From a bacterium (GTDB lineage Bacteria; Patescibacteriota; Microgenomatia; UBA8517): 64,000 nt of DNA. This document shows positions 1-64,000 of this stretch, in pieces. Position 1 is the stretch's first letter. The number at the start of each line of letters is the position of its first letter. The stretch spans positions 64,286 through 128,285 of the forward strand of contig CP129472.1 of assembly GCA_030583725.1 (NCBI GenBank). The letters are read 5' to 3'. The position numbers and the translations under genes are program-made. The notes beneath the pieces were generated by a model. That model made no database searches. It saw nothing but the letters and a program-made list of their open reading frames with translations, and was not told the DNA's origin.

Positions 1-1
1 T

Positions 2-949
2 AAAAAAGGTAAAAAAGTTATAACCCCTGAAGAAGCATTTATCATTTCAAATATATTATCTGACAACAGTGCTAGAAGTGATACTTTTGGCACTAACTCA
101 TTACTTAACATTCCAGGTAGACAAGTTGCTGTTAAGACAGGTACAACAAACGACAGAAGAGACAACTGGACCGTTGGAGGTACGCCACAAAGAGCTGTTG
201 GGGTTTGGGTAGGGAATAATGACAACTCACCAATGCTTTCAGTTGCTTCTGGAATTTCCGGGGCCTCACCTATCTGGAGAAGGATAATGGTTGAATCACT
301 ATCAGGTTTAAGTCCTGTAGGCTTTACTCCCCCTAGCGGCATAGTAAGTATAGAAGTTGATAACTTTTCTGGTAAAAGAGCTCATGATGGTTTTTCATCT
401 AGGTCTGAATTTTTTATTAAAGGCAGGGAACCGCAAGAAGATGATATACATGTTAATTTGAAAGTTTGTAAAAGCGATGGAAAACTTGCAACTCCATCTG
501 ATGTTTCAGGTGGTAATTATGATAACAAGGAATACTTTGTGATAAAGGAAGAAGACCCTGTATCAACTGATGGTAAAAACAGATGGCAGGAGGCAATTTT
601 AAGTTGGATTAATACCCAAAGTGATGGTAGATATAAACCACCCTCAGATTATTGTGGAACAACCAATCCATTAAATGTTGAATGGGTTGACCCAATAGAC
701 AGGATAAGTAACTTACCTAATACTTTTAAAATTAAAATTAAGGCCAGTTCTACTTCAAATATTGATTATTTGGAAATTTTTGCAGATGGTTTAAAAATTA
801 GAACAATTGACAGTTTACCCTATGAAGCAGAAATTAGTTTGGCTGACGGAGTACATAAACTTCAAGTCAAAGCAAAAGACAAGGATGGCCACGAAAAGGA
901 ACACACTATTACTATTGGGGTAAACACTGCTTGGGACGCTACTCCTTAA
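2..949 (+). CDS. Penicillin-binding protein (class A PBP) C-terminal transpeptidase region; 5' partial, the ORF enters from upstream of the window
   Basis: Frame-2 translation from nt 2 is open. It contains the KTGTT (K-T/S-G) transpeptidase motif, then 'DNWTVGGTPQ' and 'VGVWVGNND' typical of PBP1 C-termini. Confidence 0.75.
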   Translation, partial: KKGKKVITPEEAFIISNILSDNSARSDTFGTNSLLNIPGRQVAVKTGTTNDRRDNWTVGGTPQRAVGVWVGNNDNSPMLSVASGISGASPIWRRIMVESLSGLSPVGFTPPSGIVSIEVDNFSGKRAHDGFSSRSEFFIKGREPQEDDIHVNLKVCKSDGKLATPSDVSGGNYDNKEYFVIKEEDPVSTDGKNRWQEAILSWINTQSDGRYKPPSDYCGTTNPLNVEWVDPIDRISNLPNTFKIKIKASSTSNIDYLEIFADGLKIRTIDSLPYEAEISLADGVHKLQVKAKDKDGHEKEHTITIGVNTAWDATP

Positions 950-2973
950 ACGGTAATTCCAAATTTTGATTTTAAAGATGATAGAATTTTGACCCTAATA
1001 CTTTCCACTTCTTTGTCAGTTAAAGTATGATCAGGTGATTGGTACTCAATGTTTACAGTATAGTTATTTTTATAGGTGTCCGTTAGTTCAACTTTGTTAA
1101 CCAGTTGATTTACAGATTTGATTGAGTCTATTACATCGCCGATATATGTTTTTTCAGGAATAATAAGAGTTAGGTCTTCTACCTGTGGTGGAAATTTAGG
1201 AATACTTTTATATTTTCTTGAAATTTTTTTGGCATCCATTAATTTTTGTAAATCAAAAGTATAGTAAAAATAACCAACTTCCAAATTGCCATACTCCCCC
1301 ACCTCAGTATTTCCAGAATAGACAGACAACCTCTGATTAGGTAGATACTTTCCCCCTTCCTCTATTTTTTCAATATAACTAATGTTTAATTCTTCCAACA
1401 GTTTTTCAACGATGCCTTTATTTTTTCTAAAATCTAAGATTTGTGCTGAACCAGACACTAGTGATGAATTTCCATTTTTTATAATACCAGCAAGAGTCAA
1501 TTTTTCTTGCGGTAGACTATTTTTGATTGGAATGTATACATTTGCAATTTCAAATATGTGTAAACGGCCTTTTTCTTGTGGATTATCTTTAATGTTTTGG
1601 ATTAGCGATTCTCTAAGGCTTGTTCTTAATAATTCTGTATCAGTGCCTAGTGGGTTTTTAAGCCCAAGTGCATTGTCGCTTGTCATTTCCTTACTAACAA
1701 GAGAAGAATTATATATTTCGGTTCCTCCCAATGCCCTGAGTATTACTTTTAAATTGTTTTCAAATTTAAATTCATTATTAACTTTTGGTTTAGGTAGTGA
1801 GCCATCCATTAGAAGACAAGGTAAATTGTGATATCCATATATTCTTGCAATCTCCTCTATTATGTCTTCCTTTATATTTATGTCATCTGCTCTATAAGAT
1901 GGGACCTTTATCTCAAGTGTTTTTTTATTTGTTTTAACTTCAAAACCTAAATTTGTTAAGTAACTTTTTATTTCCTTTTCAGGAATATCGATTCCAATTA
2001 TTTTATCTATTTCTTCTTTAGCTACAGAGACATTCTTAATTTTGTATGGCGACGGATAGATGTCTAAAATTTCTTCTTCTGATTTTCCACCTGACAACTT
2101 TTCAATCATGGAAACTGCTAAAATTATTGCAGGTTTTACATTTTCGCTGTCTAAGCCTTTTTCAAAAAGAACTGCTGCTTCAGTCCTTTGACCTAAGTTC
2201 ATGGATGTTTTTCTGATTTTGTGTTTATCGTAATTTTGCACAAACAGCAAAACATTTTTAGTGTTGTTGTCAACTGCACTGTTTTGTCCCCCCATAATTC
2301 CACAAAGGTCAATTAGTTTTCCTTCACCATCTTCAATGGCGTCAGACGACATACCAAATCCTTTAGGATTTGCTATAACAATATCTCCACCATCTAATTT
2401 AAATTCCTTCTCATCAAGTGTTTTAATCACCTCACTTTTTTTACTCTCTCGAAGTATCATTTTTCCACCAACTATTTTGTCAAAGTCAAAAGTATGAACA
2501 GGTTGACCTAGCTCATGCATTATAAAATTACTTACATCAACGATATTGTTAATTGGTCTGACATCAACCTTTTCAAGCAACGACTTTATATCTTGTGGTG
2601 AATCTTTAATTTTTACATCTTTGATTAAAACGGCGGTAAATCTAGGACAAAGTTTAGAATCAACAACTACTTCCAAATACTTTACCTTTTTAACAAACTT
2701 AAATCTTTCCTTTTTTAATTTTTTATTTTTAAAAGTCGCCGATATCCCAAATCTTGGCAATATGGCAACTGCCTCTCTTGCAATGCCTAAGACGCTGGCA
2801 CTATCTACCCTGTTAGTAGTTACTTCAATTGAATATACACTATCACCGTCTTTAACTTTCTCAACTTTCTCAATAGATGGTCCACAAAGAGATAGGTACT
2901 TGGCAATTTCAGAAGGAGATGCTTTAGTATCTAAGTATTTTTTAAGCCAGCTGTTAGGTATTTTTATATCCAT
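946..2973 (-). CDS. pheT: Phenylalanine--tRNA ligase beta subunit
   Basis: 675 aa. N-terminus 'MDIKIPNSWLKKYL...SPSEIAKYLSLCGPSIEKVE' is typical PheT; B3/B4, B5 and FDX-ACB-like C-terminal regions; directly downstream of pheS. Confidence 0.9.
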   Translation of the reverse strand: MDIKIPNSWLKKYLDTKASPSEIAKYLSLCGPSIEKVEKVKDGDSVYSIEVTTNRVDSASVLGIAREAVAILPRFGISATFKNKKLKKERFKFVKKVKYLEVVVDSKLCPRFTAVLIKDVKIKDSPQDIKSLLEKVDVRPINNIVDVSNFIMHELGQPVHTFDFDKIVGGKMILRESKKSEVIKTLDEKEFKLDGGDIVIANPKGFGMSSDAIEDGEGKLIDLCGIMGGQNSAVDNNTKNVLLFVQNYDKHKIRKTSMNLGQRTEAAVLFEKGLDSENVKPAIILAVSMIEKLSGGKSEEEILDIYPSPYKIKNVSVAKEEIDKIIGIDIPEKEIKSYLTNLGFEVKTNKKTLEIKVPSYRADDINIKEDIIEEIARIYGYHNLPCLLMDGSLPKPKVNNEFKFENNLKVILRALGGTEIYNSSLVSKEMTSDNALGLKNPLGTDTELLRTSLRESLIQNIKDNPQEKGRLHIFEIANVYIPIKNSLPQEKLTLAGIIKNGNSSLVSGSAQILDFRKNKGIVEKLLEELNISYIEKIEEGGKYLPNQRLSVYSGNTEVGEYGNLEVGYFYYTFDLQKLMDAKKISRKYKSIPKFPPQVEDLTLIIPEKTYIGDVIDSIKSVNQLVNKVELTDTYKNNYTVNIEYQSPDHTLTDKEVESIRVKILSSLKSKFGITV

Positions 2974-2977
2974 ATTA

Positions 2978-4042
2978 TTAAAGTTGAGAAAGGACTCTTA
3001 AGTCCGAACTATATAGTAGTCTAATGTCTGGAACTGAAAGACCTGATTTCATCATATATGTTCGTTCAACTCCCCAGCCGAATGCAAAACCAGTATATAT
3101 TTTGGAGTCAACACCACATTCCTTTAAAACATGTGGGTGTACCATTCCAGCCCCACCTATTTCAAGCCATCCCTTTTTACATAATTTACAAGTTACACCA
3201 GATGAAATATGGCCTTTTCCATTACAAACATTGCAAGAAATATCAACTTCAAACGATGGTTCAGTAAATTGAAAGTGATAAGGTCTTAGTCTTATTGTTC
3301 TTTCTGGTCCAAAGAAAGTTTTTGCAAAGTGGTCGATAGTACCACGAAGGTGGGTAATTGAAATATTTTTGTCTACGACTAGTCCTTCAAACTGGTGAAA
3401 CATTATTAAATGGCTTACATCACTTTGTCTTCTGTAGCATTTGGCAATGTTAATCATACGGATTGGTGGTTTTTCTTTAAGCATTTCTCTAATTTGTCCA
3501 CTTGACGTGTGTGGTGTTAAAAGCATGGGACCGTATTTTTTTGAGTCTGGAGCGTTGACAAAAAATGTTTCCCAATCATCTCTTGCGGGGTGGTTATCTG
3601 GAAAGTTTAAAGCGCCAAAAGCAAAGTAGTCATATTCAACTTCAGGATACTTAACCCTAGTAAAACCAATTTTTTCAAAAACTTCGGCTATTTCATTAAT
3701 TGCATTAGTAACCATATGGAGTTTACCTAATTTTACTTTCTTGGCTGGCATTGTTGGGTCAAACCACTCTCTTGCGTTATTGTTTAATTCATTCTTTTTC
3801 TCAGTAACTAAAATCTCAAGTGTATTTTTAACTTCATTTAAAGTAATACCATATTGCTTTCTAGCTTCACTATCGATTTTTGATATGTTTTTAGAGAGAA
3901 ATGTGAACTTTCCATTTCTGCCAAATAAGTCAATTCTTATCTGCTCTAATTCATTTACGTTTTTGACATCAGCAATTCTAGCTATTGCCTGATTTTTTAA
4001 ATTTATTAAATCTTCATTCATATTTTTATTATTATATAACAT
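2978..4042 (-). CDS. pheS: Phenylalanine--tRNA ligase alpha subunit
   Basis: 354 aa. Class II aaRS core motifs ('FPFTEPS'-like 'FQFTEPSFEVD', 'GWLEIGGAGMVHPHVL'), upstream of pheT. Confidence 0.9.
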   Translation of the reverse strand: MLYNNKNMNEDLINLKNQAIARIADVKNVNELEQIRIDLFGRNGKFTFLSKNISKIDSEARKQYGITLNEVKNTLEILVTEKKNELNNNAREWFDPTMPAKKVKLGKLHMVTNAINEIAEVFEKIGFTRVKYPEVEYDYFAFGALNFPDNHPARDDWETFFVNAPDSKKYGPMLLTPHTSSGQIREMLKEKPPIRMINIAKCYRRQSDVSHLIMFHQFEGLVVDKNISITHLRGTIDHFAKTFFGPERTIRLRPYHFQFTEPSFEVDISCNVCNGKGHISSGVTCKLCKKGWLEIGGAGMVHPHVLKECGVDSKIYTGFAFGWGVERTYMMKSGLSVPDIRLLYSSDLRVLSQL

Positions 4043-4220
4043 TATGACCTTCGGGTTTTACAGTAATTTCTTTCTTTCTTCCGAACCTGAACCCAATTTC
4101 TTTAAGCAAAATAACTATTTTAGGTTTTTCCTCTTTTAACACTTTTGCATGTAAATCTTCTAACTTGAGAGCTTTAGTCATTTTTTCAGTAACGATTATT
4201 ATTTCTTTCATATTCATCAC
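4032..4220 (-). CDS. Small hypothetical protein (62 aa) immediately upstream of pheS
   Basis: ORF with a plausible RBS (gaggtga) before the ATG; no recognisable motif. A possible minus-strand terminator-like hairpin plus T-run lies upstream at ~4240-4262. Confidence 0.3.
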   Translation of the reverse strand: MMNMKEIIIVTEKMTKALKLEDLHAKVLKEEKPKIVILLKEIGFRFGRKKEITVKPEGHNVI

Positions 4221-4329
4221 CTCGTTTCAAACCAATAAAAAAAACCTCCCTTCGGAAGCTTAAAATGCACAGCATCTAAACCTCCGTTAGAAAGTAAAGA
4301 AGAATACAAATGTATTTACTGATTTCATA

Positions 4330-4605
4330 TTACTGAAGTATAACACTCTTTTTTGCTTCATCAAATGTGATCTTAAATTTTTCAAAAAAACCTGATCTTC
4401 CCAATATATTTATAGATGCTTGATAGTCGTTTGAAAAAATAGGAGTGTCTTTTGTTGCAACTGCCATGATTTGAATATCTTGACAGAGTTTTTCATTACT
4501 TTTATAAAATATAGTGGGGACCCTCATTAGCGTAAGGAACTTTAAAGGCTGCAGGAACTGTACCAGGCTCTCTCGGATCGGTTGCAAGTCGTGTAACAAG
4601 TGCAT
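4330..4605 (-). pseudogene. Possible remnant of a retropepsin-like aspartic protease (C-terminal 'ILGRSGFFEKFKITFDEAKKSVIL' motif only; no D-S/T-G catalytic motif in frame)
   Basis: The C-terminal region resembles the conserved 'LLGrdfL..f.a.iDf.n..l.L' tail of retroviral-type aspartyl proteases. The upstream part overlaps the DUF5678-like gene in another frame. Confidence 0.2.
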
Positions 4606-4720
4606 CTATATCAGAGAGCTCATTACCAACAGCAATTATTTTGTTTTTAAGAGGATCGACAACGACCCACTTACCAGCGAATTGGCTCATTTTGTTTGTA
4701 GATACATTAACTTTTTTCAT
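4502..4720 (-). CDS. Small protein resembling the DUF5678 family ('GKWVVVD...IIAVGNEL...VP' pattern)
   Basis: 72 aa. Motif 'AGKWVVVDPLKNKIIAVGNELSDIDALV...TVPAAFKVP' matches my recollection of DUF5678-like small archaeal/CPR proteins. Confidence 0.4.
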   Translation of the reverse strand: MKKVNVSTNKMSQFAGKWVVVDPLKNKIIAVGNELSDIDALVTRLATDPREPGTVPAAFKVPYANEGPHYIL

Positions 4721-4756
4721 ATGACTAATTATACCATGGTGTGTAAAGTGAAGAAT

Positions 4757-5101
4757 CTATTTAGTCTTGAAGCTGGCAACTATTTTTTCAAATACGCTAG
4801 GGTTTTTTGCTGCAATGTCTGAAAGAATCTTTCTATCTAATTCAATTTTGTTTGTCTTTAAATTATTGATAAGTCTTGAGTATGAAGTTTCTAAAGATTT
4901 TGCAGCAGCTGAAAGTCTAACAATCCACAAACTTCTTAGATCTCTTTTCTTAAGCTTTCTACCATGAAATGCATATGCCCCCGCATGCATAACTGCTTCA
5001 TTTGCAGTTTTAAACCTTCTAGATCTTGCAGAATGGTAACCTTTGGCAAGCTTTCTTACCTTTCTATGTTTAATAGCTGCTTTTGATTTTATTCTTGTCA
5101 T
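4757..5101 (-). CDS. rplT: 50S ribosomal protein L20
   Basis: 114 aa. 'KHRKVRKLAKGYHSARSRRFKTANEAVMHAGAYAFHGRKLKKRDLRSLWIVRLSAAAK' aligns with bacterial L20. Confidence 0.9.
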   Translation of the reverse strand: MTRIKSKAAIKHRKVRKLAKGYHSARSRRFKTANEAVMHAGAYAFHGRKLKKRDLRSLWIVRLSAAAKSLETSYSRLINNLKTNKIELDRKILSDIAAKNPSVFEKIVASFKTK

Positions 5102-5102
5102 T

Positions 5103-5369
5103 TTATTTTTTAGTTACCCCTTTTTTTATTACTCCCTTTTTTATTACCTTAGGGGTTTTCATTACTTTACCTAAATATTTTCTTAATCTTCTTGCTAATA
5201 CCTTTTTAACTTCTGTAACCCTACTTAGTCTATTAAGTCTGTTCTTGCTCTTTGAGGCATTCAAATGCCTTTTAAAAGCCTTTCTTCTTAAGACTTTGCC
5301 ATTTTTAGTAATTCTGATTCTGTCAGTTACTAGTTTTTTATATTTTACTTTCGTTTTTGTCTTTGCCAT
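5103..5369 (-). CDS. rpmI: 50S ribosomal protein L35
   Basis: 88 aa, basic; 'TKNGKVLRRKAFKRHLNASKSKNRLNRL' is L35-like; between infC and rplT as in the canonical operon. Confidence 0.85.
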   Translation of the reverse strand: MAKTKTKVKYKKLVTDRIRITKNGKVLRRKAFKRHLNASKSKNRLNRLSRVTEVKKVLARRLRKYLGKVMKTPKVIKKGVIKKGVTKK

Positions 5370-5892
5370 ATTTATTAGTTGGTGAAATAATCATTATTAA
5401 GTTTCTTCCCATAAACTTAGGTTTCATGTCAACATTTATTCCCTCTCCCAAATCTTTTAAAATCCTGCCAAGTATATCATAACCAAAGGTTTTTGACCCT
5501 AGTTGTTTTATTTTAAAGTAAACAACAAGTTTAACCTTATCTTTATCTGTCAAAAATTCATTGATCCTCCTTAGCCTTGTTTGGTAGTCTCCTTCACCTA
5601 TAAAAGGTGTAAAACGTATTTCTTTAAGCTCACTTGGCTTGCTTTTTTTCAAAGCCTCCTTCTTTTTCTTTTCTTCCTGATACTTAAATTTTCCAAACTC
5701 AATTATTTTAGCAACAGGTGGATTTGCGTTTGCAACAAGCTCAATTAAGTCTTCGTTCTTCTCCTTGGCCATTTTGATAGCCTCATCCCTGGAAAAAACT
5801 CCTAACTGTTTACCTTCTGAGTCTAAAACTCTCAAAGTTTGAGCAGGAATTCTGTCATTTAGTCGCCAGTTGCTGTTATTGATACTTTTCAA
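5338..5892 (-). CDS. infC: Translation initiation factor IF-3
   Basis: 184 aa. 'IPAQTLRVLDSEGKQLGVFSRDEAIKMAKEKNEDLIELVANANPPVAKIIEFGKFKYQEEKKKK' matches IF-3 N and C domains; canonical infC-rpmI-rplT order. Confidence 0.85.
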   Translation of the reverse strand: MKSINNSNWRLNDRIPAQTLRVLDSEGKQLGVFSRDEAIKMAKEKNEDLIELVANANPPVAKIIEFGKFKYQEEKKKKEALKKSKPSELKEIRFTPFIGEGDYQTRLRRINEFLTDKDKVKLVVYFKIKQLGSKTFGYDILGRILKDLGEGINVDMKPKFMGRNLIMIISPTNKYGKDKNESKI

Positions 5893-5958
5893 TTTCTTCT
5901 GTTATTGTACCTAAAAATGACAATAGTAGCAAGAAGAAAATGGTTTTTCATTATATCT

Positions 5959-6477
5959 TCATTTTTCTACTTTGTAATGAACTTGAATTATATTTTCGAA
6001 TATTCTGGTTGTGCTTAATAATTTAAGTTTTAATTGAAAATCTGAGGGTTTAAAAAGTGAAATTCCATTCCCAATGATTACACCTTCAATATTTAATATA
6101 ATTTCATCAATCATATTTTTTTCTGCAAACACTGAGTTGTTTGTTGATCCTCCTGTAAGTATTGCTTCGGAAAAACCTTTTTCTGCTAATATCTCAATTG
6201 CATGCTCTGGTGAGTTTGCCAGAATAAAACCGTCATTCAGTTGAAATTTATCATCTGAGGAAATTATTACCTTACTTATGTTTTTCAATGGTTTTAAATA
6301 GGATTTAGGCCATTCCTTGATTAATTCGTAGGTTTTTCTACCCCAAATTAAACATCCACTTTTTTGAACTGCTGAGACAAATTCGTCCCAGTTTTCGTGT
6401 GACAGGAAATCTTCTTTGTAGTCATCTGTTGCAATTATTCCGTTTAACGAAATTGCCATCCAAAGTGTAATTTTCAT
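5959..6477 (-). CDS. Dihydrofolate reductase-family protein (RibD C-terminal domain-like)
   Basis: 172 aa. 'MKITLWMAISLNGIIA...WDEF...LIWGRKTYE' is the typical DHFR/RibD_C N-terminal signature. Confidence 0.65.
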   Translation of the reverse strand: MKITLWMAISLNGIIATDDYKEDFLSHENWDEFVSAVQKSGCLIWGRKTYELIKEWPKSYLKPLKNISKVIISSDDKFQLNDGFILANSPEHAIEILAEKGFSEAILTGGSTNNSVFAEKNMIDEIILNIEGVIIGNGISLFKPSDFQLKLKLLSTTRIFENIIQVHYKVEK

Positions 6478-6511
6478 ATTGTGTTTGATACAAATGTATT
6501 ATAATGAATTA

Positions 6512-6970
6512 ATGTCTAAATACAAAGACATAGAGGCTAAGGCTAAAAACTACTACTTTAATGAATGGCGTGGAAGTGAAAAGATAATTCAGGCGTTTAA
6601 TGAAATTGTATATGTGAATAGAATTGGGTGGGACCATATCGTACATCACCCAAGGAGGTCGCTAAAAGATAAAATAATAAGACTTAGAAAGTTAGACCTA
6701 GCTAGACAAGTTTTAGAAACTTCAAGCCATTATCAAACAGTGGAGGTTAGAGGTAAATTTTATTATTATGGTATTCAGGCGATTGTTGACAATACTCGTG
6801 TTAAAGTAATTGTTACTTCAAAAGGGAAGGATGGAAAAAAGATTTTATACTCAGTTATGTTTAAAAGTTTATCAAGGCAACAGCAAAAAATAGTTGATAA
6901 ACAAAACGAAAAATTAATAAGCGAATTCAGAAAAAATAATCCCAAAGTATCTCCTAGAAGAAGGAATTAA
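6512..6970 (+). CDS. Hypothetical protein
   Basis: ORF 6479..6970 with a likely start at the ATG at 6512 (MSKYKDIEAK...); basic C-terminus; no recognised domain. Confidence 0.4.
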   Translation: MSKYKDIEAKAKNYYFNEWRGSEKIIQAFNEIVYVNRIGWDHIVHHPRRSLKDKIIRLRKLDLARQVLETSSHYQTVEVRGKFYYYGIQAIVDNTRVKVIVTSKGKDGKKILYSVMFKSLSRQQQKIVDKQNEKLISEFRKNNPKVSPRRRN

Positions 6971-7050
6971 TCTGTCTCCACTATCTAACCGTTTTTCGGT
7001 GTTTAGTGCGCCAGCCTCAAGGGCTTCAGATAACTCCAAATAGAATAATA

Positions 7051-8817
7051 TCAATTATCTGTCTTGTTGTCAATTTTTGAAGAGATATCAGAAATAAATT
7101 TAGATAATTGTATTGAGGAATTTTCTCCTGCCCTGTTTCTGATAGAAACTTCGTCGTTCTCAGTTTCTTTGTCTCCCAAAACTAACATATATGGAACTTT
7201 TTCATTTTGTGCATTTCTGATTTTATTACTTAGTGTTTCATTTCTATCATCTAGTTCAACACGAATGTTGTTTTCCTTTAGTTTTTCAAAAATGGTATTT
7301 GCATAATCTAAATGTTTTTCAGAAATTGGTAGTATTTTAACTTGGACTGGTGAGAGCCAAGTTGGGAATGCTCCACCATAATGTTCAATTAGAAATCCTA
7401 TAAATCTCTCGTGTGAGCCTAGTGGGGCTCTATGGATTATTACAGGTGTTTTTTCTTTCCCATCTTTATCTGTATATTTAAGTCCAAACTGTTCCCCCAT
7501 AAATAAATCAATTTGGTTTGTAGAAATTGCAAACTCCCTTCCAATTTTGCTGTGGATTATAAAATCAATTTTTGGACCATAAAATGCTGCACTTCCAATT
7601 TCTTCTACCATAGGTATATCAACTTGTTTTACAGCTTCTCTCATTAATTTTTCTGCTCTTTTCCACATATCTTCATTACCATGATATTTTTCTGTGTTCT
7701 TAGGATCTCTTAAGGCTAACTCTAAATGGTAATCGGTAATACCTAACGTTTTGTAATAGTATTCATGCAATTTCATTACTTTTACAAATTCATCTACTGC
7801 TTGATCCTCAGTACAGTAGATATGAGCATCATTTTGTGCGAATCCCCTAACTCTCATCAGTCCAAACAGCTCACCTGATGATTCATAACGGTAGCAATTA
7901 CCATATTCAGCAAAACGAAGTGGTAAATCTCTGTAGCTGTGTTGAGTCGCATCAAAAATAATGTGATGATGTGGGCAATTCATTGGTTTTAGGAAATATT
8001 CTTCTTCACTGTCATCCAGCTTCATTGGAGGGTACATATCATCTTTGTAATATGGTAAATGACCTGATGTATGGAAAAGGCCGGATTTTGTAATACTTGG
8101 AGTTGTTACTCTCTTGTACCCCCACTCTTCTTCTGTCTTTTTGGCCCATTTTTCAATTTGTTCTTTAATTACGTTTCCTTTTGGCATCCAAAGAACCAGT
8201 CCTTGACCAACTTTTTCAGAAATAGTGAATAGTTCTAATTCCTGACCCAACTTTCTATGGTCATACTTTTTTGCAAGTTCTATATTTTCAAGATGTTTAT
8301 CAAGTTCTATCTTAGTTGGAAAACAAGTTCCATAAATTCTGGTTAACATCTTATTTTTTTCACTACCTCTCCAATATGCTCCAGCTACTGATAGTAGTTT
8401 AAAATGCTTGATTTCCGAATCAGGATGACTAACATGTCCCCCACGGCAGAGATCAGAATACTCACCAGAGTTGTAAAAAGTTAAGTCATTTCCTTCTTTT
8501 GAAAATTCTTCAATTAGTTCAATTTTGTATTTATTATCTTTATAATAATCCTTTGCTTCTTCTGTAGTTACATTTTTCTTTTCAAAACCTTTCCAAGTTT
8601 TGATAATTTCTTTCATTTTACTTTCTATTTTTGGAAAGTCTTCATCGGAAACTGTAGTATCACCAAAATCAAAGTCATAGTAAAAACCATTTTCAATTGA
8701 AGGACCTATGGTTCTTTTTGCAGAAGGATATATTTCTAAAACTGCAGCTGCCAAAAGATGAGCACATGAATGCCTTAAGTTTTCTAGATATTCTTTTGAT
8801 TGTTTGTCAGTCTTCAT
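7051..8817 (-). CDS. thrS: Threonine--tRNA ligase (short form lacking the N-terminal TGS domain)
   Basis: 588 aa. 'HRKLGQELELF', 'MRVRGFAQNDAHIYC', class II motifs and an anticodon-binding C-terminal domain. Confidence 0.9.
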   Translation of the reverse strand: MKTDKQSKEYLENLRHSCAHLLAAAVLEIYPSAKRTIGPSIENGFYYDFDFGDTTVSDEDFPKIESKMKEIIKTWKGFEKKNVTTEEAKDYYKDNKYKIELIEEFSKEGNDLTFYNSGEYSDLCRGGHVSHPDSEIKHFKLLSVAGAYWRGSEKNKMLTRIYGTCFPTKIELDKHLENIELAKKYDHRKLGQELELFTISEKVGQGLVLWMPKGNVIKEQIEKWAKKTEEEWGYKRVTTPSITKSGLFHTSGHLPYYKDDMYPPMKLDDSEEEYFLKPMNCPHHHIIFDATQHSYRDLPLRFAEYGNCYRYESSGELFGLMRVRGFAQNDAHIYCTEDQAVDEFVKVMKLHEYYYKTLGITDYHLELALRDPKNTEKYHGNEDMWKRAEKLMREAVKQVDIPMVEEIGSAAFYGPKIDFIIHSKIGREFAISTNQIDLFMGEQFGLKYTDKDGKEKTPVIIHRAPLGSHERFIGFLIEHYGGAFPTWLSPVQVKILPISEKHLDYANTIFEKLKENNIRVELDDRNETLSNKIRNAQNEKVPYMLVLGDKETENDEVSIRNRAGENSSIQLSKFISDISSKIDNKTDN

Positions 8818-8965
8818 AATATATAAATTATATACCTAAGAAGACGACTATTGAAGCCGTGGTTCCACTTCTCTTTATTCTCTTTATCAATTATTAATTT
8901 CTTTAGGTTGGTTAATCCTAAATACAAGCAATTAATTAATCAATATAAATATTGTAGTAAAAATA

Positions 8966-9250
8966 TTGCAATTTGTCCAGAGAGAGAGAGAGTACTATCA
9001 GCGTATTATGGAAAAAGAGAAACAAATGGCCGATCTTCCAATGACAATCTATAGTTGTAAATTTAAAAATTCGTGGCAGTGCGAATTTAAAGGCAATCTT
9101 CCAACCGGCGCTCGTCGTGGGTTCGGCAAATCTGTTTATTGCAACGTTTTGTCTTCAAACATCAAACCTGATGTATCTGCATGCGACCAAATTGTTGTTG
9201 AGGAGACCCCGATAGTAGCCAAAGTTACAAAAAGCGGAATGATTACTTAA
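8966..9250 (+). CDS. Questionable small Cys-containing ORF (likely start further in, at MEKEKQ or MADLPM)
   Basis: ORF in the thrS-typA intergenic region; 4 Cys but no canonical CxxC pairs; no homology recognised. Confidence 0.2.
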   Translation: MQFVQREREYYQRIMEKEKQMADLPMTIYSCKFKNSWQCEFKGNLPTGARRGFGKSVYCNVLSSNIKPDVSACDQIVVEETPIVAKVTKSGMIT

Positions 9251-11063
9251 TCCCCATTGATTTTTTACGTTTAGCTTCTGCTTCATCAAGAATTATTTTT
9301 CTAATCCTGATTGTTTTTGGTGTTACTTCAACTAACTCTGTGTCATCAATGTATTCTAGTGCGTCGTCTAAAAGCATTTCTTTTGGAGTATTGAAATGTT
9401 CTGCAGATCCATCACCTTTTGATCTCATATTGGAAAGTGCTTTTTCCTTGCAAACATTAACTTGCATATCTCCAGCTCTGCTACTTTGCCCAACAACTTG
9501 CCCTTTATATACTTTAACTGCAGGTCCAATAAATAATTGCCCTTGGTCTTGAACATTAACTAAGCCATAAAGCCTTGTTTCTCCTGTTTCATGGGCTACC
9601 ATTGATCCTCTATCTCTTTTTCTAGTAAAACCATCATCTGGTAGGTAATCAAAAAATGCGGTATTCATAACACCCATACCTTTTGTGTCAGTAATAAGTT
9701 CCCCTCTAAAACCTATTAACTCTTTTGTAGAGACAGTAAACTCAAGGGATACTATTCCCTCTTCATTTTTGTACATATCATCCATTTTTCCATGCCTTAC
9801 ACCCATATGTTGTATTACAACGCCTGAATATTCCTCTGGTACGTCTATATACACCTTCTCATATGGGGTTAAAACCTTTCCGTCAATGGTTTTATTAATA
9901 ACATATGGCCTTGATACTGCAAACTCATATCCTTCTCTCCTCATTCTTTCAATAAGAATGGCTAAATGTAGTTCTCCTCTACCACAAACTGTCCAAGTAC
10001 CGTCCACGTTGTCATATACTTGTAAAGCCACATCAGTGTCTAATTCTTTATAAAGTCTTTCCCTTATTTGGCTTGATGTTTTAAAGTCACCTTCTTTACC
10101 ACCAAATGGCGAATCGTTAACCATAAAGACCATTTTGACCGTTGGCTCTTCAATCGAGATAACTGGAAGCGCTATTGGGTTATTGATATCAGCAATTGTT
10201 TCTCCAATTGTTGCGTCTAAAATTCCAGTAACTGCTACAATGTCACCGGCAATTGCTTCTGTTTCCTCTTGTTTGGCCAAACCTTTGAACGTGGTAATTG
10301 ACGTAATCTTTGCCTTTTTTTGTATACCTTCTCTGTTTATATGAATAACGTCAGAATTGCTAGATAGTTTTCCATTTTTAATTCTTCCTATCGCAATTCT
10401 ACCTTTGTAGTTATCTTTACCGATATTACTGACAAGCATTTGGAGTGGTTTTTCAGGGTCTGCATCAGGTGCAGGTATATATTTTAGAATCTCTTCAAAT
10501 ATTGGAGTAATATCTTTCATCTTGGAAAGATCGGGTTCAAAACCTGCAAGGCCATCTCTACCACTTGAGTATATTGTTGGGAAGAATGCTGTTGTCTCGT
10601 CTGCACCAAGTTCAACAAACAAGTCAAAAGTTTTGCCTTGTACCCATTCAGATCTTGCTCCTTGTTTATCTATTTTATTTACAACTACAATAATTTTTAA
10701 ACCCATTTTAAGTGCGTGTTTTAACACAAACCTTGTCTGTGGCATAGGCCCTTCTTTAGCATCAACTAAAAGTAGGGCTCCATCAGCCATGGAAAGAACT
10801 CGTTCTACTTCCCCACCAAAATCAGCATGACCTGGAGTATCTATAATATTTATTTTTGTATCCTTGTACATTACTGAAGCGTTTTTACTAAAAATTGTAA
10901 TTCCTCTTTCGCGTTCAAGATCATTACTGTCCATTATTGCTTCTTGATCAGCAACTTCTTTTTTAAGTTCTGTGTGTGACTGACGCAAAAGTGCATCCAC
11001 AAGTGTGGTTTTTCCATGGTCAACGTGGGCAATAATAGCAATGTTTCGTATATCCATATGCAA
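9243..11063 (-). CDS. typA: Translational GTPase TypA/BipA
   Basis: 606 aa. 'NIAIIAHVDHGKTTLVDALL', 'DTPGHADFGGEVER', EF-G-like domain order. Confidence 0.9.
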   Translation of the reverse strand: MHMDIRNIAIIAHVDHGKTTLVDALLRQSHTELKKEVADQEAIMDSNDLERERGITIFSKNASVMYKDTKINIIDTPGHADFGGEVERVLSMADGALLLVDAKEGPMPQTRFVLKHALKMGLKIIVVVNKIDKQGARSEWVQGKTFDLFVELGADETTAFFPTIYSSGRDGLAGFEPDLSKMKDITPIFEEILKYIPAPDADPEKPLQMLVSNIGKDNYKGRIAIGRIKNGKLSSNSDVIHINREGIQKKAKITSITTFKGLAKQEETEAIAGDIVAVTGILDATIGETIADINNPIALPVISIEEPTVKMVFMVNDSPFGGKEGDFKTSSQIRERLYKELDTDVALQVYDNVDGTWTVCGRGELHLAILIERMRREGYEFAVSRPYVINKTIDGKVLTPYEKVYIDVPEEYSGVVIQHMGVRHGKMDDMYKNEEGIVSLEFTVSTKELIGFRGELITDTKGMGVMNTAFFDYLPDDGFTRKRDRGSMVAHETGETRLYGLVNVQDQGQLFIGPAVKVYKGQVVGQSSRAGDMQVNVCKEKALSNMRSKGDGSAEHFNTPKEMLLDDALEYIDDTELVEVTPKTIRIRKIILDEAEAKRKKSMGIK

Positions 11064-11174
11064 GGGAAAGTCAATTATATCCTATAGCGAGCTTAAAACA
11101 AAGTGTTAATTACACAATGAGGACAATCACTTCTTTACCTAAAAAAAGTATAGCAGATTTTTAAAAAAAATGGT

Positions 11175-11507
11175 CTATTGCTCTACCATACTTGCTTTAG
11201 TAATTAAGAGATTATATTCTTCAAGATACCCCACAGGCTCAAACACCCATCCCTCACTTGGAATTTGTTCTGATTCTAGTTTTTGACAGAAGACCACCGA
11301 GAATTTGTGCATCAAGCTTTCATCGTTTAAGTCTAATCGTGATATTGGATATAGGTTAAAATAATATCCAGGTTTAACACCTATTTTTTCTGCTTCGGAA
11401 GTTTTTCTAAGATCGTAGGATTTTATGGAAACCCTACTTCCATCTTCACGAGATATTGTAGCAGATGTTATTTCTAAAAGTTTGACTATTAGTTTTTCCT
11501 TTTGCAT
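11175..11507 (-). CDS. Hypothetical protein
   Basis: 110 aa ORF, no recognised motif. Confidence 0.4.
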   Translation of the reverse strand: MQKEKLIVKLLEITSATISREDGSRVSIKSYDLRKTSEAEKIGVKPGYYFNLYPISRLDLNDESLMHKFSVVFCQKLESEQIPSEGWVFEPVGYLEEYNLLITKASMVEQ

Positions 11508-11584
11508 TAATAAAAAATATTCTAACTACTTGATAGGATAGTAACACTAATTAGTAGTAAAATATAGGTTATTAATCTCTCTGT

Positions 11585-12170
11585 GTGCCTGTTTATAATT
11601 TAGCGCGAACCTATTTTACAACAAATTTCTAATTTGTGCTGAGCAACAAGGGAGGGGTTAAAGGGGAAGGAATTGTTGCGAAGCTCGGGTTTCCTCGCTC
11701 AGCCACTTCGTGGCTTCGCTAACACAACCTGCAAAGCTCGAAGCTTTGCGCTCACCCCACTTTGTGGGGTTCGCTAACCCAATTTAAAGGAAAAGGGGAT
11801 TATTTATAGTTCCACTTCGTGGAACGGTACTGTTACGGTATCCGTAAGGTACTTAATCAATACCGTTGACTAGTCGTATTTTCGACCCTTTTGCCGTTTA
11901 ACGGTCCGTACGGTCGGTTAACGGCCACCGTTGGGGTAAGGCTGAACACAAAAACTAACCCATTTCAGTCGCAATTTGCCCTAAAGGGCAACTTACCCAA
12001 GTGCTAAAAGACAAAAACTGGTGCTTATGCACAGCACTTGGTTAGGAAGCTACAAGCACACACACATTGCTCCTGAAATATTCCCTTTACGGGGAATCCT
12101 GCCCAACACAAAGACACTCCAAAGCTACAGGGGTGTTGGCTTCCGCCATGTGCAGGGCAGGAAGAACAAA
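11585..12170 (-). ncRNA. Structured RNA-like element, copy A: a ~380-nt hairpin-rich module (about 12170->11809) contiguous with a 200-nt inverted-repeat arm (11784->11585). Unclassified large ncRNA candidate.
   Basis: Three diverged copies in the window share an ordered set of hairpins with compensatory changes: a closing helix CUCCUG/CAGGAG; CCUGCCC/GGGCAGG; H1 UGGC-GGAA-GCCA (A) vs AUGGC-GUAA-GCCAU (B) vs UUGGCC-AAA-GGCCAA (C); H2 AUUCCC-loop-GGGAAU; a CCAAGUGCU...AGCACUUGG helix enclosing GUGC-AUAA/GUAA-GCAC; H4 UUGCCC-UUUA-GGGCAA vs UUGCC-UGUUAAG-G(U/C)AA. G-U wobbles are only valid on this strand. Confidence 0.5.
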
Positions 12171-12216
12171 CAAGTGGTGGTTTTGTAAATCCTCTAGTAA
12201 TATAATTCAGTTTAGT

Positions 12217-13362
12217 ATGAACAAAAATGACCAGTGGGACAAACTTCATAAACATTATAAAAATCAAGATTGGATTGAAAAGCCAAATATCTTTGCAGAA
12301 GAAGTATTAGAGTATTTACCAAATAATGGAAAAATACTTTGTTTAGGAGATGGGCAAGGACAAGACGGAAGATTTTTTGCAATTAAGGGATATGAAGTAA
12401 CCTCAGCAGATATTTCAGAAGAGGCACAAAACATAAACAAAGAAAAAATAAAAGTGCAGGGTTTAAAAAACATTTCAGTTGAAAGATTAGATTTAAGAGA
12501 AAGGTTTCCGTATTATGATGCAAGTTTTGATGTTGTGTATGCACATTTGTCTCTACATTATTTTTCTGAAGAAGTAACAAAAAGTATTTTTAAAGAAATC
12601 AAAAGAGTACTAAAAGGTGGTGGAATACTTGCAGTATTTACAAACTCAGTTAATGACCCTGAGTTTAACACGGGGAAAAGAATAGAACAGGAACTATTTG
12701 AGATAGAAGGTATACAAAAAAGATTTTTCTCAAAGTATTCAATGGATTATTTTGCACAAGATTTTCAGGTAGTTCTTTTGGATGACAACGGAAAGACATA
12801 TAAAGATGAAGCAAAAGGAGTGCACAATTTAATTAGATTTGTTGGTAAAAACTATGCTAGAAGAAATAACCAAATTGCATTACCTTTTGTATCAGCAATT
12901 GTAGAAAGAGAAAATAATGGAGAAAAGGAAGTTTTAATTCAAACAAGATGGAGACCAAATGCAGAATGGAATTATCACAACACTATTGAAATTCCTGCAG
13001 GCGTGTTAGATAAAGGGTATGAGAATGTACTTGATGCAGTTAAAAGAGAAGTTAAGGAAGAAACAGGACTTGATGTCACTGAAATTGTAGGTTTAGAAAA
13101 AACTGATATTCACTCTCCAAAAGATGATGCTTCATATGCTTTTAAACCTTTTGCTTGTTCACAACAACTAAAAGCAGGACTTCCTTGGGTTGGATTTTGT
13201 TTTGTTTGTAAAGTAAAAGAGGGAGAAACTAAACAACAAGAAGATGAGACGAGAAATGTTAGATGGGCTAAAAAATCAGAACTCAAACAAATGATTAAAG
13301 AAACTCCAGGTAAATTCTTTACCTTGCATTTAGGAGTTTTAGAAATGTATTTAAAAGATTAA
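12217..13362 (+). CDS. Class I SAM-dependent methyltransferase fused to a NUDIX hydrolase domain
   Basis: Likely start at the ATG at 12217 (MNKNDQW...); the track ORF 12067 start would run through the RNA element. Motif I 'ILCLGDGQGQDGRFFA'; NUDIX box 'GVLDKGYENVLDAVKREVKEETGLDV'. Confidence 0.7.
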   Translation: MNKNDQWDKLHKHYKNQDWIEKPNIFAEEVLEYLPNNGKILCLGDGQGQDGRFFAIKGYEVTSADISEEAQNINKEKIKVQGLKNISVERLDLRERFPYYDASFDVVYAHLSLHYFSEEVTKSIFKEIKRVLKGGGILAVFTNSVNDPEFNTGKRIEQELFEIEGIQKRFFSKYSMDYFAQDFQVVLLDDNGKTYKDEAKGVHNLIRFVGKNYARRNNQIALPFVSAIVERENNGEKEVLIQTRWRPNAEWNYHNTIEIPAGVLDKGYENVLDAVKREVKEETGLDVTEIVGLEKTDIHSPKDDASYAFKPFACSQQLKAGLPWVGFCFVCKVKEGETKQQEDETRNVRWAKKSELKQMIKETPGKFFTLHLGVLEMYLKD

Positions 13363-13364
13363 CT

Positions 13365-13691
13365 ATGAAAAGAATAAAATTTGCTCCAAATTTAGTACAA
13401 CTAGTTCTTGATGGAACAAAAACTTCAACTTGGAGATTGTGGGATGACAAAGATTTACAAACTGGAGATATCGTTGAATTCGTAAATGCAGAAACGCTTG
13501 AAGTATTTTCAAAGGCAGAACTTACAAAAGTAATAGAAAAGCCCTTTAAGGATTTAACAGACGATGAAAAAGAAGGACATGAGAAATATATTAACACAGA
13601 AGAAATGTCTAAAAAATTTGAGGAATATTATCACAAGCCTGTTGATGAAAATACTTTATTTAAAATAGTTCACTTTAGACTCATTAAATAA
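13365..13691 (+). CDS. ASCH (PUA-like) domain protein
   Basis: 108 aa. 'KFAPNLVQLVLDGTKTSTWRLWD...GDIVEF' resembles the ASCH domain. Confidence 0.5.
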   Translation: MKRIKFAPNLVQLVLDGTKTSTWRLWDDKDLQTGDIVEFVNAETLEVFSKAELTKVIEKPFKDLTDDEKEGHEKYINTEEMSKKFEEYYHKPVDENTLFKIVHFRLIK

Positions 13692-13693
13692 CA

Positions 13694-14269
13694 ATGAAAG
13701 AATTTGTAGGTATCTTGGCAGTTATTTTAACTTTTGTAGGTTATGCGCCATACATTTGGGATACTGTAAAAGGTAAAACAAAACCTCATATTTATAGTTG
13801 GTTCACTTGGGCCTTTGTCACTTTTATTATTTTTGCTCTTCAAATTTTTGGCAAAGGTGGTGCTGGTGCATATACAACTTTAGCAACAGCAATTCTTTGT
13901 TTAATAATATTTTTATTGGGCTTAAAAAATGGCAATAAAGATATAACAAGATTTGATACTGTAACTTTTATAATCTCACTTATAGCAACTGCAGTGTGGA
14001 TTTTTGCCAAGCAACCAATAATTTCAACTTTCTTGATTGTTACAATAAATACTTTAGCAAATTTACCAACTATTAGAAAATCTTGGAATGATCCACATTC
14101 TGAAACTTTATTTACATGGCAAATGGGTGCTGTCCGTAATTTTTTAGGAATAATTGCTCTCCAAAATTATTCAATACTAACATGGTTATATCCTGTTACT
14201 AATTTAATAATAAACATCATTGAAAGTTGTATTTTGATAATTAGGAGGAAACAATTAAAAAACATATGA
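13694..14269 (+). CDS. Integral membrane protein (about 6 TM), hypothetical
   Basis: Multiple hydrophobic segments; 'WNDPHSETLFTWQMG'; start codon 3 nt after the upstream stop. Confidence 0.5.
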   Translation: MKEFVGILAVILTFVGYAPYIWDTVKGKTKPHIYSWFTWAFVTFIIFALQIFGKGGAGAYTTLATAILCLIIFLLGLKNGNKDITRFDTVTFIISLIATAVWIFAKQPIISTFLIVTINTLANLPTIRKSWNDPHSETLFTWQMGAVRNFLGIIALQNYSILTWLYPVTNLIINIIESCILIIRRKQLKNI

Positions 14270-14772
14270 TGTATGTTAAATACTACGAAAAAGAAATCCC
14301 AGACAAAGGGATGGGTGTTTTTGCTTCTGAATTTATACCAAAAGGAACATTAATTTGGAAACTTACTGAAACTAAAAAGTTTACAAAAGAAGAATGGGAA
14401 AAGTTACCCCATGAAATTAGAAAAGATGCATATCCAGACAGTGATGGTAATTTTGTGGCTGCAGTTGGTAAAGGAGAATCATGGAATCATAGTTGTGACA
14501 CTAACACTTGGTGGACAGCAGATGATGAACTATCAGCAAGAAGAGATATACAAAAAGATGAAGAGCTAACATATGATTATGCAACTTCAGACATTGATGA
14601 AACTAAAGGGACAGATGTTGCTTACGATTGGGAATGTAAATGTGGTTCAAAAAACTGTAGAAAGATTCTTCATTGGAATGACATTTTAGAACCAGAAATC
14701 TACAACACTTACAAAGGTCATTTACCTAGTTGGGTGGAGAAATTTGTAAAGGAACATAATAAAAATATATGA
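14266..14772 (+). CDS. SET-domain protein (putative protein lysine methyltransferase) with a post-SET Cys cluster
   Basis: 'GMGVFASEFIPKGTLIW', 'NHSCDTN', 'EELTYDY', post-SET 'ECKCGSKNCRK'. Confidence 0.7.
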   Translation: MMYVKYYEKEIPDKGMGVFASEFIPKGTLIWKLTETKKFTKEEWEKLPHEIRKDAYPDSDGNFVAAVGKGESWNHSCDTNTWWTADDELSARRDIQKDEELTYDYATSDIDETKGTDVAYDWECKCGSKNCRKILHWNDILEPEIYNTYKGHLPSWVEKFVKEHNKNI

Positions 14773-15761
14773 ACAACCTAGACGTATTGATTAAAAGAAC
14801 AAATTTAAATATTTCATTTGATGAATTTTTGAAAGATATTGAAGGTAAATTTACATCAATAGGAAAAATTGGAAATTATTCTCCGATCAATGAAGGATAT
14901 GAAGATGCAAATATTATTTTAAATACTTCAACTGGTAAATATGTTTTAAAAATATTTTTAGCTGAAAGAGAATTAGGAAACATAAACAGCTATGTAAAAA
15001 TACTAACTGAATGTAAAAAAGTTGGAGTACCAACTACAGAAATACTATTAGATTTTAATAATGGACTTGGTGTATTTGAAAATGAAGGTATAAAAACATA
15101 CTACATAATTACAAAGTTTTTTGAAGGTAATAACTTTCAGAATACTACTCCAACAATTGAAGATATAAGAAAAGTTACCGAGTGTGTAGCAAAATTAAAC
15201 ACTTTAAATTTCGAAGTTGGAGAGGGTTATGATTCTTGGGGAATTAAAGCATTTCCTGAAGAGTATAAAAATAAAAAAGAAAAATTAACTCCTGAACAAG
15301 ACTCATTAATCAAAGATATTTATGAAGAATATCTGAAGTTAGACATGACTAGTTTTAGTAAGTCAGTTATCCATGGAGACATGCAAAGAAAACATGTTAT
15401 CAAAAATAGTAACAACGAATATTGTATTTTAGATTTTGGTTGTATGGCGTATGACTACAAAGTTATTGAGTTAGCAACCTATCTTGCTTGGTTTTGCATA
15501 CAAAAAGATACTTGGAAAGATAAAGATTTAATCTATAAAGAGGTATTAGATATCTACAATTCAATACACCATCTATCAGAGCAAGAGATATTATCACTTC
15601 CTCTTTTAATTAAAGTTTCTTGTTCTGCATATTATGTGACAACTTCTGTGATGATAAATGAAGGTGATACTAGTGAAGAAACACTAGATTGGCACAATAG
15701 ATCAAAGAAGCTGTTGGAATTATCTAAAATATCGATATCAAACTTATCTACTTTGGGGTGA
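14769..15761 (+). CDS. Protein kinase-like phosphotransferase (APH / homoserine kinase II fold)
   Basis: 'VIHGDMQRKHVIKN' (H-x-D...N catalytic loop) and 'ILDFGCMAY' (DFG-like). Confidence 0.6.
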   Translation: MNNLDVLIKRTNLNISFDEFLKDIEGKFTSIGKIGNYSPINEGYEDANIILNTSTGKYVLKIFLAERELGNINSYVKILTECKKVGVPTTEILLDFNNGLGVFENEGIKTYYIITKFFEGNNFQNTTPTIEDIRKVTECVAKLNTLNFEVGEGYDSWGIKAFPEEYKNKKEKLTPEQDSLIKDIYEEYLKLDMTSFSKSVIHGDMQRKHVIKNSNNEYCILDFGCMAYDYKVIELATYLAWFCIQKDTWKDKDLIYKEVLDIYNSIHHLSEQEILSLPLLIKVSCSAYYVTTSVMINEGDTSEETLDWHNRSKKLLELSKISISNLSTLG

Positions 15762-16721
15762 ATGAATAAAAGATATATTTTTGAAGTTAATATTAAAGTT
15801 GAGCAAAGTAACTTCTGTATTGAGGATTCAACTATTAACGATTGGAGATTTTTTTGGACGAACGATAACGTTTGTGCCATCATATCTGCGACTAAATTAT
15901 TTAGCGGAAATGGACAAATGACTGATGGATTTGAATATTTAAATACGCCAGATAAATTAGGTTTGTTGATTGATTGTATAAGTTTTATTACAGACCTACC
16001 GGTTTCCTGTAAAGTAGACTTCCGACTTTTTCGTGTAGATGATAATAACAAAATTAACATTTTAGACTTGACAACACCATTTACTAAGCTATTGCAACAA
16101 GCCAGAAGTAATAAATTATTACAACATGGTAGTAGCGTCGACGAGTGGCCTATTAGGGTTAGTCCTGGAATTTCGCACAACTTTAGAAGCAAAGATATTA
16201 GTTTCATTCGACATCTATTTGTGCTAATTTCAAAAATACGAATAAAAAACACTTCAATTAAACTGTTAAATTATTGGAGAAAAGGATTTGACCTCGACGT
16301 GCTAAATTATTGGGATGAGAGCTTCTTGGTATTTTTTAAGATTCTTGAGTATTTCGACAAAAGATATCAACCTAATAATAATTTGTATATTGATAATAAA
16401 ATAATGAAAGCAAAATCAGAGATTTCCAAAAAAGCTTTAAGGATAGCTGGTGGCGCAGAATCTACTAAGCCAAGTAAGTATCTAATAAAACTGATTTCTG
16501 ATTTCATCGAAATAAGAAATAATTCAGACATTGCACACATGCGTATAAAACCGCTACCTAAAGATAGGAATGGTGCCTTTTATTTTACATCCTATTTAAA
16601 TATTTGGGACACACATGATGATATCAAAGAATTAGCAAGGCTCTTTGTTTATAAACAACTTGGTATTAAAGGTTTACAATTAAGGAATGATGGTGGTTTG
16701 TTTAAGTTAACAACGATTTAA
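15762..16721 (+). CDS. Hypothetical protein (319 aa)
   Basis: ORF in the same operon (start 1 nt after the upstream stop); no recognised motif. Confidence 0.45.
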   Translation: MNKRYIFEVNIKVEQSNFCIEDSTINDWRFFWTNDNVCAIISATKLFSGNGQMTDGFEYLNTPDKLGLLIDCISFITDLPVSCKVDFRLFRVDDNNKINILDLTTPFTKLLQQARSNKLLQHGSSVDEWPIRVSPGISHNFRSKDISFIRHLFVLISKIRIKNTSIKLLNYWRKGFDLDVLNYWDESFLVFFKILEYFDKRYQPNNNLYIDNKIMKAKSEISKKALRIAGGAESTKPSKYLIKLISDFIEIRNNSDIAHMRIKPLPKDRNGAFYFTSYLNIWDTHDDIKELARLFVYKQLGIKGLQLRNDGGLFKLTTI

Positions 16722-16723
16722 TT

Positions 16724-17362
16724 ATGAAAACACTTAATGTCTTCACAAATGAAAAAGGAGAATTTGGAAATCCTGTAGGAATAATTGTTGATTCCGAAAA
16801 CAAGATAGATGATAAAAAACGTCAGCAAATGGCAATTAATAGTGGTTTTAGTGAAATTGTGTTCATAAACAATCTTGAAACAAAAGATGTAAGTATCTTT
16901 TCTCCAACAAGACAAATTCCATTTGCTGGCCATGCTTTAGTTGGAACAAGTTACTTTTTTAACAATGTTTTAAATTTACCTACAATTGAAATTATAAGCA
17001 TGGGTAAGGTTATTAAATCATGGCAAGAAAACAAATTAACTTTTGTAGAAGCTGATCTTTCAATTTTACCTAATTGGAATATAAAAGAATATAAAACTCC
17101 AGAGGAAATAGAACAAATTACAATCCAAGAAGCTTCAATTTTAGAACACACTCTAGTTTGGTGTTGGATAGATAAAGAGAAAGGATTGGTTAGGGCTAGA
17201 ACATTTGCTTCTGACTGGGATATCCCAGAGGATGAAGCAAATGGATCAGGAGCAATGAAACTTGCAAGTTTAATTAATAGAAATCTAATCATTCATCATG
17301 GAAAAGGATCAGTTATTCATTCAACTCCAAGTTCAGTTGGTGGGTTAGTAAAACTAACCTAG
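16724..17362 (+). CDS. PhzF/YddE-family isomerase-like protein (short, 212 aa)
   Basis: 'EFGNPVGIIVD...NSGFSEIVFI...SPTRQIPFAGHALVGTSYF' matches the PhzF family N-terminal half. The 3' end abuts/overlaps the inverted-repeat arm. Confidence 0.55.
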   Translation: MKTLNVFTNEKGEFGNPVGIIVDSENKIDDKKRQQMAINSGFSEIVFINNLETKDVSIFSPTRQIPFAGHALVGTSYFFNNVLNLPTIEIISMGKVIKSWQENKLTFVEADLSILPNWNIKEYKTPEEIEQITIQEASILEHTLVWCWIDKEKGLVRARTFASDWDIPEDEANGSGAMKLASLINRNLIIHHGKGSVIHSTPSSVGGLVKLT

Positions 17363-17384
17363 TTTTGTAATAACAACAAAACAC

Positions 17385-17584
17385 AATTGGGTTAGCGAAC
17401 CCCACAAAGTGGGGTGAGCGCAAAGCTTCGAGCTTTGCAGGTTGTGTTAGCGAAGCCACGAAGTGGCTGAGCGAGGAAACCCGAGCTTCGCAACAATTCC
17501 TTCCCCTTTAACCCCTCCCTTGTTGCTCAGCACAAATTAGAAATTTGTTGTAAAATAGGTTCGCGCTAAATTATAAACAGGCAC
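17385..17584. repeat. 200-bp inverted-repeat arm A' (exact reverse complement of 11585..11784)
   Basis: Read by eye as an exact 200/200 reverse-complement match to the arm adjacent to ncRNA copy A. Internal hairpins GCAACAA..UUGUUGC, GCCAC-UUCG-UGGC, GCAAAGCU-CGA-AGCUUUGC, CCCCAC-UUU-GUGGGG. Confidence 0.85.
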
Positions 17585-17647
17585 CCAACCCCGACCTGTC
17601 GGGGTCGAGCGAAGCGAAGACCACGACATTTGCCCATCCCCTCGGAC
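17582..17647. repeat. ~65-bp inverted repeat IR65a (left arm, upstream of recombinase 1); partner at 19179..19244
   Basis: 'cacccaaccccgacctgtcggggtcgagcgaagcgaagaccacgacatttgcccatcccctcggac' is the reverse complement of 19179..19244; contains the palindrome CCCCGACCTGTCGGGG. Confidence 0.8.
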
Positions 17648-17693
17648 GAAAACAACACAAGACAAAACAAAAAAGTTGATATTATTTGATGCC

Positions 17694-17723
17694 TTGATAT
17701 GGATTATTTACGGGCGTATAAAT
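17694..17723 (+). promoter_or_regulatory. Sigma70-like promoter for recombinase 1: TTGATA - 17 nt - TATAAAT, start codon ~7 nt downstream (leaderless)
   Basis: TTGATA at 17694-17699, 17-nt spacer, TATAAAT at 17717-17723. The same 30-nt sequence 'ttgata(c/t)ggattatttacgggcgtataaat' is conserved upstream of all three recombinase genes. Confidence 0.65.
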
Positions 17724-17729
17724 GATATT

Positions 17730-19355
17730 GTGAAGCACAATATTGTAAATAATCCATTACATCCAAAATTCTTCCTCTACGCAAGAAAGTCTACAGATGT
17801 AGAAGATAAACAAGTGCAGTCTATTGAGGGTCAGCTTCAGGAGTTACATGAACTTGCTAAGAGAGAAAATTTAATCATTGTAGATGAATTCATTGAAAAA
17901 CAATCTGCCAAAACTCCCGGAAGGTCAATTTTTAATAAAATGTTGGATTCTATTGAACAAGGTCATGCAAATGGAATTCTCTCTTGGCATCCTGATAGAC
18001 TAGCAAGGAACTCTGTAGACGGCGGAAGAATTATTTACCTATTAGACACAGGTAAATTGTCTGCCCTCAAATTTAATACCTTTTGGTTTGAGTCCACTCC
18101 ACAAGGAAAGTTTATGCTGTCAATTGCGTTTTCTCAATCTAAATATTATGTAGATAGTTTAAGTGAAAATACTCGTCGTGGACTCAGGCAAAAAGCTAGA
18201 AATGGATATTCTCCAACTGTTGCTCCGCTTGGTTATATAAATGATATTAGAAGTAAAACTGTTGTTCTTAATAGAAAATTAAGTCCAATTGTTCAGGAAG
18301 CTTTTGAAAAATATAGTGTTGGGAATATCCTAATGAAAGATGTGTCTAGCTTTTTGGCAAAGAATGGGATTCTTAACCCAAATGGTAAGAAATTTGATTT
18401 GAATAGAATAAAAAGACTTTTAACCAATCCATATTACTGTGGATATTTTGTATATGGTGGAGAAGTGTATGAGGGCAGACACGATCCAATAATTTCAAAG
18501 AAACTTTTTGACAAAGTCCAAGATGTAATGAGTGTTAGAAATCACTCTTGGAAAAATGCAAAAGTAGAAAAGATTTCTAAACCCTTTGATGGACTTCTAA
18601 GGTGTGGTGAGTGTGGCATGATGATTTCTCCTGATTTTAAAGTTAAACATTATAAAAATGGTACTTGTGGCTACTTTAATTACTATAGATGTACAAAAAA
18701 GAATAGAAGTATAAAGTGCCGACAGTCTCATATTAGAGTGAGTGGTTTAGAAAGCCAACTCATCACACTTGTCAAAAAATATTCTTTGAAAAATGATTGG
18801 GCTATAAAAATGAACGAGAAACTTGATGAAGAACAAAAGGATATAGCCCAATCAATCCTTCCTGTTGTTGCAGAAAAAAGGAAAGAAATTGAAAGCATTA
18901 ACACTAAACTCCAACTTCTTCTTGATACTTATTTAGATCAGACAATTGATAAAGAAATGTATAAGGTTAAGAAGTTGGAGCTTTTTTCCAAAAGGAAAAC
19001 TTTTGAAGAACAAATTCTTTCCTTGCAACAACATAAAGGAAGTTGGATCGAACCTATGCGAAATTGGATATCTGAGGCTAGGGAAGTAGATCAAATAATA
19101 TCAACTAACAACAAAGAACAATTAAAGGTCCTCGCGAAGAAAATCTTCGGCTCGAACCTTTACCTAGAGAACAAAACAGTCCGAGGGGATGGGCAAATGT
19201 CGTGGTCTTCGCTTCGCTCGACCCCGACAGGTCGGGGTTGGGTGGACCTAGGGAGAATCGAACTCCCGTTACATGACTGCCAGCCACGTGTCCTACCATT
19301 GAACGACAGGCCCCAATACTTTGAGATTCCTCTGTGTGGACCCTGCAGGACTTGA
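17730..19355 (+). CDS. Large serine recombinase 1 (resolvase catalytic domain + recombinase domain + zinc ribbon + coiled coil)
   Basis: 'FFLYARKSTDVEDKQVQSIEGQ' (catalytic Ser), 'WHPDRLARN', zinc ribbon 'LRCGECGMMISP...YRCTKKNRSIKC'. Probable GTG start at 17730; the track's N-terminal extension covers the promoter. No stop until 19355: the C-terminus ('GDGQMSWSSLRSTPTGRGW') is encoded by IR65a' and the frame reads on antisense through tRNA-Ala. Confidence 0.85.
   Translation: MKHNIVNNPLHPKFFLYARKSTDVEDKQVQSIEGQLQELHELAKRENLIIVDEFIEKQSAKTPGRSIFNKMLDSIEQGHANGILSWHPDRLARNSVDGGRIIYLLDTGKLSALKFNTFWFESTPQGKFMLSIAFSQSKYYVDSLSENTRRGLRQKARNGYSPTVAPLGYINDIRSKTVVLNRKLSPIVQEAFEKYSVGNILMKDVSSFLAKNGILNPNGKKFDLNRIKRLLTNPYYCGYFVYGGEVYEGRHDPIISKKLFDKVQDVMSVRNHSWKNAKVEKISKPFDGLLRCGECGMMISPDFKVKHYKNGTCGYFNYYRCTKKNRSIKCRQSHIRVSGLESQLITLVKKYSLKNDWAIKMNEKLDEEQKDIAQSILPVVAEKRKEIESINTKLQLLLDTYLDQTIDKEMYKVKKLELFSKRKTFEEQILSLQQHKGSWIEPMRNWISEAREVDQIISTNNKEQLKVLAKKIFGSNLYLENKTVRGDGQMSWSSLRSTPTGRGWVDLGRIELPLHDCQPRVLPLNDRPQYFEIPLCGPCRT
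19179..19244. repeat. IR65a' (right arm); encodes the recombinase 1 C-terminus and abuts the tRNA-Ala 3' end
   Basis: Reverse complement of 17582..17647. Confidence 0.8.
19243..19313 (-). tRNA. tRNA-Ala (anticodon GGC)
   Basis: Manual cloverleaf: acceptor GGGCCUG/UAGGUCC with the G3:U70 Ala identity pair, anticodon loop CUGGCAG, T-arm GGGAG-UUCGAUU-CUCCC, discriminator A. Convergent with, and overlapped by, the recombinase 1 ORF. Confidence 0.8.
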
Positions 19356-19410
19356 ACCTGCGACCTCTTTCACGTCAAGAAAGCGCTCTAGCCAACTGAG
19401 CTAAGAGTCC
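19337..19410 (-). tRNA. tRNA-Val (anticodon GAC)
   Basis: Manual fold: GGACUCU acceptor, D-arm GCUC-AGUUGGCUA-GAGC, anticodon loop UUGACGU, T-arm GCAGG-UUCAAGU-CCUGC. Confidence 0.8.
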
Positions 19411-19466
19411 ATATACTCTTCCCGCATTTAGCGAAAGAGTTCTTAGGCTGTTATTATACCAGAAAT

Positions 19467-20798
19467 TTATTGGTTTCTTAAGAATAAGTTACTAAATTCT
19501 AAAGCTTTCTGAATAAGGTCAATGTCAAAGTTTTCATTTGCACCATGCATATTACAATCTTCATTACCTAGTGAAATTAATAGAGTATCTACTCCTAATA
19601 TTTTTTTTACATCTCCAACAAAAGGTATTGCTCCACCAACATATTTTCTACCAACTTTTGATTTATATGATTCCTCCAGTAGTTTCTCAACATCTACAAC
19701 ATATTGGTTGTTTGTATCAACTTTAATTGGGTCATGAAACCCGTTTGTAGTTAGTTCGTACTTAATATATTTTGGTGTATTTTTAGCTACATACTTTTTA
19801 AAACCTAGGAATACACTTTTTGCAGTTTGTGACTCCACGATTCTGAAATTTAGTCTTACTTCTGCAGTTGCTGGCACAATATTAGCATAGCCGTTGTCAA
19901 TGTAACCCGATTTAATTCCAGTAACTTGTATTGTTGGGCGAAGACCGGTTTGAGTATAGAAGTCATAATTGTTTTCAGTTAGTAATGAGTTAACTCCAGC
20001 AAGTTTTGTAATACTATTACCTCCCTTAATTAAGTTTACGTTATTAACAATCTGACTTTTTTCAATTCTATCTACATTTTTGTAAAAGTCATTGTAACTT
20101 ACACTAGTGTTTGAGTTATATAGATTGCCGATAAACTTTGAAAGTTCATAAGCAGCATTTGGTACGCCACCACCATAAATTCCAGAATGTAGATTATTTT
20201 TACCAGTTGTATAGGTTAATGTGCAGTTAAAACCACCACGCAATGAAACCTCAATAGATGGTTTGTTGTTTGTCAATTCTCCATCGGATACTACAACAAT
20301 ATTACATTTTAGGTCTTTTTTGTATTTCTTCATCAGTATTGGTAGGTCAGGATTACTAGTTTCTTCGTTTCCTTCAATTAAAAACTTTAAATTGTATTTA
20401 AGACCTCCGCTTTTTATTAAGTTAATTGCAGTAACAATGTGAATTAATACCTGTCCCTTATTATCCACAACTCCACGAGCAAGTAATTTTTTGTTTCTTT
20501 CAAATAACGTAAATGGATCTTTGTGCCACCCGTCAGCCTTGTTTGCTGGTTGTACATCATAATGACCATAGATAAGTACTGTTTCTAGTTTGTCTGAAAC
20601 TTTGTAGTCAGCAAAAACTACAGGATTTGTTGTCTTTCCTTTTAATATCTTTACTTTAAATCCTGAAGACTTAAATAATTTTTCGAGCCAGTCTACGGTT
20701 TTATTTATTTCAGGGATAAAAGTTTCATCTGTTGATATACTTTTAAATGAAACAAACTCATTTAATAGTTTCTTGTAATAATTATAATTGTTTGTCAT
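19467..20798 (-). CDS. M20-family metallopeptidase (dipeptidase / PepV-like)
   Basis: 443 aa. 'VLIYGHYDVQPA...GWHKDPF...ARGVVDNKGQV' M20 signature. Confidence 0.75.
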   Translation of the reverse strand: MTNNYNYYKKLLNEFVSFKSISTDETFIPEINKTVDWLEKLFKSSGFKVKILKGKTTNPVVFADYKVSDKLETVLIYGHYDVQPANKADGWHKDPFTLFERNKKLLARGVVDNKGQVLIHIVTAINLIKSGGLKYNLKFLIEGNEETSNPDLPILMKKYKKDLKCNIVVVSDGELTNNKPSIEVSLRGGFNCTLTYTTGKNNLHSGIYGGGVPNAAYELSKFIGNLYNSNTSVSYNDFYKNVDRIEKSQIVNNVNLIKGGNSITKLAGVNSLLTENNYDFYTQTGLRPTIQVTGIKSGYIDNGYANIVPATAEVRLNFRIVESQTAKSVFLGFKKYVAKNTPKYIKYELTTNGFHDPIKVDTNNQYVVDVEKLLEESYKSKVGRKYVGGAIPFVGDVKKILGVDTLLISLGNEDCNMHGANENFDIDLIQKALEFSNLFLRNQ

Positions 20799-20933
20799 AT
20801 TTTTTGAATTATACTACAATACGAACTTGAGAGAGGACTAGGAATTTTTACTATTCACTTTTGATGACGCAATTATCTTTAAGTGTTTAGTAATGGACCT
20901 GTCCTCTCTCTTTTGTCTAAAGGCAAGCTATGT

Positions 20934-21152
20934 TTATCTAAATTTTTGATCGTTGCCATAGTCTATTAGTGTTCCTCTTGTTCTATCAAAAATCTCTCCT
21001 TTGGAACGGTCTAAATAGGTTTCAATAACTTGCTTGAACCACCCTTCAGCCAAATGCTCTTCTTCAACTGGTATTGCAAATGCTCCTACAATTTTTTCCT
21101 CACTGTCGAGTCTATATGCCCACCTGTATTTAGTTGTTGCATGTGTGCCCAT
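20934..21152 (-). CDS. Small hypothetical protein (72 aa)
   Basis: ORF only. Flanked downstream (on the minus strand) by a 10-bp inverted repeat gagagaggac/gtcctctctc at ~20826-20915. Confidence 0.35.
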   Translation of the reverse strand: MGTHATTKYRWAYRLDSEEKIVGAFAIPVEEEHLAEGWFKQVIETYLDRSKGEIFDRTRGTLIDYGNDQKFR

Positions 21153-21371
21153 GTGATTCTCCTTTAGATATGTTTTAACGTACTTTTTAAAAAATAAAAA
21201 AAACCCTCGCCGTTTGGTGAGAGTTATTTCTTTAAACTTTTAGTATTCTTTTTCTTTTTATCTTGTATCTCTCACCACGTTAAATACGCTTCCAAGCTGG
21301 AAGTGCTCTAAATAGATAGTGAGACATCAAGTTCATACTAGCTAGAATAATATTAAATGAAGAGTTACTTG

Positions 21372-22010
21372 TCAACCTGCAGATCTTTGAGAATAGGTTT
21401 CACCTGAAAGAAGAAAACTTGAACCCTTTTTCTTGTATTGTGACCAAAAATTTTTCTTTTCTGCTCTTTTACTTTGTCCTTGCATCCAGTCAATTGCATT
21501 ATCAATCTTTTTTCTAAAGGAAACAATCATTTGAATAATACTTTCAAAAAAATTAACTTGATATTCAGAAGCATTTGTGGTGTTTTGTAATACTGCAGTT
21601 TTAACTTCCTCTGATAGGTTAGCTGTTGAATTAATAAGATTTAGAGCTTCTGTTTGTATTGCCTGAAGTCTAAGTCTTAATTGCTGTAGTTTTTTTCCTG
21701 TTTCTTGTTTTTCCTCACTAAAAAGTCTTCTTTCAAAAAATATTTGTTCTTGTAGTTTTTTATTTTTTTCAGCCTCTCCACTTACCATCTCATTCATTTG
21801 AAGTGACGCTCCGGGTTCTATTTCACCTAGTTGTCTAGGTTGAGCATTTTTCTGTTGACCCAGAAGTTGTCTAAAAAAGTCTTCACTAATTTGTTTTGTT
21901 TCGTTTTGCGCAGTTTGTACTACTTGTGAGCCAATATCATTTATGGACTCAAGTATGTTTTTTGTCTTAATCTGTTTTTGAGCTTTAAGCTTTTGTGATT
22001 TATCGGTCAT
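21372..22010 (-). CDS. Coiled-coil hypothetical protein
   Basis: 212 aa, Q/E/K-rich heptad-like sequence. Confidence 0.45.
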   Translation of the reverse strand: MTDKSQKLKAQKQIKTKNILESINDIGSQVVQTAQNETKQISEDFFRQLLGQQKNAQPRQLGEIEPGASLQMNEMVSGEAEKNKKLQEQIFFERRLFSEEKQETGKKLQQLRLRLQAIQTEALNLINSTANLSEEVKTAVLQNTTNASEYQVNFFESIIQMIVSFRKKIDNAIDWMQGQSKRAEKKNFWSQYKKKGSSFLLSGETYSQRSAG

Positions 22011-22033
22011 ATTTTAACAAGCCAATTGTACAC

Positions 22034-22852
22034 TTATTTTTCCAAAAATTCCAAAGCTTTGCGTCTTAAGATAACCCTCTTTAATACTTTTCTTTGTTCT
22101 GCTCCAACTTTTGTTTTGTCTTCACCTGTGGTTTTAATAAAATCGTCAATCTCAGATTCTGATACATCAATTTTTTGACTATTAGAAACTTCATTTAATA
22201 TTAGCTCTAGTGAGATTGCCTCAAAAGCTTGATCTTCATACTCTTTCCTTAATCCTTCAGGAGTCTTACCAACGCTTTTAAGATAGCCTTCTAGAGTTAA
22301 ACCTAATTTTTCAATTCTATCTAAAACTTGTGATAATCTGCCATTTACCTCCTCCTCAATTAGAAGTCTTGGAATTTTTAAGTTGACTTGTTCAACTATT
22401 GACTTGATTAAAACATTTTGATCTTTTGGATCCTTTGAAAGTTTTTTCTTTAAATCTTTATCTATTTTGACTTCAGGCAGTTCACAAGTAACTGCTTTTA
22501 TTTGCCATTCTGTATTATCAGCTACATTCTTTGAGGAGGTGATTTTGTGAGCTTCAAACTTTGGATACATTGCGGGTTTAAATTTGTGCTCTTCTACTGA
22601 TTTTGTAAAAGCATTGGGTAAAAGATGGTTTAAAATATGTTCTGTTAATCCCTCTTCTGAAACATTTTCTTCAACCTTAGCAATTGGTGCCTTACCTTTT
22701 CTAAAGCCTGCAATAACTGCTGTTTTTGCATATTCAATCAAAGCTTCACTCTTGGCTTTTAAAATAACTTCTGCTGGAATCGTATATGATATTTCTAAAT
22801 TACCATTATCAAGCCTTTTGAGCTCAGATTTTATATTTTGCACATTCTTCAT
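22034..22852 (-). CDS. tig: Trigger factor, short form (N-terminal ribosome-binding domain + C-terminal domain, PPIase absent)
   Basis: 'GFRKGKAPIAKVEE' trigger factor signature; 272 aa. Confidence 0.7.
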   Translation of the reverse strand: MKNVQNIKSELKRLDNGNLEISYTIPAEVILKAKSEALIEYAKTAVIAGFRKGKAPIAKVEENVSEEGLTEHILNHLLPNAFTKSVEEHKFKPAMYPKFEAHKITSSKNVADNTEWQIKAVTCELPEVKIDKDLKKKLSKDPKDQNVLIKSIVEQVNLKIPRLLIEEEVNGRLSQVLDRIEKLGLTLEGYLKSVGKTPEGLRKEYEDQAFEAISLELILNEVSNSQKIDVSESEIDDFIKTTGEDKTKVGAEQRKVLKRVILRRKALEFLEK

Positions 22853-23168
22853 AGGCTGAAGTATAGCATAACAAAGCTAAAATTCATAATGAGTTTTTAA
22901 GCCCCTTTGTGCTGATTAATTCTAAACTGTGGAGAATTTGCTTTAGTTTGCCCGTGCATACTTTGGCCTCTATCGCTTGTGGGGTTAAACTGATTTCTGG
23001 CTCTCTTATCAAAAATAGATACTCTAGGTAATACTACCAGCTTTTCTTTTGTTGTCTTTTGCTTTTTATCCATAAATAGATTATACTACATTTGCCCTCT
23101 GTAAGGTTAGTGTCCCCAAGGTCGGCTTCAGGAAATGAGGTGAAGAATTTAATCTTAAATTAAAAAAT

Positions 23169-23420
23169 ATGAAAAAATTATTTATTGGAAATTTGTCGTG
23201 GGAAGTATCATCTGATGACTTGAGAGCATTTTTTGCAAGCTTTGGTACAGTTATTGACGCCGTAGTTATTATGGATAGAATGACTGGAAGAAGCAGAGGC
23301 TTTGGTTTCGTAGAAATGGAAACTGAAGACGAAGCAAACAAGGCATTAGACGCAAACGGTAAAGAACTTAAAGGTAGAGCTATGAACGTAAATATGGCAA
23401 AACCTCAAGAAAACCGTTAA
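23169..23420 (+). CDS. RRM-type RNA-binding protein
   Basis: 83 aa. RNP2 'LFIGNL', RNP1 'RGFGFVEM'. Confidence 0.8.
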   Translation: MKKLFIGNLSWEVSSDDLRAFFASFGTVIDAVVIMDRMTGRSRGFGFVEMETEDEANKALDANGKELKGRAMNVNMAKPQENR

Positions 23421-23432
23421 GCAAGCTTGCCA

Positions 23433-24437
23433 CTACGTGGTAAGTTTCTTGTGTTTTTCTAAAAACTGAAAAGTTTTAAGAATTACTTCACTCCAAAGCG
23501 GGTTCATATTGTGATCAGCGCCGGAGTGATTGTAGTTTGTAATATCCTTGTCCAGGACTTTCATCCGTTTCAAAAATCTATCTCTCCACTCAAGAGGTAT
23601 CGCATCGTCTGCTGTCCCCAAGTGGTATTCTATTGGTGCATTTATTTTCTCTAGATAATTAATGAGAGAAAACTTGTCCGTATCATAATTATCTTCAAAT
23701 TTAGCCAATTCCTTTCTTATAAATTTTCCCCCATCTTGAGACTCGTTAGTATAATAAAGTATGGAATAGGGAAAGTTTTCAGTAACTGGAGCCCACAAGA
23801 CTGTTGGATAATCTTTACCTGTAATTTCAAGAACTGTTAAAGCTATTTGTCCCCCATTGCTATGTGCCCAAATAAAAATGTTCTTACCGTCCCAGTTTGG
23901 AAAGTTTTCTTTGTTTATTGATTTTAGTAATGTCAAAACAGTTGTATAAGTTTGAAATCTGGTTTCAAAGATATTTGAAGATTCTATACTTGAGCCACCA
24001 TAACCCAAGAAATCAGGTGCAAGAGTTATGTATCCGTTATCTCTAAAATATTCACCAACTCGTTTTGTCCCCACACCTGTTTGGTAAATTGATTGGTCAA
24101 CATAGCCACGAAGTAAAATAACTATTGGTGATTTTGTGTTTGACTCTGGAATGTTAATTAGTCCAGTTACTTTTTTTAGATCATTACCTTTTTTGTATTC
24201 TAATGTAGGATCAAATTCAAAAGAAAAGATATTATCTTCAACCTTTACTTCTACTGAAGTTACTTCAGTTTGAGACAGATTCTCAATTGTATACTTTTCC
24301 AAAGGTTTAGGTTTATTCCAGCTGGGTAGTTCAAAATCTTGATTTAGGTATTCTTTGTATTTATCACTCCCCCACCAACCAAAAGAAACAAGGGTTATGG
24401 ATGCTAGAAAATAGATTAATAATATTCTTAATTTCAT
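23433..24437 (-). CDS. Secreted alpha/beta-hydrolase (peptidase S9 / dienelactone hydrolase-like)
   Basis: N-terminal TM/signal segment; nucleophile elbow 'GHSNGG'. Confidence 0.6.
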   Translation of the reverse strand: MKLRILLIYFLASITLVSFGWWGSDKYKEYLNQDFELPSWNKPKPLEKYTIENLSQTEVTSVEVKVEDNIFSFEFDPTLEYKKGNDLKKVTGLINIPESNTKSPIVILLRGYVDQSIYQTGVGTKRVGEYFRDNGYITLAPDFLGYGGSSIESSNIFETRFQTYTTVLTLLKSINKENFPNWDGKNIFIWAHSNGGQIALTVLEITGKDYPTVLWAPVTENFPYSILYYTNESQDGGKFIRKELAKFEDNYDTDKFSLINYLEKINAPIEYHLGTADDAIPLEWRDRFLKRMKVLDKDITNYNHSGADHNMNPLWSEVILKTFQFLEKHKKLTT

Positions 24438-24460
24438 ATTTCTATTATATAATAATTTAT

Positions 24461-24946
24461 ATGCAAACCCTTATTCTTCCAGGATATTCAGCCTCAAACA
24501 AAGAGTGGGTAGATGATGTGGTTAAAAATTTAAAGGTAGAGGGAACAATTAGACCTTTTTACTGGATGCACTGGACAGACGAAAACAGTAAGTTTGATGC
24601 AAAACAAAAGGCTGGACTCATCGCAAAACACATAAGAGGAGATAAAGTAAATATTATCGCTAAATCGCTAGGAACCTTAATTGTGGGCTACCTTTGGCAA
24701 ATCATCCCTACCCAGATCGAAAAGGTTGTTTTTTGTGGAATACCTGTAAAAGATATAACTTCAGAAGAATTAGAAATTGTTAAAAGATGTATTTCTCAAA
24801 TGAATGATAAAATAATTGTGCTTCAGAATGTAAATGACCCACATGGTACTTTTGAAGAAGTTAAAGACCTTGGAAATATTAGAATGACCAGTCGCGATGA
24901 CCATACTTATCCATTCTTTGATAAGTTTAACGAATTTTTAAATTAA
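24461..24946 (+). CDS. Small alpha/beta-hydrolase-like protein (YdeN/RBBP9-like esterase)
   Basis: Likely start MQTLILPGYS; 'KSLG' nucleophile-like motif. Low certainty. Confidence 0.45.
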   Translation: MQTLILPGYSASNKEWVDDVVKNLKVEGTIRPFYWMHWTDENSKFDAKQKAGLIAKHIRGDKVNIIAKSLGTLIVGYLWQIIPTQIEKVVFCGIPVKDITSEELEIVKRCISQMNDKIIVLQNVNDPHGTFEEVKDLGNIRMTSRDDHTYPFFDKFNEFLN

Positions 24947-25020
24947 CAAAATTTCATCATCCTCTTTCCAAATCTTCTTGTTGACTTGGGTAAAAGTTCG
25001 GAATATATTTAATACAGTAT

Positions 25021-25251
25021 ATGCAAACGATAGCCGAAAAAGTGAGTGTAGACTTGCGAGATAATGTTCCAGTTTTAATGTCTTGGAGAAATCGTGACTA
25101 TCATATTACAAAAGTTGGTTTACATCATAGTTTTACAGAGGGTGATATCTTGTACCATACTTTTTCTGTTCTTTCTGGTGACTTATTTTTAAAACTTAAG
25201 TTTAATACAAAACATTTAATATGGAATTTAATACAAATTTACCAAGAATAG
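25021..25251 (+). CDS. Small hypothetical protein directly upstream of dinB, overlapping it
   Basis: 76 aa ORF; position analogous to the YolD/UmuD-like partners of Y-family polymerases, but no motif confirmed. Confidence 0.3.
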   Translation: MQTIAEKVSVDLRDNVPVLMSWRNRDYHITKVGLHHSFTEGDILYHTFSVLSGDLFLKLKFNTKHLIWNLIQIYQE

Positions 25252-26426
25252 TACATCTTGATATTAATTCTTGCTTTGCAACAATTGAACAGCAGGCTAA
25301 CCCCAAACTTCGTGACAAAGCCGTAGTGGTTGCTGCCTATACTACAAGTTCGGGCTGTATTTTGGCCTCCTCCATAACCGCTAAAAAGATGGGGATTAAA
25401 ACTGGTATGAGGGTTGGTGATGGTAGATTAATCTGTCCGAACCTGATAGTTCTTGAACCTGATCCTGAAAAATATAGATTTGTACACAAAAAACTTAAAA
25501 AACTGCTTGAAAAATATAGTCCTCTAGTCACCTCAAAATCCATAGATGAGTTTGTATTCGAGATTGTTAAAGGTAGCCCAGTTGTAGTTAGTCGTCAAAT
25601 CAAGGAAAGGATAAAAAAAGAAATTGGAGAATATATAACTGTTTCTATAGGCATTTCTACTAATAGATACTTGGCAAAAGTGGCAAGTAACTTACAAAAA
25701 CCAGATGGGTTGTCAGTAATTAATAAAAGTAACTATCATAAAGTGTTTTCAAATCTTAAGTTGACAGATTTAACGGGTATAAAGATAAACAACTCCAATA
25801 GATTGAGAAGTGTTGGTATAAAAACAGTTAATGATTTTTACAGCTACCCTCTTTATAAACTTAAAATTGCATTTGGTGGTATAGGTGGTCTTTATTGGCA
25901 TTTAAGACTCCACGGATATGAAATTGATGATTTTAAGAGCACCAGAAAGGTAGTAGGTAATTCATATGCCCCACCACCCAACCATGCAAACAAAGTAGGA
26001 GAAATAATGATCAAGTTGACAGAGAAAACGGGTCTAAGACTTAGGTACGCAAATCTTAAAGCCTTAGGTGTTCATCTTTATATACAAGATAGAAATGGCA
26101 CCTCTTGGCATATGGGCAGAACGCTTAAAAGATATGTATCTAATTCTTGTGATATCTATAGGGAGATGAATAACCTTTTAAGGTTAAGTCCTATTAAAAA
26201 CAATATCAGAAATATTGCAATATCAACATTTAAATTAAAACAAAACAGTGAGTTGCAACTTGAAATATTTGACAACGAAGTTGGGTTTTTTAATGTTTTA
26301 AAAAAAGAAGAACTGACAAAGTCATTAGATTTAATTAATACTAAATACGGAGACTATACGATTTATCCAGCCAGAATGGTAAATACGAAAGATATGGTCA
26401 AAGATCGAATAGCTTTTGGACAGTAG
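25221..26426 (+). CDS. dinB: DNA polymerase IV (Y-family)
   Basis: 'IVHLDINSCFATIEQQANPKLRDKAVVVAA' is the classic ImpB/DinB N-terminus; 401 aa. Confidence 0.85.
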   Translation: MEFNTNLPRIVHLDINSCFATIEQQANPKLRDKAVVVAAYTTSSGCILASSITAKKMGIKTGMRVGDGRLICPNLIVLEPDPEKYRFVHKKLKKLLEKYSPLVTSKSIDEFVFEIVKGSPVVVSRQIKERIKKEIGEYITVSIGISTNRYLAKVASNLQKPDGLSVINKSNYHKVFSNLKLTDLTGIKINNSNRLRSVGIKTVNDFYSYPLYKLKIAFGGIGGLYWHLRLHGYEIDDFKSTRKVVGNSYAPPPNHANKVGEIMIKLTEKTGLRLRYANLKALGVHLYIQDRNGTSWHMGRTLKRYVSNSCDIYREMNNLLRLSPIKNNIRNIAISTFKLKQNSELQLEIFDNEVGFFNVLKKEELTKSLDLINTKYGDYTIYPARMVNTKDMVKDRIAFGQ

Positions 26427-26892
26427 AACCAGTTGTAATCTTGTGTTTATCAGAAAATCCTGCATTTACCTCCAAGACATAGTCAATTTCAGATGGCGCA
26501 GGGTATTTTTTTAAATCAGAGTCTTTTACATCAGGTTCTGGGTTAACATTCTTATTAATTAAAACAACTTTGTCATCTTTAATCCAAATGATATCGAGTG
26601 CTATTTTTGTGTCCTTCATCCAAAATGTAGGTTTTGAGCTTTCTCCAAAAACAAAAAGCATACCAGAATCTTGATCCAAAAAGTCCCTATTTGATAGTCC
26701 TTTCGACCTTTCTTCATTGGTTTTTGCAACCTCTACCTTAATTTTAGTTTCATCAATTTTAATAATATTATCAACTGTTGTTGGTTTACTTATTTTATTT
26801 GTTAAAAATTCTAATTTACCTTGGCTGAAAAGGCCAATAAAAACAATAAATAGCATAACTGCAATTATGGGGAGAAAAATAGACTTAAACAT
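26398..26892 (-). CDS. DUF192 (COG1430) family protein, secreted
   Basis: 'GLSNRDFLDQDSGMLFVF...FWMKDTKIALDIIWI...YVLEVNAGF'. Confidence 0.7.
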   Translation of the reverse strand: MFKSIFLPIIAVMLFIVFIGLFSQGKLEFLTNKISKPTTVDNIIKIDETKIKVEVAKTNEERSKGLSNRDFLDQDSGMLFVFGESSKPTFWMKDTKIALDIIWIKDDKVVLINKNVNPEPDVKDSDLKKYPAPSEIDYVLEVNAGFSDKHKITTGSTVQKLFDL

Positions 26893-27129
26893 TTAATTCA
26901 ATTCTGATTCTATGAGAGATATTTCAGAGTCAATATTTTCAAAATCAGTATCTTCCAGATCACTTTCGATGTCATCAACTTCGTCAGATTCAGAAATAGT
27001 TTCAACTTTCGTTATTTCTCTTTCATAGTTCTTCTCCGTCCCCATATTGCTATTTGTCATTACGTAGGCAAATAAACCCAAGACAAAAACTAAAATAGCT
27101 AAAAGTGAGATAACAAGTTTATTTTTCAT
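26893..27129 (-). CDS. Small secreted/membrane-anchored acidic protein
   Basis: N-terminal TM, Asp/Glu-rich tail. Confidence 0.35.
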   Translation of the reverse strand: MKNKLVISLLAILVFVLGLFAYVMTNSNMGTEKNYEREITKVETISESDEVDDIESDLEDTDFENIDSEISLIESELN

Positions 27130-27141
27130 AGTTTTTAAAAA

Positions 27142-27690
27142 TTATTGGTCTCCTACCCTCAGACCTTTAATGTCGCTTATTACTTCAATTAACAATCGAT
27201 GGACCTCTTTAAGGTCATCCTTAATAGCCATTAACGAGGTTCTGACTTCTTCAAACACTACTTTAGGGTCTTGTGCTTCAGGTATGCTATTGAGTTTTTC
27301 TTTTAATAATCTAAGATCTGCCTCTACGCTTAGAAGTAATTGTTTTGCCTCTGAAAGCAGTGTTCTTGTATCAACCAAGATGACATTATCGTTTTCTTCC
27401 TCAATTATTTTTATCCTATTCTCGATTCTTGTAATTAATAATTTTAATCTCTCAACCATGGCATCAAGCCTAACAGTTAGTTTGTTGGAGTATGACATAA
27501 TTCTCTCTTTTCTTACCAAACTTAATTTTATTCTATTTTCTTCACCAGAATTTTTAAGTTCAGTCCTAACTTTAGCGTTTATTACAACTCCTGGGGTTGG
27601 TCTAGATTTTTCACCTTGAGCGGAAACTAAAACTGGAGTCGCTAATACTAAAAAAAGAAATGAAACTAGAAGTAAAAACTTAACTTTCAT
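27142..27690 (-). CDS. Secreted coiled-coil protein
   Basis: Signal peptide 'LLVSFLFLVLATPVLVSAQ', then helical repeats. Confidence 0.4.
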   Translation of the reverse strand: MKVKFLLLVSFLFLVLATPVLVSAQGEKSRPTPGVVINAKVRTELKNSGEENRIKLSLVRKERIMSYSNKLTVRLDAMVERLKLLITRIENRIKIIEEENDNVILVDTRTLLSEAKQLLLSVEADLRLLKEKLNSIPEAQDPKVVFEEVRTSLMAIKDDLKEVHRLLIEVISDIKGLRVGDQ

Positions 27691-27826
27691 AAATAAATAT
27701 TAAACTAATACTAAAAAGATTGCAAGTATACAGAAAAAGATAATAATTGGTATGAATAATAGAAAAACTTCTAGGCTGTTATGCTCCTTTTTTGTAAGTT
27801 TGTGTATAGTATCCATATTTGCTGTG

Positions 27827-27908
27827 TGTCGGAGACAGGAATCGAACCTGCAAGGATTGCTCCACAGGTTCCTAAAACCTGCGCGTCTACCAATTTCGCC
27901 ACTCCGAC
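27827..27908 (-). tRNA. tRNA-Leu (anticodon TAG)
   Basis: Manual fold: GUCGGAG acceptor, 3-bp D-stem with 11-nt D-loop, anticodon arm CAGGU-UUUAGGA-ACCUG, long variable arm, T-arm GCAGG-UUCGAUU-CCUGU, discriminator A. Confidence 0.8.
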
Positions 27909-27944
27909 ATTTTTAATCTTATGAGAAATTGGCCAAGCTTTGCT

Positions 27945-27965
27945 TACCAATTTCGCCACTCCGAC
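27945..27965 (-). repeat. 21-nt duplicate of the tRNA-Leu 5' end, 37 nt upstream of tRNA-Leu(TAG), followed by 'ttggccaatttc'
   Basis: The reverse complement 'gtcggagtggcgaaattggta' is identical to tRNA positions 1-21. Confidence 0.7.
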
Positions 27966-27992
27966 ATTACTAATATATTATACAACCTAAAA

Positions 27993-28020
27993 CAAAAAAA
28001 AGCCCCCTCTTTTGGAGGGG
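27993..28020 (-). terminator. Rho-independent terminator (minus strand) after the methyltransferase gene
   Basis: Hairpin CCCCTC-TTTTG-GAGGGG followed by a T-run on the minus strand. Confidence 0.5.
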
Positions 28021-28117
28021 ACTTGTAAAAATTCAAACGCCTTACACTGTAAACAGTGAAAGCCTCGGAACGTAGTGGTACTATAGCATATGACTATGGG
28101 TATGTCAAGCTTTGGAG

Positions 28118-28879
28118 CTAACTATCCCTTTTTCTTGCGAGTACAAACATTGATGGTCCAAATAGTACCTTGGCTAGTGGCAACTGAAGTGCTTTCTCAA
28201 GGTCAATTAATGAAGCTATTGGAAACAATCTTTTAAGAAGAGTAGATCTGATGTTTGACACTGATCTAACTTGGATGATTTCAAAATCGTTTTCAACAAG
28301 CTTTTCAAGTATTTGATCAGGATGATAATTTATAAATGGTAAAGTACCCCTTTTTATGAACTTTTTACTTCTTAGGTCGATTGGAAAGATGTTAATAGGA
28401 TATGTGAAGTCACCTTTAATTATATTTCTCAAACTTGCTTTTAAATTACTTTTGTTGGGGAATTCTAATATAAAGTAGCCTTTATTGGATAATAGCTTAT
28501 TAACTATTTTGAATGCATTGTCTATGTTATCAATATGGTGAAGTACTCTCACCATAACAACAAGGTCAAATTTGCGTAAGTCTTTACGGTTACTTAAGTT
28601 TTGTAAACTGGACTGTATAAATTCAATATTTCCAAATTTCTTTTGACTTCTCATTGCTTTTGAAAGAAGTTTCGCAGACGGATCAGTTAAAACAATTTTC
28701 TTAGATCTAAACTTATAGGCAGGAACTAGTCTCCCGTAGCCTGCACCTATTTCAATAACCTTGCGTATGCTGGATATTTTAGTAAGAAAGCCTTTAATTG
28801 CAAAAAATTCTGACAAATGTTCGTATTCCCTATTCTTCCAATATGACGGGTAATCATATGTATCATATGCAGCTGGCAT
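28118..28879 (-). CDS. Class I SAM-dependent methyltransferase
   Basis: Motif I 'VIEIGAGYGRLVP'; post-I acidic residue 'LTDPS'. Confidence 0.7.
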   Translation of the reverse strand: MPAAYDTYDYPSYWKNREYEHLSEFFAIKGFLTKISSIRKVIEIGAGYGRLVPAYKFRSKKIVLTDPSAKLLSKAMRSQKKFGNIEFIQSSLQNLSNRKDLRKFDLVVMVRVLHHIDNIDNAFKIVNKLLSNKGYFILEFPNKSNLKASLRNIIKGDFTYPINIFPIDLRSKKFIKRGTLPFINYHPDQILEKLVENDFEIIQVRSVSNIRSTLLKRLFPIASLIDLEKALQLPLAKVLFGPSMFVLARKRDS

Positions 28880-29002
28880 TGTAAGGGTATTATAGCATTT
28901 ATGCTGAATCTCATAGCATTATATGCTGAATCTCATAGCATTCCATTGCAGTCATAAGTAAACTTACATCTCGATGACTCGATGCAAGCAAGCTTGTAAT
29001 GT

Positions 29003-29623
29003 CTATTCCATAGCCATCATGAACTGATTTACACCTTTGGCCCATGCGCCGTCTGGTGAGTTTGGGGTATATTTAGTCCATATAGTGTCTGGGGTTGTTA
29101 GTCCTTTATCAATATATTCTTTTTTCAAACCTCTCATAACTGTGTCTATTGCTTCTTCATATGAATTAAAACCTAATGTTCCCCTGCTGTGGATACCCCA
29201 ACCCCAACAGTTGTATGTATTTGGTGGAATAATTTTACAAAGATTAGATTCTTGCTGTCCTATGGCAGGTATTAATCTGTAATCTAAGCCATATTCGTCA
29301 GCTTTTTCAACCATATAATTTTCTAAACCAACAAGTGGAGAGTTATATCTTATCAGGTACTGTCGAATTAGCTCAGGCCTTGCATCAACTGCATTATATG
29401 TTCCTGAAACTGTTGGAAACTCACTAGGTAGTGAGGCATATATTTTTACGCTACCTTGGCTGGTATTTTCAACTTCAACTACACTACTACTTTTAAATGA
29501 AAAAAGAGAAAATATAGAAATAGCAATTGTAATAGGTGTAATACTAAAAAATATTGCAACTAATAGTAAGTTTTTCCAAAAATCAAAAGAAGGTTTCTCT
29601 TCGATACTCACAATCGTTTGCAT
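29003..29623 (-). CDS. Membrane-anchored protein with a possible lysozyme-like / lytic-transglycosylase-like domain (tentative)
   Basis: N-terminal TM; 'AIGQQESNL...YNCWGWGI' loosely resembles the SLT E-S motif region. Confidence 0.35.
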   Translation of the reverse strand: MQTIVSIEEKPSFDFWKNLLLVAIFFSITPITIAISIFSLFSFKSSSVVEVENTSQGSVKIYASLPSEFPTVSGTYNAVDARPELIRQYLIRYNSPLVGLENYMVEKADEYGLDYRLIPAIGQQESNLCKIIPPNTYNCWGWGIHSRGTLGFNSYEEAIDTVMRGLKKEYIDKGLTTPDTIWTKYTPNSPDGAWAKGVNQFMMAME

Positions 29624-29641
29624 ATAGTTTAGAATGACATA

Positions 29642-31345
29642 CTAAAAAGTTATAGTCAAGTTTGATATACTACCAATAGTTCTTGGAAACAAAAAAAATG
29701 CCGAGATGCTGAAATTGGTAAGAACCTTGGCCAATTTCAACACACAATAAGCCGAGATGCTGAAATTGGTAGACAGGCACGTCTCAGAAGCGTGTGTCGA
29801 AAGACATGAGAGTTCAAGTCTCTCTCTCGGCACCATTTTGCGACTTGGCGGGTCGGCACGAAGTGCCGACCAAGCGTTTAGCCCATCCCCTTGGAGTTTT
29901 TTGTTCTGGAGTTGCAGGTTCGAGCCGAAGATTTTTGAGGCGAGGACCTTAATTTGTTCTTTATCGTTAGTTGATATTATTTGATCTACTTCACTAGCTT
30001 CATTTATCCATTTTTTCATGGGTTCGAGCCAATTGCCTTGTGATCTTTTAAGAGAAAGGATTTGTTCCTCGATTGTTTTCTTTTTGGAAACTAATTCCAA
30101 TTTTTTATTTTGAAAAGTTTCTATATCAATTACTTGATCAAGATATGAGTCAAGAAGAAGTTTTAATTTTAAATTAATAGTTTCTAAATCCTTTCTCTTG
30201 TCATTTATGACCTCAAGGCAAGACTTGGCTATATCTGATTCTTCTTGTTTTAGTTTAGATAACATCTGATTAGCCCAAGTCTTTTTCAAAGAGTATTTTT
30301 TGATGAGTGTGGTGAGTTGTGGTTCAAGATAAATATCTCTTAGATACTTTTGACTACACTTTATATATTTATTCTTTTTAGTACAGTGATAGTAGGTATA
30401 TCTAACATTTCTATTAGTACCTTTATAATATTTATCTTGAACTTCGGCTGATATCATCATGCCACACTCACCACACCTAATAAGTCCTAAATATGGTTTT
30501 ATAATTCTATTAACTTTGGCTTCTTTCCACTGCCGATTTCTCCTATTTAGGACTTCCTGTACTTCATCAAAAAGTTTCTTTGAAATAATTGGCTCGTGTC
30601 TGCCCTCATACACATCTCCACCGTATGTAAAAACACCGTAGTAAAATGTCTTTTTAAGTAGATATCTTATTTTATCCTCATCAATTCTATTACCTTGTGG
30701 ATTTAAGACCTTTTGTGTTTCCAAAAAGCTAGAAATATCTTTCATTGATTTATCTCCCTTTGAGTACATTTCAAAAGCTTGGGTAATAACAGGCGCAATT
30801 CTTTTATTAACAATAATAGTTTTATTTCGAGTATCATTAATATACCCAAGCGGTGCTTTGCAAGGAAAATTACCATTTCTAGCTTTTTGCCTTAACCCAC
30901 GACGAGTATTTTCTGACAAAGAATCTACATAATATTTGGATTGAGAGAACGAAATTGACAACATGAACTTACCTTGAGAAGTGGGTTCAAACCAAAAGGT
31001 GTTAAATTTGAGGGCAGACAATTTACCTGTGTCCAAGAGGTAAATAATTTTTCCTCCATCAACGGAGTTTCTTGCCAAACGATCCGGATGCCATGAAATT
31101 ATCCCAGAAGCACGACCTTTTTCAATATTTTCTATCATTTTATTAAAAACTGGTCGTCCAGGAATTTTGGCAGATTGTTTCTCTATTAATTCTTCGACTA
31201 TTTCCAGACCTTCTCGTTTGGCAAGCAAACGAAGTTCGTCGAGTTGACCATCAATTGATTGAACTTGCATATCCTCAACATCTGTAGATTTTCTTGCGTA
31301 GAGGAAAAATTTTCTAGAATTAGGATTATTTACATTAGTAGCCAT
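29642..31345 (-). CDS. Large serine recombinase 2
   Basis: Paralog of recombinases 1 and 3, sharing the catalytic Ser motif 'FFLYARKSTDVEDMQ' and zinc ribbon 'IRCGECGMMIS'. Likely start MATNVNNP at 31345. The ORF has no stop before reading antisense through IR65b and tRNA-Leu, so the true 3' end is uncertain. Confidence 0.85.
   Translation of the reverse strand: MATNVNNPNSRKFFLYARKSTDVEDMQVQSIDGQLDELRLLAKREGLEIVEELIEKQSAKIPGRPVFNKMIENIEKGRASGIISWHPDRLARNSVDGGKIIYLLDTGKLSALKFNTFWFEPTSQGKFMLSISFSQSKYYVDSLSENTRRGLRQKARNGNFPCKAPLGYINDTRNKTIIVNKRIAPVITQAFEMYSKGDKSMKDISSFLETQKVLNPQGNRIDEDKIRYLLKKTFYYGVFTYGGDVYEGRHEPIISKKLFDEVQEVLNRRNRQWKEAKVNRIIKPYLGLIRCGECGMMISAEVQDKYYKGTNRNVRYTYYHCTKKNKYIKCSQKYLRDIYLEPQLTTLIKKYSLKKTWANQMLSKLKQEESDIAKSCLEVINDKRKDLETINLKLKLLLDSYLDQVIDIETFQNKKLELVSKKKTIEEQILSLKRSQGNWLEPMKKWINEASEVDQIISTNDKEQIKVLASKIFGSNLQLQNKKLQGDGLNAWSALRADPPSRKMVPRERLELSCLSTHASETCLSTNFSISAYCVLKLAKVLTNFSISAFFLFPRTIGSISNLTITF
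29700..29720 (+). repeat. 21-nt duplicate of the tRNA-Leu(CAG) 5' end, 30 nt upstream of the full gene, followed by 'ttggccaatttc'
   Basis: 'gccgagatgctgaaattggta' occurs at 29700 and again at 29751 (start of the tRNA). Confidence 0.7.
29751..29832 (+). tRNA. tRNA-Leu (anticodon CAG)
   Basis: Manual fold: GCCGAGA acceptor, anticodon arm CACGU-CUCAGAA-GCGUG, long variable arm, T-arm GAGAG-UUCAAGU-CUCUC, discriminator A. Confidence 0.8.
29830..29896. repeat. IR65b (abuts the tRNA-Leu 3' end); partner 31435..31503
   Basis: 'gcaccattttgcgacttggcgggtcggcacgaagtgccgaccaagcgtttagcccatcccc' is the reverse complement of the partner; contains the perfect hairpin GGTCGGCAC-GAAG-TGCCGACC. Confidence 0.8.
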
Positions 31346-31354
31346 GCTACTATC

Positions 31355-31384
31355 ATTTATACGCCCGTAAATAATCCGTATCAA
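31355..31384 (-). promoter_or_regulatory. Conserved sigma70-like leaderless promoter of recombinase 2
   Basis: Reverse complement reads ttgata-cggattatttacgggcg-tataaat; ATG 10 nt downstream. Confidence 0.65.
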
Positions 31385-31434
31385 GATATCAAATAATATC
31401 AACTTGTTGTTATGCTTTTTGTGTGGAGTTTTCA

Positions 31435-31503
31435 GTCCGAGGGGATGGGCTAAACGCTTGGTCGGCACTTCGTGCCGACCCGCCAAGTCGCAAAATGGTG
31501 CAT
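31435..31503. repeat. IR65b' (upstream of the recombinase 2 promoter)
   Basis: Reverse complement of 29830..29896. Confidence 0.8.
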
Positions 31504-31698
31504 ATCTATAGTTTAGTCAGAACCTATTTTACCACACATTTTTAATTCTGTAGCGGAGCAACAAGGGAGGGGTTAAAGGGGAAGGAATTGTTGCGGAGCG
31601 TGTTTCCTTGCTCGCCGCTTCGCGGCTCGCAAACCCATATCATGTTTGCGCTCCAGGCCTCCACTCGCTTCGCTCGTTTCGGCCTTCCGCTTACCCAC
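31499..31698. repeat. ~200-bp inverted-repeat arm B (far end). Partner 39274..39480; followed by a ~90-nt inner segment (31699..31790) shared with arm C.
   Basis: Reverse complement of the arm 3' of ncRNA copy B. Hairpins GCAACAA...UUGUUGC and GCCGC-UUC-GCGGC (covaries with GCCAC-UUCG-UGGC in arm A and GCUCCGC-UUCG-GCGGAGC in arm C). Confidence 0.85.
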
Positions 31699-31786
31699 TG
31701 TGTTTTGTTGTTATGCCTAGCCCACGCTTACTGATAACATAGAATACTCATTTGAACTTATGAATACTTATTTTATACAATTGAAG

Positions 31787-32641
31787 CTAGGCAGTGTTTT
31801 TGTTTTCTTTTTTCTTCGCCTGACTATCTGCTTTTTGAAAACGATCCGTTGTCATAAAACTATCTCGAAATTTTAGATTTGTGGCCATAAGTCTTGCATG
31901 TTGATTTTCGTAATCATTAATTAATACTAACTTCTTAAAATCTCGATTAACTTCGTAAATCAAGTTAAGACAAGCAAGACAAGTATTAGAAAGTTGCCAC
32001 AAAGCAGCTTTAACTAGGTATTCATCTTCAATATCAAAAAATAGTGTTTGTGTTTCTGGTGGATTGTTTTTATCAAAAATATGTTTAGTATTTTTGAATG
32101 TATTAACTAAATTAGAATGTGAGTTGAATTGTATTTGCTTCTTTATCTTCTTTAAATCAATAGACCTATCTGAATAATTATCATCTAACCACTTATATCT
32201 TTTTGATTTTAAGTCATTGGACGGATCTAAGATACCAAATTCATCAGTTGCTGCAAAATCTTTATAATTAGGATTAGCAATTGAATAACCAAGGTTGCAT
32301 GAGGCTTCCATGAACAATCGTAAGTTTAAAGATGCCTGCACTGAATGCAAACGGACAATTGAAAACATTGACAAAAGATAAAAATTTCGCATCTCGGTGT
32401 GAAATCTAAGTAACAAATCAGTTCCTTGATCAAAATTTCCAAGATAACCATCAAAAAAATTACTAACTAGCATATATACATCATTTACATGTTTATACAA
32501 ATCTCCATATTTTTGCTGAGATTTTAATAATAATGAATTTTCTTCGATGACAATATCTAATAAAGTGTTTGAATTTAGTATCATTAATTTGATTTTACCA
32601 TTGATTTGACATATTTCACTTTCGACATATAATACGTACAA
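31787..32641 (-). CDS. Hypothetical protein (284 aa)
   Basis: First cargo gene inside element B; no motif recognised. Confidence 0.45.
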   Translation of the reverse strand: MYVLYVESEICQINGKIKLMILNSNTLLDIVIEENSLLLKSQQKYGDLYKHVNDVYMLVSNFFDGYLGNFDQGTDLLLRFHTEMRNFYLLSMFSIVRLHSVQASLNLRLFMEASCNLGYSIANPNYKDFAATDEFGILDPSNDLKSKRYKWLDDNYSDRSIDLKKIKKQIQFNSHSNLVNTFKNTKHIFDKNNPPETQTLFFDIEDEYLVKAALWQLSNTCLACLNLIYEVNRDFKKLVLINDYENQHARLMATNLKFRDSFMTTDRFQKADSQAKKKENKNTA

Positions 32642-33045
32642 AGATGACAGATCGAATATTTAGACTTACTGATCCGGATTTAATTTCTTGTGATACACCA
32701 TGCGAAGAAAAGTTTGCAACCCTAACAGATTCAAGTAAAAGCTTACCCACGGAATATAAAGGTATCCAAACAAAACGTTGTGTTGCCAACAATGCTGCTT
32801 TACGAGGTCAACATTTTGCTGAACAACAACACCCTGATCCAAAAAAGTGCAGGGTCTGCACAATTTATACAGCAACACCAACAACAGTTGACAGTGCTTC
32901 TACTGAAGCGTAAAATCATCCTTATGAATATGAATTTTACTACCGCTACAATAATTCTCTCTAGGAGAGGTTAATTTGTAGTGGGAGGAACTTAAAAAGT
33001 TCAGATAACTCTCACTTACCTGAGAGTTTTTTTATATCTAAAAAT

Positions 33046-33558
33046 ATGGAACAACTAAAATCAAGATTAGCAACTACAAACGATGAGAAATATGCCTCTC
33101 AAATATCTGGTTGGACAAAAGAATCTGGAACAATGCTTCCTAAAACTGTTGATGATTTAATGGCTCTGTTTAGTAATAATGACTCTGTATTGGTTTTTGA
33201 CGATGAAGGAGCTTTGGTCAGTCATGCAGCAATAACTTATACATATTCGGACGGTAGTGTAGAAATTGGGTGCGTAATCACAGATCGTGAAAAAAGAAAA
33301 AATGGTGCAGCCACCCAAGCGGTTAAGCAAATTTTAGTTTTGGCGGACGAAAAATACCCAGGTAACAAGAAATTTGCATTAGCTAATGAACATAGTTCTG
33401 CATTGTTTGAAAAAATTGGTGCCATAAAAATACCAACAACAGAACTTTCAGCAGAAGTTTGGATACCATGCAAAACATGCCCTAGAATACCAAAACAGAA
33501 ATCTGGACAACCATTTGTGTGTTGTGATACACCTTATGACTTAACCAATATCAGATAG
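33046..33558 (+). CDS. GNAT-family N-acetyltransferase (tentative)
   Basis: 'VEIGCVITDREKRKNGAATQAVKQ' resembles the acetyl-CoA binding motif A. Confidence 0.5.
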   Translation: MEQLKSRLATTNDEKYASQISGWTKESGTMLPKTVDDLMALFSNNDSVLVFDDEGALVSHAAITYTYSDGSVEIGCVITDREKRKNGAATQAVKQILVLADEKYPGNKKFALANEHSSALFEKIGAIKIPTTELSAEVWIPCKTCPRIPKQKSGQPFVCCDTPYDLTNIR

Positions 33559-34623
33559 AAAAGCTGATACTATTTCTGTAAGTCTCTCTAAATTTTTAAT
33601 AGATATTTTTTCATTTGTAGTATGTGGATCCTCTACTCCATCACTAAGATTTACAACTTGAATCCCAGCATTTACTAATGGGTTTGCATCACTTATTCCT
33701 GTTGGTTTATCAAATGAGGTCTTGATACCAAGTTTATTATAAATAGAAACTATTTTTAATATAAACGGATCATTTTCTTTGTGATTATAACCACTGCAAT
33801 ATCCATCAAGTTTTAGTTCTATTTCGACATCTGAATATTTAGATTTAATATCAACAACATGCTTATTTAATTCTTCGATATGAACATCAAATTTCTTTTT
33901 ATTTAAACTTCTAATTTCACCTTGAACAATCGTTTTATTCGGAACTGTATTAATACCTATACCTGAGTTAACTACACCAATGTTAATTGTTGTTTCTCCG
34001 TTATCAAATCTACCAATTTTTATTTTATCCATAAATTTAATTGCAGGTGATAATGAGTTAATACCTTCCTCTGGTCGAGATGAATGCGCAGACTTACCTA
34101 TAAAAGTTACCTTAAAATTGTAAATATAAGGTGAAGACAAAACAATTCTTCCAAATGGTCTAGCGTAATCAATAGTCAAGCCAACTTTCGATTTAATCCA
34201 TTCAAATGGAAAAAATTCTAAACCACCTCCAGTTTCTTCTTTGACTGAAAATAATAATTCGATATTTGGTAGTTTGTTATTTTTTTCTTTATATTCTTCT
34301 ATAGCACAAATTATTGCAGATATTGATGCTTTATTATCAGCTCCCAAAATAGTTTTTCCATCAGATTGAATATAGTCATTTTGAATAATTGGATTAATGC
34401 TATTCCCTGGTTCTACAGTGTCCATATGAGAACTTAATAACAATTCGGGACTGTCGTTACCTTTTTCTATGGCTAAAATTGATCCTAATTTATCTTGCTT
34501 CCACTTAAATCCTACTTTTTTTAGCCAATTCTTAATATATATAGCCATGTCCTGTTCATTTCCAGAAACGCTATCTATTTTTACAATAGTTGTAAATATA
34601 TCGGCTATTTTCATATTATTCAT
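33541..34623 (-). CDS. M20/M42 metallopeptidase (PepT / ArgE-DapE-like)
   Basis: 'LLLSSHMDTVEPG', metal-binding His/Asp/Glu pattern; 360 aa. Confidence 0.7.
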   Translation of the reverse strand: MNNMKIADIFTTIVKIDSVSGNEQDMAIYIKNWLKKVGFKWKQDKLGSILAIEKGNDSPELLLSSHMDTVEPGNSINPIIQNDYIQSDGKTILGADNKASISAIICAIEEYKEKNNKLPNIELLFSVKEETGGGLEFFPFEWIKSKVGLTIDYARPFGRIVLSSPYIYNFKVTFIGKSAHSSRPEEGINSLSPAIKFMDKIKIGRFDNGETTINIGVVNSGIGINTVPNKTIVQGEIRSLNKKKFDVHIEELNKHVVDIKSKYSDVEIELKLDGYCSGYNHKENDPFILKIVSIYNKLGIKTSFDKPTGISDANPLVNAGIQVVNLSDGVEDPHTTNEKISIKNLERLTEIVSAFLSDIG

Positions 34624-34778
34624 ATCTTACTCTAACCTTGGTCTACTTGACAATACGCATGAGTAGATATATATTACAGGGTAATTTCAATATGAACATT
34701 AGATTAATTAACAGAAGGAGACAAATTTGTCTCTAGTAAACCTACCCGCTTATATAGCGGGTTTTTTAATATAAAAAT

Positions 34779-36002
34779 ATGCAACACGATATACAAAACG
34801 AAGAACGAGAAGCTGAAAATAGAGCACTCAAAGTAAACGAGGAGACATCAAAACTAACTAAAGTTTTAATGTGGGGTGCTCCTGGTTCTGAAACAGTTCT
34901 TGGACAATTACTCCCTAGTAAAATAAGTTGTTTTGAAACCCAGTTTGATGTGCTTGGAGCAAGAACAGAGTTTGAAACAGCCAAATCAATACTTACTTCC
35001 CAAGGAGTAGAAGTTATTCAAGTTAAAGACTTGATGGCTAAAATGATAGACGAGCAAGGATTGAAGCCTGAGGGGAACTTTGAAGGATTACGAAAAAATA
35101 TTGAGACGCGAGCATTAGGATATTCCGAAAAATATAAAGGTCAGGGAATTTCTGATGTTGAAGAAGTACTAAGCTGGTTAGATGAAGTATTAGAAGCTGA
35201 TGCAAAAAAATACGGGGTTGAAACCGCTACTTTAATGAATGAGGTTTTGTCATTAAAAAGTGAATTACCACTCTCAAATGTTTTGTATGCTAGAGATCAA
35301 TCAAATTTATTAGGTAGGACTTTTGTATGGTCATCTATGAGACATCAGATTAGACAACCAGAAGTGCATCTTTTCAAAACAGTCCTTAATCATAGTGGAA
35401 TTTTAGAATCAAAAGGTCTACAACAAGTACAAATTAACGGTAATGGAAGATTTGAGGGTGGAGATGGAATTGCAAACGCAGGGATTTTTTATGTTGGTGT
35501 CGGAGGTAGATCAAACACAGAAGGTGTGCTGCAGGCTTCTGAATCAATTATCTCGAAGGGTGGAAGAGTAATGATATCAATTGACAGTGATCGTGATTCA
35601 GGAGCTAATGAGATGGATGCAATGCATCTTGATACATTCTGGATGCCTGTTGGCATTAATCAAATTGTGGCCTGCAGAGATGAAATTAACAGAAGACAAA
35701 TTTTAGAAGTTGTAGGTAATCCTCTTTCGGGATTAAGACTTGAAGATCGGGGTAGTTTTATTGATCATCTTAATGAAAGAAATGTAGAACTTATTCCACT
35801 CACAAAAGAAGAACAGTTAGCCTACGCACCAAATTTCTTGAATCTAGGAAACAAAACAGTAGTCTTATCACTAGCTGATGGTAACAACTTAACAGGTGAA
35901 CTTGAGAAACGTGGTTTTACTGTGTTTAATGCAAATCTCAAAAATATTACTAAGGGTTATGGTGGGTTACATTGCATGACCGCCGCTATTAAAAGGGAGT
36001 AA
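34779..36002 (+). CDS. Amidinotransferase-superfamily enzyme, arginine deiminase-like
   Basis: 407 aa; C-terminal nucleophile region 'GYGGLHCMTAAI' as in ADI 'GGGxRCMS'. Confidence 0.55.
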   Translation: MQHDIQNEEREAENRALKVNEETSKLTKVLMWGAPGSETVLGQLLPSKISCFETQFDVLGARTEFETAKSILTSQGVEVIQVKDLMAKMIDEQGLKPEGNFEGLRKNIETRALGYSEKYKGQGISDVEEVLSWLDEVLEADAKKYGVETATLMNEVLSLKSELPLSNVLYARDQSNLLGRTFVWSSMRHQIRQPEVHLFKTVLNHSGILESKGLQQVQINGNGRFEGGDGIANAGIFYVGVGGRSNTEGVLQASESIISKGGRVMISIDSDRDSGANEMDAMHLDTFWMPVGINQIVACRDEINRRQILEVVGNPLSGLRLEDRGSFIDHLNERNVELIPLTKEEQLAYAPNFLNLGNKTVVLSLADGNNLTGELEKRGFTVFNANLKNITKGYGGLHCMTAAIKRE

Positions 36003-36003
36003 A

Positions 36004-37941
36004 ATGAAAAGAGAACGAAATGAACCCATGAACGATAACCCTTTGTATGCAATTTACAAAAAAGAGAGTCAATTAATAAAAGCTGTTGAGTCTCAATTAG
36101 TAAGCAAAAATCAAACTCCAAATATTATTGAAGCTCCACTTTCTACAGGTTTTGATTATGGCATTAATCTTACAAGTCTGGCTAGTGAAGAAGGATTATC
36201 TCCACAAGATCTAGCTTTAAAAATAGCGAGTAAAATAGATGGTGCTGAAGCTGTTGGGTCATTTTTGAATTTTAAATTAGAAATGTCTGAATTTGGTCAT
36301 GCAGTAGTAGATCAAATTTTGGATATGAAAGCTGACTATGGTAAGGAAAATGAAGGAAATGGACAAAGAGTAGTTATAGATATGTCTTCTCCCAACATAG
36401 CAAAAAGAATGAGCTATGGTCACTTAAGGTCTACAATTATTGGCGATGCTTTAGCAAATCTACACAGATCTGCAGGATATGAAGTTATTCGAGATAATCA
36501 TATAGGTGACTGGGGAACACAGTTTGGAAAATTAATTGTTGCGATTAAAAACTGGGGTGACGAGCAAGAATTATTAAATTCGGATGATCCCATTGGTATA
36601 CTTCAAGATTTATATGTTAAATTTCATTCAGAAGAAGAAATTGAAAAAGGTGTTTTGAGAGAGGAAGCAAAGAAAAAAATTGAAGTGGATGGTGTTGAAT
36701 CAGTAACTGGACTTGAAGAAACAATCGAGATCATAAGTCAGGAAATAATGACTAGAAAGAAAATATCTAGGTCAGAATTGGATACGACAAAAATAACTGA
36801 AGATGCATTAGATAGAGTAATTGTTTCAGGTTTAGAAAAAGAAGGACGGAATTGGTTTTTAAAACTTGAAAAAGGCAATAAAGAAGCTCGAAGACTTTGG
36901 AAACTTTGCATTGATCTTTCGTTAAAAGAATTTAATCAGATTTATGAAGTATTAGGAGTTAATTTTGAAGAGTCGTTTGGCGAGAGTTTCTACGAAAGTA
37001 TGTTAGGTGGTGTTATAGACAAAGTAGCTTCAAGTAAAGCTGGTCACGTTAGTAATGGAGCATTAGTAATTGATATGCAGGATAAAGGATTGGGTGTTGC
37101 AATTGTACAAAAATCTGACGGGGCAAGTGTTTATATGACAAGAGATTTGGCTTGTGCAATTTATCGAGAGGAAGAGATGAAAGCGGACAAGGCGATTTAT
37201 GTAGTTGGTGATGATCAAAAACAATATTTTGAACAACTTTTCGAAAGCTTAAGTAGACTAGGTTATAAAATTGGTGAGAATTCAGTACATGTTTATTTTG
37301 GAATGGTGAGTTTACCAGAAGGTAAAATGTCAACAAGAAAAGGAAGAGTAATTCTATTAAAAGATGTTTTAAGTGAGGGATTTAGAAAAGCAAATGAGGT
37401 TATTGAAGCAAAAAGTCCAAAGTTGAATAAGAATGAATCACTTAAGGATGAAATTGTTAGACAAATTGCTGTTGGGGCTTTGAAATGGAATGATTTATGT
37501 CAAGATCCAAGAAAGTCAGTTATCTTTAATTGGGACAAGGCCTTAAATTTCGATGGAAACTCAGCACCTTATGTTCAATATACTGCAGTTAGAGCAAATA
37601 GTATTATTGAAGCTTCACGAATAGATATAGCGCAGCTATCAAAAAATAATGCTAATTCAGAAAATGATTATCAAGAAATATCTGAAAAAGCATTAATTAG
37701 ACAATTAGCTAGTTTCCCAAAAGCAATTAAAGATGCTCTAGATAATAACTCTCCAGCTAAAGTTGCAACGTATGTATTTGAATTATCAAAAAGATTTAAT
37801 ACTTTTTATGGTAAAAATAGAGTTTTGGGTATTGAGGATGAAAATATAGTCTCATCTCGTTTGAAACTAGTCGCTGCAACATACCAAACAATCAAAAATT
37901 CACTTGCGATTTTAGGAATAGAGGTTCCTTCAAGAATGTAA
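36004..37941 (+). CDS. argS: Arginine--tRNA ligase
   Basis: 'SSPNIAKRMSYGHLRSTIIGDALANLHRSAGYEVIRDNHIGDWGTQFGKL' ArgRS signature; DALR anticodon-binding C-terminus; 645 aa. Confidence 0.9.
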   Translation: MKRERNEPMNDNPLYAIYKKESQLIKAVESQLVSKNQTPNIIEAPLSTGFDYGINLTSLASEEGLSPQDLALKIASKIDGAEAVGSFLNFKLEMSEFGHAVVDQILDMKADYGKENEGNGQRVVIDMSSPNIAKRMSYGHLRSTIIGDALANLHRSAGYEVIRDNHIGDWGTQFGKLIVAIKNWGDEQELLNSDDPIGILQDLYVKFHSEEEIEKGVLREEAKKKIEVDGVESVTGLEETIEIISQEIMTRKKISRSELDTTKITEDALDRVIVSGLEKEGRNWFLKLEKGNKEARRLWKLCIDLSLKEFNQIYEVLGVNFEESFGESFYESMLGGVIDKVASSKAGHVSNGALVIDMQDKGLGVAIVQKSDGASVYMTRDLACAIYREEEMKADKAIYVVGDDQKQYFEQLFESLSRLGYKIGENSVHVYFGMVSLPEGKMSTRKGRVILLKDVLSEGFRKANEVIEAKSPKLNKNESLKDEIVRQIAVGALKWNDLCQDPRKSVIFNWDKALNFDGNSAPYVQYTAVRANSIIEASRIDIAQLSKNNANSENDYQEISEKALIRQLASFPKAIKDALDNNSPAKVATYVFELSKRFNTFYGKNRVLGIEDENIVSSRLKLVAATYQTIKNSLAILGIEVPSRM

Positions 37942-37970
37942 TTCTCTGGAAAATAAACTATAATACTTTT

Positions 37971-38870
37971 ATGCAATCATGGATTTTGTATTCCTTACTT
38001 GGTACAGCAATTTATGTTATTGTGATTTTTGTTGACAAATATAATTTAACTCAACAAATTAAGGATTATCGGGGTATGGCTATGTACAGCGCCATTGTTG
38101 GATTAATTTCAGGGAGTGTTCTCTGGTTAATGACTGGAAGACCAATACTTGGGTTTCAAGATGGATTATTAGTTATGATAACTGGAATGCTTTCGATATT
38201 TTCAGCTTCGATATATTTCTATGTAATACAAAAGGAGGATGGAAGTAAAGTTCTTTTTCTACTCCAATTAGTTCCTGTATTTGTTTTAATTTTATCACTG
38301 TTATTCTTGGATGAAGTCATCACTATAAAGAAGCTGTTAGGTTTTGCATTAATTTTAATTCCATCTCTTTTGGCATCATCGGATGGCAATAAGCTGAAAC
38401 TATCAATAGATAAAAACACAATACTATTAATGGCCTCCACATTTTTAACTGCTGTCAGTGCTGTAATATTTAAGTTTGTTGTTGATGCAGGAAGTTTTTC
38501 AAAAGTTGTTGCCTATGAAAGCTGGGGTTGGGCAATCGGCGGTTTAATTTTATTTACTGTTTTTCCCTCCGTAAGAAAGGCTTTTTTCACAACTACCAAA
38601 TCCTTAAAGAAAATTGCATTGGCAATTGTATTTGGAAATGAGATTTTGTTTTTAGGCAGTAAGCTTCTTTTATTTCTTGCAATTTCATTGGGATCAGTCT
38701 ATTTAGTTAATGTGATAACTGGAACACAAGTACTGTTCGGAGCTTTATTTGGAGTAGTACTTACATTACTTGTACCCAAGATATTTCATGAGGATATCAG
38801 TAAGAATAGTATTAAAAATAAATTAATATTGGGAGTTATCACTCTTGTTGGATTAGGGTTAATTTATTAA
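37971..38870 (+). CDS. DMT/EamA-family membrane transporter
   Basis: 10 predicted TM segments in two 5-TM halves. Confidence 0.6.
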   Translation: MQSWILYSLLGTAIYVIVIFVDKYNLTQQIKDYRGMAMYSAIVGLISGSVLWLMTGRPILGFQDGLLVMITGMLSIFSASIYFYVIQKEDGSKVLFLLQLVPVFVLILSLLFLDEVITIKKLLGFALILIPSLLASSDGNKLKLSIDKNTILLMASTFLTAVSAVIFKFVVDAGSFSKVVAYESWGWAIGGLILFTVFPSVRKAFFTTTKSLKKIALAIVFGNEILFLGSKLLLFLAISLGSVYLVNVITGTQVLFGALFGVVLTLLVPKIFHEDISKNSIKNKLILGVITLVGLGLIY

Positions 38871-38896
38871 TCATAACTGTATACATTCTTAGTAGT

Positions 38897-39480
38897 CTCC
38901 TTTCTCCTGCCCATGCACATGGCGTAAGCCATCACCCCTGTAAGCTTTGGCGTGTTTTGTGTTGGGCAGAATTCCCGACAGGGAATATTTCAGGAGCAAT
39001 GCCTGTTGTGCCCGTAGCTTCCTAACCAAGTGCTGTGCGTAAGCACCTGTTCTGTTTTCAGCACTTGGATAGTTGCCTGTTAAGGTAAATTGCGACTGAA
39101 ATGTCATATTTTGTCCCAACGGCTAGCCGTTAACCGTCCAGCGGACGGTAACATGGACAAAAGGCCGTATTTACGGCCAGTTAACGGAGTCGATTGATCT
39201 TCTTACGGTATACCGTTAACTACCGTCAGGAGCCGTTAGGCCTCCTGACTATAAATAACCCCTTTTCCTTAAAGTGGGTAAGCGGAAGGCCGAAACGAGC
39301 GAAGCGAGTGGAGGCCTGGAGCGCAAACATGATATGGGTTTGCGAGCCGCGAAGCGGCGAGCAAGGAAACACGCTCCGCAACAATTCCTTCCCCTTTAAC
39401 CCCTCCCTTGTTGCTCCGCTACAGAATTAAAAATGTGTGGTAAAATAGGTTCTGACTAAACTATAGATATGCACCTTGAC
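38897..39480 (+). ncRNA. Structured RNA-like element, copy B (hairpin-rich module 38897..~39273 + inverted-repeat arm 39274..39480)
   Basis: Same hairpin order as copy A with compensatory changes: AUGGC-GUAA-GCCAU; AUUCCC-GACA-GGGAAU; GUGC-GUAA-GCAC; UUGCC-UGUUAAG-GUAA (G-U wobble, valid only on the + strand); ACGG-UAUA-CCGU; GUCAGGAG-loop-CUCCUGAC; then the conserved junction 'uauaaauaaccccuuuuccuuaaag'. Confidence 0.5.
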
Positions 39481-39516
39481 GTACTTTAATATATTTTTGA
39501 AGCTAAAAGATAATTT

Positions 39517-39598
39517 GCGGGAGTGGCGAAATTGGTAGACGCGCTTGCCTAAGGAGCATGTGGAGAAATCCTTGCTGGTTCGAGTCCAGTCTCCCGCA
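39517..39598 (+). tRNA. tRNA-Leu (class II); anticodon reads AAG in the canonical fold (U-U mismatch in the anticodon stem), so the anticodon assignment is uncertain
   Basis: GCGGGAG acceptor, 3-bp D-stem/11-nt loop identical in pattern to the other Leu genes, long variable arm, T-arm GCUGG-UUCGAGU-CCAGU, discriminator A. Confidence 0.65.
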
Positions 39599-39614
39599 CA
39601 ATGTACTTTAATAT

Positions 39615-39688
39615 GGATTCATAGCTCAGTTGGTTAGAGCGTTCGGTTTACATCCGAAAGGTCGTAGGTTCGAGTCCTACTGGATCCA
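39615..39688 (+). tRNA. tRNA-Val (anticodon TAC)
   Basis: GGAUUCA acceptor, GCUC-AGUUGGUUA-GAGC, anticodon arm UUCGG-UUUACAU-CCGAA, T-arm GUAGG-UUCGAGU-CCUAC. Confidence 0.85.
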
Positions 39689-39797
39689 CAAAGTGGAGTC
39701 AGCAAGTTTCTTACTGGATCTACAAGAATAAGATTGTTTGCTATAATATTGAAATTAAGCTGAGATAATAAAAATCTTGTCTTATCAAAACATATTT

Positions 39798-39870
39798 GCC
39801 GAGATAGCCTAGTTGGTCATGGCGCATCTCTGAAGAAGATGAAATGTTGGTTCGATTCCAACTCTCGGCA
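39798..39870 (+). tRNA. tRNA-Phe (anticodon GAA)
   Basis: GCCGAGA acceptor, anticodon arm CAUCU-CUGAAGA-AGAUG, T-arm GUUGG-UUCGAUU-CCAAC. Confidence 0.85.
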
Positions 39871-41496
39871 CAAATTGTAAATGCGGGTATGTGAAATTAA
39901 AATTTCATCACCCGCTCGAAGCTCGCGGGTATAGCATAGTGGTAATGCGCCTCGTTGCCAACGAGGATAGAGGAGTCCGATTCTCCTTACCCGCTCCCAC
40001 CCCCGACCTGTCGGGTCGGCACGAAGTGCGGACCAGACATTTATCCCCTGTCCTCGGACAATTCTGTTTTTTAGAAAGAGGTCCGAGCCGAAGATTTTAG
40101 CGGCGAGAACCTTTTTAAGTTGCAAGTCCGCAGACTTGGCAACTTGTGTAGCTGTTCTTGCTTCATTTATCCAACTCCTCATGGGTCCGAGCCAACTGTC
40201 ATTGGTTTGTTGGAAGTTAAAGATTTGCTCCTCCAATTTCTTCTTTTGGGAGAGAAGTTCTGACTTTTTAGAAAGATAACTTTCTTTGTCAACTTCTTGG
40301 TCAAGGTAACTATCCAAAAGAATTGTCAATTTGGAGGAAATCTTTCTAACTTCCTCTTGTTTTTCAAAAACAAACCTATGACCAGATTGGGCAAGATTGA
40401 TTTTTTCTTTGTCTAATTTCTTTAACATTTTACTTGCCCAATCGTTTCGCAAAGAATACTTTTTGATGAGTGTGGAGAGTTGAAAGTCTAAATTTTCCTC
40501 TCTAATAAATGGTTGGCGACAGTTATGGAATTTAGACTTTCTAGTACATCTATAGTATTTGAAAATATCTACTTTACCGTTTTTATAATATTTATTTTTA
40601 ATTTCTCCTGTAATTGCCATTCCACACTCTCCACACTTTAGAAGTCCTAAAAATGGTTTAGTAATTCTTGCCTTGGTCCACTGTTTACTTCTACCATTTA
40701 GGACTTCTTGTACTTCATCAAAAAGTTTCTTTGTGATTATTGGCGTATGGACCCCTTCGTGGATCTCTCCTAAATACCGAAAATGGCCGTAGTAGAATGG
40801 GTTTTTTAAAACAAGATTCATCTTGTCTATCCGAGCGCATCTAGCTTTAGGTAAATTTACGCCATTTTCTGACAAAAAGTCAGCAATTTGGTAAAGCCTA
40901 TACTTACCTGTTGCAAACATTTCAAAGGCTTTAACAATAAGTGGTGAAATCTTTTTATTAACTTTGATTGACTTATCCCTAGAATCATTAATGTAACCTA
41001 GTGGTGCAACACCTGGCATTTCACCACGTCTGACTTTTTGGCGTAGTCCTCTTTTGGTATTTTCAGAGAGAGCATCCACGAAGTACTTGCTTTGGCCAAA
41101 GGCCATTGCAAGCATGAATTTTCCTTGTGGAGTTGGTTCAAACCAAAATTGAGGACATTTTAAATACTTTAACTTTCCTATATCAATCAAGTAAATAATT
41201 TTTCCACCATCCATGGAGTTTCTAGCAAGTCTATCAGGATGCCAACAAATTATGCCAGAAGCACGGTCTTTTTCTATTGCTTCCATCATTTTATTAAATA
41301 TTGGTCTTCCTTGAATTTTGGCAGACTGCTTTTCAACAAATTCTTCAACAACAAACAAATTCTCACGTTTTGCAAAGTCTCTTAACTCAGCAAGTTGTGC
41401 TTCGATCGAAAGAATTTGTTTGTCTTCTACATCTGTAGACTTGCGTGCATACAAGAAAAATTTTTGAAGGCTAGGATTATTTACAATATTGCTCAT
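39817..41496 (-). CDS. Large serine recombinase 3
   Basis: 'FFLYARKSTDVEDKQILSIEAQ', 'WHPDRLARN', zinc ribbon 'LKCGECGMAITG...YRCTRKSKFHNC'; start MSNIVNNP at 41496. The C-terminus 'WSALRADPTGRGW' is encoded in IR65c; the frame continues antisense through tRNA-Gly/Phe without a stop until 39817. Confidence 0.85.
   Translation of the reverse strand: MSNIVNNPSLQKFFLYARKSTDVEDKQILSIEAQLAELRDFAKRENLFVVEEFVEKQSAKIQGRPIFNKMMEAIEKDRASGIICWHPDRLARNSMDGGKIIYLIDIGKLKYLKCPQFWFEPTPQGKFMLAMAFGQSKYFVDALSENTKRGLRQKVRRGEMPGVAPLGYINDSRDKSIKVNKKISPLIVKAFEMFATGKYRLYQIADFLSENGVNLPKARCARIDKMNLVLKNPFYYGHFRYLGEIHEGVHTPIITKKLFDEVQEVLNGRSKQWTKARITKPFLGLLKCGECGMAITGEIKNKYYKNGKVDIFKYYRCTRKSKFHNCRQPFIREENLDFQLSTLIKKYSLRNDWASKMLKKLDKEKINLAQSGHRFVFEKQEEVRKISSKLTILLDSYLDQEVDKESYLSKKSELLSQKKKLEEQIFNFQQTNDSWLGPMRSWINEARTATQVAKSADLQLKKVLAAKIFGSDLFLKNRIVRGQGINVWSALRADPTGRGWERVRRIGLLYPRWQRGALPLCYTRELRAGDEILISHTRIYNLCRELESNQHFIFFRDAP
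39925..39995 (+). tRNA. tRNA-Gly (anticodon GCC)
   Basis: GCGGGUA acceptor, anticodon arm CCUCG-UUGCCAA-CGAGG, T-arm AGGAG-UCCGAUU-CUCCU. The 3' end is contiguous with IR65c. Confidence 0.85.
39993..40059. repeat. IR65c (abuts the tRNA-Gly 3' end); partner 41580..41646
   Basis: 'gctcccacccccgacctgtcgggtcggcacgaagtgcggaccagacatttatcccctgtcctcggac' is the reverse complement of the partner. Confidence 0.8.
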
Positions 41497-41504
41497 GCAA
41501 TATT

Positions 41505-41534
41505 ATTTATACGCCCGTAAATAATCCGTATCAA
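41505..41534 (-). promoter_or_regulatory. Conserved sigma70-like leaderless promoter of recombinase 3
   Basis: Reverse complement ttgata-cggattatttacgggcg-tataaat, ATG 9 nt downstream. Confidence 0.65.
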
Positions 41535-41579
41535 TAGATCTTTTTATATCAATTTTGGTTTGAGGTTGTGTTCTGTTTT

Positions 41580-41646
41580 GTCCGAGGACAGGGGATAAAT
41601 GTCTGGTCCGCACTTCGTGCCGACCCGACAGGTCGGGGGTGGGAGC
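41580..41646. repeat. IR65c' (upstream of the recombinase 3 promoter)
   Basis: Reverse complement of 39993..40059. Confidence 0.8.
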
Positions 41647-41866
41647 GACTTTTCCAAACCGCTCTGACTTGGTTTCGCCAACATGTATAGTTTAACATCT
41701 TTGTTTGCATTCTCCAAGAAGAGGGGTTAAAGGGGAAATGAATTGGAGAATGCTCGTGTTGCTCGCTCAGCTCCGCTTCGCGGAGCTTCGCTAACCCAAT
41801 CGTGTGTGCGCTCCAGGCCTCCACTCGCTTCGCTCGTTTCGGCCTTCCGCTTACCCACTGTGTTTT
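41646..41866. repeat. ~220-bp inverted-repeat arm C (far end). Partner 57166..57386; followed by an inner segment 41867..41970 homologous to 31699..31790.
   Basis: Reverse complement of the arm 3' of ncRNA copy C. Hairpin CUCCAA...UUGGAG replaces GCAACAA...UUGUUGC of arms A/B around the conserved loop 'gaggggttaaaggggaa'. Confidence 0.85.
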
Positions 41867-41967
41867 GTTGTTATACCTAGCTCACGCTTACTGATAACAT
41901 AAAATACTCGTTTAACCTTATAAATACTTATTTTATTCGAAGAAAAGCTTTGCTTATACAATTGAAG

Positions 41968-42486
41968 CTAACTGTTCTTCCAGATTCCTAGTTTTTTGCT
42001 CTTTGCTTGTTCCTGTGCTTCTAAAAGTTGAACTTGATAAATAAATGGCTTCCTTTTTTGATATATAACTAATTCAGCCATACCTTTTCGGACAAGTTCA
42101 ATGGAGATGTTCTTTTCATCAATGATTGGGTATGCAAGAATTCTTCCAAATTTGTCAGAAGTATAGTTATCATATTCAAGTTTTATTTCTTTACCTTCAA
42201 CAAGTTCTTTGTTTAATTTAGAAGCTTCTTCTGCAAAGTCTTCACTCTCTTCTGGAGCTGTTATGCCAACATATCTAAGTACAGTACCGTTAAATAACTC
42301 TACAGTGTCTCCATCTATCACTCTTTTAACAACTGCAGTTTTGGGGAGTTTTGTAACATCATGATTTTCTATAGCTTCTCTAGAATCTAAAACTTTTCTT
42401 ACATCATCTTCATATTCTGTACCTTTGGATAGTTCTTTTAAGTTTTTAAGAAGTTCTACTGGGACTAAAACAAATTTGTTATTCAT
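41968..42486 (-). CDS. Staphylococcal-nuclease (SNase/thermonuclease)-like protein
   Basis: 'VKRVIDGDTVEL...LRYVGITAPE...GRILAYP' matches the SNase active-site region. Confidence 0.65.
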   Translation of the reverse strand: MNNKFVLVPVELLKNLKELSKGTEYEDDVRKVLDSREAIENHDVTKLPKTAVVKRVIDGDTVELFNGTVLRYVGITAPEESEDFAEEASKLNKELVEGKEIKLEYDNYTSDKFGRILAYPIIDEKNISIELVRKGMAELVIYQKRKPFIYQVQLLEAQEQAKSKKLGIWKNS

Positions 42487-42495
42487 ATAATTTTA

Positions 42496-42888
42496 CTAAC
42501 TAAAGATAGTTTTAATTGTATCCTCCAAAGAAATAGCAAATTGATCTAACTTTGAGTATTCTTTTAAAATCGACTGCGTAATTCCATGTTTAATTAGCGC
42601 TTGATTGTAATCAGGAACAGACGAGATACCAACTATTTTATTTGGTACAAATTTTTTAAAATCAAGAACATGGAAAGACCCTCCAAGTTTACAGTCACGA
42701 TCTAGAAGTATTAAGTCAAAACTGACGTCTAAATCCTTATTAATATATTTTTCAACCTGAATATACTCAGACAAAACAATTACAGATAAATCAAGCTTCA
42801 TTGCTGTTTCAATTTTATATAATGCGTCAAATATTTTAGAGAGTGTTAGGATATCATCCTCAAGTATTAATATTCTTTTAGTTTTCAT
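42496..42888 (-). CDS. Stand-alone receiver (REC/CheY-like) domain protein
   Basis: 'RILILEDD' acidic pocket, 'LILLDRD' phospho-acceptor-like Asp; 130 aa. Confidence 0.5.
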   Translation of the reverse strand: MKTKRILILEDDILTLSKIFDALYKIETAMKLDLSVIVLSEYIQVEKYINKDLDVSFDLILLDRDCKLGGSFHVLDFKKFVPNKIVGISSVPDYNQALIKHGITQSILKEYSKLDQFAISLEDTIKTIFS

Positions 42889-42890
42889 TA

Positions 42891-43154
42891 TTAAATTAGT
42901 ACTAAAGTTATTATTAAAGACAATATGGCAGAAACAAAAAAGGATGTTTTTCTTGCACTTTTCTCAACATTTATGAATTCCTCATTATTCTTGTAGTTTT
43001 TTGGATTATGGAACCTGCGGTTCATTTTTAATCCTCTATAGCTGTGGCTTGGTTCAAAACTAATTTTTCCTTTGTACTTGATATAAGTCCAATATATCCA
43101 AGAAAAATTAAAGATAAAACAAACTATGTATATAAGGATAAATGACATACACAA
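42891..43154 (-). CDS. Small membrane protein
   Basis: Two hydrophobic segments; ORF only. Confidence 0.3.
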   Translation of the reverse strand: MCMSFILIYIVCFIFNFSWIYWTYIKYKGKISFEPSHSYRGLKMNRRFHNPKNYKNNEEFINVEKSARKTSFFVSAILSLIITLVLI

Positions 43155-43277
43155 ATTATAAAACTATATTTACAAAAAATACATAAACATAAACTTTTTA
43201 AAATTTCACAACTCAAAATATTTTGTCGAATTAGAAAATTTTGTTGTTAATTGTGCTTTACGCTTAAATTTATTTAA

Positions 43278-43712
43278 CTAATACACCTTTTCAGTAAAAA
43301 GTGACTTGAGTGTAAAAAATATAGTTTTTGTTATTCTAAATATAAATTCAATAAACATAATTGTTGCTATAAACATAATTTTTAAAACGCTAGGAAAATA
43401 TAGAATAATACTTATTAAACCACATGCAATAATTATTGATCTCTCATCAAACTCAAAAACGAGAAGCCCAGTAAAAAATAAACCTATTACAATAACTGCG
43501 TGTATCACTTTTCTAAATAGATAATCAGATAGTGGGTAATTAACTAAATTATAAAATCGTGAAGTTTTCTTAATTTCAAACTTTTTGAAATATCCACTAA
43601 ACAGACTAATTGGAACCATAAAAAACCTAAATAGTTCAAAAATTATGTTTCTAGCAAAATTTGGTGTTGTATCTAATTCAAACTCAACCTTTTTCATAAT
43701 AACCATATTCAA
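43278..43712 (-). CDS. Membrane protein (about 4 TM), hypothetical
   Basis: Hydrophobic segments; directly upstream of the helicase gene. Confidence 0.4.
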   Translation of the reverse strand: MNMVIMKKVEFELDTTPNFARNIIFELFRFFMVPISLFSGYFKKFEIKKTSRFYNLVNYPLSDYLFRKVIHAVIVIGLFFTGLLVFEFDERSIIIACGLISIILYFPSVLKIMFIATIMFIEFIFRITKTIFFTLKSLFTEKVY

Positions 43713-43721
43713 TATGTAACA

Positions 43722-46700
43722 TTATTTATCAATATATTTTTCAGTAATTTTACATTTTGGATAAAATTTACAACCCCACAAATATCCACCGAATCTACTT
43801 TTTCTTTTAATCATTGGCTGTGGTTCGTGATTTGGGTTAGGACAAATCGGTTCACCTGCAGGCGTATATTTTTTAACCATCTTTCTTAAACTAGTAAGTT
43901 TTTCTTTCTGCTCCTTGGTCTCTATATCTGTTTTTGGTATGACTCCCGGTTTATGCATACGCAATAAACAATATGTCCAATAACTACCGAAGCGACTTTT
44001 GTCTGTCCAATAATATGCTCCAGTTTCTTTGCAAAATTCGCACAATCTTAGATTATTTGTGCCTATTTTTCCAATATTCTTATCTAATTTCAAGAATTTA
44101 AACATTTGATTACATGTGGATTCACCCTCAAACCTTCTCATTACTTCATGGCTATCCTTTTGAGATAATATATTTAAGCTTCCTTCCCACAGTATATTTC
44201 TATCTATTATTGCTAATTTTCTATGAATAAAACCAACAAAAGGTAAGACCACAACTCCCAATTTGCTAAGCTCTTTGATACCGGATTCTGCTTGTTGTTT
44301 CATAAGTGAACTGTGTTCCTTCGTCATTCTTGTTAGTAAAAATATATTTACACCTTTACTTATAAGATGCCTAAAAATTGGCAAGAAAAAATTAACTCGA
44401 TTCATAGTTATATATGGACTATCGATTACAACTTCATTCTTTGCTTTAAGCAGATCGTTAACAAAAACATTATAAAAATCAGTTTCGTCAAACAACTTTG
44501 ATTGAGAATCGCCCTTTTCTAGTTCTTTTGTCTGAACTATTTTGGAAAGCCACTTTTCGGTCTTATCTGTAACAACATATTTTGGCAAAATTTCTTTTGC
44601 ATTAACGAATGGATAATTATTTAAACGCGAATATTCTACAAACATTCTTAACTTTGACGACAAACTATGTTTCACTAATAAACTTTTTGAATCTACTATT
44701 ACAATACATTTTTCTTGGGTTCGCGAAAAAGCGACATTTATAAGCTTTTCGTCATCACCACCATCCTGACTATCGTCTGTAAGTTTCGTTTGATTAGCTG
44801 TCGTTACATCAAAAATAATTATTTGCTTTTCTCCACCTTGAAACTTGTGTACAGTATCTACCACAACTTTATCATCTGTATTTTCGTCTTTCAGAATTTT
44901 TTGAATTAAATTTACCTGAGCTCTAAATGGTGAAATTATTCCGATGGTTTTGTAACCGCTCTTGATTGCTTGCTTTGCTATATCTACTGCCAATAATGCG
45001 TTATAAAGATTGTAATATGACCCAGAATCAGTTTTTACAGCAATTGTTCCCACTTCGCTCGTGTCAAAAACACCAATATGAAAATCGGGTAATGGTGGCT
45101 TTGACAGTAACACACTACCTTTATCAGAAGTCGCTTTAATGTCAGATATTAATTCATAGTCTTTACCGATTTTTGAATAGACAAGATGGTTAACTAAATT
45201 TGAGATGTCTGGGTGCATTCTGTATTGCCTTCTAAGTTGCTGTAAGCAGTTAACCAATGTTTTATTTCTAAGATTGTCTTCAACTCCCGATGCCTTAAAA
45301 ACATCTCGTTTTAGCCATTTATCCACGAGGTCTTGCTCTGCCTGCTTTTGTTCATCAGATAGATTCCTGTTATCGAGAACTTTATGTTTTGCAATTGGCG
45401 GAAGTTGAAGAAAATCACCAACAATAACTGTTTTAGTTTTTGATAAACCACAAGCGTGCCACACGGCAGGTAATGGAGCCATTGAAGCCTCATCAATAAT
45501 AACGCAGTCGTATTCACGACTCAATATTTCACTTGAACTATAACTTTTTGTTAACGTCGTCGCAATTATTTTTGCATTTTTGACTACCAACGAAATGAGG
45601 TTGTTCAACTGATTTTCTAATTCACTTTTTTGTGAATCTAAATCTTTTATTATCTTTCTATTGGCAAGGACTTTGGCTTCATTTTCTTCTCTAGAGTTAT
45701 CCCTTAAATCATTTCTAAGCTTTTCTGCCTCCTCCGTAAATATTCGCAACCTACCTTCAATTGTTTCAATTTGATAAATAGTTGCTTCATTTTTCTGTTT
45801 TAGATTTTCAATATTTTCAAGTAACTTTGTTTTTTCAGAGATTAATTGGGATAGATTTGTTCCAGAAAAGAACCTCATAATACTGTTTGAATTTTGATAA
45901 TTTGCGATTCTTTGGTTAATATCAGCTAATTTATGTTTATGTCCCGTCACTAATTCTTTTGAAGATATTAATTTGTTTTTGTTAGAGACTAACTCTCTAC
46001 TTATTTTTTCTATATCCTTATCACAATTATCAAGATTATCAAATAATTCAACAATTTTTTCTGAGTATTCACATTCTTTATTGATTTTATCAATTTTGGC
46101 GTTAAGATCTCCAATCTCTTTTCTGATCGGACTACCCTTAATTTCTAGTGCCTTACCGGGATCAACGTAATCAATTGATTTTAAATCCTTTTCTGTTTCG
46201 TAGAGCTTACTATCAGCATTTACCTTCCCAATACGTATGATGTTTCCAGATTCAAGATCACTTAACTGCTTCGTTTGCAACAGATACTGAACTGTTTTGT
46301 TCAAAGCCTCATCAGTTGCCTTATTTGTATGTGACAAAAGCAAAGTACTGTAGTTTAGAGACAACATGCCTTCGAGCATTTTAGCAATTAAATGTGTTTT
46401 GCCAGTTCCTGGAGGTCCCCAGATATAGGAAACTTCACTTCCCATTACGAGTCTTAATGCCCTCTCTTGAAATTCGTTCAAGGATTCCCCAACTGAGGGG
46501 ATAATATAGTCATTATCAATCATTGACTTTGAAGTATCAGGATTAAACGTTTTATTGGCTAAATCTGTTATTTTGATTTCACCATTTTTAATTTTTTGGA
46601 GTTTGTTATACAAAAGCTGCAACAAATAATAACTTGATATTATCATCATTGCTTCAGAAATTGTTGACCCAATATTTTTCTCTAATTGGACCTCAATTAT

Positions 46701-46946
46701 ATTTTCATTTATGCCAATAACTTTACCAGATACAGACTCATTTTTGATACGAATTTCAATTTCAGAATCAGAGTCAATATCTTGTAAAAAATCCATAACA
46801 AATTCGTAGATATGTAACTCTCCTACGACAGATGTTAACTGGCCGTTTGTTAGTCGAATACTGGAGCCACCTTCTTTTTGAAGATATTTAATATTAGCAT
46901 CAAGGGCTAACATCATCTCATCTATAATGTTTTGATTATCAGTCAT
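43722..46946 (-). CDS. Upf1/Dna2-like SF1 helicase fused to a PLD-family nuclease domain and a C-terminal topoisomerase-type C4 zinc finger (1074 aa)
   Basis: Walker A 'GPPGTGKTH'; motif II 'VIIDEASM'; 'VGDFLQLPP'; 'SPFRAQ'; 'VHKFQGGEKQIIIFD'; PLD HKD motif 'HRKLAIIDRNILWEGSLNILS'; zinc ribbon 'CPNPNHEPQPMIKRKSRFGGYLWGCKFYPKC'. Long coiled-coil insert between the helicase halves. Confidence 0.75.
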   Translation of the reverse strand: MTDNQNIIDEMMLALDANIKYLQKEGGSSIRLTNGQLTSVVGELHIYEFVMDFLQDIDSDSEIEIRIKNESVSGKVIGINENIIEVQLEKNIGSTISEAMMIISSYYLLQLLYNKLQKIKNGEIKITDLANKTFNPDTSKSMIDNDYIIPSVGESLNEFQERALRLVMGSEVSYIWGPPGTGKTHLIAKMLEGMLSLNYSTLLLSHTNKATDEALNKTVQYLLQTKQLSDLESGNIIRIGKVNADSKLYETEKDLKSIDYVDPGKALEIKGSPIRKEIGDLNAKIDKINKECEYSEKIVELFDNLDNCDKDIEKISRELVSNKNKLISSKELVTGHKHKLADINQRIANYQNSNSIMRFFSGTNLSQLISEKTKLLENIENLKQKNEATIYQIETIEGRLRIFTEEAEKLRNDLRDNSREENEAKVLANRKIIKDLDSQKSELENQLNNLISLVVKNAKIIATTLTKSYSSSEILSREYDCVIIDEASMAPLPAVWHACGLSKTKTVIVGDFLQLPPIAKHKVLDNRNLSDEQKQAEQDLVDKWLKRDVFKASGVEDNLRNKTLVNCLQQLRRQYRMHPDISNLVNHLVYSKIGKDYELISDIKATSDKGSVLLSKPPLPDFHIGVFDTSEVGTIAVKTDSGSYYNLYNALLAVDIAKQAIKSGYKTIGIISPFRAQVNLIQKILKDENTDDKVVVDTVHKFQGGEKQIIIFDVTTANQTKLTDDSQDGGDDEKLINVAFSRTQEKCIVIVDSKSLLVKHSLSSKLRMFVEYSRLNNYPFVNAKEILPKYVVTDKTEKWLSKIVQTKELEKGDSQSKLFDETDFYNVFVNDLLKAKNEVVIDSPYITMNRVNFFLPIFRHLISKGVNIFLLTRMTKEHSSLMKQQAESGIKELSKLGVVVLPFVGFIHRKLAIIDRNILWEGSLNILSQKDSHEVMRRFEGESTCNQMFKFLKLDKNIGKIGTNNLRLCEFCKETGAYYWTDKSRFGSYWTYCLLRMHKPGVIPKTDIETKEQKEKLTSLRKMVKKYTPAGEPICPNPNHEPQPMIKRKSRFGGYLWGCKFYPKCKITEKYIDK

Positions 46947-47228
46947 TTGGTTCAGTTAAACTATTATAATACTCGCCTGTCTGTATTAACTAATATTGTA
47001 ACTAAAAAAATGAAACATTACCTCATATTATCCGCAAGCAGTTATAAAAACAGTTTTTATGAACCTGCATAGGCTTGAAGGTGATATGGTTTGTCACTAA
47101 AAGTTACTAGTTGACTCACTATCCCTAGTGTTAGAACATAGGCATATAGCCTCAGATTAGCTATAAGACTTAGATCTGTGTTTATATGTATCTGAAGTTT
47201 TAGTTAAGTACTTTGCTAAGGATAGTGG

Positions 47229-47314
47229 GAGCTCGTGGCGAAACTGGTACACGCGATAGTTCAGAGAACTATTTCCTCTCAGGATTACGAGTTCAAATCT
47301 CGTCGAGCTCACCA
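47229..47314 (+). tRNA. Class II tRNA (Leu-like, discriminator A, CCA encoded) with an atypical anticodon arm: the canonical fold gives C33 and anticodon AGA, an alternative register gives CAG
   Basis: GAGCUCG/CGAGCUC acceptor with extra 5' G, 3-bp D-stem GCG/CGC, long variable arm, T-arm ACGAG-UUCAAAU-CUCGU, 3' ACCA. Confidence 0.5.
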
Positions 47315-47478
47315 GTATCCTTAACAGAACATTCAACTAATTAAGTGCTTTTTGTAATTGTTGTACAAAAGTTAATCTAACTTTCATTAAACATTTATTT
47401 CCCTGCGATGTCAACAACGACTGCGTTGAAGGAGTAAATCAGATAGGTTTCCGATTTTACCCATATTTTTAGTAGATT

Positions 47479-48105
47479 TCAACTTTTTATTGTACTTTTA
47501 TCAAATGCAATTTTTACGGCTTCATCTTCGTAAATAGGTTCTTTGGTTTCTGGAACTCTATAACTATGATCTGCATTTTTAATTTCAAAATAATTTATAT
47601 CTTTTGAAACTGCCGTTTTTAAATCATTTTTAACAACCTCTATGTTTCCAAACTTGTCTTTCTCACCTTGAATAATATCTATTTTTCCTTCAAAAGTTTT
47701 TAAATCTATACTTCCTGTAACATATCCAAAAACTATTGCTGAATATTTTGATTGTTCTTCTTTCGGTAACGATTTTAGATAATAACTAGCAATTATTGCT
47801 CCTAGTGATTTTCCTATTAACCTAACATGTTTATACTCCTTTGCTCTACACTCATCTAAAATAGATCGTAATGTTTCTAGTTCTTCTTTTAATTCTGGTC
47901 CTGAAGATTGTTCTTCCCCTCTTTCATAATATGGAAAATTAAAATTAACTACTGAATGGCCTTGTTTTACACATTCATCAAATATCATTTGCATCAACGA
48001 ATAATTCATGCCACCTGAACTACCATGAAGTAAAACATCTAGAGTGTCTGATTTGTTACTTACAAATTTTAAACTTGGGATATCCATTTTAATTATTTTA
48101 AACAA
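47479..48105 (-). CDS. Alpha/beta-hydrolase
   Basis: Nucleophile elbow 'GKSLG'; 208 aa. Confidence 0.6.
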   Translation of the reverse strand: MFKIIKMDIPSLKFVSNKSDTLDVLLHGSSGGMNYSLMQMIFDECVKQGHSVVNFNFPYYERGEEQSSGPELKEELETLRSILDECRAKEYKHVRLIGKSLGAIIASYYLKSLPKEEQSKYSAIVFGYVTGSIDLKTFEGKIDIIQGEKDKFGNIEVVKNDLKTAVSKDINYFEIKNADHSYRVPETKEPIYEDEAVKIAFDKSTIKS

Positions 48106-49120
48106 ATTTAATTAATTCTTTTAATCTTACTTCATAGGAATGTTCAGCTACTAATTTGTTTCGTATACCTTTACTAATATCTGAATATTTTTTGTAATCC
48201 TTCATAATCATCAGTAGTTTTTCGTTAGACAAAACCAATTCTTTTACAGTATCACCATAAAGTTCCGATGCGTGAGCGAAATATTCAGGAATGACAGGAA
48301 CTGTATCGGCTGCAAAAGTTTCAAGCATTCTTGGTGTTACCAGTTTTAACTTATTAAGTATCGGCCTAATGTAAATTGGATTAATTAGCCCTCTACTCAT
48401 TGATGATTCTACTTTTCCATAAGGTGCTGATTTTAATATTTCTACATTATTCGCCTTAAGAAAATTTGGATCGGAATAGGTGGCTTCTTCAAAACCTTTC
48501 ATCACTTTTTCATCCCAATGACTTCCCATGACACCTATTCTCTTTAATACATTTCTAATTGAGTTTGTCGATTTTGCAAGTTTTGTTATATCATCCCATC
48601 GATACCAATTATTACCTACATAAAGAAAATCAAAATCTTTTTTAATATTTTCGAAATTATTATCAGCATCAATTCCAAAATAAATAAATTTGGATACCTT
48701 TTCTTTTGTTATTTTATCCAATGTCGGTTGGAGAATTTTATCTGATAGACTGTCGTAAAGTGTTGTCCAGTATTCGTATGAATCGGGAGTTGGATGATTT
48801 GTATCATTTTCCAAAACTGACGGTTCCAAATATTTGCAATCAGGATCGATTAGTAATATTTTTGATCTTGGTATACTTTTCCTGATTTCGTCTAAATCCT
48901 CATTTGATAAAAATGGATAGGATTCATAAACTATAACTAAAATATCTAAATCCCAAGATCTTTCTGCAACAGGTACAACTTTCCTTATTTCTTCATCAAT
49001 GTAACCAAACTCAGATACTCTAACATCATGTCCTAATATCTTGCCGGCATTTACATATCCCAGCAATGCATTACTAGATCCACAGTTATATTGATAATTA
49101 CCAACAAATGCTATTTTCAT
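48098..49120 (-). CDS. Hypothetical protein (possibly glycosyltransferase-associated)
   Basis: 340 aa, no clear motif; overlaps the downstream hydrolase by 8 nt (operon). Confidence 0.4.
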   Translation of the reverse strand: MKIAFVGNYQYNCGSSNALLGYVNAGKILGHDVRVSEFGYIDEEIRKVVPVAERSWDLDILVIVYESYPFLSNEDLDEIRKSIPRSKILLIDPDCKYLEPSVLENDTNHPTPDSYEYWTTLYDSLSDKILQPTLDKITKEKVSKFIYFGIDADNNFENIKKDFDFLYVGNNWYRWDDITKLAKSTNSIRNVLKRIGVMGSHWDEKVMKGFEEATYSDPNFLKANNVEILKSAPYGKVESSMSRGLINPIYIRPILNKLKLVTPRMLETFAADTVPVIPEYFAHASELYGDTVKELVLSNEKLLMIMKDYKKYSDISKGIRNKLVAEHSYEVRLKELIKFV

Positions 49121-49166
49121 TTATTTTCCTTAGAAATCGATTATACTATATCAGTTAACCAAAAAT

Positions 49167-50381
49167 ATGGACATACTAGACGCATATTATAAAAAAACAA
49201 TTGACTTTACATTTCAAGATAAAAAATTGAAATTTAAAGTTTCACAAGCCTTATTCAGCTCGCATATTATAGATTCTGGAACTCAGAGGCTTCTCAGAAC
49301 ATTCATGAATAGTAACGGTTTTTTTAACAAAATTTTAGATTTGGGATGTGGATATGGACCAATTGGAATAACATTAAAAACTTTATATCCTAACTCAGAA
49401 ATTCATATGGTAGACAGAGATGCACTGGCACTCGAATATGCACAGATAAATGCTGGCCTAAATAAAACTAACAACTATAAAATATATGCAAGCTTAGGAT
49501 ATGACTCAGTAGATACCAAAGACTTTGATTTAATAATTTCAAACATTCCTGCTAAGGTTGGTAAAAATGTTTTGTCACACATGTTAATTGATTCAAAATA
49601 TTTTTTAAGCAATGATGGTTTTGTTGCAATTGTCGTTGTTGATGCAATATTAGAGGATGTCAAAGACATATTGTCTAATCCAGAGATTGAAATAGTATTG
49701 CAAAAATCTTGGCCTGGTCATACAGTGTTTCATTACAAATTCAATTCTCCTCACACATCAAAAGTTAACACAGTAGTTAATAGTTTTGATTCAGGATTGT
49801 ACGATAGAGATGAGAACACACTTAAAATAGGTGGCAAGGAAGCAGTGTTAAAATCATCTTTTAACTTGCCTGAGTTTGATGAAATGAGTTATGAAACTCA
49901 AATGCTTTTAAATAACGTTACAGATATTAAAAACCAAAATATTTCCAACTGCCTTGTGTTTAATGTTAATCAAGGCCACATTCCTGTTGCAATTACTCTT
50001 TTGACTAAGGTAGATAAGATGATAGTTGTTGATAGAAATTTACAATCACTAAAAGTGACTGAAAGAAATCTAATAAATAACGGATTCTTAAAAGAAAATA
50101 TAATTGTAAAACACCAAGTAGGTATTAGTATAAATTTATCTAAAATTGACTGTGTAGTTGGCATACTTAACAAAAAGGATGAAAGAAGTGTAAATGATTT
50201 AACCATTGATCAAATTGTAAGCCAACTGACTGACAAAGGGGTTGCGTATATTGTCTCAAGCTCAAACATAATTACACAAATTGAAAGGAAAATAAAAAAA
50301 GTTAAGGAGTTACAAACTATAAAAAGAATTAGATATAAAGGAGATAGCTTCATATCCTTCAAATTTAAAAGTAAAAAATAA
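49167..50381 (+). CDS. Two-domain SAM-dependent methyltransferase (RsmC/RlmG-like small-domain type)
   Basis: 'LDLGCGYGPIGI', 'DLIISNIPAKVG' (N-I-P motif IV). Confidence 0.5.
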   Translation: MDILDAYYKKTIDFTFQDKKLKFKVSQALFSSHIIDSGTQRLLRTFMNSNGFFNKILDLGCGYGPIGITLKTLYPNSEIHMVDRDALALEYAQINAGLNKTNNYKIYASLGYDSVDTKDFDLIISNIPAKVGKNVLSHMLIDSKYFLSNDGFVAIVVVDAILEDVKDILSNPEIEIVLQKSWPGHTVFHYKFNSPHTSKVNTVVNSFDSGLYDRDENTLKIGGKEAVLKSSFNLPEFDEMSYETQMLLNNVTDIKNQNISNCLVFNVNQGHIPVAITLLTKVDKMIVVDRNLQSLKVTERNLINNGFLKENIIVKHQVGISINLSKIDCVVGILNKKDERSVNDLTIDQIVSQLTDKGVAYIVSSSNIITQIERKIKKVKELQTIKRIRYKGDSFISFKFKSKK

Positions 50382-50388
50382 ATATATT

Positions 50389-51462
50389 ATGTTGGACTTA
50401 TCAAGTGATATATTTTCGGGAAAATATTTACCTTCACAATGGGAAAGAAAAGAAATAGACGTGAGTAAATATGAAAAAGCATTAAATATTATTTGTCCAA
50501 ATATGGATATATTGGGTCAATTGACAAGAAGTACTAACACTGTATCTTTTGTGTTGAAAAGCTCACAAAAATTATTCGTATGCCAATTTGCACCTCCAAA
50601 TTTAACCAAAGTATCTAAATTTGAAGAAAAGAACAACCCAAACAAATTTCAAGGTGCTCAAGAACGTATGGCACACCTAAATGAGCATAAAATATCTGTG
50701 CCTGAAATAATATTAAAAGGAGAAACAATAATCGACAGCCAAAAAAGACAATACATTGTAATGAATTTTGTTGATGGGATAAGTGCTGACCGTCTATTAG
50801 CAAGATCGCCTGAATCCAGATTAACTATATATCATGAGTTTGGTAGAATTTTATCAAAATTGTCGACTGTTCCAATCATTGAGCCTGAGAATAGAACTCC
50901 CTCAAAAATTGTATTAGATAAAGTTAATCACGCTGCAAAATATATTTTAAACAGAAAAATTATATCTCAAGATCAATTTGATAAATTAATAATGTTAGTA
51001 AATGCTCGACTAACAATACTAGGTGAGATGCCTCTGGCCTATGTTCACTTAGATCCTTCTCCAACCAATTTACACATAAAGATTCAGGGCACAAAACATG
51101 TAACAACATTAATGGATATTGAAGCAATTCAAATTGGACATCCAATTATTGAAGGACTAGGTCGAGCAATCATGACTGGTATCTATGATTGGAGTTATAT
51201 TACAAACGGAAATACCGATGAAATTCAGTCCAATGTAGAATCATTTCTTAGTGGATATTCTGAGATGTCTTTATATGCAAAAAGTTTACTAAGATCGAAA
51301 AAAGATTTTGAATGGCTATTACAAACTTGTCGAATTATACATTTACCTCAATCAATCATGTATGAAGACAAAAAAGACACATCTTTATTTAATCCAGACG
51401 ATATATCGTTTAATTGGAGTATCGACACCTTACAGAAGCTAATAACAGGTAACGAAAAATAG
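50389..51462 (+). CDS. Kinase-like phosphotransferase (APH/CotS family)
   Basis: 'YVHLDPSPTNLHI' catalytic loop, 'LMDIEAI' DxE/DFG-like. Confidence 0.55.
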   Translation: MLDLSSDIFSGKYLPSQWERKEIDVSKYEKALNIICPNMDILGQLTRSTNTVSFVLKSSQKLFVCQFAPPNLTKVSKFEEKNNPNKFQGAQERMAHLNEHKISVPEIILKGETIIDSQKRQYIVMNFVDGISADRLLARSPESRLTIYHEFGRILSKLSTVPIIEPENRTPSKIVLDKVNHAAKYILNRKIISQDQFDKLIMLVNARLTILGEMPLAYVHLDPSPTNLHIKIQGTKHVTTLMDIEAIQIGHPIIEGLGRAIMTGIYDWSYITNGNTDEIQSNVESFLSGYSEMSLYAKSLLRSKKDFEWLLQTCRIIHLPQSIMYEDKKDTSLFNPDDISFNWSIDTLQKLITGNEK

Positions 51463-51477
51463 AAGTTGACAAAATAT

Positions 51478-52605
51478 CTATTTAAGAAGTTCTTTTATTT
51501 TTTCTATTGCAAGATCTACTCCATTACCACCCAACGAATCTATATAATCCTTACCTTTTTTCACCATTTCATTGGACCATTCATTTCTATTTTTTACAAG
51601 ATCATTAAGTTCTAAACCAATTTTACGCTGAACATCTTCAGATTTTTCTAAAAGTCGTAGTTGTTCAAGTACCAGTCTCATACTTTCCTCCCCTGGAAGA
51701 TGAAGTAAATTAAGTTCAGGGAAAAACTCTTTAAGATGGACTGATGCTTTTGCTAAACCAAGACCATTAAAACCATCTAATTGTATATATTGACTGTCGT
51801 TTGATGGTGGCAAATAAACTACAGGCGTTTCAGTGTAAAATGCACCCCTTGCAGTTATCAGACCTGGGGTGATAAGTATAACTTCAGATTGGGACATCTC
51901 ACTTACAAATTTGTCATGTGCAAGAGTAGTAAACTCAAAAGGTGTATTTGCGAATCTTTTTTTAAGTTCTTCAACTGTTTTTTCATTTGTTGCAAGAATC
52001 ACACGTTCAAAATCTGACCAATCAACATATTTTGAAAGAATATCTGTCATTACAAAGGGGAAATTGGTATCCTTTCCAACTTTGTACACATGGGTTGCTT
52101 GCGCACCTCCAAACGAAATGAATGCTTGTTTTTTTCTAGGTAATTTTTTAGATTTGGCCATAATTGGACCGACAGTTAATAGGTTTTTAATCTTGTCGAC
52201 ATAAAGATTGTCATTTGCACTGGAATAAAATGTTCGTTCACGAATATAAAGGTCAACATCAAAAAGTTCATCTGAAATGGATGGCCAAAACCAGAACAAA
52301 ACGTCCTCATATATAGTAATTTTGTTATGCTTCTTAGCAATTTTTATACTTGCAAGGTCCATACAACTAACTACTGCGTCACATTTAGATATAATATCTT
52401 CAAGCTTGGATAGATTTTTAGGATCTTCTATATCAAGTTCATAAACTTCATTAAAGGGAAATTTTCTAGCCAATTGAAGCGATGTTCCAAAACCTACAAA
52501 AATTAATTCAAAATCTTTAGTATTTCTAAATTCTTCAATAAGATATAGTAATGGACCCACTGAACCGAAGGCAAAATCTTGAGCTGTAAAAACAATCTTC
52601 ATCAT
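51478..52605 (-). CDS. GT-B fold glycosyltransferase-like protein (MGT/UDP-glycosyltransferase-like), tentative
   Basis: Two-domain Rossmann-like pattern; 375 aa. Confidence 0.4.
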   Translation of the reverse strand: MMKIVFTAQDFAFGSVGPLLYLIEEFRNTKDFELIFVGFGTSLQLARKFPFNEVYELDIEDPKNLSKLEDIISKCDAVVSCMDLASIKIAKKHNKITIYEDVLFWFWPSISDELFDVDLYIRERTFYSSANDNLYVDKIKNLLTVGPIMAKSKKLPRKKQAFISFGGAQATHVYKVGKDTNFPFVMTDILSKYVDWSDFERVILATNEKTVEELKKRFANTPFEFTTLAHDKFVSEMSQSEVILITPGLITARGAFYTETPVVYLPPSNDSQYIQLDGFNGLGLAKASVHLKEFFPELNLLHLPGEESMRLVLEQLRLLEKSEDVQRKIGLELNDLVKNRNEWSNEMVKKGKDYIDSLGGNGVDLAIEKIKELLK

Positions 52606-52647
52606 GATGTAGTATTATACTACTATCAGGCACAAAATGTTTAACTT

Positions 52648-53508
52648 ATGAAAACTATTAATTATTCTAAGCAAAGCGCTTTAGGTTATGCTGGTTTAGC
52701 TTTGCTCCGAAACTGGCTAATCGGCAAAAGTTCTTCAATTACTTCGATATTTAATGAAATATCGAATCTCGCAGAAAACCAAGCCGACACACTAGAAGTA
52801 ACAGATATAAAAACAAAGGCAGTTGAACATAATATCGAATCTGGTTATAAAATATGGTCCAAAATATACGATACCGAAGAAAACATATTAATTGAGATTG
52901 AAGAACCAATTGTCAAGAAATTATTAGAAAAATATCCGACAGGAAAAGTAGTTGATCTAGGATGTGGAACTGGAAGATATAGCCTATATCTTAATTCACT
53001 TGGCCATTCTGTTACTGGAATTGATATCTCTGAAGATATGATAAACATAGCTCGATCAAAAAACAAAAAGGTTAAATTCCTTCAAGGAGACATGAGAAAG
53101 CTTCCATTTAATGATAATGAATTCGACTTTGCTATTTCAGGTTTAGCGATACACTATGTAAAAAATTTAGAGGAAACAATAAAAGAATACTCAAGAGTTT
53201 TAAAGCCTGGTGGAAAACTAATTATCTCTAGCATTCATCCTTGGATGGTTGCATTAGGAGTGCATGCCGAGTTCCATGATAAGAAATCTGGATGGGGCTT
53301 TATTAGAGACAGTATCTTATGGCACAGTTCATACATTGAAGCGTTTAATAAAGCATCGTTGCAAATTGTACATTGTTATGAACCTAAAATAGAATCTAGC
53401 CATATTAAAACTTTACAAAAATGGTCAATACTCAGTCCTAAAACATTATCATCAGCATTAAAGGGATTACCAGTTGCTATAATTTGGGTTCTTAAAAAAA
53501 ATAAATAA
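52648..53508 (+). CDS. Class I SAM-dependent methyltransferase
   Basis: 'VVDLGCGTGRYSLYL' motif I, 'LKPGGKLII'. Confidence 0.7.
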   Translation: MKTINYSKQSALGYAGLALLRNWLIGKSSSITSIFNEISNLAENQADTLEVTDIKTKAVEHNIESGYKIWSKIYDTEENILIEIEEPIVKKLLEKYPTGKVVDLGCGTGRYSLYLNSLGHSVTGIDISEDMINIARSKNKKVKFLQGDMRKLPFNDNEFDFAISGLAIHYVKNLEETIKEYSRVLKPGGKLIISSIHPWMVALGVHAEFHDKKSGWGFIRDSILWHSSYIEAFNKASLQIVHCYEPKIESSHIKTLQKWSILSPKTLSSALKGLPVAIIWVLKKNK

Positions 53509-55055
53509 TGATGAAACACAAAGAAGCACTCACCCAAAAAAGTAACGATTACTCATCACTTGAAAAAGAGTATTTGAAACTCACAAGATCAGAATTACTA
53601 GATCCATTTTCTGTTCCGCCAGATATAAAGATCAATGAGGATATGACAGCTACAATCATAATTCCTGGAAAGAATGTTGAGCCATCGATTCTTGCCTGTC
53701 TTGTGGCAATTGAGCAAAGTAGCTTCAATATTAAGTATCCAGAAAAATTAGAAGTTATATTTATTGATGATGGCTCAAATGATAGAACATGGGAAATTAT
53801 TAATAATAATGATCTTGCATTGAATCTTGTTGTAATAAAGCAAAAACATTCAGGCCAATCACGTGCACTTAATACTGCAATTTCTATTGCTAAAAATAAA
53901 ATTATTATTTCTTGTGATGCAGACATGATTCTTTCTTATTACACAATTGAACAGTTAATGATAAGGCACCAGCTGTTTCCAAATGTCTTGTTAGCAGGAT
54001 TTCGTTCAGAAGTATCTAAGGACGACCCACGAGTTGATCCTAAAAATATAAGGCATTTGGGATTACACAGATATCCGACTCTGACAACTGATGAGAGGAT
54101 AGTATTTTCATCATCAGGTTATCCGAACAATATGTGCTTAGCAAGTAATCATTATAAAGATTTAGGGCACTTAAATGGGCTCTGGATGCGTAATACTAAT
54201 GATCCTTGGTTAGTTTCTGATCTAGTTTTTGGTGCACTTTTTAGCCTTCCAAAAGAAACTTACAATGAAATAGGTGGATTTGAGGAACGATTCATTGGTT
54301 ATGGTTGTGCTGATGGTTATGTAGCCTCAAAGGCTATTTCTTTAGGAAAATTCATCTTGCCTGTCTACTCTGCTACAGGATTACACATTAGTCACTCATC
54401 GAGGACAGAAGATAAATTTAGTGAATACTTAAATAATCGACGTATGTTTTACAAACTGATAGAAGAGACCGAAACAAATGACTTTATGAATTGGATAGAT
54501 AAACCAAAAGATCATATTATTGAGCAAATACACAAGAAACCTGCACTTATTAGAATATCAAATAATGACGCTTCCATTAAAACGAATGTTCCTAGAAACT
54601 TAGAAATCGATACATTATTAGCCATTGGTCAATTTAACAAGGTAATAGATCATATACCTAAAGATACATCGGATGAGAAGCTACTTTTAAATTTAGGTCA
54701 TGCATATTTAGGTACGGAAAATTACAATGAGGCAGTTGATATTTTTAATAAATTATCAGAAAAATCAAATGACTACCTACTTGGTTTATTTCAATCTCAG
54801 GTAGCAATAGAGAAATTTTCTGATGCTGGAAAAACTTTAGAAAGATATCTCCAAACTATTGAAGTTAATGAAGATATTAGTTATTGGAATAACAATCCAG
54901 AATTTTATATAAAACAAGGAACACTTTTTTATAATCAAAATTTTTACAAGATAGCAATTAGATGCTTTGGGATCGCTTTAGCTAAACAGCCATCTAATAG
55001 TATTGCTTTGGATTATCACGACAGATGTCTTCAAAAACTACAAAAAATTAGTTAG
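53508..55055 (+). CDS. Family 2 glycosyltransferase with C-terminal TPR repeats
   Basis: 'TIIIPGKNVEP...IFIDDGSNDRT' GT2 N-terminal signature; TPR-like C-terminal third. Confidence 0.7.
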   Translation: MMKHKEALTQKSNDYSSLEKEYLKLTRSELLDPFSVPPDIKINEDMTATIIIPGKNVEPSILACLVAIEQSSFNIKYPEKLEVIFIDDGSNDRTWEIINNNDLALNLVVIKQKHSGQSRALNTAISIAKNKIIISCDADMILSYYTIEQLMIRHQLFPNVLLAGFRSEVSKDDPRVDPKNIRHLGLHRYPTLTTDERIVFSSSGYPNNMCLASNHYKDLGHLNGLWMRNTNDPWLVSDLVFGALFSLPKETYNEIGGFEERFIGYGCADGYVASKAISLGKFILPVYSATGLHISHSSRTEDKFSEYLNNRRMFYKLIEETETNDFMNWIDKPKDHIIEQIHKKPALIRISNNDASIKTNVPRNLEIDTLLAIGQFNKVIDHIPKDTSDEKLLLNLGHAYLGTENYNEAVDIFNKLSEKSNDYLLGLFQSQVAIEKFSDAGKTLERYLQTIEVNEDISYWNNNPEFYIKQGTLFYNQNFYKIAIRCFGIALAKQPSNSIALDYHDRCLQKLQKIS

Positions 55056-55806
55056 ATATAGGAATTCCAGTTGGAGTTGTTGTTGATTCTACTGTTGGAA
55101 TTGGAGTCGGTGCAACTGTAGGAACGGGAGTTTCTGTAGGCTTTGGTGTTGGAGTTGTTGTTGGGATTGGTACTGGTGTTGTTGAAAGTACTTCTAGATC
55201 TTGGATATCTTCTACTTCTAACACTTTGTTTTTAGAATCATATGTACCAACTGCAAGTATTCTTTTTCCAACTAGAGTAGAAAGATTAAAACCAACTGGT
55301 ATTTCTAAAGTAACAGCTTCTGTTGATGTGGTGATTAAATAAAATTTAACAGGATTAGTATTTGTTTTTGTTAATGTTCCTTTTAAGGCTGTATCTTTTA
55401 ATAATTCAGGAGTTGGCGTGTTTGTGGGAGTTGTGACTATAGAATTATTAAATTTTATCCAAGGAAAGAAAGTTGGAAGAACTACGCCACCTAAACCAAA
55501 GGCAAGTGAAAAAGCAATTAATGCAACTCCAAAGACTGTAAGAGGTTTCATTCTAAATCTCATATCAATTCCTTCATTTGCCATTATTCTTCTCCACCAA
55601 TACTTAATATATACAAGTGGATTAGTTACTTTTAAATTAACAAGATCAGGAGGGTTAGTTGTATTTACTGAAGTTGGGTTGTTAACTGATACAGATATTG
55701 GCGGTAGTTTTGTTGGATCATCTTTTGCAACAAACTTACCACCACTACCTCTAACTTGTTTCTTTGCATTCTCACTTTTAATTTGACTTAAAATATCATC
55801 CTCCAT
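55048..55806 (-). CDS. Membrane-anchored protein with a Pro/Thr-rich C-terminal tail
   Basis: Single TM; tail 'TPVPIPTTTPTPKPTETPVPTVAPTPIPTV'. Confidence 0.45.
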   Translation of the reverse strand: MEDDILSQIKSENAKKQVRGSGGKFVAKDDPTKLPPISVSVNNPTSVNTTNPPDLVNLKVTNPLVYIKYWWRRIMANEGIDMRFRMKPLTVFGVALIAFSLAFGLGGVVLPTFFPWIKFNNSIVTTPTNTPTPELLKDTALKGTLTKTNTNPVKFYLITTSTEAVTLEIPVGFNLSTLVGKRILAVGTYDSKNKVLEVEDIQDLEVLSTTPVPIPTTTPTPKPTETPVPTVAPTPIPTVESTTTPTGIPISN

Positions 55807-55853
55807 GTTTTTACCTCTAATTAAATATTAGTACTTTGAAAGGCAAACTACAA

Positions 55854-56696
55854 TCATTTATCAAACTTTTTAAATTCAGTTTCACGATCCTCAATTATTT
55901 CATTTACATTACCCCAATTATTTTGAGCTGGTGTTAATTTAAGCAAAACTAATAATCTTAATAAAATTGTTAATCCTAACATTAAGGTAAGCCACAAAAT
56001 AACAGTTGATACTAAAATTTTTACAATAGTAGCTAGGTATTTAAATATAAAGACTTTTTTAGTCAACTCTGGATTGTAAAGTGATATAAATATCAAAGTA
56101 ATTAAAATTACTAATGCTACAATTGAAATTATCAAGATATCCTTAATATTAGCAGATGAGACAACCCCAATTAATTCATAGGCAGATAAACATTCTGATT
56201 TTCCTTGCTTTGATATAACTTTTGATAAATCTCTTTTATTTACAGGACCAAACGATCTTGAATCATTTGAATTTAACCGATTGTCCCCTAGAACAAAATA
56301 TTCATCATTATCTAAAACTACTGATTGGTTATCATTTTCGTGTGCACTTATGTCTAAAAATCCATTTTCGCTAACTATTTTGTCATTAATATAAATTTTT
56401 GAATTAACTATCGTTACCTTTTCATTTGGTAGTCCAATTATTCTTTTAACAAAATCAGCGTTCTCAACACTTGAATCATATTTACTACCATCAAAAGTGA
56501 CAACATCGCAACGATTATAAGACACTAGTCTTCTAACTGAAGAGTAACTATCACGATTACTAAAGTAAGGATTCATTGAATTTCCCATAACATCACCATT
56601 ATCAAAGCCCGATATAAAATATAAACCTATCAATAGTACGATGCCTATCCCACCATGTTTAAGAATATCTAGAAAAATCTTTTCGATTTTCTTCAT
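55854..56696 (-). CDS. lepB: Signal peptidase I (S26) with an extended C-terminal membrane region
   Basis: 'GNSMNPYF' (catalytic Ser), 'GDNRLNSNDSRSFG' (box E). Confidence 0.7.
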   Translation of the reverse strand: MKKIEKIFLDILKHGGIGIVLLIGLYFISGFDNGDVMGNSMNPYFSNRDSYSSVRRLVSYNRCDVVTFDGSKYDSSVENADFVKRIIGLPNEKVTIVNSKIYINDKIVSENGFLDISAHENDNQSVVLDNDEYFVLGDNRLNSNDSRSFGPVNKRDLSKVISKQGKSECLSAYELIGVVSSANIKDILIISIVALVILITLIFISLYNPELTKKVFIFKYLATIVKILVSTVILWLTLMLGLTILLRLLVLLKLTPAQNNWGNVNEIIEDRETEFKKFDK

Positions 56697-56744
56697 AATT
56701 TCAGTTTACTCTTTTGGTTATAAGTTGTTAATCTCTTTTATTGT

Positions 56745-57386
56745 TCTCCTGCCCATGCACATTGGCCAAAGGCCAACCACCCCTGTAAGCTTTGGGGTGT
56801 TTTGTGTTGGGCAGGATTCCCGACAGGGAATATTTCAGGAGCAATGGTTTTGTTGTTTTTGTGTTCTAACCAAGTGCTGTGCCGAAGGCACTTTTGGAGT
56901 TGTTTTCTAGCACTTGGGTAGTTGCCTGTTAAGGCAAATTGCGACTGAAATGACACATTAGAAATCCTTTAAAAATAGGTCTTGTTTAGTTTTTGTGTTC
57001 ATATGTGAACTTGCGGTGACCGCATCCGCAACCGCAGTACCGCAACTCCGCAATATGCCCTATAATACGACACGATTGCGGATTTTATAAAGGTCTCTGC
57101 GGTATACCGCAAGGGCACCGTCAGACACTCGCAAGTGTCTGACTCTACAAATAACCCCTTTTCCTTAAAGTGGGTAAGCGGAAGGCCGAAACGAGCGAAG
57201 CGAGTGGAGGCCTGGAGCGCACACACGATTGGGTTAGCGAAGCTCCGCGAAGCGGAGCTGAGCGAGCAACACGAGCATTCTCCAATTCATTTCCCCTTTA
57301 ACCCCTCTTCTTGGAGAATGCAAACAAAGATGTTAAACTATACATGTTGGCGAAACCAAGTCAGAGCGGTTTGGAAAAGTCGCTCC
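56745..57386 (+). ncRNA. Structured RNA-like element, copy C (hairpin-rich module 56745..~57165 + inverted-repeat arm 57166..57386)
   Basis: Closing helices CUCCUG/CAGGAG and CCUGCCCA/UGGGCAGG (perfect 8 bp); UUGGCC-AAA-GGCCAA; AUUCCC-GACA-GGGAAU; CCAAGUGCU..AGCACUUGG enclosing GUGCC-GAA-GGCAC; UUGCC-UGUUAAG-GCAA; UGCGG-UAUA-CCGCA; GUCAGACAC-UCGCAA-GUGUCUGAC; then the junction 'cuacaaauaaccccuuuuccuuaaag'. Confidence 0.5.
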
Positions 57387-57517
57387 ATAGCGAAATGGTT
57401 TTGCGTTTTTCCCAATTTTCCTCAAGAAATCAGCATTTTCCCGAGTTCTAGCCACTATTTTTAACGGTTTATCTTTAGCCTGGAAAAAAGTTTACCGGTT
57501 ACCGGAGTCGGACCAAA

Positions 57518-58792
57518 TTATTTTTTCTTACTTACTTCTTTTATAACCCAATCACCGAAAACCAATGGTTTCCAGTCTTTTCCTATGGTTTCTCCAATGC
57601 TCTTGGTAAATGACCCACCTATATTTGCACCAGCCACAATTACTCCAGTCAATGGAGTAGGATCAATCGCAGCATAGAATGGTGGTCCATATTGTAATAA
57701 ATTTCCAAATAACTTGAGTGTAGAAGAAGTAAATTTTGTTATTCCAGAAGCTTTTGTTACTTCTTGGTGATACTCCACAATCTCATCTCTGTCCCTTTCC
57801 GATTCTTGCTGAAGCCATTTTCTAAACTTTGAACTATTACTTCTGACTTTCATTACTAAATCAATATCAATGATGCCTTGGTTAACTAACTCACGTATAT
57901 TTGGGTATTCGACTTTTTCCGTGAGCTTGCTAATCACTTTTTGAGGTTTATTTGTACTTTGATCTACTTCAAAAAGTTTATTACCAACGACAGTACTCAT
58001 AACATCACCCAAATACAAATCCCACCCATATTTCGATGATGTCCATATCAGATTATTGGAATGTGCCTCACCTATTGCAGGCATTTCTCCTCTGAAATAA
58101 CCGGGTAAACCTAACAACTCATCCAACTTTTTAAAGTCGTAATTATAATTAATCGTGAATTGATCACTTTCTGAATTTAGAATAGTCGAGTGAATTTCAG
58201 GTGGCTTTATTCCTGGTTGGAAGTTTTTGAAAATATGATCTACATAAGCTTGGGTGAGTAAATTTATTCTCTCAGTTTGTTTTAGAGCCAGTCTTGAGTT
58301 TTCAACTGGAGGGTCGTAACCTTCGGCCATTTCATTAATCAAATTTTCTTCAATAATTCTATATAGTTGTGCCCTTTTTCGTGAATTCATGAATTTTGCC
58401 AGATTGCTTCTATAAACTATCAATCTGATGAAGTCACTTTGATTGTTTTCTTGCGGAGTGTTAATGTTCCAAATCGAAAAAGTACCTTGATTATTTATTG
58501 CACTTGTCATGAAGTGGTAGTAAAAGGGACGGAGAGTTCTTTCCCTCAATAAGCTGAAAAATAAATCCAACTTTCCTTGTGAAGAAAACCACTCAAGTAA
58601 TTCTTCGAATTCTTCTACAGTATTGATGTTAAATAAAACTTGATCGTAATAAATTAGAGATTCTGCAAGAAGTCCAAGATCAACATGTTTTTTAGCTTTA
58701 GCCAGATAAGGAGAACTGAAAGGCCAAACTTCTAGCGGGACCAATACTGTAGTGTGTTTGTTAATAGAATCTGTCATGATTTTATCAAACAT
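57518..58792 (-). CDS. Hypothetical protein (424 aa), downstream partner in a two-gene operon
   Basis: Overlaps the upstream gene by 8 nt; no motif recognised. Confidence 0.5.
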   Translation of the reverse strand: MFDKIMTDSINKHTTVLVPLEVWPFSSPYLAKAKKHVDLGLLAESLIYYDQVLFNINTVEEFEELLEWFSSQGKLDLFFSLLRERTLRPFYYHFMTSAINNQGTFSIWNINTPQENNQSDFIRLIVYRSNLAKFMNSRKRAQLYRIIEENLINEMAEGYDPPVENSRLALKQTERINLLTQAYVDHIFKNFQPGIKPPEIHSTILNSESDQFTINYNYDFKKLDELLGLPGYFRGEMPAIGEAHSNNLIWTSSKYGWDLYLGDVMSTVVGNKLFEVDQSTNKPQKVISKLTEKVEYPNIRELVNQGIIDIDLVMKVRSNSSKFRKWLQQESERDRDEIVEYHQEVTKASGITKFTSSTLKLFGNLLQYGPPFYAAIDPTPLTGVIVAGANIGGSFTKSIGETIGKDWKPLVFGDWVIKEVSKKK

Positions 58793-59768
58793 TTTTTACT
58801 TCTTTGTTAACATTTGACATTGTTTTTAAAAATTTATCGAAAAGAGGTTTGAGCTCCTTTTCAGCCTTCCATCCATAATGATCACTTGCCGAAGCAAATA
58901 TACTACTAAAGAAATCAAAAGCCATAACAAGATCTTCTTCGACCCAATTATCAGAGATACCTGCAAAATTAGTGAAACCATTTTCAGTTTGTTTTACATA
59001 ATCATTCATCACTCGCGCATGGGAATGTGTATGTTGAGAGCTGAGACGGTACATTGTTTTATATTGGCCACTCCGATTAACCTCTTCTGCCATTTCTCCC
59101 AATGACTTGTCAGACCAGTTGTAGCCCTTGTATTTGTATTTATCTTGGACTTGTTTTGCCATTTTTTTAACTTCAGAAATAGAGACGTCTCCATTTTTTG
59201 GTTTTAAAGCACGTTGCTCGAGTTGAAGTAATAGTTCTGGTTTTTGTTCTGCATAATTAAACATTTTCTCTCTCAATATCCAATCAAAACCGTAATAACG
59301 GTATGCTCGTTCATCAGTAGGGTCTTTTAGGATATATAAAAGTGTAATTAAAAGTTCAAATATTGTTCTGTTCAAGATTGAGGCATCTTCGCCGTATCCT
59401 CCTTCGCAAAGAGCCATGATAGCTGAATGTGTTTTATAGGATTTTGCCAAAGTGAATGCAACAAGAGCATCTTTTGGTCCTATGTTTCGAATTTCCCTTT
59501 CGAGATAATCATCTACCAGTAACTTGAGTTGATGGTTAAAGCTAAAGAGATCTTTGTAGGAAGTGCTTATAACATTTTTTGTACGATAGTTAGACGCATC
59601 TTCTTCGCTAACGACCCACTCACGTCCCTTTTTTTCGGCCTTTAACTTTCCTTCACCTATTAATCTACGGATGTAAGAATCATCGTTATAGCCAAGTATC
59701 TTCGCAAGGTCTCGAGTGTTATAGTATCGCATATTAAAAATAATACACTCTTTGTATTTACTTGTCAA
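58785..59768 (-). CDS. Protein with an N-terminal excisionase/MerR-like HTH (HTH_17-type) and a large uncharacterised C-terminal domain
   Basis: 'YNTRDLAKILGYNDDSYIRRLIGEGKLKAEKKGREWVVSEED' resembles excisionase-family DNA-binding domains. Confidence 0.5.
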   Translation of the reverse strand: MTSKYKECIIFNMRYYNTRDLAKILGYNDDSYIRRLIGEGKLKAEKKGREWVVSEEDASNYRTKNVISTSYKDLFSFNHQLKLLVDDYLEREIRNIGPKDALVAFTLAKSYKTHSAIMALCEGGYGEDASILNRTIFELLITLLYILKDPTDERAYRYYGFDWILREKMFNYAEQKPELLLQLEQRALKPKNGDVSISEVKKMAKQVQDKYKYKGYNWSDKSLGEMAEEVNRSGQYKTMYRLSSQHTHSHARVMNDYVKQTENGFTNFAGISDNWVEEDLVMAFDFFSSIFASASDHYGWKAEKELKPLFDKFLKTMSNVNKEVKNV

Positions 59769-60053
59769 CGGTCACCGTGTACTAGATTGCGTGTACTGAA
59801 TAATATTTTGACGTCCTAGCATGTTTTTTGATCTCTGCGATCTTTACCGAATACCTCCATATATAGAAACGAATTGATTTCCTTCAAGTAGCCTTTGAAA
59901 ACTGTAAGTTGTAAAATTAACTCAGCCTGAGCTGTAATATAGTAGTGAAGACCGATTTTAATTTTGGAAATAAGAGATAAATCGGGATCGAGTAGATATT
60001 GTTTGATATACTCGTCCTGGCTAAACAGGTTCGAGCCAATTACGGTTACCAGC

Positions 60054-60443
60054 TCACAAATCCTTTTTAAACCAATCCCCTAGTGGTTTTTTACTGTTTG
60101 GATAGTAATTGTAGTTTATAAATATTTCAGAATTACTTTTTATATTTTTAATAGCTTTAATTATCAATTTCTTGTTTTTGTAATCATATAAATATCTTGC
60201 GTTTGGTGAATAGGAATGGTTATATAAACTTGCAGTTCCTAGAGCTATGACAAAGTGTTTATTTGTATATTCAAAGTAATAGTAATAAAGATTAGTTTTT
60301 TTGATATGTTTAAAATCTTTAATAGGTAATAAAATAAGTGGGGCAATTTCTATTATCTCACCTTTTTTAATGTTTTCTTTTGAGAATACACCACTACCAT
60401 TGATTGTTTCAGATTGTTTGATCGTTATTTTTTGCATCATCAA
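60054..60443 (-). CDS. Minimal SET-like domain protein (129 aa)
   Basis: 'GSGVFSKENIKKGEII', 'NHSYSPNA' (NHSCxPN variant), 'SEIFINYN'. Confidence 0.5.
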   Translation of the reverse strand: MMMQKITIKQSETINGSGVFSKENIKKGEIIEIAPLILLPIKDFKHIKKTNLYYYYFEYTNKHFVIALGTASLYNHSYSPNARYLYDYKNKKLIIKAIKNIKSNSEIFINYNYYPNSKKPLGDWFKKDL

Positions 60444-61422
60444 TTGTGTTAATAAATATCCTTTTTAATGTTTCGGTAAAGTCAACACCATACATATCAA
60501 GAATTATTGAATATGTTGCGTGGGTTTCTTTGGTCGGACCAAAAAAAGGGTTACAATTAGGGTCAATTACGTAAATTCTTCCCGATGCATCAATTCTTAA
60601 GTCTATTCTTGCATAGTCTGACATTTTTAAAATATCAAACGTTTTTCTAACATATTCTTTTAAATTGTCTTGTTCATATTTAATATACTCAATAGTTTTC
60701 CAATTTTTCCATTTTTTATTAAAAGTAACAACATCACCTTCTGTGTCGTTGTTCGTTTTTCTTTGTACACAGTAGACTTTTGTATTGGAACCGTCAAGAA
60801 CAGATGCAGTAACTTCAATTCCAGCTATAAACTCGTCAACTAAAATTGGTTGCCTAAATTTATCAATTAAATATTTTAGTTTGTTTCTTAATTGTTTCTC
60901 ATTCCTGCAAATACTATCCTCGTCAACACCAATACTACTATGTTCGTGATTTAATTTTGGAAACAAAGGGTATCTCAAATTGTGATCTATACTTTCTGTA
61001 TGAGAAGTAAAAAGTTGATGATTTGGTACTGGTACACCACCAGACTCAAGCAGTTTATACATTAAATATTTGTTTGTACCAATTGACCAACCAAGAGTGC
61101 CAGAACCAGTATACGGAATATTTAGAATCTCATATAGTCCAATAACTGAGGCCCCAAGTGTTGACTCTCCTCTTACACTATCTACTAAATTTAATATCAT
61201 CGATGGATTGTATTTTTTTAAGTTAGCAGCAATACTTTCATCGCAAGGGAGGCAGACAACATCAATCCCCATATTTAGGGCATATTTTGCAATATCATTA
61301 GCATAGATGTCTGCACCTTCTTCAGACACATATTCCTCTTCAGTTTTAAAATATTCTCTTTTTACATCAGAATACACAATTGCAACTTTTTTAGGTAATC
61401 TTATTTTTTCTTGATCAGTCAT
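60409..61422 (-). CDS. ATP-grasp enzyme, D-Ala-D-Ala ligase-like (paralog 2)
   Basis: 'KKVAIVYSDVKREY...', Ddl_N-like then an ATP-grasp fold; paralog of the upstream gene. Confidence 0.6.
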   Translation of the reverse strand: MTDQEKIRLPKKVAIVYSDVKREYFKTEEEYVSEEGADIYANDIAKYALNMGIDVVCLPCDESIAANLKKYNPSMILNLVDSVRGESTLGASVIGLYEILNIPYTGSGTLGWSIGTNKYLMYKLLESGGVPVPNHQLFTSHTESIDHNLRYPLFPKLNHEHSSIGVDEDSICRNEKQLRNKLKYLIDKFRQPILVDEFIAGIEVTASVLDGSNTKVYCVQRKTNNDTEGDVVTFNKKWKNWKTIEYIKYEQDNLKEYVRKTFDILKMSDYARIDLRIDASGRIYVIDPNCNPFFGPTKETHATYSIILDMYGVDFTETLKRIFINTIDDAKNNDQTI

Positions 61423-61423
61423 C

Positions 61424-62491
61424 TTAATATCCCCATTCCCTCATTGTATTTTGAAGCATTCTTTTAAGCAGTGTTTTAAACGGAACACCATAATCCTCTA
61501 AGGTTTTAGTCATTTCACATTCCCAACTTGGTGGACCAAAATGACAATTTGCATTGGCATCAATGAAATAGTATTTTCCCATTCTGTCCATTCTTACATC
61601 AAATTTGCCATAGTCTGACATTCTGGCAATTTTAAAGGCTTTTTTAACTAAAGCATCAAGTAAAGGATCATGATATTTTTCATACTTTAAATATTTTTTA
61701 TATTCTGAAGGTTCATACATCCAACAAAGATCATAGTCTAAAAATTCATGTCCTGTTTTGTTGTTTGGAAGTTTAATTTTTCTTTCTATTGAATATACTT
61801 TTTTGTTTACAGATTCAAAAGTAAAAATTGCAAATTCTCGTCCATCAATAAATTCTGAGACCAGTACGTCCTGTTCATAATACTTATTTAATAGATACTT
61901 TAATTGACGTCTTAAATCTTTTTCATTTTCTACAACAGATTTTCTAGTTATTTCTACATTACTGTGTTCTTCATTAAGTTTTAAAATCAAGGGAAACTTT
62001 AAAGACGGGTCTAGAGGTGTTTTGGCAGATGTCATTAATTGAAAAGGGGGTACTGGTATGCCATGTTGTGACAAAAGTGCATATATCAAATACTTGTTGC
62101 ACCCTAGAGAAAAACCTAGAATATCAGCACCAGTATATGGGATTTCAAGAAGTTCAAGTGTCGCAGGGATAGTTGCGCCCAGATAGTCATAACCTTTAAC
62201 TGTTGTAACCAAATTAATTGCCATATCTGGTTTTTCTTTTTGTAGGTTCTTGGCAATATCAGAGTCCCCTTTTATATAACAAACGTCAACACCAAGGGAC
62301 TTAAGAAATGGTCCAAAAGCGTAGGCTTCTTTGTCAGAACCATCTACTGTATAGAATTCTTCTACGGTGTAGTAATATTCTCTCTTTGCATCTGTGTATA
62401 TAATTGCAACTTTTTTGGGAAGCTTTCCACCATTCTGATTGTGTTTAGCAATTAGGCTTCTGGTGTTAGGAGAATTAACTATATCTTTCAT
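61424..62491 (-). CDS. ATP-grasp enzyme, D-Ala-D-Ala ligase-like (paralog 1)
   Basis: 'KKVAIIYTDAKREYYYT...' with the same domain order; about one-third identity to its neighbour by eye. Confidence 0.6.
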   Translation of the reverse strand: MKDIVNSPNTRSLIAKHNQNGGKLPKKVAIIYTDAKREYYYTVEEFYTVDGSDKEAYAFGPFLKSLGVDVCYIKGDSDIAKNLQKEKPDMAINLVTTVKGYDYLGATIPATLELLEIPYTGADILGFSLGCNKYLIYALLSQHGIPVPPFQLMTSAKTPLDPSLKFPLILKLNEEHSNVEITRKSVVENEKDLRRQLKYLLNKYYEQDVLVSEFIDGREFAIFTFESVNKKVYSIERKIKLPNNKTGHEFLDYDLCWMYEPSEYKKYLKYEKYHDPLLDALVKKAFKIARMSDYGKFDVRMDRMGKYYFIDANANCHFGPPSWECEMTKTLEDYGVPFKTLLKRMLQNTMREWGY

Positions 62492-62642
62492 TTTATTAAA
62501 TGATGTATGAATATTTATATATATTTTGATAGAATATACAAGTAGTAAACAGATTGGTCATTTTAACCAACAAATTATAAACCTTAAGTTTTAATTTGCG
62601 ACTATGACAAACTAAAGTTTGTTTATTTGCGAAACAAGTTTC

Positions 62643-62714
62643 GCGACTATAGGTAAATGGATATACCGACTCCCTTCTAAGGAGCAATTCTAGGTTCGAT
62701 TCCTAGTAGTCGCA
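62643..62714 (+). tRNA. tRNA-Arg (anticodon TCT)
   Basis: GCGACUA acceptor, D-arm GGUA-AAUGGAUA-UACC, anticodon loop CUUCUAA, T-arm CUAGG-UUCGAUU-CCUAG, discriminator A. Confidence 0.8.
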
Positions 62715-62774
62715 CACTGTGACACTTTTCTTGACACTTGTTCCACTTCAACTTACAATCTTAAAATAACTCAA

Positions 62775-63488
62775 ATGAAACGAATTAAGCGAATAATGCT
62801 CAAGCTTACAGGAGAGCTTTTTGAAAAAGAGTTACAAAATATAAGTTTTGAAAGATATGATTTTGTAGCTAAGCAAATCTTAAAGATTCAAGAAGAAGCT
62901 AAGGTTCAGATAGGAATTGTTGTTGGTGGTGGCAATATTTTTAGAGGAAGAGAGGCAAATACATCAGTAGATAGGTCAGAGGCTGATGCAGTTGGAATGC
63001 TTGCTACAATCTCAAATGGAATTCTTTTAAGAGAGGCTTTAGTACGTCACGGAGCAATTAATGCACGCCTCATGACAGCAATTGACATTCACCAATTCGC
63101 AGAACCATATATTAAGAATAAGGCTAGGCATCATTTAGATGAGAACAGGCTTGTGATTATTGCTGGTGGACTTGGAAAACCTTATTTTTCTACAGATTCT
63201 GCAGTGGCCCAATACGCAAACGAGATTAATTGTGACATTATTTTTAAAGCAAGCACTATTGACGGAGTTTATGATTCTGATCCAAACAAAAATAGAAATG
63301 CAAAAAAGTACAAAAGCCTAACTTATCGTGAAGCCATTAATAAAAATCTAAAAATTTTAGACCAAACCGCTTTTGCTATGTGTGAAGAATCGCAAATACC
63401 AATTTTTGTATTTGACGTAAAGAACCTCCATGAACTTCCCAAAGTCATCAAGGGTGATTATTCTATTGGTACACTAATTCATAAATAA
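62775..63488 (+). CDS. pyrH: UMP kinase
   Basis: 'RIMLKLTGELF', 'GIVVGGGNIFRG', 'DSDPNKN' amino-acid kinase family motifs. Confidence 0.9.
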   Translation: MKRIKRIMLKLTGELFEKELQNISFERYDFVAKQILKIQEEAKVQIGIVVGGGNIFRGREANTSVDRSEADAVGMLATISNGILLREALVRHGAINARLMTAIDIHQFAEPYIKNKARHHLDENRLVIIAGGLGKPYFSTDSAVAQYANEINCDIIFKASTIDGVYDSDPNKNRNAKKYKSLTYREAINKNLKILDQTAFAMCEESQIPIFVFDVKNLHELPKVIKGDYSIGTLIHK

Positions 63489-63505
63489 AAATAGTTAATG
63501 AAGAA

Positions 63506-63531
63506 CCCACGACCTTACGGTCGGGGTTTTT
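63506..63531 (+). terminator. Rho-independent terminator after pyrH
   Basis: Hairpin CCGACC-TTAC-GGTCGG followed by TTTTT. Confidence 0.5.
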
Positions 63532-63582
63532 GCAGTGATAAATCTACTGGCTTGCTACAATTTAATGTACAATGAATGTTCG

Positions 63583-64000
63583 ATGAAAAAAATTGTATAC
63601 CTCTTGCTGTTTTTTATGTTTTTATTTCCTACAAAAACTCTTGCGTATAATCCCTTGTCTGTTCCCAACAATATATATGGAATGGGAATTATCAATCACT
63701 CTGATATTGGAGATGTTAAAAATTTAGTAAATTTTAATGGTGGAGACTGGGGTTATGTAAAAGTTGTAATTACTGAAAAAGAAAGAAACAAAGAAGTCTG
63801 GCAAAAGTTTTTAGATGATTGCCGAAGAGATAACCTAATACCAATAATTAGAATTGCATCTAATTTCGATGGTAGTAACTGGGAAATTCCTAAACTTGAT
63901 GAGATTGACAACTGGGTTTCATTTTTTGACTCTTTAAACTGGGTTACCGAGAACAGATATCTAATAATTGGCAATGAACCAAATCATGCAAAAGAGTGGG
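63583..64000 (+). CDS. Secreted protein, 3' partial, with a glycoside-hydrolase clan GH-A-like 'GNEPN' motif (tentative)
   Basis: ATG at 63583, signal peptide 'KKIVYLLLFFMFLFPTKTLA', open to the end of the window. Absent from the ORF track because no stop is reached. Confidence 0.45.
   Translation, partial: MKKIVYLLLFFMFLFPTKTLAYNPLSVPNNIYGMGIINHSDIGDVKNLVNFNGGDWGYVKVVITEKERNKEVWQKFLDDCRRDNLIPIIRIASNFDGSNWEIPKLDEIDNWVSFFDSLNWVTENRYLIIGNEPNHAKEW

Follow-up and report, generated by a model that had tools for sequence, protein, structure and literature searches.

Serine integrase elements and prophages such as phiC31 and Bxb1, together with the ccr elements of SCCmec, encode a recombinase with Resolvase, Recombinase and zinc-ribbon domains. 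Their attP adjoins the recombinase gene, attL and attR have only a few bases in common with attP, and insertion takes place at one set position in a conserved host gene. The Hin, Gin and Cin invertons have inverted repeats flanking a segment that is found in both orientations, with the recombinase gene just outside. The yeast 2-micron plasmid (FLP/FRT) is a circle split by two long identical inverted repeats (599 bp) that hold the recombination site; one unique segment carries the recombinase, one repeat has a key cis element beside it, and inversion yields two isomers. The ROOL and GOLLD RNAs are several hundred nt long, multi-branched and rich in GNRA-like loops, and they are carried on mobile DNA beside tRNA genes with a function not evident from context. 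Likenesses to each of these are found in a window of 64,000 nucleotides (contig CP129472.1, positions 64,286 to 128,285) from a bacterium of the Patescibacteriota (Microgenomatia).

An earlier sequence-only reading of this window had reported three diverged copies of a ~600-nt structured RNA, and a whole-length alignment of all three intervals bore out the copies (mean column identity 77%; 74-81% in the 5' domain, 37-49% in the second domain and 49-64% in the 3' arm). An nhmmer profile identified exactly three full copies and three arm-only copies in the window. The divergence agrees with the claim that this is not a recent DNA repeat; the repetition is genuine and old, and involves a conserved non-coding region that sits at one end of each of three mobile elements. 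As had been proposed, each cargo has one copy at the same end. The cargo segment is enclosed by inverted repeats of 203-218 nt with 100% identity, and the copy occupies its recombinase-distal end. The extent of the RNA had to be revised: the ~600-nt unit is a ~375-nt RNA-like module followed by a ~200-nt arm, and only the module is folded-strand-like, while the arm belongs to a recombinase attachment site as its P arm. Module A (11785..12170, minus strand; nhmmer match, 203 bits with covariance model R1) comprises a 5' domain (11959-12167) and a CCGY/RCGG repeat domain with a terminal hairpin (11800-11960). Module B (38897..39272, plus; R1 218 bits) has its 5' domain at 38901-39105, repeat domain and hairpin at 39104-39255 and a TATAAAT box at 39250-39256, and module C (56745..57168, plus; R1 229 bits) has its 5' domain at 56743-56954 and a CCGC-type repeat domain at 56953-57149. 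No conserved ORF was found in the module, and its GC content is about 0.49 compared with 0.33 in the surroundings.

An inverted repeat of 66-70 nt (Y) encloses each recombinase gene, and the ~200-nt perfect inverted repeat (X) encloses each variable cargo; the second copy of X lies next to the recombinase gene. Three sites are found per system: X.O.Y (attP-like, upstream of the recombinase), tRNA.O.Y (attL) and X.O.D (attR), with a common core O of 3-6 nt at the tRNA 3' end. The outer ends and the internal site are thereby shown to be attL-, attR- and attP-type sites, and by this junction logic the window holds three integrated elements. Element A (11582..19244, minus; attR side 11582, attL side 19244) lies at the 3' end of tRNA-Ala(ggc) with core CAC, element B (29830..39475, plus) at that of tRNA-Leu(cag) with core CACC in its three sites, and element C (39992..57386, plus) at that of tRNA-Gly(gcc) with core CGCTCC in its three sites. 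Their large serine recombinases are encoded at 17676..19355 (A, plus; Pfam Resolvase, Recombinase and Zn_ribbon_recom), 29642..31486 (B, minus; 65% amino acid identity to that of A, with paralogous DNA repeats) and 39817..41496 (C, minus; with Pfam domains).

The arm that had been read as part of the RNA is the P arm, duplicated as a perfect inverted repeat. In element A the distal X (11582..11784, minus; the attR P arm) is 100% identical to the inverted copy at 17385..17587 (plus), which is contiguous with Y and the recombinase gene in the attP-like X.O.Y. The corresponding pairs, also 100% identical, are 39273..39475 (plus, distal) and 31497..31699 (minus, internal) in element B and 57169..57386 (plus, distal) and 41642..41859 (minus, internal) in element C. 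Folding of the distal arm of element B gave z-scores of -0.98 (sense) and +0.26 (antisense), so it is not detectably structured, although GCGAAGC mini-hairpins with a GAA loop are plentiful in the arm. The internal Y of element A (17582..17647, plus) has a 100% partner at 19179-19244 that encodes the recombinase C-terminus and abuts tRNA-Ala. The outer Y of element B (29830..29895, plus) abuts tRNA-Leu(cag) and matches 31436-31501 at 98%, and that of element C (39992..40061, plus) abuts tRNA-Gly and matches 41578-41647 at 100%. The position of the units beside tRNA genes and a recombinase, already pointed out from the sequence, was confirmed, and arises because they are the attR-side ends of tRNA-integrating elements.

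The element family is common in Microgenomates-group Patescibacteria. The recombinase of element C has more than 6,500 homologs, of which the best 120 are 56-92% identical and come from sources named as Microgenomates-group lineages. Perfect X and Y repeat pairs are also present in L151, L156, L145, L134, L143, L157, L139, L161 and L168, and in the window and 13 further loci (L151, L156, L168, L157, L161 and eight of ten recombinase-anchored loci) the outer Y abuts the 3' end of a tRNA or tmRNA. In L139 a tRNA-Glu called on the opposite strand overlaps the Y end, in L176 the tRNA is about 1 kb away, and in L179 the Y pair was not detected. L147, from a related genome, has a matching tRNA array with elements at different tRNAs, giving reciprocal empty sites: tRNA-Leu(cag) and tRNA-Leu(aag) are adjacent where element B is inserted, and tRNA-Arg directly follows tRNA-Gly where element C is. 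L356 encodes a 92%-identical recombinase at the same tRNA as element C. L147 also carries a decayed element with an N-terminally truncated recombinase and no internal repeat, in which the module is still present. The cargo consists of 1.7-15 kb of unrelated accessory and defence-type genes that differ between close relatives; the recombinase is the sole conserved protein of the element, and no conserved Rep, relaxase or primase was found among the cargos examined. The module is single-copy in each element, lies within the cargo segment and invariably points toward X.O. Nineteen of 21 elements have the cargo orientation of the window; in the other two (L143 and L152) it is inverted, placing module, X, Y and recombinase in this order on one strand with the module directly upstream of X.O.Y. 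An inverted recombinase segment was never seen among the elements compared, so that, with the 19:2 cargo bias, free flip-flop is not demonstrated.

We found 66 homologous modules across 60 contigs (Microgenomates/groundwater), and the module is so far restricted to Microgenomates-type contigs. Searches reaching 10 kb around the ten recombinase-anchored loci did not reveal it; in most of these loci the cargo or the contig continues past the searched flank. As the sequence-only reading had suspected, the module matches no catalogued RNA family: a search of Rfam gave no match even at E<=1, including GOLLD, ROOL, HEARO, OLE, group I/II introns and RNase P. Sense-strand scores of the covariance model range from 99 to 229 bits, antisense-strand scores from 16 to 35 bits.

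The four hairpins listed earlier are all present: P2 (AUGGC-GUAA-GCCAU vs UUGGCC-AAA-GGCCAA), P7 (UUGCCC-UUUA-GGGCAA, in copy B UUGCCU...AGGUAA with a G-U pair), the UUACGG/CCGUAA type, and the pre-junction hairpin, which occurs as at least six different stems between conserved GUCAG and CUGAC. Of two proposed closing helices, CCUGCCCA/UGGGCAGG is supported but CUCCUG/CAGGAG is absent from the consensus fold, where the CAGGAG partner belongs instead to a long helix with CUGAAAUG/AUUGC around tandem G.A pairs. The proposed conserved junction aaauaaccccuuuucc is kept in one of two subgroups and not in the other. The 5' domain contains GNNA-type loops, tandem G.A pairs and nested long-range helices; over its ~205 nt, 98.5% of cells are paired in a model-based alignment of 61 distinct sequences. 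The longest helices do not vary among the retrieved homologs, an invariance that is partly forced because retrieval used exact matches to motifs of these very helices. The structure exceeds chance (folding z-score of module B -6.27 sense and -5.03 antisense). A MAFFT alignment of 51 homologs has 24 pairs changed on both sides compared with 12.2 +/- 1.7 after shuffling (0 of 500 shuffles reached 24) and 6-12 in slid controls; in the model-based 5'-domain alignment there are seven double-change pairs vs 2.7, and 57 wobble-preserving single changes vs 34 mismatches. The claim of pairing-preserving changes therefore holds in that double changes are above controls, but one of its four examples sits in a concerted repeat array. 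This array forms the second half of the module and comprises 10-13 CCGY/RCGG repeats in both orientations, 6-8 nt apart and ~30-fold over background, which switch between CCGT and CCGC in concert between variants (module C has six CCGC and one CCGT), so part of the apparent compensation is not independent helix by helix. RNAalifold retains just one helix in this domain, and in type C an AT-rich insertion precedes the repeats.

G-U wobbles had been taken to fix the transcribed strand; the preference of G-U over A-C is only 2:1, and the clearest strand evidence is instead the loop asymmetry, with G..A loops in 37 and 32 of the 51 homologs and U..C in none. These strand-specific features support folded single-strand behaviour of the first ~375 nt, and the predicted nested long-range helices are not like protein-binding palindromes. 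GCGAAGC-type mini-hairpins with a GAA loop are very stable in DNA. Because these and G.T pairs are stable in single-stranded DNA too, RNA and folded DNA are inseparable by sequence alone. The region preceding the module contains no conserved promoter, and several loci have a co-directional gene that stops 10-35 nt short of the module. Module and arm are separated by a promoter-like box, which is a perfect TGnTATAAT in one subgroup and TATAAAT in the other. A discrete single 600-nt transcript is therefore doubtful, and module and arm may not belong to one transcript. In element C a promoter-like TTGATA-17 nt-TATAAAT (41505..41534, minus) is read between Y and the recombinase ATG, ending 8 nt before the latter; a promoter scan passes over it, since its second hexamer lacks a T at position 6. 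Elements A and B share this conserved stretch. The tRNA-Leu(aag) that follows element B downstream has a promoter-like site of its own.

With moderate confidence, we regard each unit as a conserved non-coding terminus of an integrative mobile element, with the module as an element-encoded folded RNA and a circle as the free form; judged from the features of the fold, such an RNA is the most likely form in which the module acts. The hypothetical free form would be a circle in which two inverted attP copies separate the recombinase segment from the cargo segment, and the three-site junctions and the reciprocal empty sites fit this layout. Integration via the copy at the recombinase 3' end would break that repeat up into two pairs, X and Y, and the cargo could invert between X copies. 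In the module, the 5' domain would be followed by a CCGY/RCGG platform for alternative pairings or multimeric protein binding, then by a hairpin and the promoter-like box; it might be a regulatory or maintenance RNA, encoded in cis, that governs either transcription into the neighbouring attachment site or the use of that site.

Possibly, though we think it unlikely, the module works as DNA, as an origin or single-strand origin (at a replication or uptake stage) or as a recombination accessory or enhancer region with iteron-like protein-binding repeats. The dense, bidirectional array with its concerted change, the AT-rich insertion of type C, the lack of a conserved promoter upstream, the DNA-stable mini-hairpins of the arm, the recombinase as only conserved protein and the use at attR of the attP copy beside the module in 19 of 21 elements would all suit this, but double-strand DNA binders would need a wider repeat spacing, only a folded single strand accounts for the nested 5' helices and the G..A loop asymmetry, the cargo lacks a conserved Rep, relaxase or primase, and the GC content is unlike that of typical theta origins. 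That the modules are non-functional remnants, decaying duplicated element ends with incidental hairpins, is hardly credible: the decayed L147 element does keep its module, but the 5' domain is 74-81% identical where recombinases share only 56-65% of amino acids, persists in a subgroup with about 43% recombinase identity, has nearly all its cells paired, and keeps its position and orientation constant in 21 elements.

We consider it improbable that the elements are mainly a programmed inversion switch (phase variation), with the module as long leader or upstream region of the 3' box on an invertible segment. The box would point at the recombinase or at genes past the far end (tRNAs, bipA), and perfect inverted repeats beside the recombinase, the flipped L143 and L152, the extended -10 box kept in the second subgroup and co-directional tRNAs within about 10-40 nt after the arm (element B, L134 and L147; a few hundred nt downstream in L150) are in keeping with it. 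However, both the recombinase and the tRNA-Leu(aag) have promoter-like sites of their own, element C faces a convergent gene, the orientation bias is strong and the recombinase segment never flipped, the short tRNA-end core and reciprocal empty sites mean insertion rather than inversion alone, and 375 nt of conserved nested structure far exceeds what a promoter needs. A bridge-RNA-like guide formed by module and arm, pairing with the target tRNA end and donor site, is very unlikely, even though there is a single RNA-like module per recombinase, the 3' arm is identical to sequence beside the recombinase and related recombinases use many different tRNAs as targets. When this guide role was tested it was unsupported, as the longest identical or complementary runs that each module plus arm shares with its own target (B and D arms) measure 6-10 nt and do not surpass those shared with the targets of the other elements. 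Recombinases 74-92% identical to that of element C share its tRNA-Gly target, which fits protein-determined specificity, and the conserved T-loop and CCA end common to all tRNA targets could be read by a protein.

Compared with ROOL and GOLLD, the module matches neither Rfam model, is tied one-to-one to a serine recombinase element and its attachment-site arm, contains a tetranucleotide repeat platform and is known here from sequence alone. In contrast to phiC31, Bxb1 and ccr, the elements target the 3' ends of many tRNAs and of tmRNA, encode the recombinase C-terminus in one Y copy and retain a second, inverted and intact attP-like copy inside the integrated element, which is why the arms show up as perfect inverted repeats of 200 nt and 66 nt; our literature search found no description of this double-attP layout, and a Microgenomates-specific query returned nothing. 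The circle proposed here would resemble the 2-micron plasmid, but the elements are bacterial and chromosome-integrating and use a serine rather than a tyrosine recombinase; no origin or partition genes were identified, and circle and amplification are hypothetical. Finally, the repeats are 10-fold longer than those of the Hin, Gin and Cin invertons and enclose unrelated cargo genes without an evident alternative gene pair or regulated promoter, and, given the att-site logic of the ends and the empty sites, the whole unit is an insertion.

The window very probably contains three integrated serine-recombinase elements, A (11582-19244), B (29830-39475) and C (39992-57386), an architecture that is well supported. 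Each system has three junctions, read here in arm-sense orientation: X.O.Y just upstream of the recombinase gene, X.O.D at the distal end after the module (a ~375-nt RNA-like region present once per element), and tRNA.O.Y beyond the recombinase, where X and Y are inverted repeats, D is the sequence beyond the distal end and O is a short core. The core is the sole stretch common to the three sites and equals the end of the target tRNA gene: CAC for element A in tRNA-Ala(ggc), CACC for element B in tRNA-Leu(cag) and CGCTCC for element C in tRNA-Gly(gcc). The X.O.Y junction is intact in each system, and in all three elements the arms are exchanged around the core as between the attP (X.O.Y), attR (X.O.D) and attL (tRNA.O.Y) sites of a serine integrase, which identifies the three as integrated elements.

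The two copies of X are 100% identical in element A (11582-11784 and 17385-17587), element B (31497-31699 and 39273-39475) and element C (41642-41859 and 57169-57386). One copy is the ~200-nt arm that the sequence-only reading had included in a structured element of ~600 nt, and its partner adjoins the large serine recombinase gene. The predicted folding of the arm is no more stable than that of shuffled sequence (z -1.0 sense, +0.3 antisense), and the arm, being one copy of X, does not belong to the structured part; the ~375-nt module folds much better than shuffled sequence (z -6.3 sense, -5.0 antisense). We found Resolvase, Recombinase and zinc-ribbon domains in two of the three window recombinases, and the third has 65% protein identity to a domain-confirmed one. 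The Y repeat around the recombinase gene is 66-70 nt long and 98-100% identical between copies. In the intervals 19179-19355, 29642-29895 and 39817-40061, the recombinase reading frames continue through the outer Y, which encodes a conserved recombinase tail (...RG.G...WS.LR..P...), and run another 35-60 residues into the antisense of the target tRNA before a stop, so that the C-terminal tail depends on sequence beyond the attachment site.

Every X arm carries the 17-mer TTCCCCTTTAACCCCTC as a conserved hairpin loop (11652-11668, 17501-17517, 31567-31583, 39389-39405, 41721-41737 and 57291-57307), and the stems around it swap completely between GCAACAA/TTGTTGC and TTCTCCAA/TTGGAGAA. Its reverse complement, GGGAGGGGTTAAAGGGG, is G-rich. 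IMG/VR also contains this 17-mer, with 125 occurrences in 112 contigs (L001-L112; giant-virus bins and very large contigs), roughly 18-fold above the chance level calibrated with 15-mers; there it comes after a GGGGAACC-N4-GGTTCCCC hairpin and often just past a stop codon. No serine recombinase was found near these IMG/VR copies, which have the short motif alone in common with the arms.

Pairs of both X and Y were also detected in loci outside the window (L151, L156, L145, L134, L143, L157, L139, L161 and L168). The two repeats overlap by 3-11 nt in L151, L145 and L157, consistent with the window layout; the spacing ranges from a 60-nt overlap in L168 through an 11-nt overlap in L157 to a separation of 44 nt in L161, so the shared core is not always 3-6 nt. 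The outer Y meets the 3' end of a tRNA or tmRNA in L151, L156, L168, L157 and L161. In L157 (2521-3008), it starts at the 3' end of a tmRNA gene rather than a tRNA, and in L139 a tRNA-Glu called on the opposite strand overlaps the Y end. Ten loci with recombinase homologs (59-92% identity) all have a tRNA nearby and nine have a Y pair, the exceptions being L179, with no detected Y pair, and L176, whose tRNA lies ~1 kb from Y. The tRNA array of a related genome (L147) reads Leu(cag), Leu(aag), Val, Phe, element, Gly, Arg, Lys, and in the window elements follow Leu(cag) and Gly while Phe and Gly are adjacent. Thus, each genome shows the other's empty sites at the level of synteny, the spacers being different, so that L147 is not the same strain. 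The L147 element is without the internal repeat and the recombinase N-terminus and is therefore decayed.

The cargo genes are accessory or defence-like and differ between close relatives. In the element C lineage, a 172-residue staphylococcal-nuclease-like gene (41968-42486) adjoins the internal X.O.Y and has 87% identity to its L356 counterpart (4352-4870); it also occurs in L358 (3820-4338) and L360 (8510-9037). Relatives have, in front of it, a small FtsK-gamma-like winged-helix gene that the window does not have, and the window ORF at 42496-42888 was ruled out as this gene. In L179 (7635-9035), the cargo includes a reverse transcriptase together with a bAvd-like gene, a combination that marks a diversity-generating retroelement. 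Within the cargo of element C, ARAGORN called a tRNA-Ser(aga) (47229-47314) that the Rfam tRNA model did not report at gathering score. Two adjacent paralogous genes on the minus strand (60409-61422 and 61424-62491) share an 88-nt stretch with 70% identity, the two copies being 1024 nt apart.

We infer that the free form would be a circle with two inverted X.O.Y copies between a recombinase segment and a cargo segment. Integration through one of the copies would place Y repeats on both sides of the recombinase and X repeats on both sides of the cargo and would keep one X.O.Y intact inside the element, exactly the repeat pattern seen. No circle junction was seen among the retrieved contigs, and exact-protein look-ups for excised or alternative forms returned contigs ending inside X or no match. 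The cargo has the window arrangement in 19 of 21 elements and is inverted in two (L143 and L152), where a single strand carries module, X, Y and recombinase in succession; these counts, which compare different contigs, limit free flip-flop of the cargo. Near-identical contigs differing by orientation only were not found, what separates such pairs being an indel within the arm region. In every locus, the recombinase gene has its 3' end, and never its 5' end, toward the nearby tRNA, and that 3' end abuts the tRNA in all loci except L176. Tandem arrays of elements also occur, with one element's X end followed by the Y of its neighbour, in L137 (1257-6367), L168 (53-10047) and at the B/C boundary of the window (39273-40061). 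The next Y and recombinase come directly after X in L137 and after a few tRNAs in the other two.

The X repeats systematically break short-read assemblies of these genomes. Many contigs among L125-L172 and L173-L175 start or end inside X, as expected of any repeat, and one 9.5-kb contig (L131) has X at both ends. At the gene next to X of element A, three independent assemblies all end 52-74 nt past the gene.

A profile search of the window recovered exactly three full copies of the module with its arm, at 12169-11586 (minus), 38899-39479 (plus) and 56742-57374 (plus), as well as arm-only copies at 17385-17584, 31699-31497 and 41859-41654. Aligned end to end, the three intervals have a mean column identity of 77%, which bears out the earlier description of three diverged copies over their whole length. 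Identity between the copies is 74-81% in the 5' domain (the first ~205 nt), 37-49% in the second domain (the next ~170 nt) and 49-64% in the arm, and the associated recombinase proteins are 56-65% identical between elements. By these region-wise identities, the copies represent old paralogs and not a recent, near-identical DNA repeat, again as first proposed. All three lie in intergenic DNA. No ORF is conserved among them, and an AUG after AGGAG, read from the homolog alignment, opens ORFs of 5-25 codons only.

Homologs were collected by exact-motif scans, which gave 12 genome contigs and 48 metagenome contigs, mostly from groundwater; Hainich groundwater samples (ERZ12926xx assemblies) were the main source of homologs. 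The genome contigs derive from Microgenomates-group, Woesebacteria and Candidatus Microgenomatus MAGs and from MAGs labelled Gammaproteobacteria, Micavibrio and Saccharibacteria. The module is present in all retrieved contigs, and a covariance model of the 5' domain found 66 copies. In walks toward the module from the ten recombinase-homolog loci, the 10-kb flank or the contig end was reached first. The predicted fold of the 5' domain has a helix P1 (CCUGCCC/GGGCAGG) that encloses two hairpins, a hairpin UUCCC-GNNA-GGGAA, and a long helix with tandem G.A pairs (UAUUUCAG-GA-GCAAU / AUUGC-GA-CUGAAAUG) enclosing a long hairpin and UUGCCC-GNNA-GGGCAA. Twelve copies are without the first ~70 nt, so that the P1-P3 part is dispensable. 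This short subclass (L129, L143, L146 at 11323-11487, L149, L152, L160, L161, L126, L128, L167, L168 at 1172-1359, and L172) keeps the rest of the 5' domain, scores 99-145 bits against 175-229 for full copies, and includes both inverted-cargo elements along with usual-orientation ones.

The 5' domain covaries above controls. In a MAFFT alignment of 51 sequences, 91.8% of the cells are paired, and double-sided pair changes number 24, against 12.2 +/- 1.7 in shuffled and 6-12 in slid alignments; none of 500 shuffles reached the observed values, and slid controls were 3-4 fold lower. This result is to be read with the two longest helices invariant, in part because their sequences had served as search patterns. 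A model-based alignment of 61 distinct sequences, biased toward the structure, has 98.5% of cells paired, 7 double-sided changes (2.7 shuffled, 1-4 slid) and 57 single changes that keep a wobble pair against 34 that create a mismatch. The strand proposed from G-U pairing also agrees with the homologs: G-U cells number 169 against 85 A-C cells, the two variable tetraloops read G..A in 37 and 32 of 51 sequences and U..C in none, and covariance-model scores are 99-229 bits for the sense strand against 16-35 bits for the antisense strand.

The second domain has a different character. CCGY or RCGG occurs there 10-13 times within 150-190 nt, against a background of 1.1 per kb each, typically arranged as one RCGG, four or five CCGY at 6-8 nt spacing, and then more RCGG and CCGY. 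The variable base changes in concert: A, B and most homologs carry CCGT/ACGG, C and L115 carry CCGC/GCGG. Two upstream UGACGG copies are alternative pairing partners of one 3' segment, CCGUCAA, and either pairing keeps to the switch. RNAalifold retained a single helix in this domain and almost no consensus structure in the arm. In the hairpin after the repeats, the stem between GUCAG and CUGAC takes at least six unrelated forms, and 3' of it lies a promoter-like box, which is TATAAAT in the window's subgroup; the other subgroup has TGnTATAAT, a perfect extended -10. We found no conserved promoter upstream of the module, and promoter consensus matches were weak only.

The module likely acts as a folded RNA. 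Its main rival is a cis element that works as folded DNA or as a protein-binding site, and part of the evidence fits either. The compensatory changes reported by the sequence-only reading hold up above controls among the module homologs, but those in the second domain come from the concerted repeat switch, which mimics compensatory change and is equally expected from a repeat platform for a multimeric protein or from alternative pairings. Likewise, the G-U excess and loop asymmetry do mark the sense strand, yet folded single-stranded DNA would look alike. Known RNA families do not account for the module. As the earlier reading had suspected, no covariance model matched among GOLLD, ROOL, HEARO, OLE, group I and II introns, RNase P, tmRNA and 6S; Rfam 15 returned only tRNAs for the whole window at gathering thresholds, and when the cutoff was relaxed to E<=1 for the whole window and to E<=10 for copy B, matches in the modules were at chance level (Histone3, 21 bits against a threshold of 34). 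A group I intron match in the 3' end of the arginyl-tRNA synthetase gene (37730-37870; 20 bits against a threshold of 50, E 0.9) is probably chance. A BLAST search with copy B found no match in annotated phage and plasmid collections, and two module 15-mers matched IMG/VR ~100 and 73 times, which is chance level, with the module in none by nhmmer.

As for function, the module is probably neither a guide RNA nor needed for expressing the recombinase or the downstream tRNAs. A guide of the bridge RNA or seekRNA type should match its own target, and module and arm are no more complementary to their own target than to those of others (cognate runs of 6-10 nt, no longer than non-cognate ones); relatives of the recombinase share their target type. 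An inversion that turns on the recombinase from the module promoter is weakened by the gene's own promoter-like TTGATA-17-TATAAAT, which stops 8 nt before the ATG. An outward promoter for downstream tRNAs is weakened because element C faces a convergent gene and tRNA-Leu(aag) has its own promoter-like site. We favour, from position, a regulatory or maintenance RNA that would act on transcription into, or use of, the adjacent attachment site: the module occurs once per element, always points into the attachment-site arm, and adjoins the attP copy ending at attR in 19 of 21 elements. A bolder proposal, which we consider rather unlikely, is that the module founds a class of large structured RNAs new to science. 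It would then be the one conserved component other than protein in a serine-recombinase element family that has not been described before and has two attP sites in inverted orientation, and it would serve as an RNA cofactor of the element life cycle, for example in the choice of attP copy, in recombination directionality or in priming replication of the circular form.

Regardless of the RNA question, three results hold: the element layout, in which an integrated copy retains an intact attP in inverted orientation; the use of many tRNA 3' ends, and that of tmRNA, as targets by serine integrases; and the accretion of several elements in one tRNA array. Together they account for a large part of the inverted repeats, broken assemblies and variable islands of Microgenomates genomes, and they offer a source of natural serine integrases with related yet distinct tRNA targets. 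The setting of the module is unusually clean, since it is tied one-to-one to a single recombinase and to defined attachment sites, and if the module is transcribed its role is directly testable. Literature searches turned up no description of the module RNA, nor any of serine-recombinase elements that keep an inverted attP internally, and a Microgenomates-directed query returned no papers. An RNA cofactor, if real, would be the first RNA partner of a serine recombinase system, and the module, if transcribed, would stand as a new large structured RNA beside the few ornate mobile-DNA RNAs of unknown function.

Follow-up and report, generated by a model that had tools for sequence, protein, structure and literature searches.

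Integrative elements with two pairs of inverted repeats and a large serine integrase at tRNA genes in Patescibacteria

In a 64,000-nucleotide stretch of patescibacterial DNA (the window), three modules of similar layout (M1, M2 and M3) lie beside tRNA genes, each with a large serine recombinase gene and two pairs of inverted repeats. The first-pass annotation described them as related elements, independent of one another and 'mobile or invertible', and knew of no described type with this combination. We asked what kind of element could generate this arrangement, and whether it is mobile, invertible or neither.

Results

Each module contained, in the same order, a tRNA gene, a short repeat (S, 66-70 bp), an integrase gene directed toward the tRNA, an inverted copy of the short repeat (S'), a long arm (A', 200-218 bp), the cargo genes, a structured RNA, the matching arm (A) and the host flank (Table 1). 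All parts of the five-part module listed by the first-pass annotation were recovered at, or a few bases from, where it had placed them, including the short-repeat copy that begins within the final tRNA bases and the convergent orientation of all three recombinase genes. A Pfam search of the gene products found Resolvase, Recombinase and Zn_ribbon_recom domains, in agreement with their naming as large serine recombinases. The extents of the modules had to be narrowed: the architecture stood, but tRNA-Val (19336-19410) and the Leu-Val-Phe tRNAs (39517-39871), which had been counted within modules, are host sequence. The host context consists of two tRNA operons, Val-Ala and Leu-Leu-Val-Phe-Gly, bearing out the proposed tRNA hotspot, with insertions following Ala, the first Leu and Gly; at the M3 insertion the encoded CCA of tRNA-Gly(GCC) became CCC. 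Perfect 200-bp inverted repeats found three times with the order kept, together with the identical layout in many unrelated assemblies, exclude a chance origin, and the modules are real integrative elements.

Table 1. Features of modules M1-M3, in positions of the window.
Feature	Positions	Strand	Remarks
tRNA-Ala(GGC), M1 target	19241-19313	-	as target 19243-19313; crossover at C72-A73-(+1)
tRNA-Leu(CAG), M2 target	29751-29835	+	core GCACC = positions 71-75, including part of CCA end
tRNA-Gly(GCC), M3 target	39925-39997	+	core GCTCC
M1 short repeats S/S'	17582-17647 and 19179-19244	inverted	66/66 identical
M1 S' at attL	19179-19244	+	codes last ~22 conserved integrase codons
M2 short repeats	29830-29895 (S at attL, +) and 31436-31501	inverted	65/66 identical
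M3 short repeats	39992-40061 (S at attL, +) and 41578-41647	inverted	70/70 identical
M1 long arms	11585-11784 and 17385-17584	inverted	200/200 identical
M1 distal arm A	11585-11784	-	attR side, P arm; core CAC at outer end beside host flank
M2 long arms	31497-31699 and 39273-39475	inverted	203/203 identical; 39273-39475 is attR side
M3 long arms	41642-41859 and 57169-57386	inverted	218/218 identical; 57169-57386 is attR side
M1 internal inverted attP	17385-17647	+	arm A 17385-17584 fused to S 17582-17647 at core CAC
M2 internal inverted attP	31436-31699	+	S' 31436-31501 fused to A' 31497-31699
M3 internal inverted attP	41578-41859	+	S' 41578-41647 fused to A' 41642-41859
M1 large serine integrase	17730-19355	+	GTG start; conserved body ends at core (19244); ORF open across antisense tRNA-Ala to 19355
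M2 large serine integrase	29642-31345	-	ATG at 31345; ORF open across core and antisense tRNA-Leu to 29642
M3 large serine integrase	39817-41496	-	ATG at 41496; ORF open across core and antisense tRNA-Gly to 39817
M1 integrase promoter-like site	17694-17722	+	TTGATA-N17-TATAAA; pattern search
M2 integrase promoter-like site	31356-31384	-	pattern search
M3 integrase promoter-like site	41506-41534	-	pattern search
M1 spare integrase 3' end	17537-17665	-	codes ...VRGDGQMSWSSLRSTPTGRGW/VPVYNLARTYFTTNF, then stop
M2 spare integrase 3' end	31423-31545 (frame)		codes ...WSALRADPPSRKMV/HIYSLVRTYFTTHF, then stop
M3 spare integrase 3' end	41562-41690 (frame)		codes ...TGRGWE/RLFQTALTWFRQHV, then stop
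M1 cargo	11785-17384	+	7 ORFs: methyltransferase-NUDIX, ASCH, SET, APH kinase, PhzF-like fragment, unknowns (Pfam search)
M2 cargo	31700-39272		unknown 284-aa protein, GNAT, M20 peptidase, arginine deiminase, arginyl-tRNA synthetase, EamA transporter
M3 cargo	41860-57168		SNase, Mokosh-like helicase-PLD protein (1074 aa), hydrolase, methyltransferases, APH kinase, glycosyltransferase, signal peptidase
tRNA-Ser(AGA) within M3 cargo	47229-47314
M1 RNA-like module	11586-12169	-	outward from cargo through arm A to core; nhmmer profile match, covariance model R1 234 bits, covariation
M2 RNA-like module	38896-39475	+	includes distal arm A 39273-39475; nhmmer profile match, covariance model, covariation
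M3 RNA-like module	56737-57386	+	includes distal arm A 57169-57386; nhmmer profile match, covariance model, covariation

The repeats had been called identical within a module and diverged between modules, and both statements held. Five of the six pairs were perfect and the sixth had a single mismatch; none could be extended by even one base, and the arms were ~70-80% alike across the three modules. The ~100-nt 'tgtgttttgttgttat' segment was common to M2 and M3 as claimed, but it adjoins the inner arms on the recombinase side (31700-31776, 41860-41936) and not the far-end arms. Stable GC hairpins whose loops are 3-nt GNA were abundant in the arms and S.

Comparison of the junctions identified each of them: attL joins the tRNA to S, attR joins A to the flank, and an intact, inverted attP, located between the integrase cassette and the cargo, joins A to S. 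Sequence common to all three junctions of a module is confined to a core of 3-5 bp at the tRNA's discriminator/CCA end. In the P arm, a box resembling that of the tRNA T-loop (TCGAAC) lies 4 bp farther from the core than the box of the true tRNA T-loop. This +4 offset was present in 26 of 28 elements, matching the spacing difference expected of attP-type and attB-type half-sites, for which Rutherford et al. (2013) reportedly set out the spacing rule. Since the same T-loop box is present in every tRNA gene, many different tRNAs are usable by the family.

The three integrase ORFs, which have distant similarity to A118 integrase, CcrB and XisF, were intact as far as the core. Their promoter-like sites were near-identical (28 of 29 nt), with ~45 nt between the end of the inner attP and the -35 box. 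The ORF has no stop of its own before the core. When joined to A, as in the attP state, the integrase ends with a conserved tail of ~14 residues followed by a stop; when joined to the tRNA, as in the integrated state, the tail is swapped for residues coded by the antisense tRNA. All three integrases of the window were in the tail-swapped state, and at 53 of 54 loci the ORF stayed open as far as the tRNA junction or beyond it.

The internal copies of M1, M2 and M3 each retained the conserved tail. Internal copies from 44 distinct elements gave the consensus x[LF][YF]xx[AV]RT[YH]Fxx[NK] plus stop, with arginine codons varying synonymously (CGA/AGA). AlphaFold predicted the tail to be helical; across the final 19 residues, pLDDT averaged ~76-84 in blocks of 10 residues. 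The tail and a conserved DNA motif, presumably the box bound by the integrase, overlap, so conservation of the tail is not purely at the protein level, and the tail may be dispensable. Seven of 120 database homologues had the full-length tail, as in the attP state.

The cargo measured 5.6, 7.6 and 15.3 kb in M1, M2 and M3, close to the 5.6, 7.5 and 15 kb first estimated. The proposed RNA-like module was found in all three as a region of ~580-650 nt. The ~580-nt RNA shows covariation, and no Rfam family matched it. A covariance model search limited the large RNA to one sub-lineage, its 5' domain being missing from all other lineages with the same layout; it is lineage-specific and does not belong to the element type as a whole. 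Its position was distal in M1-M3 and also in three other loci (L196, L095 and L148).

The integrase family had 6,564 database matches, with source names from Microgenomates, Patescibacteria and related groups, and at least 594 loci in genome contigs; the layout was repeated in dozens of independent Patescibacteria assemblies. Among 83 integrase genes examined, the S pair was found at 54 and both repeat pairs at 17, where the pairs always abutted and overlapped slightly, by 3-10 bp at 16 of these loci, and the cargo was 1.1-9 kb. Repeats across the family were 60-400 nt long and near-perfect, and some elements outside the window had decaying repeats of 95-98% identity. The same 83 genes comprised 56 in the canonical orientation against 4 seemingly flipped (L009, L023, L044, and L042 through a translated upstream repeat copy). 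A fifth case, L051, is doubtful because the space between its tRNA and gene is too small for S. Three contigs (L223, L225 and L222, a 13-kb contig examined up to its final ~1 kb) had attP on both sides of the integrase, the configuration of an excised circle; the flipped and excised-type contigs may reflect assembly-graph ambiguity, since they are short or end inside repeats.

The comparison with related genomes proposed by the first-pass annotation revealed differences in occupancy. The syntenic relative L080 has an element behind tRNA-Val(GAC), where the site in the window is empty, and L081 has a close relative of the M3 integrase at the same tRNA-Gly with different cargo. These two loci and the attL/attP/attR junction logic uphold the view of three related but independent mobile elements. 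Of 'mobile or invertible', the first part stood, and the second describes at most a minor state, given the 56 to 4 orientation among the 83 integrase genes.

Discussion

We consider it likely that M1-M3 are three independent insertions of one genomic island family typical of Patescibacteria and mobilised by its large serine integrase (LSR). The excised form would be a circle in which a 1.6-kb integrase cassette lies between two inverted attP copies. Insertion by way of the attP overlapping the gene's 3' end would truncate the integrase and set it convergent with the tRNA; if such truncating integration locks the element in, as we propose, the dominance of the convergent orientation would follow. 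The spare inverted 3' end (S' plus A') could regenerate a full-length integrase, either when S and S' on rare occasions recombine by inversion or when the element integrates by its other attP. Repeat identity would be maintained by gene conversion or recurrent recombination, and near-perfect identity may be partly inflated by repeat collapse in assemblers. In this sub-lineage, the ~580-nt RNA would be transcribed outward through arm A and, in the circle, be antisense to the integrase 3' end. Two equivalent attP copies would predict ~50% flipped insertions, and the observed 56 to 4 requires an extra assumption, either selection or asymmetry. We found no recombination directionality factor in the elements.

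The repeats could instead serve chromosomal inversion (phase variation), the recombinase flipping either the cargo, flanked by the A arms, or its own gene, flanked by the S repeats, with the tRNA adjacency merely historical. Both segments are indeed bounded by perfect inverted repeats that have the crossover core at the end, the integrase cassette is reversed at a few loci, and many contigs break at the repeats. We nevertheless regard this as improbable: the orientation bias is strong, the RNA module is distal in all six elements named above, the attL/attR/attP logic is obeyed at different tRNAs, and occupied and empty sites with variable cargo indicate insertion beyond switching alone. Moreover, the enzyme is a large serine integrase and not a small invertase, and the cargo genes point in both directions without external promoter logic. 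About equally improbable is that the modules are fixed remnants, old insertions with integrases inactivated by tail truncation, repeats kept identical solely by RecA-dependent gene conversion and nothing now mobile in this genome. Such a history would suit the three tail-swapped genes, the absence of a directionality factor, the arginyl-tRNA synthetase among the cargo and the decaying repeats of elements elsewhere, but the three ORFs are intact to the core with a conserved promoter, occupancy differs in a relative, and excised-type configurations are known within the family.

Much less probable still is a single-strand 'splint', in which S:S' and A':A pairing in ssDNA, during competence uptake or at a replication fork, aligns the element ends for precise circularisation or deletion without a recombinase. 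The inner junction is exactly complementary to the joined ends, the repeats are long and near-perfect, and GC hairpins with GNA loops are typical of folded DNA; there is, however, no sign of a single-stranded stage, the integrase and attP/attB logic are enough for integration, and the orientation bias and conserved ORF tail would be left unexplained. We give slightly less credence even than this to RNA-guided recombination, in which the structured RNA by the far arm specifies target or donor sites in the manner of the bridge/seek RNAs of IS110/IS1111. A conserved, covarying RNA reading across the attachment core and the many tRNA targets of the family would fit such a role. RNA-target complementarity of at least 9 nt was absent, 8-nt matches also occurring in cross-module controls, and the sole match that exceeded 9 nt, one of 10 nt in sense orientation in M3, falls in the host flank. 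In addition, the RNA 5' domain is missing from other lineages with the same layout, small elements are too short to hold the RNA, the protein-type half-site motif with its attP/attB offset accounts for target choice, and the recombinase belongs to the serine integrases and not to the DEDD transposases. That chimeric or collapsed repeats created the layout is hardly credible, even though the window is probably a metagenome assembly and many related contigs break at repeats that exceed the k-mer size: one contig holds three diverged copies in the same order, the layout recurs in assemblies from different laboratories and assemblers, and an assembler is unable to invent unique-to-repeat junctions.

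The literature searched contained no description of double inverted repeats and an inner attP with a serine integrase at a tRNA, in line with the suggestion of an undescribed element type. The Tycheposons of Prochlorococcus are likewise cargo-carrying integrative elements at tRNA gene ends, arrayed beside tRNAs, with adaptive or defence cargo; 910 of 937 have tyrosine recombinases and a minority a recombinase of the large serine type, and many carry replication genes (Hackl et al., bioRxiv 10.1101/2020.12.28.424599). They belong to another host phylum, and an inner inverted attP, double inverted repeats and a site-crossing integrase ORF are unreported for them. Phage-type large serine integrases (A118/LI, Bxb1, phiC31, TP901-1), SCCmec Ccr and XisF have the same domain set with weak sequence similarity, and share with M1-M3 a short core, no long attP-attB homology and the half-site spacing difference. 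M1-M3 differ from them in targeting tRNA 3' ends, having attP within the integrase ORF, keeping a second inverted attP and having no evident directionality factor gene. Serine integrases use tRNA genes in 4.9% of cases, against 44.5% for tyrosine integrases (PMC7192596).

Genes whose integrase ORF crosses attP, with integration altering or splitting the gene 3' end, are described for Mx8 and SSV (PMC4383910, citing Tojo et al. 1996). Mx8 IntP/IntX and SSV-type integrases thus also have an ORF extending over attP, but they are tyrosine integrases without a spare inverted 3' end; in the present family the attP-crossing ORF is family-wide and belongs to a serine integrase. As in Tn3/gamma-delta, where res lies upstream of tnpR, the serine recombinase's own site is directly upstream of its promoter, and by analogy the inner attP could serve autoregulation; res, however, is a three-subsite resolution site used by a small resolvase of a replicative transposon, and is itself no inverted attachment-site copy. 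The yeast 2-micron plasmid has FRT sites for Flp, a tyrosine recombinase, in 599-bp inverted repeats that separate two unique segments, one coding the recombinase, and Flp recombines the repeats with each other for copy-number amplification. The predicted element circle would similarly have two long perfect inverted repeats, each with a recombinase target; unlike the plasmid, the elements have no known origin or partition genes and are mostly integrated, and attP x attP recombination is unexpected for a serine integrase.

M1-M3 belong to a large family in ultra-small Patescibacteria/CPR bacteria, seemingly without prior description, whose cargo is arbitrary and variable. This cargo includes housekeeping-type genes, such as ArgRS in M2 and ProRS and alanine racemase in other elements, an unusual content for selfish islands, and a number of copies could be fixed.

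Organization of the modules and their host context

The three modules (M1 - M3) were proposed in the first-pass annotation to share a five-part repeat architecture, and a repeat finder followed by a base-by-base check bore out the repeats of all three. Read 5' to 3' from the target tRNA, the order in M1 - M3 is tRNA.S - integrase (reading toward the tRNA) - S'.A' - cargo - RNA-like region - A.flank, where S/S' is the short inverted repeat pair flanking the integrase and A'/A the long pair flanking the cargo. The inner A copy adjoins the inner S copy in each module, and none of the repeat pairs could be extended by a single base. As the annotation also claimed, the same segments diverge between modules, being just ~70-80% identical across M1 - M3. 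The coordinates and the identities from the base-by-base check are collected in the table.

The host DNA is a bacterial chromosome of ~33% G+C that carries BipA, PheT, ThrRS and Ddl. ARAGORN located ten tRNAs in the window, including the three targets named in the annotation, and the host tRNA operons are Val(GAC)-Ala(GGC) and Leu(CAG)-Leu(AAG)-Val-Phe-Gly(GCC). Ala, the first Leu and Gly are each followed by an insertion; the suggested array at a tRNA hotspot amounts to two insertions in one five-tRNA operon and one in the Val-Ala pair. Each target tRNA is still complete after insertion.

The cargo of M1 - M3 is of the accessory type: besides methyltransferases and NUDIX, ASCH, SET, APH, GNAT and M20 proteins, it includes a helicase-PLD protein resembling Mokosh and the pair arginine deiminase and ArgRS. 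Replication or partition genes were not conserved in the cargo of M1 - M3 or of the compared elements. The arginine deiminase gene of M2 lies next to that of the arginyl-tRNA synthetase (645 aa), and a tRNA-Ser(AGA) gene sits in the middle of the M3 cargo, beside the Mokosh-like gene. Just outside the far end of M3, an unknown 424-aa gene and a gene with DUF5677 and HTH domains may form another accessory or defence locus. Two adjacent D-Ala-D-Ala-ligase-like paralogues elsewhere in the window share an 88-nt stretch of 70% identity.

Features of the three modules and of related loci (window coordinates unless a locus is named)
Feature	M1	M2	M3	Elsewhere
Module extent in the first-pass annotation	11585-19410	29700-39480	39517-57386	
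Target tRNA	Ala(GGC)	Leu(CAG)	Gly(GCC)	
S/S' identity	66/66	65/66	70/70	
A'/A identity	200/200	203/203	218/218	
Core common to the three junctions	CAC	GCACC	GCTCC	
Reconstructed attB	tRNA-Ala / ACAGAGAG...	tRNA-Leu ...GCACC / TTGACG...	tRNA-Gly ...GCTCC / ATAGCG...	
Integrase ORF open to	19355	29642	39817	
Integrase tail past the core, followed by a stop	PVYNLARTYFTTNF	HIYSLVRTYFTTHF	RLFQTALTWFRQHV	
Promoter-like 29 nt, TTGATA(T/C)GGATTATTTACGGGCGTATAAA	17694-17722	31356-31384	41506-41534	
Region of the 'ATAACAACAAAACACA' motif, cargo side of inner arm	17369-17384	31700-31776	41860-41936	
Positions compared for the empty tRNA-Gly site			39992-39997 vs 57382-57389	
Arginine deiminase and ArgRS genes		34779-37941		
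Mokosh-like helicase-PLD gene			43722-46946	
tRNA-Ser(AGA) gene			47229-47314	
424-aa gene and DUF5677-HTH gene				57518-59768
D-Ala-D-Ala-ligase-like paralogues				60409-62491
88-nt stretch shared by the paralogues				61308-61395 / 62332-62419
Region syntenic with the L080 contig				21.3-25.9 kb
tRNA-Ser(TGA) between two arms				L196:11490-11770
Arm pair 2.6 kb away from S				L057:5256-7068 and 9715

Attachment sites and tRNA targeting

Alignment of the junctions revealed that the three junctions of each module have only the core in common, which corresponds to tRNA position ~71-75, the discriminator/CCA end. One side of the core is always tRNA or arm A and the other side S or host flank. Because of this partition, the sequence identifies tRNA|S as attL, A|flank as attR and the inner A|S junction as an intact, inverted attP. 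The sites thus share a short core without a long direct repeat of the target, as expected of a large serine recombinase (LSR). A T-loop box, T[CT][GA]AAC, lies at +13 from the core in the antisense of the tRNA, and its counterpart in the P arm, [TC][CA]GAAC, at +17; the P-arm box was offset by +4 relative to the tRNA half-site in 26 of 28 elements. The attP half-site therefore places its distal motif further from the centre than the attB half-site, which is again the LSR pattern. For the LI/A118 integrase, work of 2013 attributed to Rutherford and colleagues reportedly places the attP motif for the zinc-ribbon domain ~5 bp further out than that of attB, and the +4 offset fits this spacing rule.

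This arrangement also accounts for the wide target range, the geometry of CCA end, acceptor stem and T-loop being common to all tRNA genes. The targets in the family include Thr, Cys, Gly, Val, Lys, Glu, Arg, Leu, Ile, Asn, Tyr, Phe and Gln tRNAs. Integrases of the serine type are otherwise rare at tRNA genes, the published figures being 4.9% for them versus 44.5% for the tyrosine type, and the serine case is described as previously unreported (PMC7192596).

The targets differed in how the CCA end was treated. Reconstruction of the empty site gave ...GC-T-CCA as the encoded end of tRNA-Gly, which reads ...GC-T-CCC after insertion of M3, the element replacing A76 of the encoded CCA; tRNA-Leu(CAG) kept its CCA after insertion of M2. 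At five related loci (L027, L028, L058, L057 and L224), the flank next to S is not a tRNA but still has ...CACCA or ...TACCA at its end, which suggests pseudo-sites or non-tRNA targets mimicking the CCA end.

The integrase gene crosses the core

The M1 recombinase carries the Resolvase, Recombinase and zinc ribbon domains (PF00239, PF07508 and PF13408; Pfam), and the same set was present in 120/120 homologues checked (the best 120 of 6,564), confirming the proposal that these enzymes are large serine recombinases. They are distant kin of the A118 integrase, CcrB and XisF. The M1 - M3 integrases are 56-57% identical to each other, and their conserved YARKSTD motif contains the catalytic Ser in the alignment. 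Residues 355-435 form long helices in the AlphaFold model.

The integrase ORF has no stop before the tRNA junction in 53 of the 54 loci with an adjacent convergent tRNA. Since the frame is open through the junction, the C-termini of homologues end in antisense T-arm peptides such as G[ILF]EP. When the inner inverted copy was read in the integrase frame, the ORF passed the core by 12-16 codons and then met a stop, and the resulting tail (the last ~14 residues) follows the consensus x[LF][YF]xx[AV]RT[YH]Fxx[NK] in 44 distinct elements. Its Arg is kept despite CGA/AGA codon changes, and AlphaFold predicted a helix for the tail of a full-length homologue (means of ~76-84 for 10-residue blocks of pLDDT, last 19 residues). 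Part of the tail conservation is due to the overlapping T-loop-like DNA box. Because the conserved tail and the stop come from the A side, the integrase gene is intact only in the attP configuration, and integration swaps the end of the gene. The gene end of the tyrosine integrases of Mx8 and SSV is likewise swapped on integration (PMC4383910).

The S repeat holds a GC-rich hairpin with a 3-nt loop and stems that covary across the family, which accounts for the 'W-[SA]-A-L-[RC]-A' peptide. Located just downstream of the tRNA, this hairpin may be the tRNA terminator. The integrase promoter was located by eye and pattern search, sigma-70 and terminator scans being uninformative. The promoter-like TTGATA-N17-TATAAA upstream of the integrase is the same at 28 of 29 nt in M1 - M3, modules that are otherwise ~75% alike, and this near-invariance hints at a regulatory constraint such as an operator. 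With the inner attP ending ~45 nt upstream of the promoter, autoregulation by the integrase is plausible too. On the cargo side of every inner arm we found a 'ATAACAACAAAACACA' motif, past which a further ~77 nt are 93% identical between M2 and M3; this region could be a promoter reading into the arm.

Size, spread and mobility of the family

Database relatives of the M3 integrase number 6,564. The best 120 of these are 56-92% identical to it and came, where a source was named, from Microgenomates, Daviesbacteria, Gottesmanbacteria, Curtissbacteria and Patescibacteria. With each species represented by one genome, a scan yielded at least 594 integrase loci, and the layout counts rest on 80 retained loci with 83 integrase genes. 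The S pair was present at 54 of the 83 genes and both repeat pairs lay within the available sequence at 17. A always adjoins S, and the two overlap by a short stretch, which is 3-10 bp long in 16 of the 17 elements with both pairs. Across the family S spans 60-220 bp and A 137-405 bp, with most pairs 99-100% identical and a few 95-98%. The repeats are where many contigs end, as expected of a repeat length close to the assembler k-mer size. Cargo spans 1.1-15 kb and in the smallest elements is one ordinary gene, for example alanine racemase, ProRS with a kinase, or an HD protein with a methyltransferase; ProRS and alanine racemase were observed as cargo at L075 and L056.

The first-pass annotation had proposed presence or absence at the tRNA loci of relatives as a check, and such a difference was found. 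The L080 contig (Woesebacteria), syntenic with the window at 74-79% nucleotide identity, is occupied after tRNA-Val(GAC), where the window is empty; there tRNA-Val(GAC) directly precedes tRNA-Ala and M1 follows Ala. In a second relative, L081, the same tRNA-Gly is occupied, and the integrase there is 92% identical to the M3 enzyme; the L081 DNA is 88% identical to M3 through the SNase gene, with different cargo beyond.

Two loci departed from the common order. On metagenome contig L196, tRNA-Ser(TGA) follows the far arm of one element, and an inner-type arm A' (79% like the first) lies directly at its CCA end instead of S, with the palindromic core CG. This second arm could belong to an entire element in reverse orientation or to a cargo cassette that lacks an integrase. 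At L057 (Saccharibacteria) the arm pair does not adjoin S; this locus may be a rearranged derivative, perhaps with DNA inserted at the inner attP.

A candidate structured RNA in one sub-lineage

A ~580-nt region at the far arm (arm included) is conserved in M1 - M3, L080 and 13 metagenome contigs, and we regard it as a new candidate for a structured RNA. Of its two strands, the one reading outward gave the better fold (z = -5.9 vs -3.2). In a 15-sequence alignment of the 5' domain, the 47 predicted pairs were 96.7% paired and nine pairs had changed on both sides, a number reached by 0/500 shuffles, with slid controls giving at most one; several G-U variants would be mismatches if read on the other strand. 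Rfam 15 reported only tRNAs in the window at the gathering score and only chance-level matches to the RNA region at E<=1.

The RNA had been annotated as the fifth part of the module. This held for M1 - M3, where it lies at the far end as in L196, L095 and L148, but the RNA is confined to one sub-lineage and is not a general part of the element: of 76 sources, the covariance model R1 matched only L080 and M1 - M3, and in the smallest elements one gene takes up all the space. Nor is strand-specific folding a family-wide trait of the arms, since those of other lineages fold well on both strands without consistent bias; the preference was seen only for the M2 module as a whole and for the 5' domain of the RNA. 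A guide function was rejected as well. Exact matches of >=8 nt between the RNA or inner region and the reconstructed attB were at chance level, also in cross-module controls. The RNA had no target complementarity of >=9 nt, and one 10-nt sense match (M3) fell in the host flank.

Alternative states and a model for integration

We evaluated related contigs for arrangements other than the integrated one. The full-length tail was present at the C-terminus in 7 of 120 database homologues (the best 120 of 6,564). Among the loci of these seven, L222 (contig k141_697151, ERZ27253369; 13 kb), L223 and L225 read A.S - integrase - S'.A', with attP on both sides of the integrase, an order suggestive of the excised circle, the only state in which it would be expected. 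At L224, a non-tRNA flank lies beside S. In L009, L023 and L044, the integrase points away from a tRNA that lies immediately upstream; L042 appears in the same flipped state by its translated upstream repeat copy, and L051 is doubtful as the gap between tRNA and gene is too small for S. The attP-flanked and flipped contigs are suggestive only, because they end in repeats. Overall, 56 of the 83 integrase genes had the canonical orientation vs four flipped, the flipped cases being at contig ends.

The elements are LSR elements: attL, attR and an inverted attP inside the element are present, the P arm is of the attP type, and the ORF runs across the core. We consider it probable that they are integrative islands inserting at tRNA ends through these sites. 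In the excised circle, the integrase cassette would have an attP copy on either side, the two being inverted. By integrating through the attP at the 3' end of the gene, the element would truncate its integrase and make it convergent with the tRNA; this would stabilise the integrated state and account for the orientation bias. The inner copy would provide a spare 3' end and a second attP, such that a rare S x S' inversion, or integration via the inner attP, would restore the full-length gene. The repeats would be homogenised by gene conversion.

Other origins were considered for the elements and their doubled attP. An inner attP derived from fusion or inversion of single-attP elements was rejected on paper, as no pairwise recombination between such elements yields the observed order, which makes the doubled attP an inherited design. 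Phage origin was rejected too, the viral contig collection giving only 13 distant relatives at no more than 42% identity over full length. With regard to an invertible switch, inverted repeats are present, the orientation is 56 to four, and the enzyme is a large integrase. As to directionality, we did not find a small gene conserved beside the integrase, and the cargo was different in every element compared; none of the cargo genes emerged as a conserved candidate for a directionality factor, SNase with an FtsK-gamma-like gene being common only to the M3 relatives. A bolder extension of the island model, which we regard as rather unlikely, is that directionality is encoded in the DNA without an excision factor, tail rewriting and the spare 3' end toggling the element between locked and mobile states. 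The attP (circle) state would then encode the full-length conserved helix and the integrated state antisense-tRNA-encoded residues, and the full-length enzyme would be regained when the 1.6-kb integrase cassette inverts once or when the second attP is used. In this reading, an attB half-site consisting of the universal CCA/T-loop end would allow retargeting to any tRNA.

Relation to known systems and significance

The M1 - M3 elements resemble tycheposons as tRNA-end islands in arrays, but tycheposons mostly use a tyrosine recombinase and the integrase here is of the serine type. In contrast to tRNA islands with a displaced tRNA 3' fragment of tens of bp, the ends of M1 - M3 share 3-5 bp. The likeness to phage-type serine integrases is in chemistry, that to Mx8 and SSV in an integrase gene crossing attP, and that to the 2-micron plasmid in the predicted topology of the circle. 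The IS110 bridge RNA and IS1111 seekRNA systems use a DEDD-type recombinase, whereas ours is of the serine type and most of the family lacks the RNA. The elements are filed under LSR integrative islands and not as a separate category. The annotation knew of no described element type with this combination, and our literature search found no paper describing the layout.

Patescibacteria have tiny genomes and, to our knowledge, few recognised mobile elements. With thousands of copies moving arbitrary single genes, such as those for aminoacyl-tRNA synthetases and defence, into tRNA ends, this family would give the CPR radiation a major route of gene flow that has gone unrecognised until now, and its repeats account for recurrent contig breaks in CPR assemblies. 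The apparent universal CCA/T-loop attB would make the integrases attractive tools for genome engineering. The self-rewritten integrase gene, together with the second inverted attP, offers a testable new mode of control over integration versus excision.

Follow-up and report, generated by a model that had tools for sequence, protein, structure and literature searches.

The DNA analysed here, a window of 64,000 nucleotides (the whole stretch) from a patescibacterial genome, contains three paralogous recombinase genes, each lying between inverted repeats and running, with no stop codon, into a neighboring tRNA gene. The arrangement raises the question of what kind of mobile unit, if any, such cassettes represent. 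Two answers were offered in a preliminary description: an IS-like unit, bounded by terminal inverted repeats of about 65 bp, or an attP/attL arrangement with the crossover located inside the C-terminal coding region of the integrase. As detailed below, the cassettes are the attL ends of three integrated elements of 7.7-17.4 kb, which total 34.7 kb of the 64-kb window. Coordinates are reported in Table 1.

Table 1. Features of the three elements, with positions numbered from the first letter of the window
Feature	Position	Strand	Remarks
Element 1	11585-19244	-	7.66 kb; at tRNA-Ala(GGC) 3' end
Element 1, cores	attR 11585-11587; attL 19242-19244		CAC on minus strand; site triad
Element 1, distal X arm	11585-11784	-	P half of attR; 100% identical to 17385-17584
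Element 1, X arms	11585-11784 / 17385-17584		inverted pair; 100% identity
Cargo 1	11785-17384	+	Pfam
Cargo 1, palindrome array	~11810-11954		TATAAAT box 11802-11808
Cargo 1, conserved structured module	11955-12172	-	element 1
Element 1, internal attP (X/Y)	17385-17647	+	X 17385-17584; core CAC 17582-17584; Y 17582-17647
Element 1, Y arms	17582-17647 / 19179-19244		66 nt; 100% complementary
Copy 1, inner 17-nt inverted repeat	17674-17690		partner 19090-19106
Promoter-like TTGATA-N17-TATAAAT	17694-17723	+	7 nt 5' of int1 GTG
int1 (LSR, split state)	17730-19355	+	GTG start 17730; first in-frame stop past arm TGA 19353-19355
Element 1, Y' arm	19179-19244	+	P' half of attL
tRNA-Ala(GGC)	19241-19313	-	ARAGORN, Rfam
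tRNA-Val(GAC)	19336-19410		same operon, upstream of tRNA-Ala(GGC)
Element 2	29830-39475	+	9.65 kb; at tRNA-Leu(CAG), 29751-29835
Element 2, core GCACC	attL 29830-34; attR 39471-75		
int2	31345 (ATG) to 29642 (stop)	-	element 2; first in-frame stop past arm 29642-29644
Element 2, Y	29830-29895		
Element 2, Y arms	29830-29895 / 31436-31501		66 nt; 98%
Element 2, internal attP	31436-31699		
Element 2, X arms	31497-31699 / 39273-39475		inverted pair; 100% identity
Element 2, cargo	31700-39272		
Element 2, module	38896-39112		
Element 2, distal X	39273-39475		
Element 3	39992-57386	+	17.4 kb; at tRNA-Gly(GCC), 39925-39997; core CGCTCC
int3	41496 to 39817	-	element 3; first in-frame stop past arm 39817-39819
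Element 3, Y	39992-40061		
Element 3, Y arms	39992-40061 / 41578-41647		70 nt; 100%
Element 3, internal attP	41578-41859		
Element 3, X arms	41642-41859 / 57169-57386		inverted pair; 100% identity
Element 3, cargo	41860-57168		
Element 3, module	56740-56962		
Element 3, distal X	57169-57386		

The three genes, int1 to int3, encode large serine recombinases (LSRs), featuring both the catalytic domain and a recombinase domain plus zinc ribbon with a coiled coil. The domain set given in the preliminary description is thus confirmed: the ORFs contain the Pfam domains Resolvase, Recombinase and Zn_ribbon_recom (PF00239, PF07508, PF13408), and the AlphaFold (AF2) model of a homologue shows the long helices of the coiled coil (370-417 and 423-449, pLDDT about 90). 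The resolvase-type N-terminal catalytic domain, with its catalytic serine, matches PF00239 with E=3e-22, and the motif YARKS(T)D is invariant in sets of 7 and of 47 homologues. The nearest relative with a solved structure is the A118 integrase, to whose C-terminal domains the protein aligns.

All three ORFs cross the downstream arm and proceed antisense through the adjacent tRNA, as first described; the read-through, previously estimated at 40-110 codons, measures 36, 62 and 58 codons. The conserved C-terminal peptide attributed to the arm was indeed recognized in each copy (WSSLRSTPTGRGW, WSALRADPPSRKM and WSALRADPTGRGW); in element 1 the Y' arm supplies the final 22 conserved codons of the present int1 (..VRGDGQMSWSSLRSTPTGRGWV), the conserved protein ending at 19244 and being followed by 36 arbitrary tRNA-antisense codons. 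The tails are arbitrary tRNA-antisense sequence in the other copies as well, and cannot be regarded as a conserved C-terminal extension. A promoter-like TTGATA-N17-TATAAA(T) motif lies 7-10 nt before the start codon in three copies out of three, not quite identical as had been stated, the spacer differing by one base in copy 1, whose GTG start, at 17730, was correctly assigned. From its position, the int1 motif would yield a leaderless mRNA. A strict consensus promoter scan did not list the TTGATA-N17-TATAAA site, because the scanner accepts only -10 hexamers whose sixth base is T.

Each LSR gene is bracketed, as first described, by an inverted repeat, here called Y, with arms of 66-70 nt whose identity, 98-100%, is far above chance. 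A second and larger inverted pair per cassette, X, had been overlooked: its arms, 200-218 nt long and 100% identical, flank the cargo, and X shares with Y nothing but the crossover core, 3-6 nt long, where the tRNA ends. Different elements have arms that are 66-82% alike, versus 98-100% for the arms of any one window element; the latter identity exceeds what conservative recombination alone would produce, and either gene conversion or recent formation is needed. Across loci, arm identity ranges from 89% to 100%, and the two attP copies of one related locus, L157, are just 90% alike, so that perfect identity is not needed.

Proceeding from the tRNA outward, the layout is tRNA/Y - int (antisense) - Y'/X' - cargo - X/host, where slashes mark junctions. 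X/Y is an intact attP, in inverted orientation, located just upstream of int; in element 1 it is inverted relative to both attL and attR, and the missing int1 tail, PVYNLARTYFTTNF plus stop, is encoded on the minus strand at 17540-17584. The T-arm and the acceptor 3' strand of tRNA-Ala(GGC) are the B-type half-site of the former attB, and the triad of element 1 reads ..aacagg-CAC-ccaacccc at attP, ..taggtc-CAC-ccaacccc at attL and ..aacagg-CAC-acagagag at attR. Similar triads were obtained for the other two window elements and for 14 further ones; in these 17 the shared core is merely 2-7 nt long, which points to a conservative attP x attB exchange at a short core, giving hybrid attL and attR sites. 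In the cleanest triad (L003-B) the core is exactly GA, and the deduced attB restores an intact coding sequence.

The core falls 14 codons ahead of the true int stop, and the second option of the preliminary description, with the crossover inside the C-terminal coding region of int, is the one supported. In most reconstructable loci, joining Y' to X' extends the ORF by exactly 14 codons, followed by a stop. The resulting tail, conserved across homologous loci, follows the motif xΦYxxARTYFxxNx*: position 7 is Arg in 23 of 24 distinct tails, through four synonymous codons, and the stop is always codon 15, with TAA, TGA and TAG all used. Retention of Arg by synonymous codons, and of the stop position by varied ones, indicates that the tail is conserved at the protein level. 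In the AlphaFold model of a homologue it is predicted, with moderate confidence, to be a terminal helix following a flexible linker. In 24 out of 26 loci, the distance to the crossover is exactly 4 bp greater for the GTTCG of X than for that of the tRNA T-loop; on the assumption that GTTCG is the zinc-ribbon contact, a parallel exists in the LI integrase, for which a shift of the zinc-ribbon motif by 5 bp from attB to attP has been reported (PMC3783163). The palindrome CCCCGACCTGTCGGGG was also evaluated as crossover site and ruled out: attR is devoid of any Y sequence, hence the exchange must take place at the X/Y boundary.

Homologues of these integrases are abundant, at least 7944 at E<=1e-30; among the best 120 of them, 93 feature tRNA-antisense tails and 8 native tails. 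Nearly all of the 150 related loci come from candidate-phyla-radiation (CPR) bacteria, and three states may be distinguished. In state A, int is split and fused to antisense tRNA at a convergent tRNA 3' end: 103 of the 150 loci belong here, involving 19 tRNA types, and most of their int genes remain intact ORFs. State B, with an intact int and the tRNA on the promoter side, is outnumbered by state A about 100 to 1; it is found in L155, where tRNA-Val is followed by Y, intact int and then Y'/X', and in a second case, L109. L010 contains the element of L155 in state A: aligned to each other, the two int blocks have the same orientation (95.5%), with both flanks reversed, and the element is 95-99% conserved versus 76-81% for the host flanks. 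State F, with intact int and X/Y on both sides, is represented by L156 and L157, where X-end, core and Y are repeated on each side of int and the contigs end within the repeats. Tandem arrays (L035) and a nested insertion (L003) were also found; the nested copy moved as a whole, (X' cargo X) together with (Y int Y'), and its core measures 2 bp. One genome can house several different copies. Exact-protein look-ups for the window proteins, aimed at an empty site or other junctions in the same organism, returned only Logan contigs, which break at the X and Y repeats and are uninformative in this respect, and a short C-terminal query against the protein database only fragments, leading to the L151 fossil. 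An IMG/VR scan with the LSR found no relatives, so that nothing points to a phage.

The cargo of element 1 comprises methyltransferase-NUDIX, ASCH, SET, APH and PhzF-like genes and two unknowns. Cargo 2 includes an arginyl-tRNA synthetase, unusual for a dispensable element, which counts against the reading as a mobile island. The minimal element (L146) contains, besides int, a single 145-aa membrane ORF, and no small gene is conserved among cargos as a candidate directionality factor. The conserved structured module near the distal end may belong to the same machinery, either as a non-coding RNA of a new kind or as a single-strand DNA element. Rfam detected nothing but tRNAs in the whole window at the gathering threshold, and chance-level matches only in the distal non-coding region at an E-value threshold. 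Inspection of X and module by eye revealed no target-specific complementarity of the bridge-RNA guide type; the conserved loops are alike in elements with different tRNA targets.

Comparison of these sequences makes it quite probable that three integrative elements were put at tRNA 3' ends by conservative serine-recombinase recombination, through an attP located inside int. The insertion point is the tRNA 3' end, at about positions 72-75; the old attB was made up of T-arm and acceptor strand of the tRNA, followed by the core and by downstream host sequence, and the attP of the element is X/Y. As the crossover lies inside int, integration via that attP leaves int fused to the antisense tRNA, which is state A, and carries X, with the final 14 codons and the stop, to the far end, at attR. 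Each element bears a second complete attP, inverted, just upstream of the int promoter; Y, the terminal inverted repeats of the preliminary description, corresponds to the P' arms common to attL and the spare attP, and X to the P arms common to attR and the spare attP. A free form in which int is flanked by two attP sites in inverted orientation would be expected to give states B and F, and topology suggests that this form is probably a circle split by the two sites.

Integration via the attP in int would thus be partly "suicidal", the conserved C-terminal helix being lost, and state A, dominant in genomes, appears to be the stable state. We infer a role for the spare attP: integration via this site, or later inversion between the Y arms, would keep or restore an intact integrase, and the inversion could be carried out by RecA or by the recombinase itself. 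Since states A and B are seen in different hosts, inversion in situ is indistinguishable from integration via the other attP. Y would also provide hairpins directly 3' of the tRNA, and a promoter-like box at the attR end may read outward into downstream host genes. As a tentative extension, these integrases may be a bacterial serine counterpart of the archaeal "suicidal" ones, with a built-in antidote consisting of a two-attP circle, a lock and resurrection by inversion. Integration via the int-internal site would remove the C-terminal helix and lock the island, integration via the other site would leave int intact, and the spare attP would let a locked copy revive through inversion of the perfect inverted repeats. 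If true, this would be a form of directionality control operating without a separate directionality factor.

A reading compatible with integration through an attP inside int, possible and yet rather doubtful, takes the Y arms as an in situ invertible switch, similar to a phase-variation inverton, flipping int within the element so that the gene is truncated (off) in one orientation and intact (on) in the other; this would be the purpose of the spare attP. Both orientations relative to the tRNA are known for one element (L010 versus L155), L109 may be added, flipping restores the conserved 14-codon tail with its stop, and the arms are more similar within than between elements, as expected if they recombine. 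The two orientations, however, come from different hosts, with flanks only 76-81% identical, and coexist in no single assembly, in addition to the strong excess of state A. Moreover, wherever the X arm is resolved (the three window elements, L018 and L003-A) the module adjoins attR, which fits direct integration via the int-internal attP, and canonical LSRs do not perform the attP x attL recombination (PMC3783163) that the switch would entail.

An unlikely alternative is that the internal X/Y arose long ago by inverted duplication of the int 3' end, is never used as a recombination site and acts only in cis: as an operator upstream of the int promoter, for autoregulation, as an insulator or terminator that separates cargo from int, or by pairing with the 3' end of the mRNA, with gene conversion homogenizing the copies. 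The internal copy is hairpin-rich, in each of the three window elements some 45 nt separate it from the -35 box downstream and, as mentioned, arm identity varies between loci. A further inverted repeat, found inside the Y pair in copy 1, and also in copy 2, L038, L043, L044 and L056, has asymmetric gaps and looks like what is left, after decay, of an ancient inverted duplication that covered more of the int 3' end. Regulation alone, on the other hand, does not require an X arm of 200-440 nt, and the copy retains the whole site through the core, coding tail and stop included; a functional attP in the upstream position would, moreover, be expected to produce state B and the contigs with two attP copies.

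The reading as an autonomous IS-like unit, about 1.66 kb long and ending in the 66-nt terminal inverted repeats that the LSR would recognize, is very improbable and already contradicted, in spite of the perfect repeats surrounding a single recombinase gene with its promoter. No bare Y-int-Y' copy was found among the 150 related loci: the 103 in state A abut a convergent tRNA, and the unit, never free-standing, always lies between a tRNA and X with its cargo. In L003 the nested copy travelled with its X-bracketed cargo. Exchange occurs at the outer edge of one arm only, the other passing without a break into X, of which a second copy lies at the far end of the element. In the 17 triads the mobile unit starts, on the tRNA side, with the outer edge of Y' and finishes with that of the distal X, two unrelated sequences and not inverted repeats of one another.

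An assembly or sequencing artefact, with stops lost by error or mis-joins across repeats, is suggested by the many contigs that break at the arms and by the ambiguity, for short-read assemblers, of repeats longer than the k-mer, but its probability is negligible, being contradicted by the recurrence of architecture and frame logic in over 100 loci, which derive from many different studies and assemblers, by the L155 arms (64 nt, shorter than the k of 141 of that assembly) and by stops that are displaced, exactly 14 codons into X, and not lost.

With the large serine integrases of phages and mobile elements (A118/LI, phiC31, Bxb1, SPbeta SprA) the family shares the set of resolvase, recombinase and zinc-ribbon/coiled-coil domains, conservative recombination of attP with attB across a core that is very short (in the cleanest example, 2 bp) and a P-type half-site motif farther from the centre than the B-type one. 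In contrast to them, it targets the 3' ends of many different tRNA genes, carries attP within the integrase coding region, in two inverted copies per element, lacks an evident directionality factor gene, forms small islands (2.5-17 kb) without phage or conjugation genes and is seemingly mostly limited to CPR/Patescibacteria.

The closest analogue is found in the archaeal "suicidal" integrases of the SSV type, a type called exclusive to archaea (PMC8371274); these are tyrosine recombinases, and the present family, formed by serine recombinases in bacterial hosts, is hence an analogue and not a member. In both cases the site lies in the integrase's own gene, and integration splits or alters that gene, stabilizing the integrated state. 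SSV integration, however, leaves two inactive gene halves, while here only a 14-residue C-terminal helix is removed, and the spare inverted attP retains an intact copy of the missing 3' end. In the myxophage Mx8 (intP/intX), the attachment site is likewise within the integrase gene, which is altered by integration. The proposed free form resembles the yeast 2-micron plasmid (Flp/FRT), with two unique segments between long, near-identical inverted repeats, a recombinase site in each repeat and the recombinase encoded in one segment; but Flp belongs to the tyrosine recombinases and its sites are identical, and CPR elements integrate into the chromosome.

Serine-recombinase invertons and shufflon-like systems (Hin, Gin, Cin, Min) also feature a repeat-bracketed segment, whose flip alters the 3' end of a reading frame. 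They rely, however, on small serine invertases plus an enhancer, flip a target gene and not their own recombinase gene, and have both orientations coexisting in one population, while here both are known from different hosts. IS607 and Tn4451/Tn5397 (TnpX/TndX) share with the family a serine recombinase, a small element, a presumed circular intermediate and dinucleotide exchange; yet the IS607 recombinase is small, with an N-terminal DNA-binding domain, TnpX and TndX are loose in target choice, and all of them lack an attP within the gene, spare sites in inverted orientation and the targeting of tRNAs. No description of the family was found in the literature on serine recombinases in Patescibacteria, CPR or Saccharibacteria and on attP sites within integrases; the combination of an attP inside the gene, a second inverted attP and tRNA 3'-end targets is a design undescribed for serine integrases.

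These elements are very common in CPR/Patescibacteria, and several copies may be present in one genome of about 1 Mb. Given this abundance, they may be a main route of gene gain in bacteria where few mobile elements have been recognized. Their architecture accounts for a recurring annotation artefact, integrase ORFs running into tRNA genes and contigs breaking there. The family suggests a possible mechanism of directionality without an accessory factor, and might be exploited as a source of many orthogonal integrases, whose attB and attP sites can be read directly from genomes. As a minor observation on the repeats, GCGAAGC-type hairpins and TAGCGA motifs are found on one strand, a feature that raised the idea of a panhandle or of an sso-like repeat function.

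Each of the three recombinase genes is indeed bracketed, as the preliminary description had it, by a pair of inverted repeats (66 nt, 100% complementary; 66 nt, 98%; 70 nt, 100%), and Pfam recognizes Resolvase, Recombinase and Zn_ribbon_recom domains in every one; among solved structures, the A118 serine integrase is the most closely related. All three copies also carry the promoter-like TTGATA-N17-TATAAA(T) 7-10 nt upstream of the start codon, a site absent from the list of a strict consensus promoter scan. The ORFs do cross the downstream arm and go on antisense through a tRNA gene (tRNA-Ala, tRNA-Leu(CAG) and tRNA-Gly, respectively), for 36, 62 and 58 codons and not for the 40-110 originally proposed.

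A repeat search of the whole window revealed a second, larger inverted repeat, one arm of which is the sequence just outside each upstream small arm. These large arms (X/X'; Table) are 200-218 nt long and overlap the small ones (Y/Y') by just 3-6 nt. When the three junctions of each set are aligned, the classic pattern of site-specific integration emerges, with a shared core, GCACC in element 2 and CGCTCC in element 3, at about position 72-75 of the tRNA. Arms and junctions together define the layout, outward from the tRNA, as tRNA|Y - int (antisense) - Y'|X' - cargo - X|host, where int is the large serine recombinase (LSR) gene and X|Y is attP. In-silico removal of elements 2 and 3 restores a tRNA cluster Leu, Leu, Val, Phe, Gly, and the deduced empty sites are sensible. 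At the sequence level, each cassette, previously read as an IS-like unit, is shown to be the integrase-bearing end of an LSR element integrated at a tRNA, with the crossover inside int and a spare inverted attP as a conserved part. Taken as proteins, the large serine recombinases are unremarkable; it is their arrangement that is out of the ordinary. Arms are 98-100% identical within each window element, but only 66-82% alike between elements; the former figure calls for gene conversion, or for homogenisation in the free form.

Features of the three window elements, and the distal module in related loci
Feature	Element 1	Element 2	Element 3	Related loci
Element and tRNA	11585-19244, tRNA-Ala(GGC)	29830-39475, tRNA-Leu(CAG)	39992-57386, tRNA-Gly(GCC)	
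X arms	11585-11784 / 17385-17584	31497-31699 / 39273-39475	41642-41859 / 57169-57386	
X arm identity	100%	100%	100%	
Genes enclosed by X arms	5.6 kb	7.6 kb	15.3 kb	
attP	..AACAGG-CAC-CCAACCCC..			
attL	tRNA..TAGGTC-CAC-CCAACCCC..			
attR	..AACAGG-CAC-ACAGAGAG..			
X hairpin, C-rich loop	17485-17531; 11638-11684	31553-31599; 39373-39419	present in X arms	
Short-palindrome array	11802-11954 (-)	39113-39272 (+)	56963-57168 (+)	
Distal module	11955-12172 (-)	38896-39112 (+)	56740-56962 (+)	L018:1958-2178; L003:3796-4002; L036:20572-20795

When GTDB genomes and JGI metagenomes were scanned, 145 related loci came up, nearly all from Patescibacteria/CPR; the classified set, including ten LSR loci fetched later, comprises 150. 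The ORF enters a convergent tRNA in 103 of them, involving 19 tRNA types, most commonly Gly and Leu, while a native tail is found in ten loci with no tRNA in reach and in one with a tRNA on the promoter side. Wherever the flank is long enough, it shows the repeats (55-170 nt, 89-100% identical), and 17 clean attP/attL/attR triads were recovered, with cargo of 0.6 to 15 kb. At E<=1e-30 there are at least 7944 homologues in the protein database; of the best 120, 93 have tRNA antisense at their end and 8 have a native tail.

Of the two options for the read-through tails, a real C-terminal extension or arbitrary sequence, the second holds: in integrated copies they are tRNA antisense, the recurrent G-I/F-E-P deriving from the tRNA T-arm. 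If the int ORF is instead carried on from Y' into X', which mimics reading across an intact attP, exactly 14 extra codons and a stop are obtained in most loci with both arms readable. The motif of this tail is conserved (for example PVYNLARTYFTTNF, HIYSLVRTYFTTHF and PLYQIARTYFIKNF, each followed by the stop). Arg occupies position 7 in 23 of 24 distinct tails, using CGA, CGG, CGC or AGA, Thr at position 8 is encoded by three codons, and the stop, either TAA, TGA or TAG, is codon 15 in all 24. Synonymous codon use and fixed stop position mark this as conservation at the protein level. AlphaFold modelling of an intact homologue predicts, with moderate confidence (pLDDT ~63-69), that the tail forms a terminal helix after a disordered linker.

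The end of X features a conserved AAAATAGGTTCGAGC, the complement of which encodes ARTYF. In 24 out of 26 loci the distance between crossover and GTTCG is exactly 4 bp longer in X than in the T-loop of the target tRNA; for LI integrase the shift amounts to 5 bp, the zinc-ribbon motif sitting closer to the centre in attB than in attP (PMC3783163). We infer that X is the P half-site, and the tRNA T-arm plus acceptor strand the B half-site; the T-loop-like motif common to X and tRNAs would explain the spread of the family over many tRNAs.

Other states were also found. At L155, a MEGAHIT k141 contig encoding the homologous protein P0037, a same-strand tRNA-Val is immediately followed by Y, the int promoter, an intact int with native tail, and Y'|X' (state B, flipped); its arms, 64 nt, are below the assembly k (141). 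The same element occurs at L010 in the common orientation, int being split and antisense to the tRNA (state A): the Y-int-Y' blocks align in the same orientation (95.5%), while tRNA flank and X flank are both reversed. Host flanks are merely 76-81% identical, hence the hosts are different. L109 is a second state-B case. In L156 and L157 an intact int has X-end, core and Y on both sides (state F). The two L157 attP copies (1911-2017 and 3542-3648) are 90% identical, with differences clustered around the core; two elements may have been joined into a hybrid here, or the two sites may have different targets. Finally, four loci, L151-L154, feature, in this order, the int 3' end, Y'|X', the reverse-complemented distal module and cargo, a junction matching that expected in an excised molecule; we label them putative fossils. 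They share, identical in four samples, a stand-alone 159-aa ORF (L151:1193-1672), corresponding to the LSR coiled-coil and C-terminal part with native tail and preceded by TTGTCC-N16-TATAAT. This ORF may be a fossil, or a fragment that has been domesticated, e.g. as an inhibitor of incoming relatives.

The free form would be a circle with two inverted attP sites. Integration via the attP inside int would produce state A, which is truncated and stable; an intact int would arise or be recovered through the other attP, or through inversion across Y. State A is in excess by roughly 100 to 1, which suggests that it is the stable end state. The distal module, a structured non-coding stretch of ~200 nt at the attR-proximal cargo end, adjoins attR wherever found beside a resolved X arm; this fits direct integration via the attP inside int, and nothing in it hints at frequent flipping. 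In topology, the 2-micron plasmid comes closest to the pair of inverted sites. For an attP within the integrase gene, myxophage Mx8 is one analogue, the nearest being the "suicidal" SSV-type tyrosine integrases of archaea. The latter are described in a review as exclusive to archaea (PMC8371274). Our literature search found no previous description of this tRNA-integrated LSR family with attP inside int.

Signs of mobility are various. L003 contains a 3.1-kb element (6024-9138) nested, at a non-tRNA site, inside the LSR gene of another element (L003:5660-10270), so that elements can disrupt one another. It provides the cleanest triad: the core is exactly GA (2 bp) and the deduced attB restores the host reading frame, the signature of a serine recombinase. 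In L035 two elements lie in tandem at a single tRNA, and four to six different copies coexist in several genomes.

Element DNA makes up 34.7 kb of the 64-kb window (within 11585-57386). The distal module is 84-87% identical between elements, vs 57-66% for integrases. RNAalifold proposes a structure of -51 kcal/mol, in which 9 of the 50 pairs show compensatory changes; its GNRA and GAA loops are all on the strand reading toward attR. The module matches nothing in Rfam and is a candidate for a new ncRNA or a single-strand DNA element. In the array between module and X, the short palindromes co-vary from element to element (GCGG..CCGC in element 3, ACGG..CCGT in the other two). A hairpin and, ~17 nt before X, a box resembling TATAAAT (TACAAAT in element 3; not kept in L151) close the array. 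This box could be an outward promoter for downstream host genes, e.g. the tRNA cluster after element 2. The conserved C-rich loop of the X hairpin, TTCCTTCCCCTTTAACCCCTCCC, resembles an anti-Shine-Dalgarno sequence, and its stem differs by compensatory substitutions: elements 1 and 2 have GCAACAA/TTGTTGC, element 3 has GCATTCTCCAA/TTGGAGAATGC. Further features of X, all confined to one strand, are several GAA-loop hairpins of the GCGAAGC type and TAGCGA motifs. Within the cargo of element 2, the stretch 34779-37941 encodes arginine deiminase and an arginyl-tRNA synthetase of full length; if this argS is the only copy in the genome, the element cannot be lost. Cargo 3 brings along a tRNA-Ser of its own (47229-47314), besides a helicase-PLD-zinc-ribbon protein of 1074 aa.
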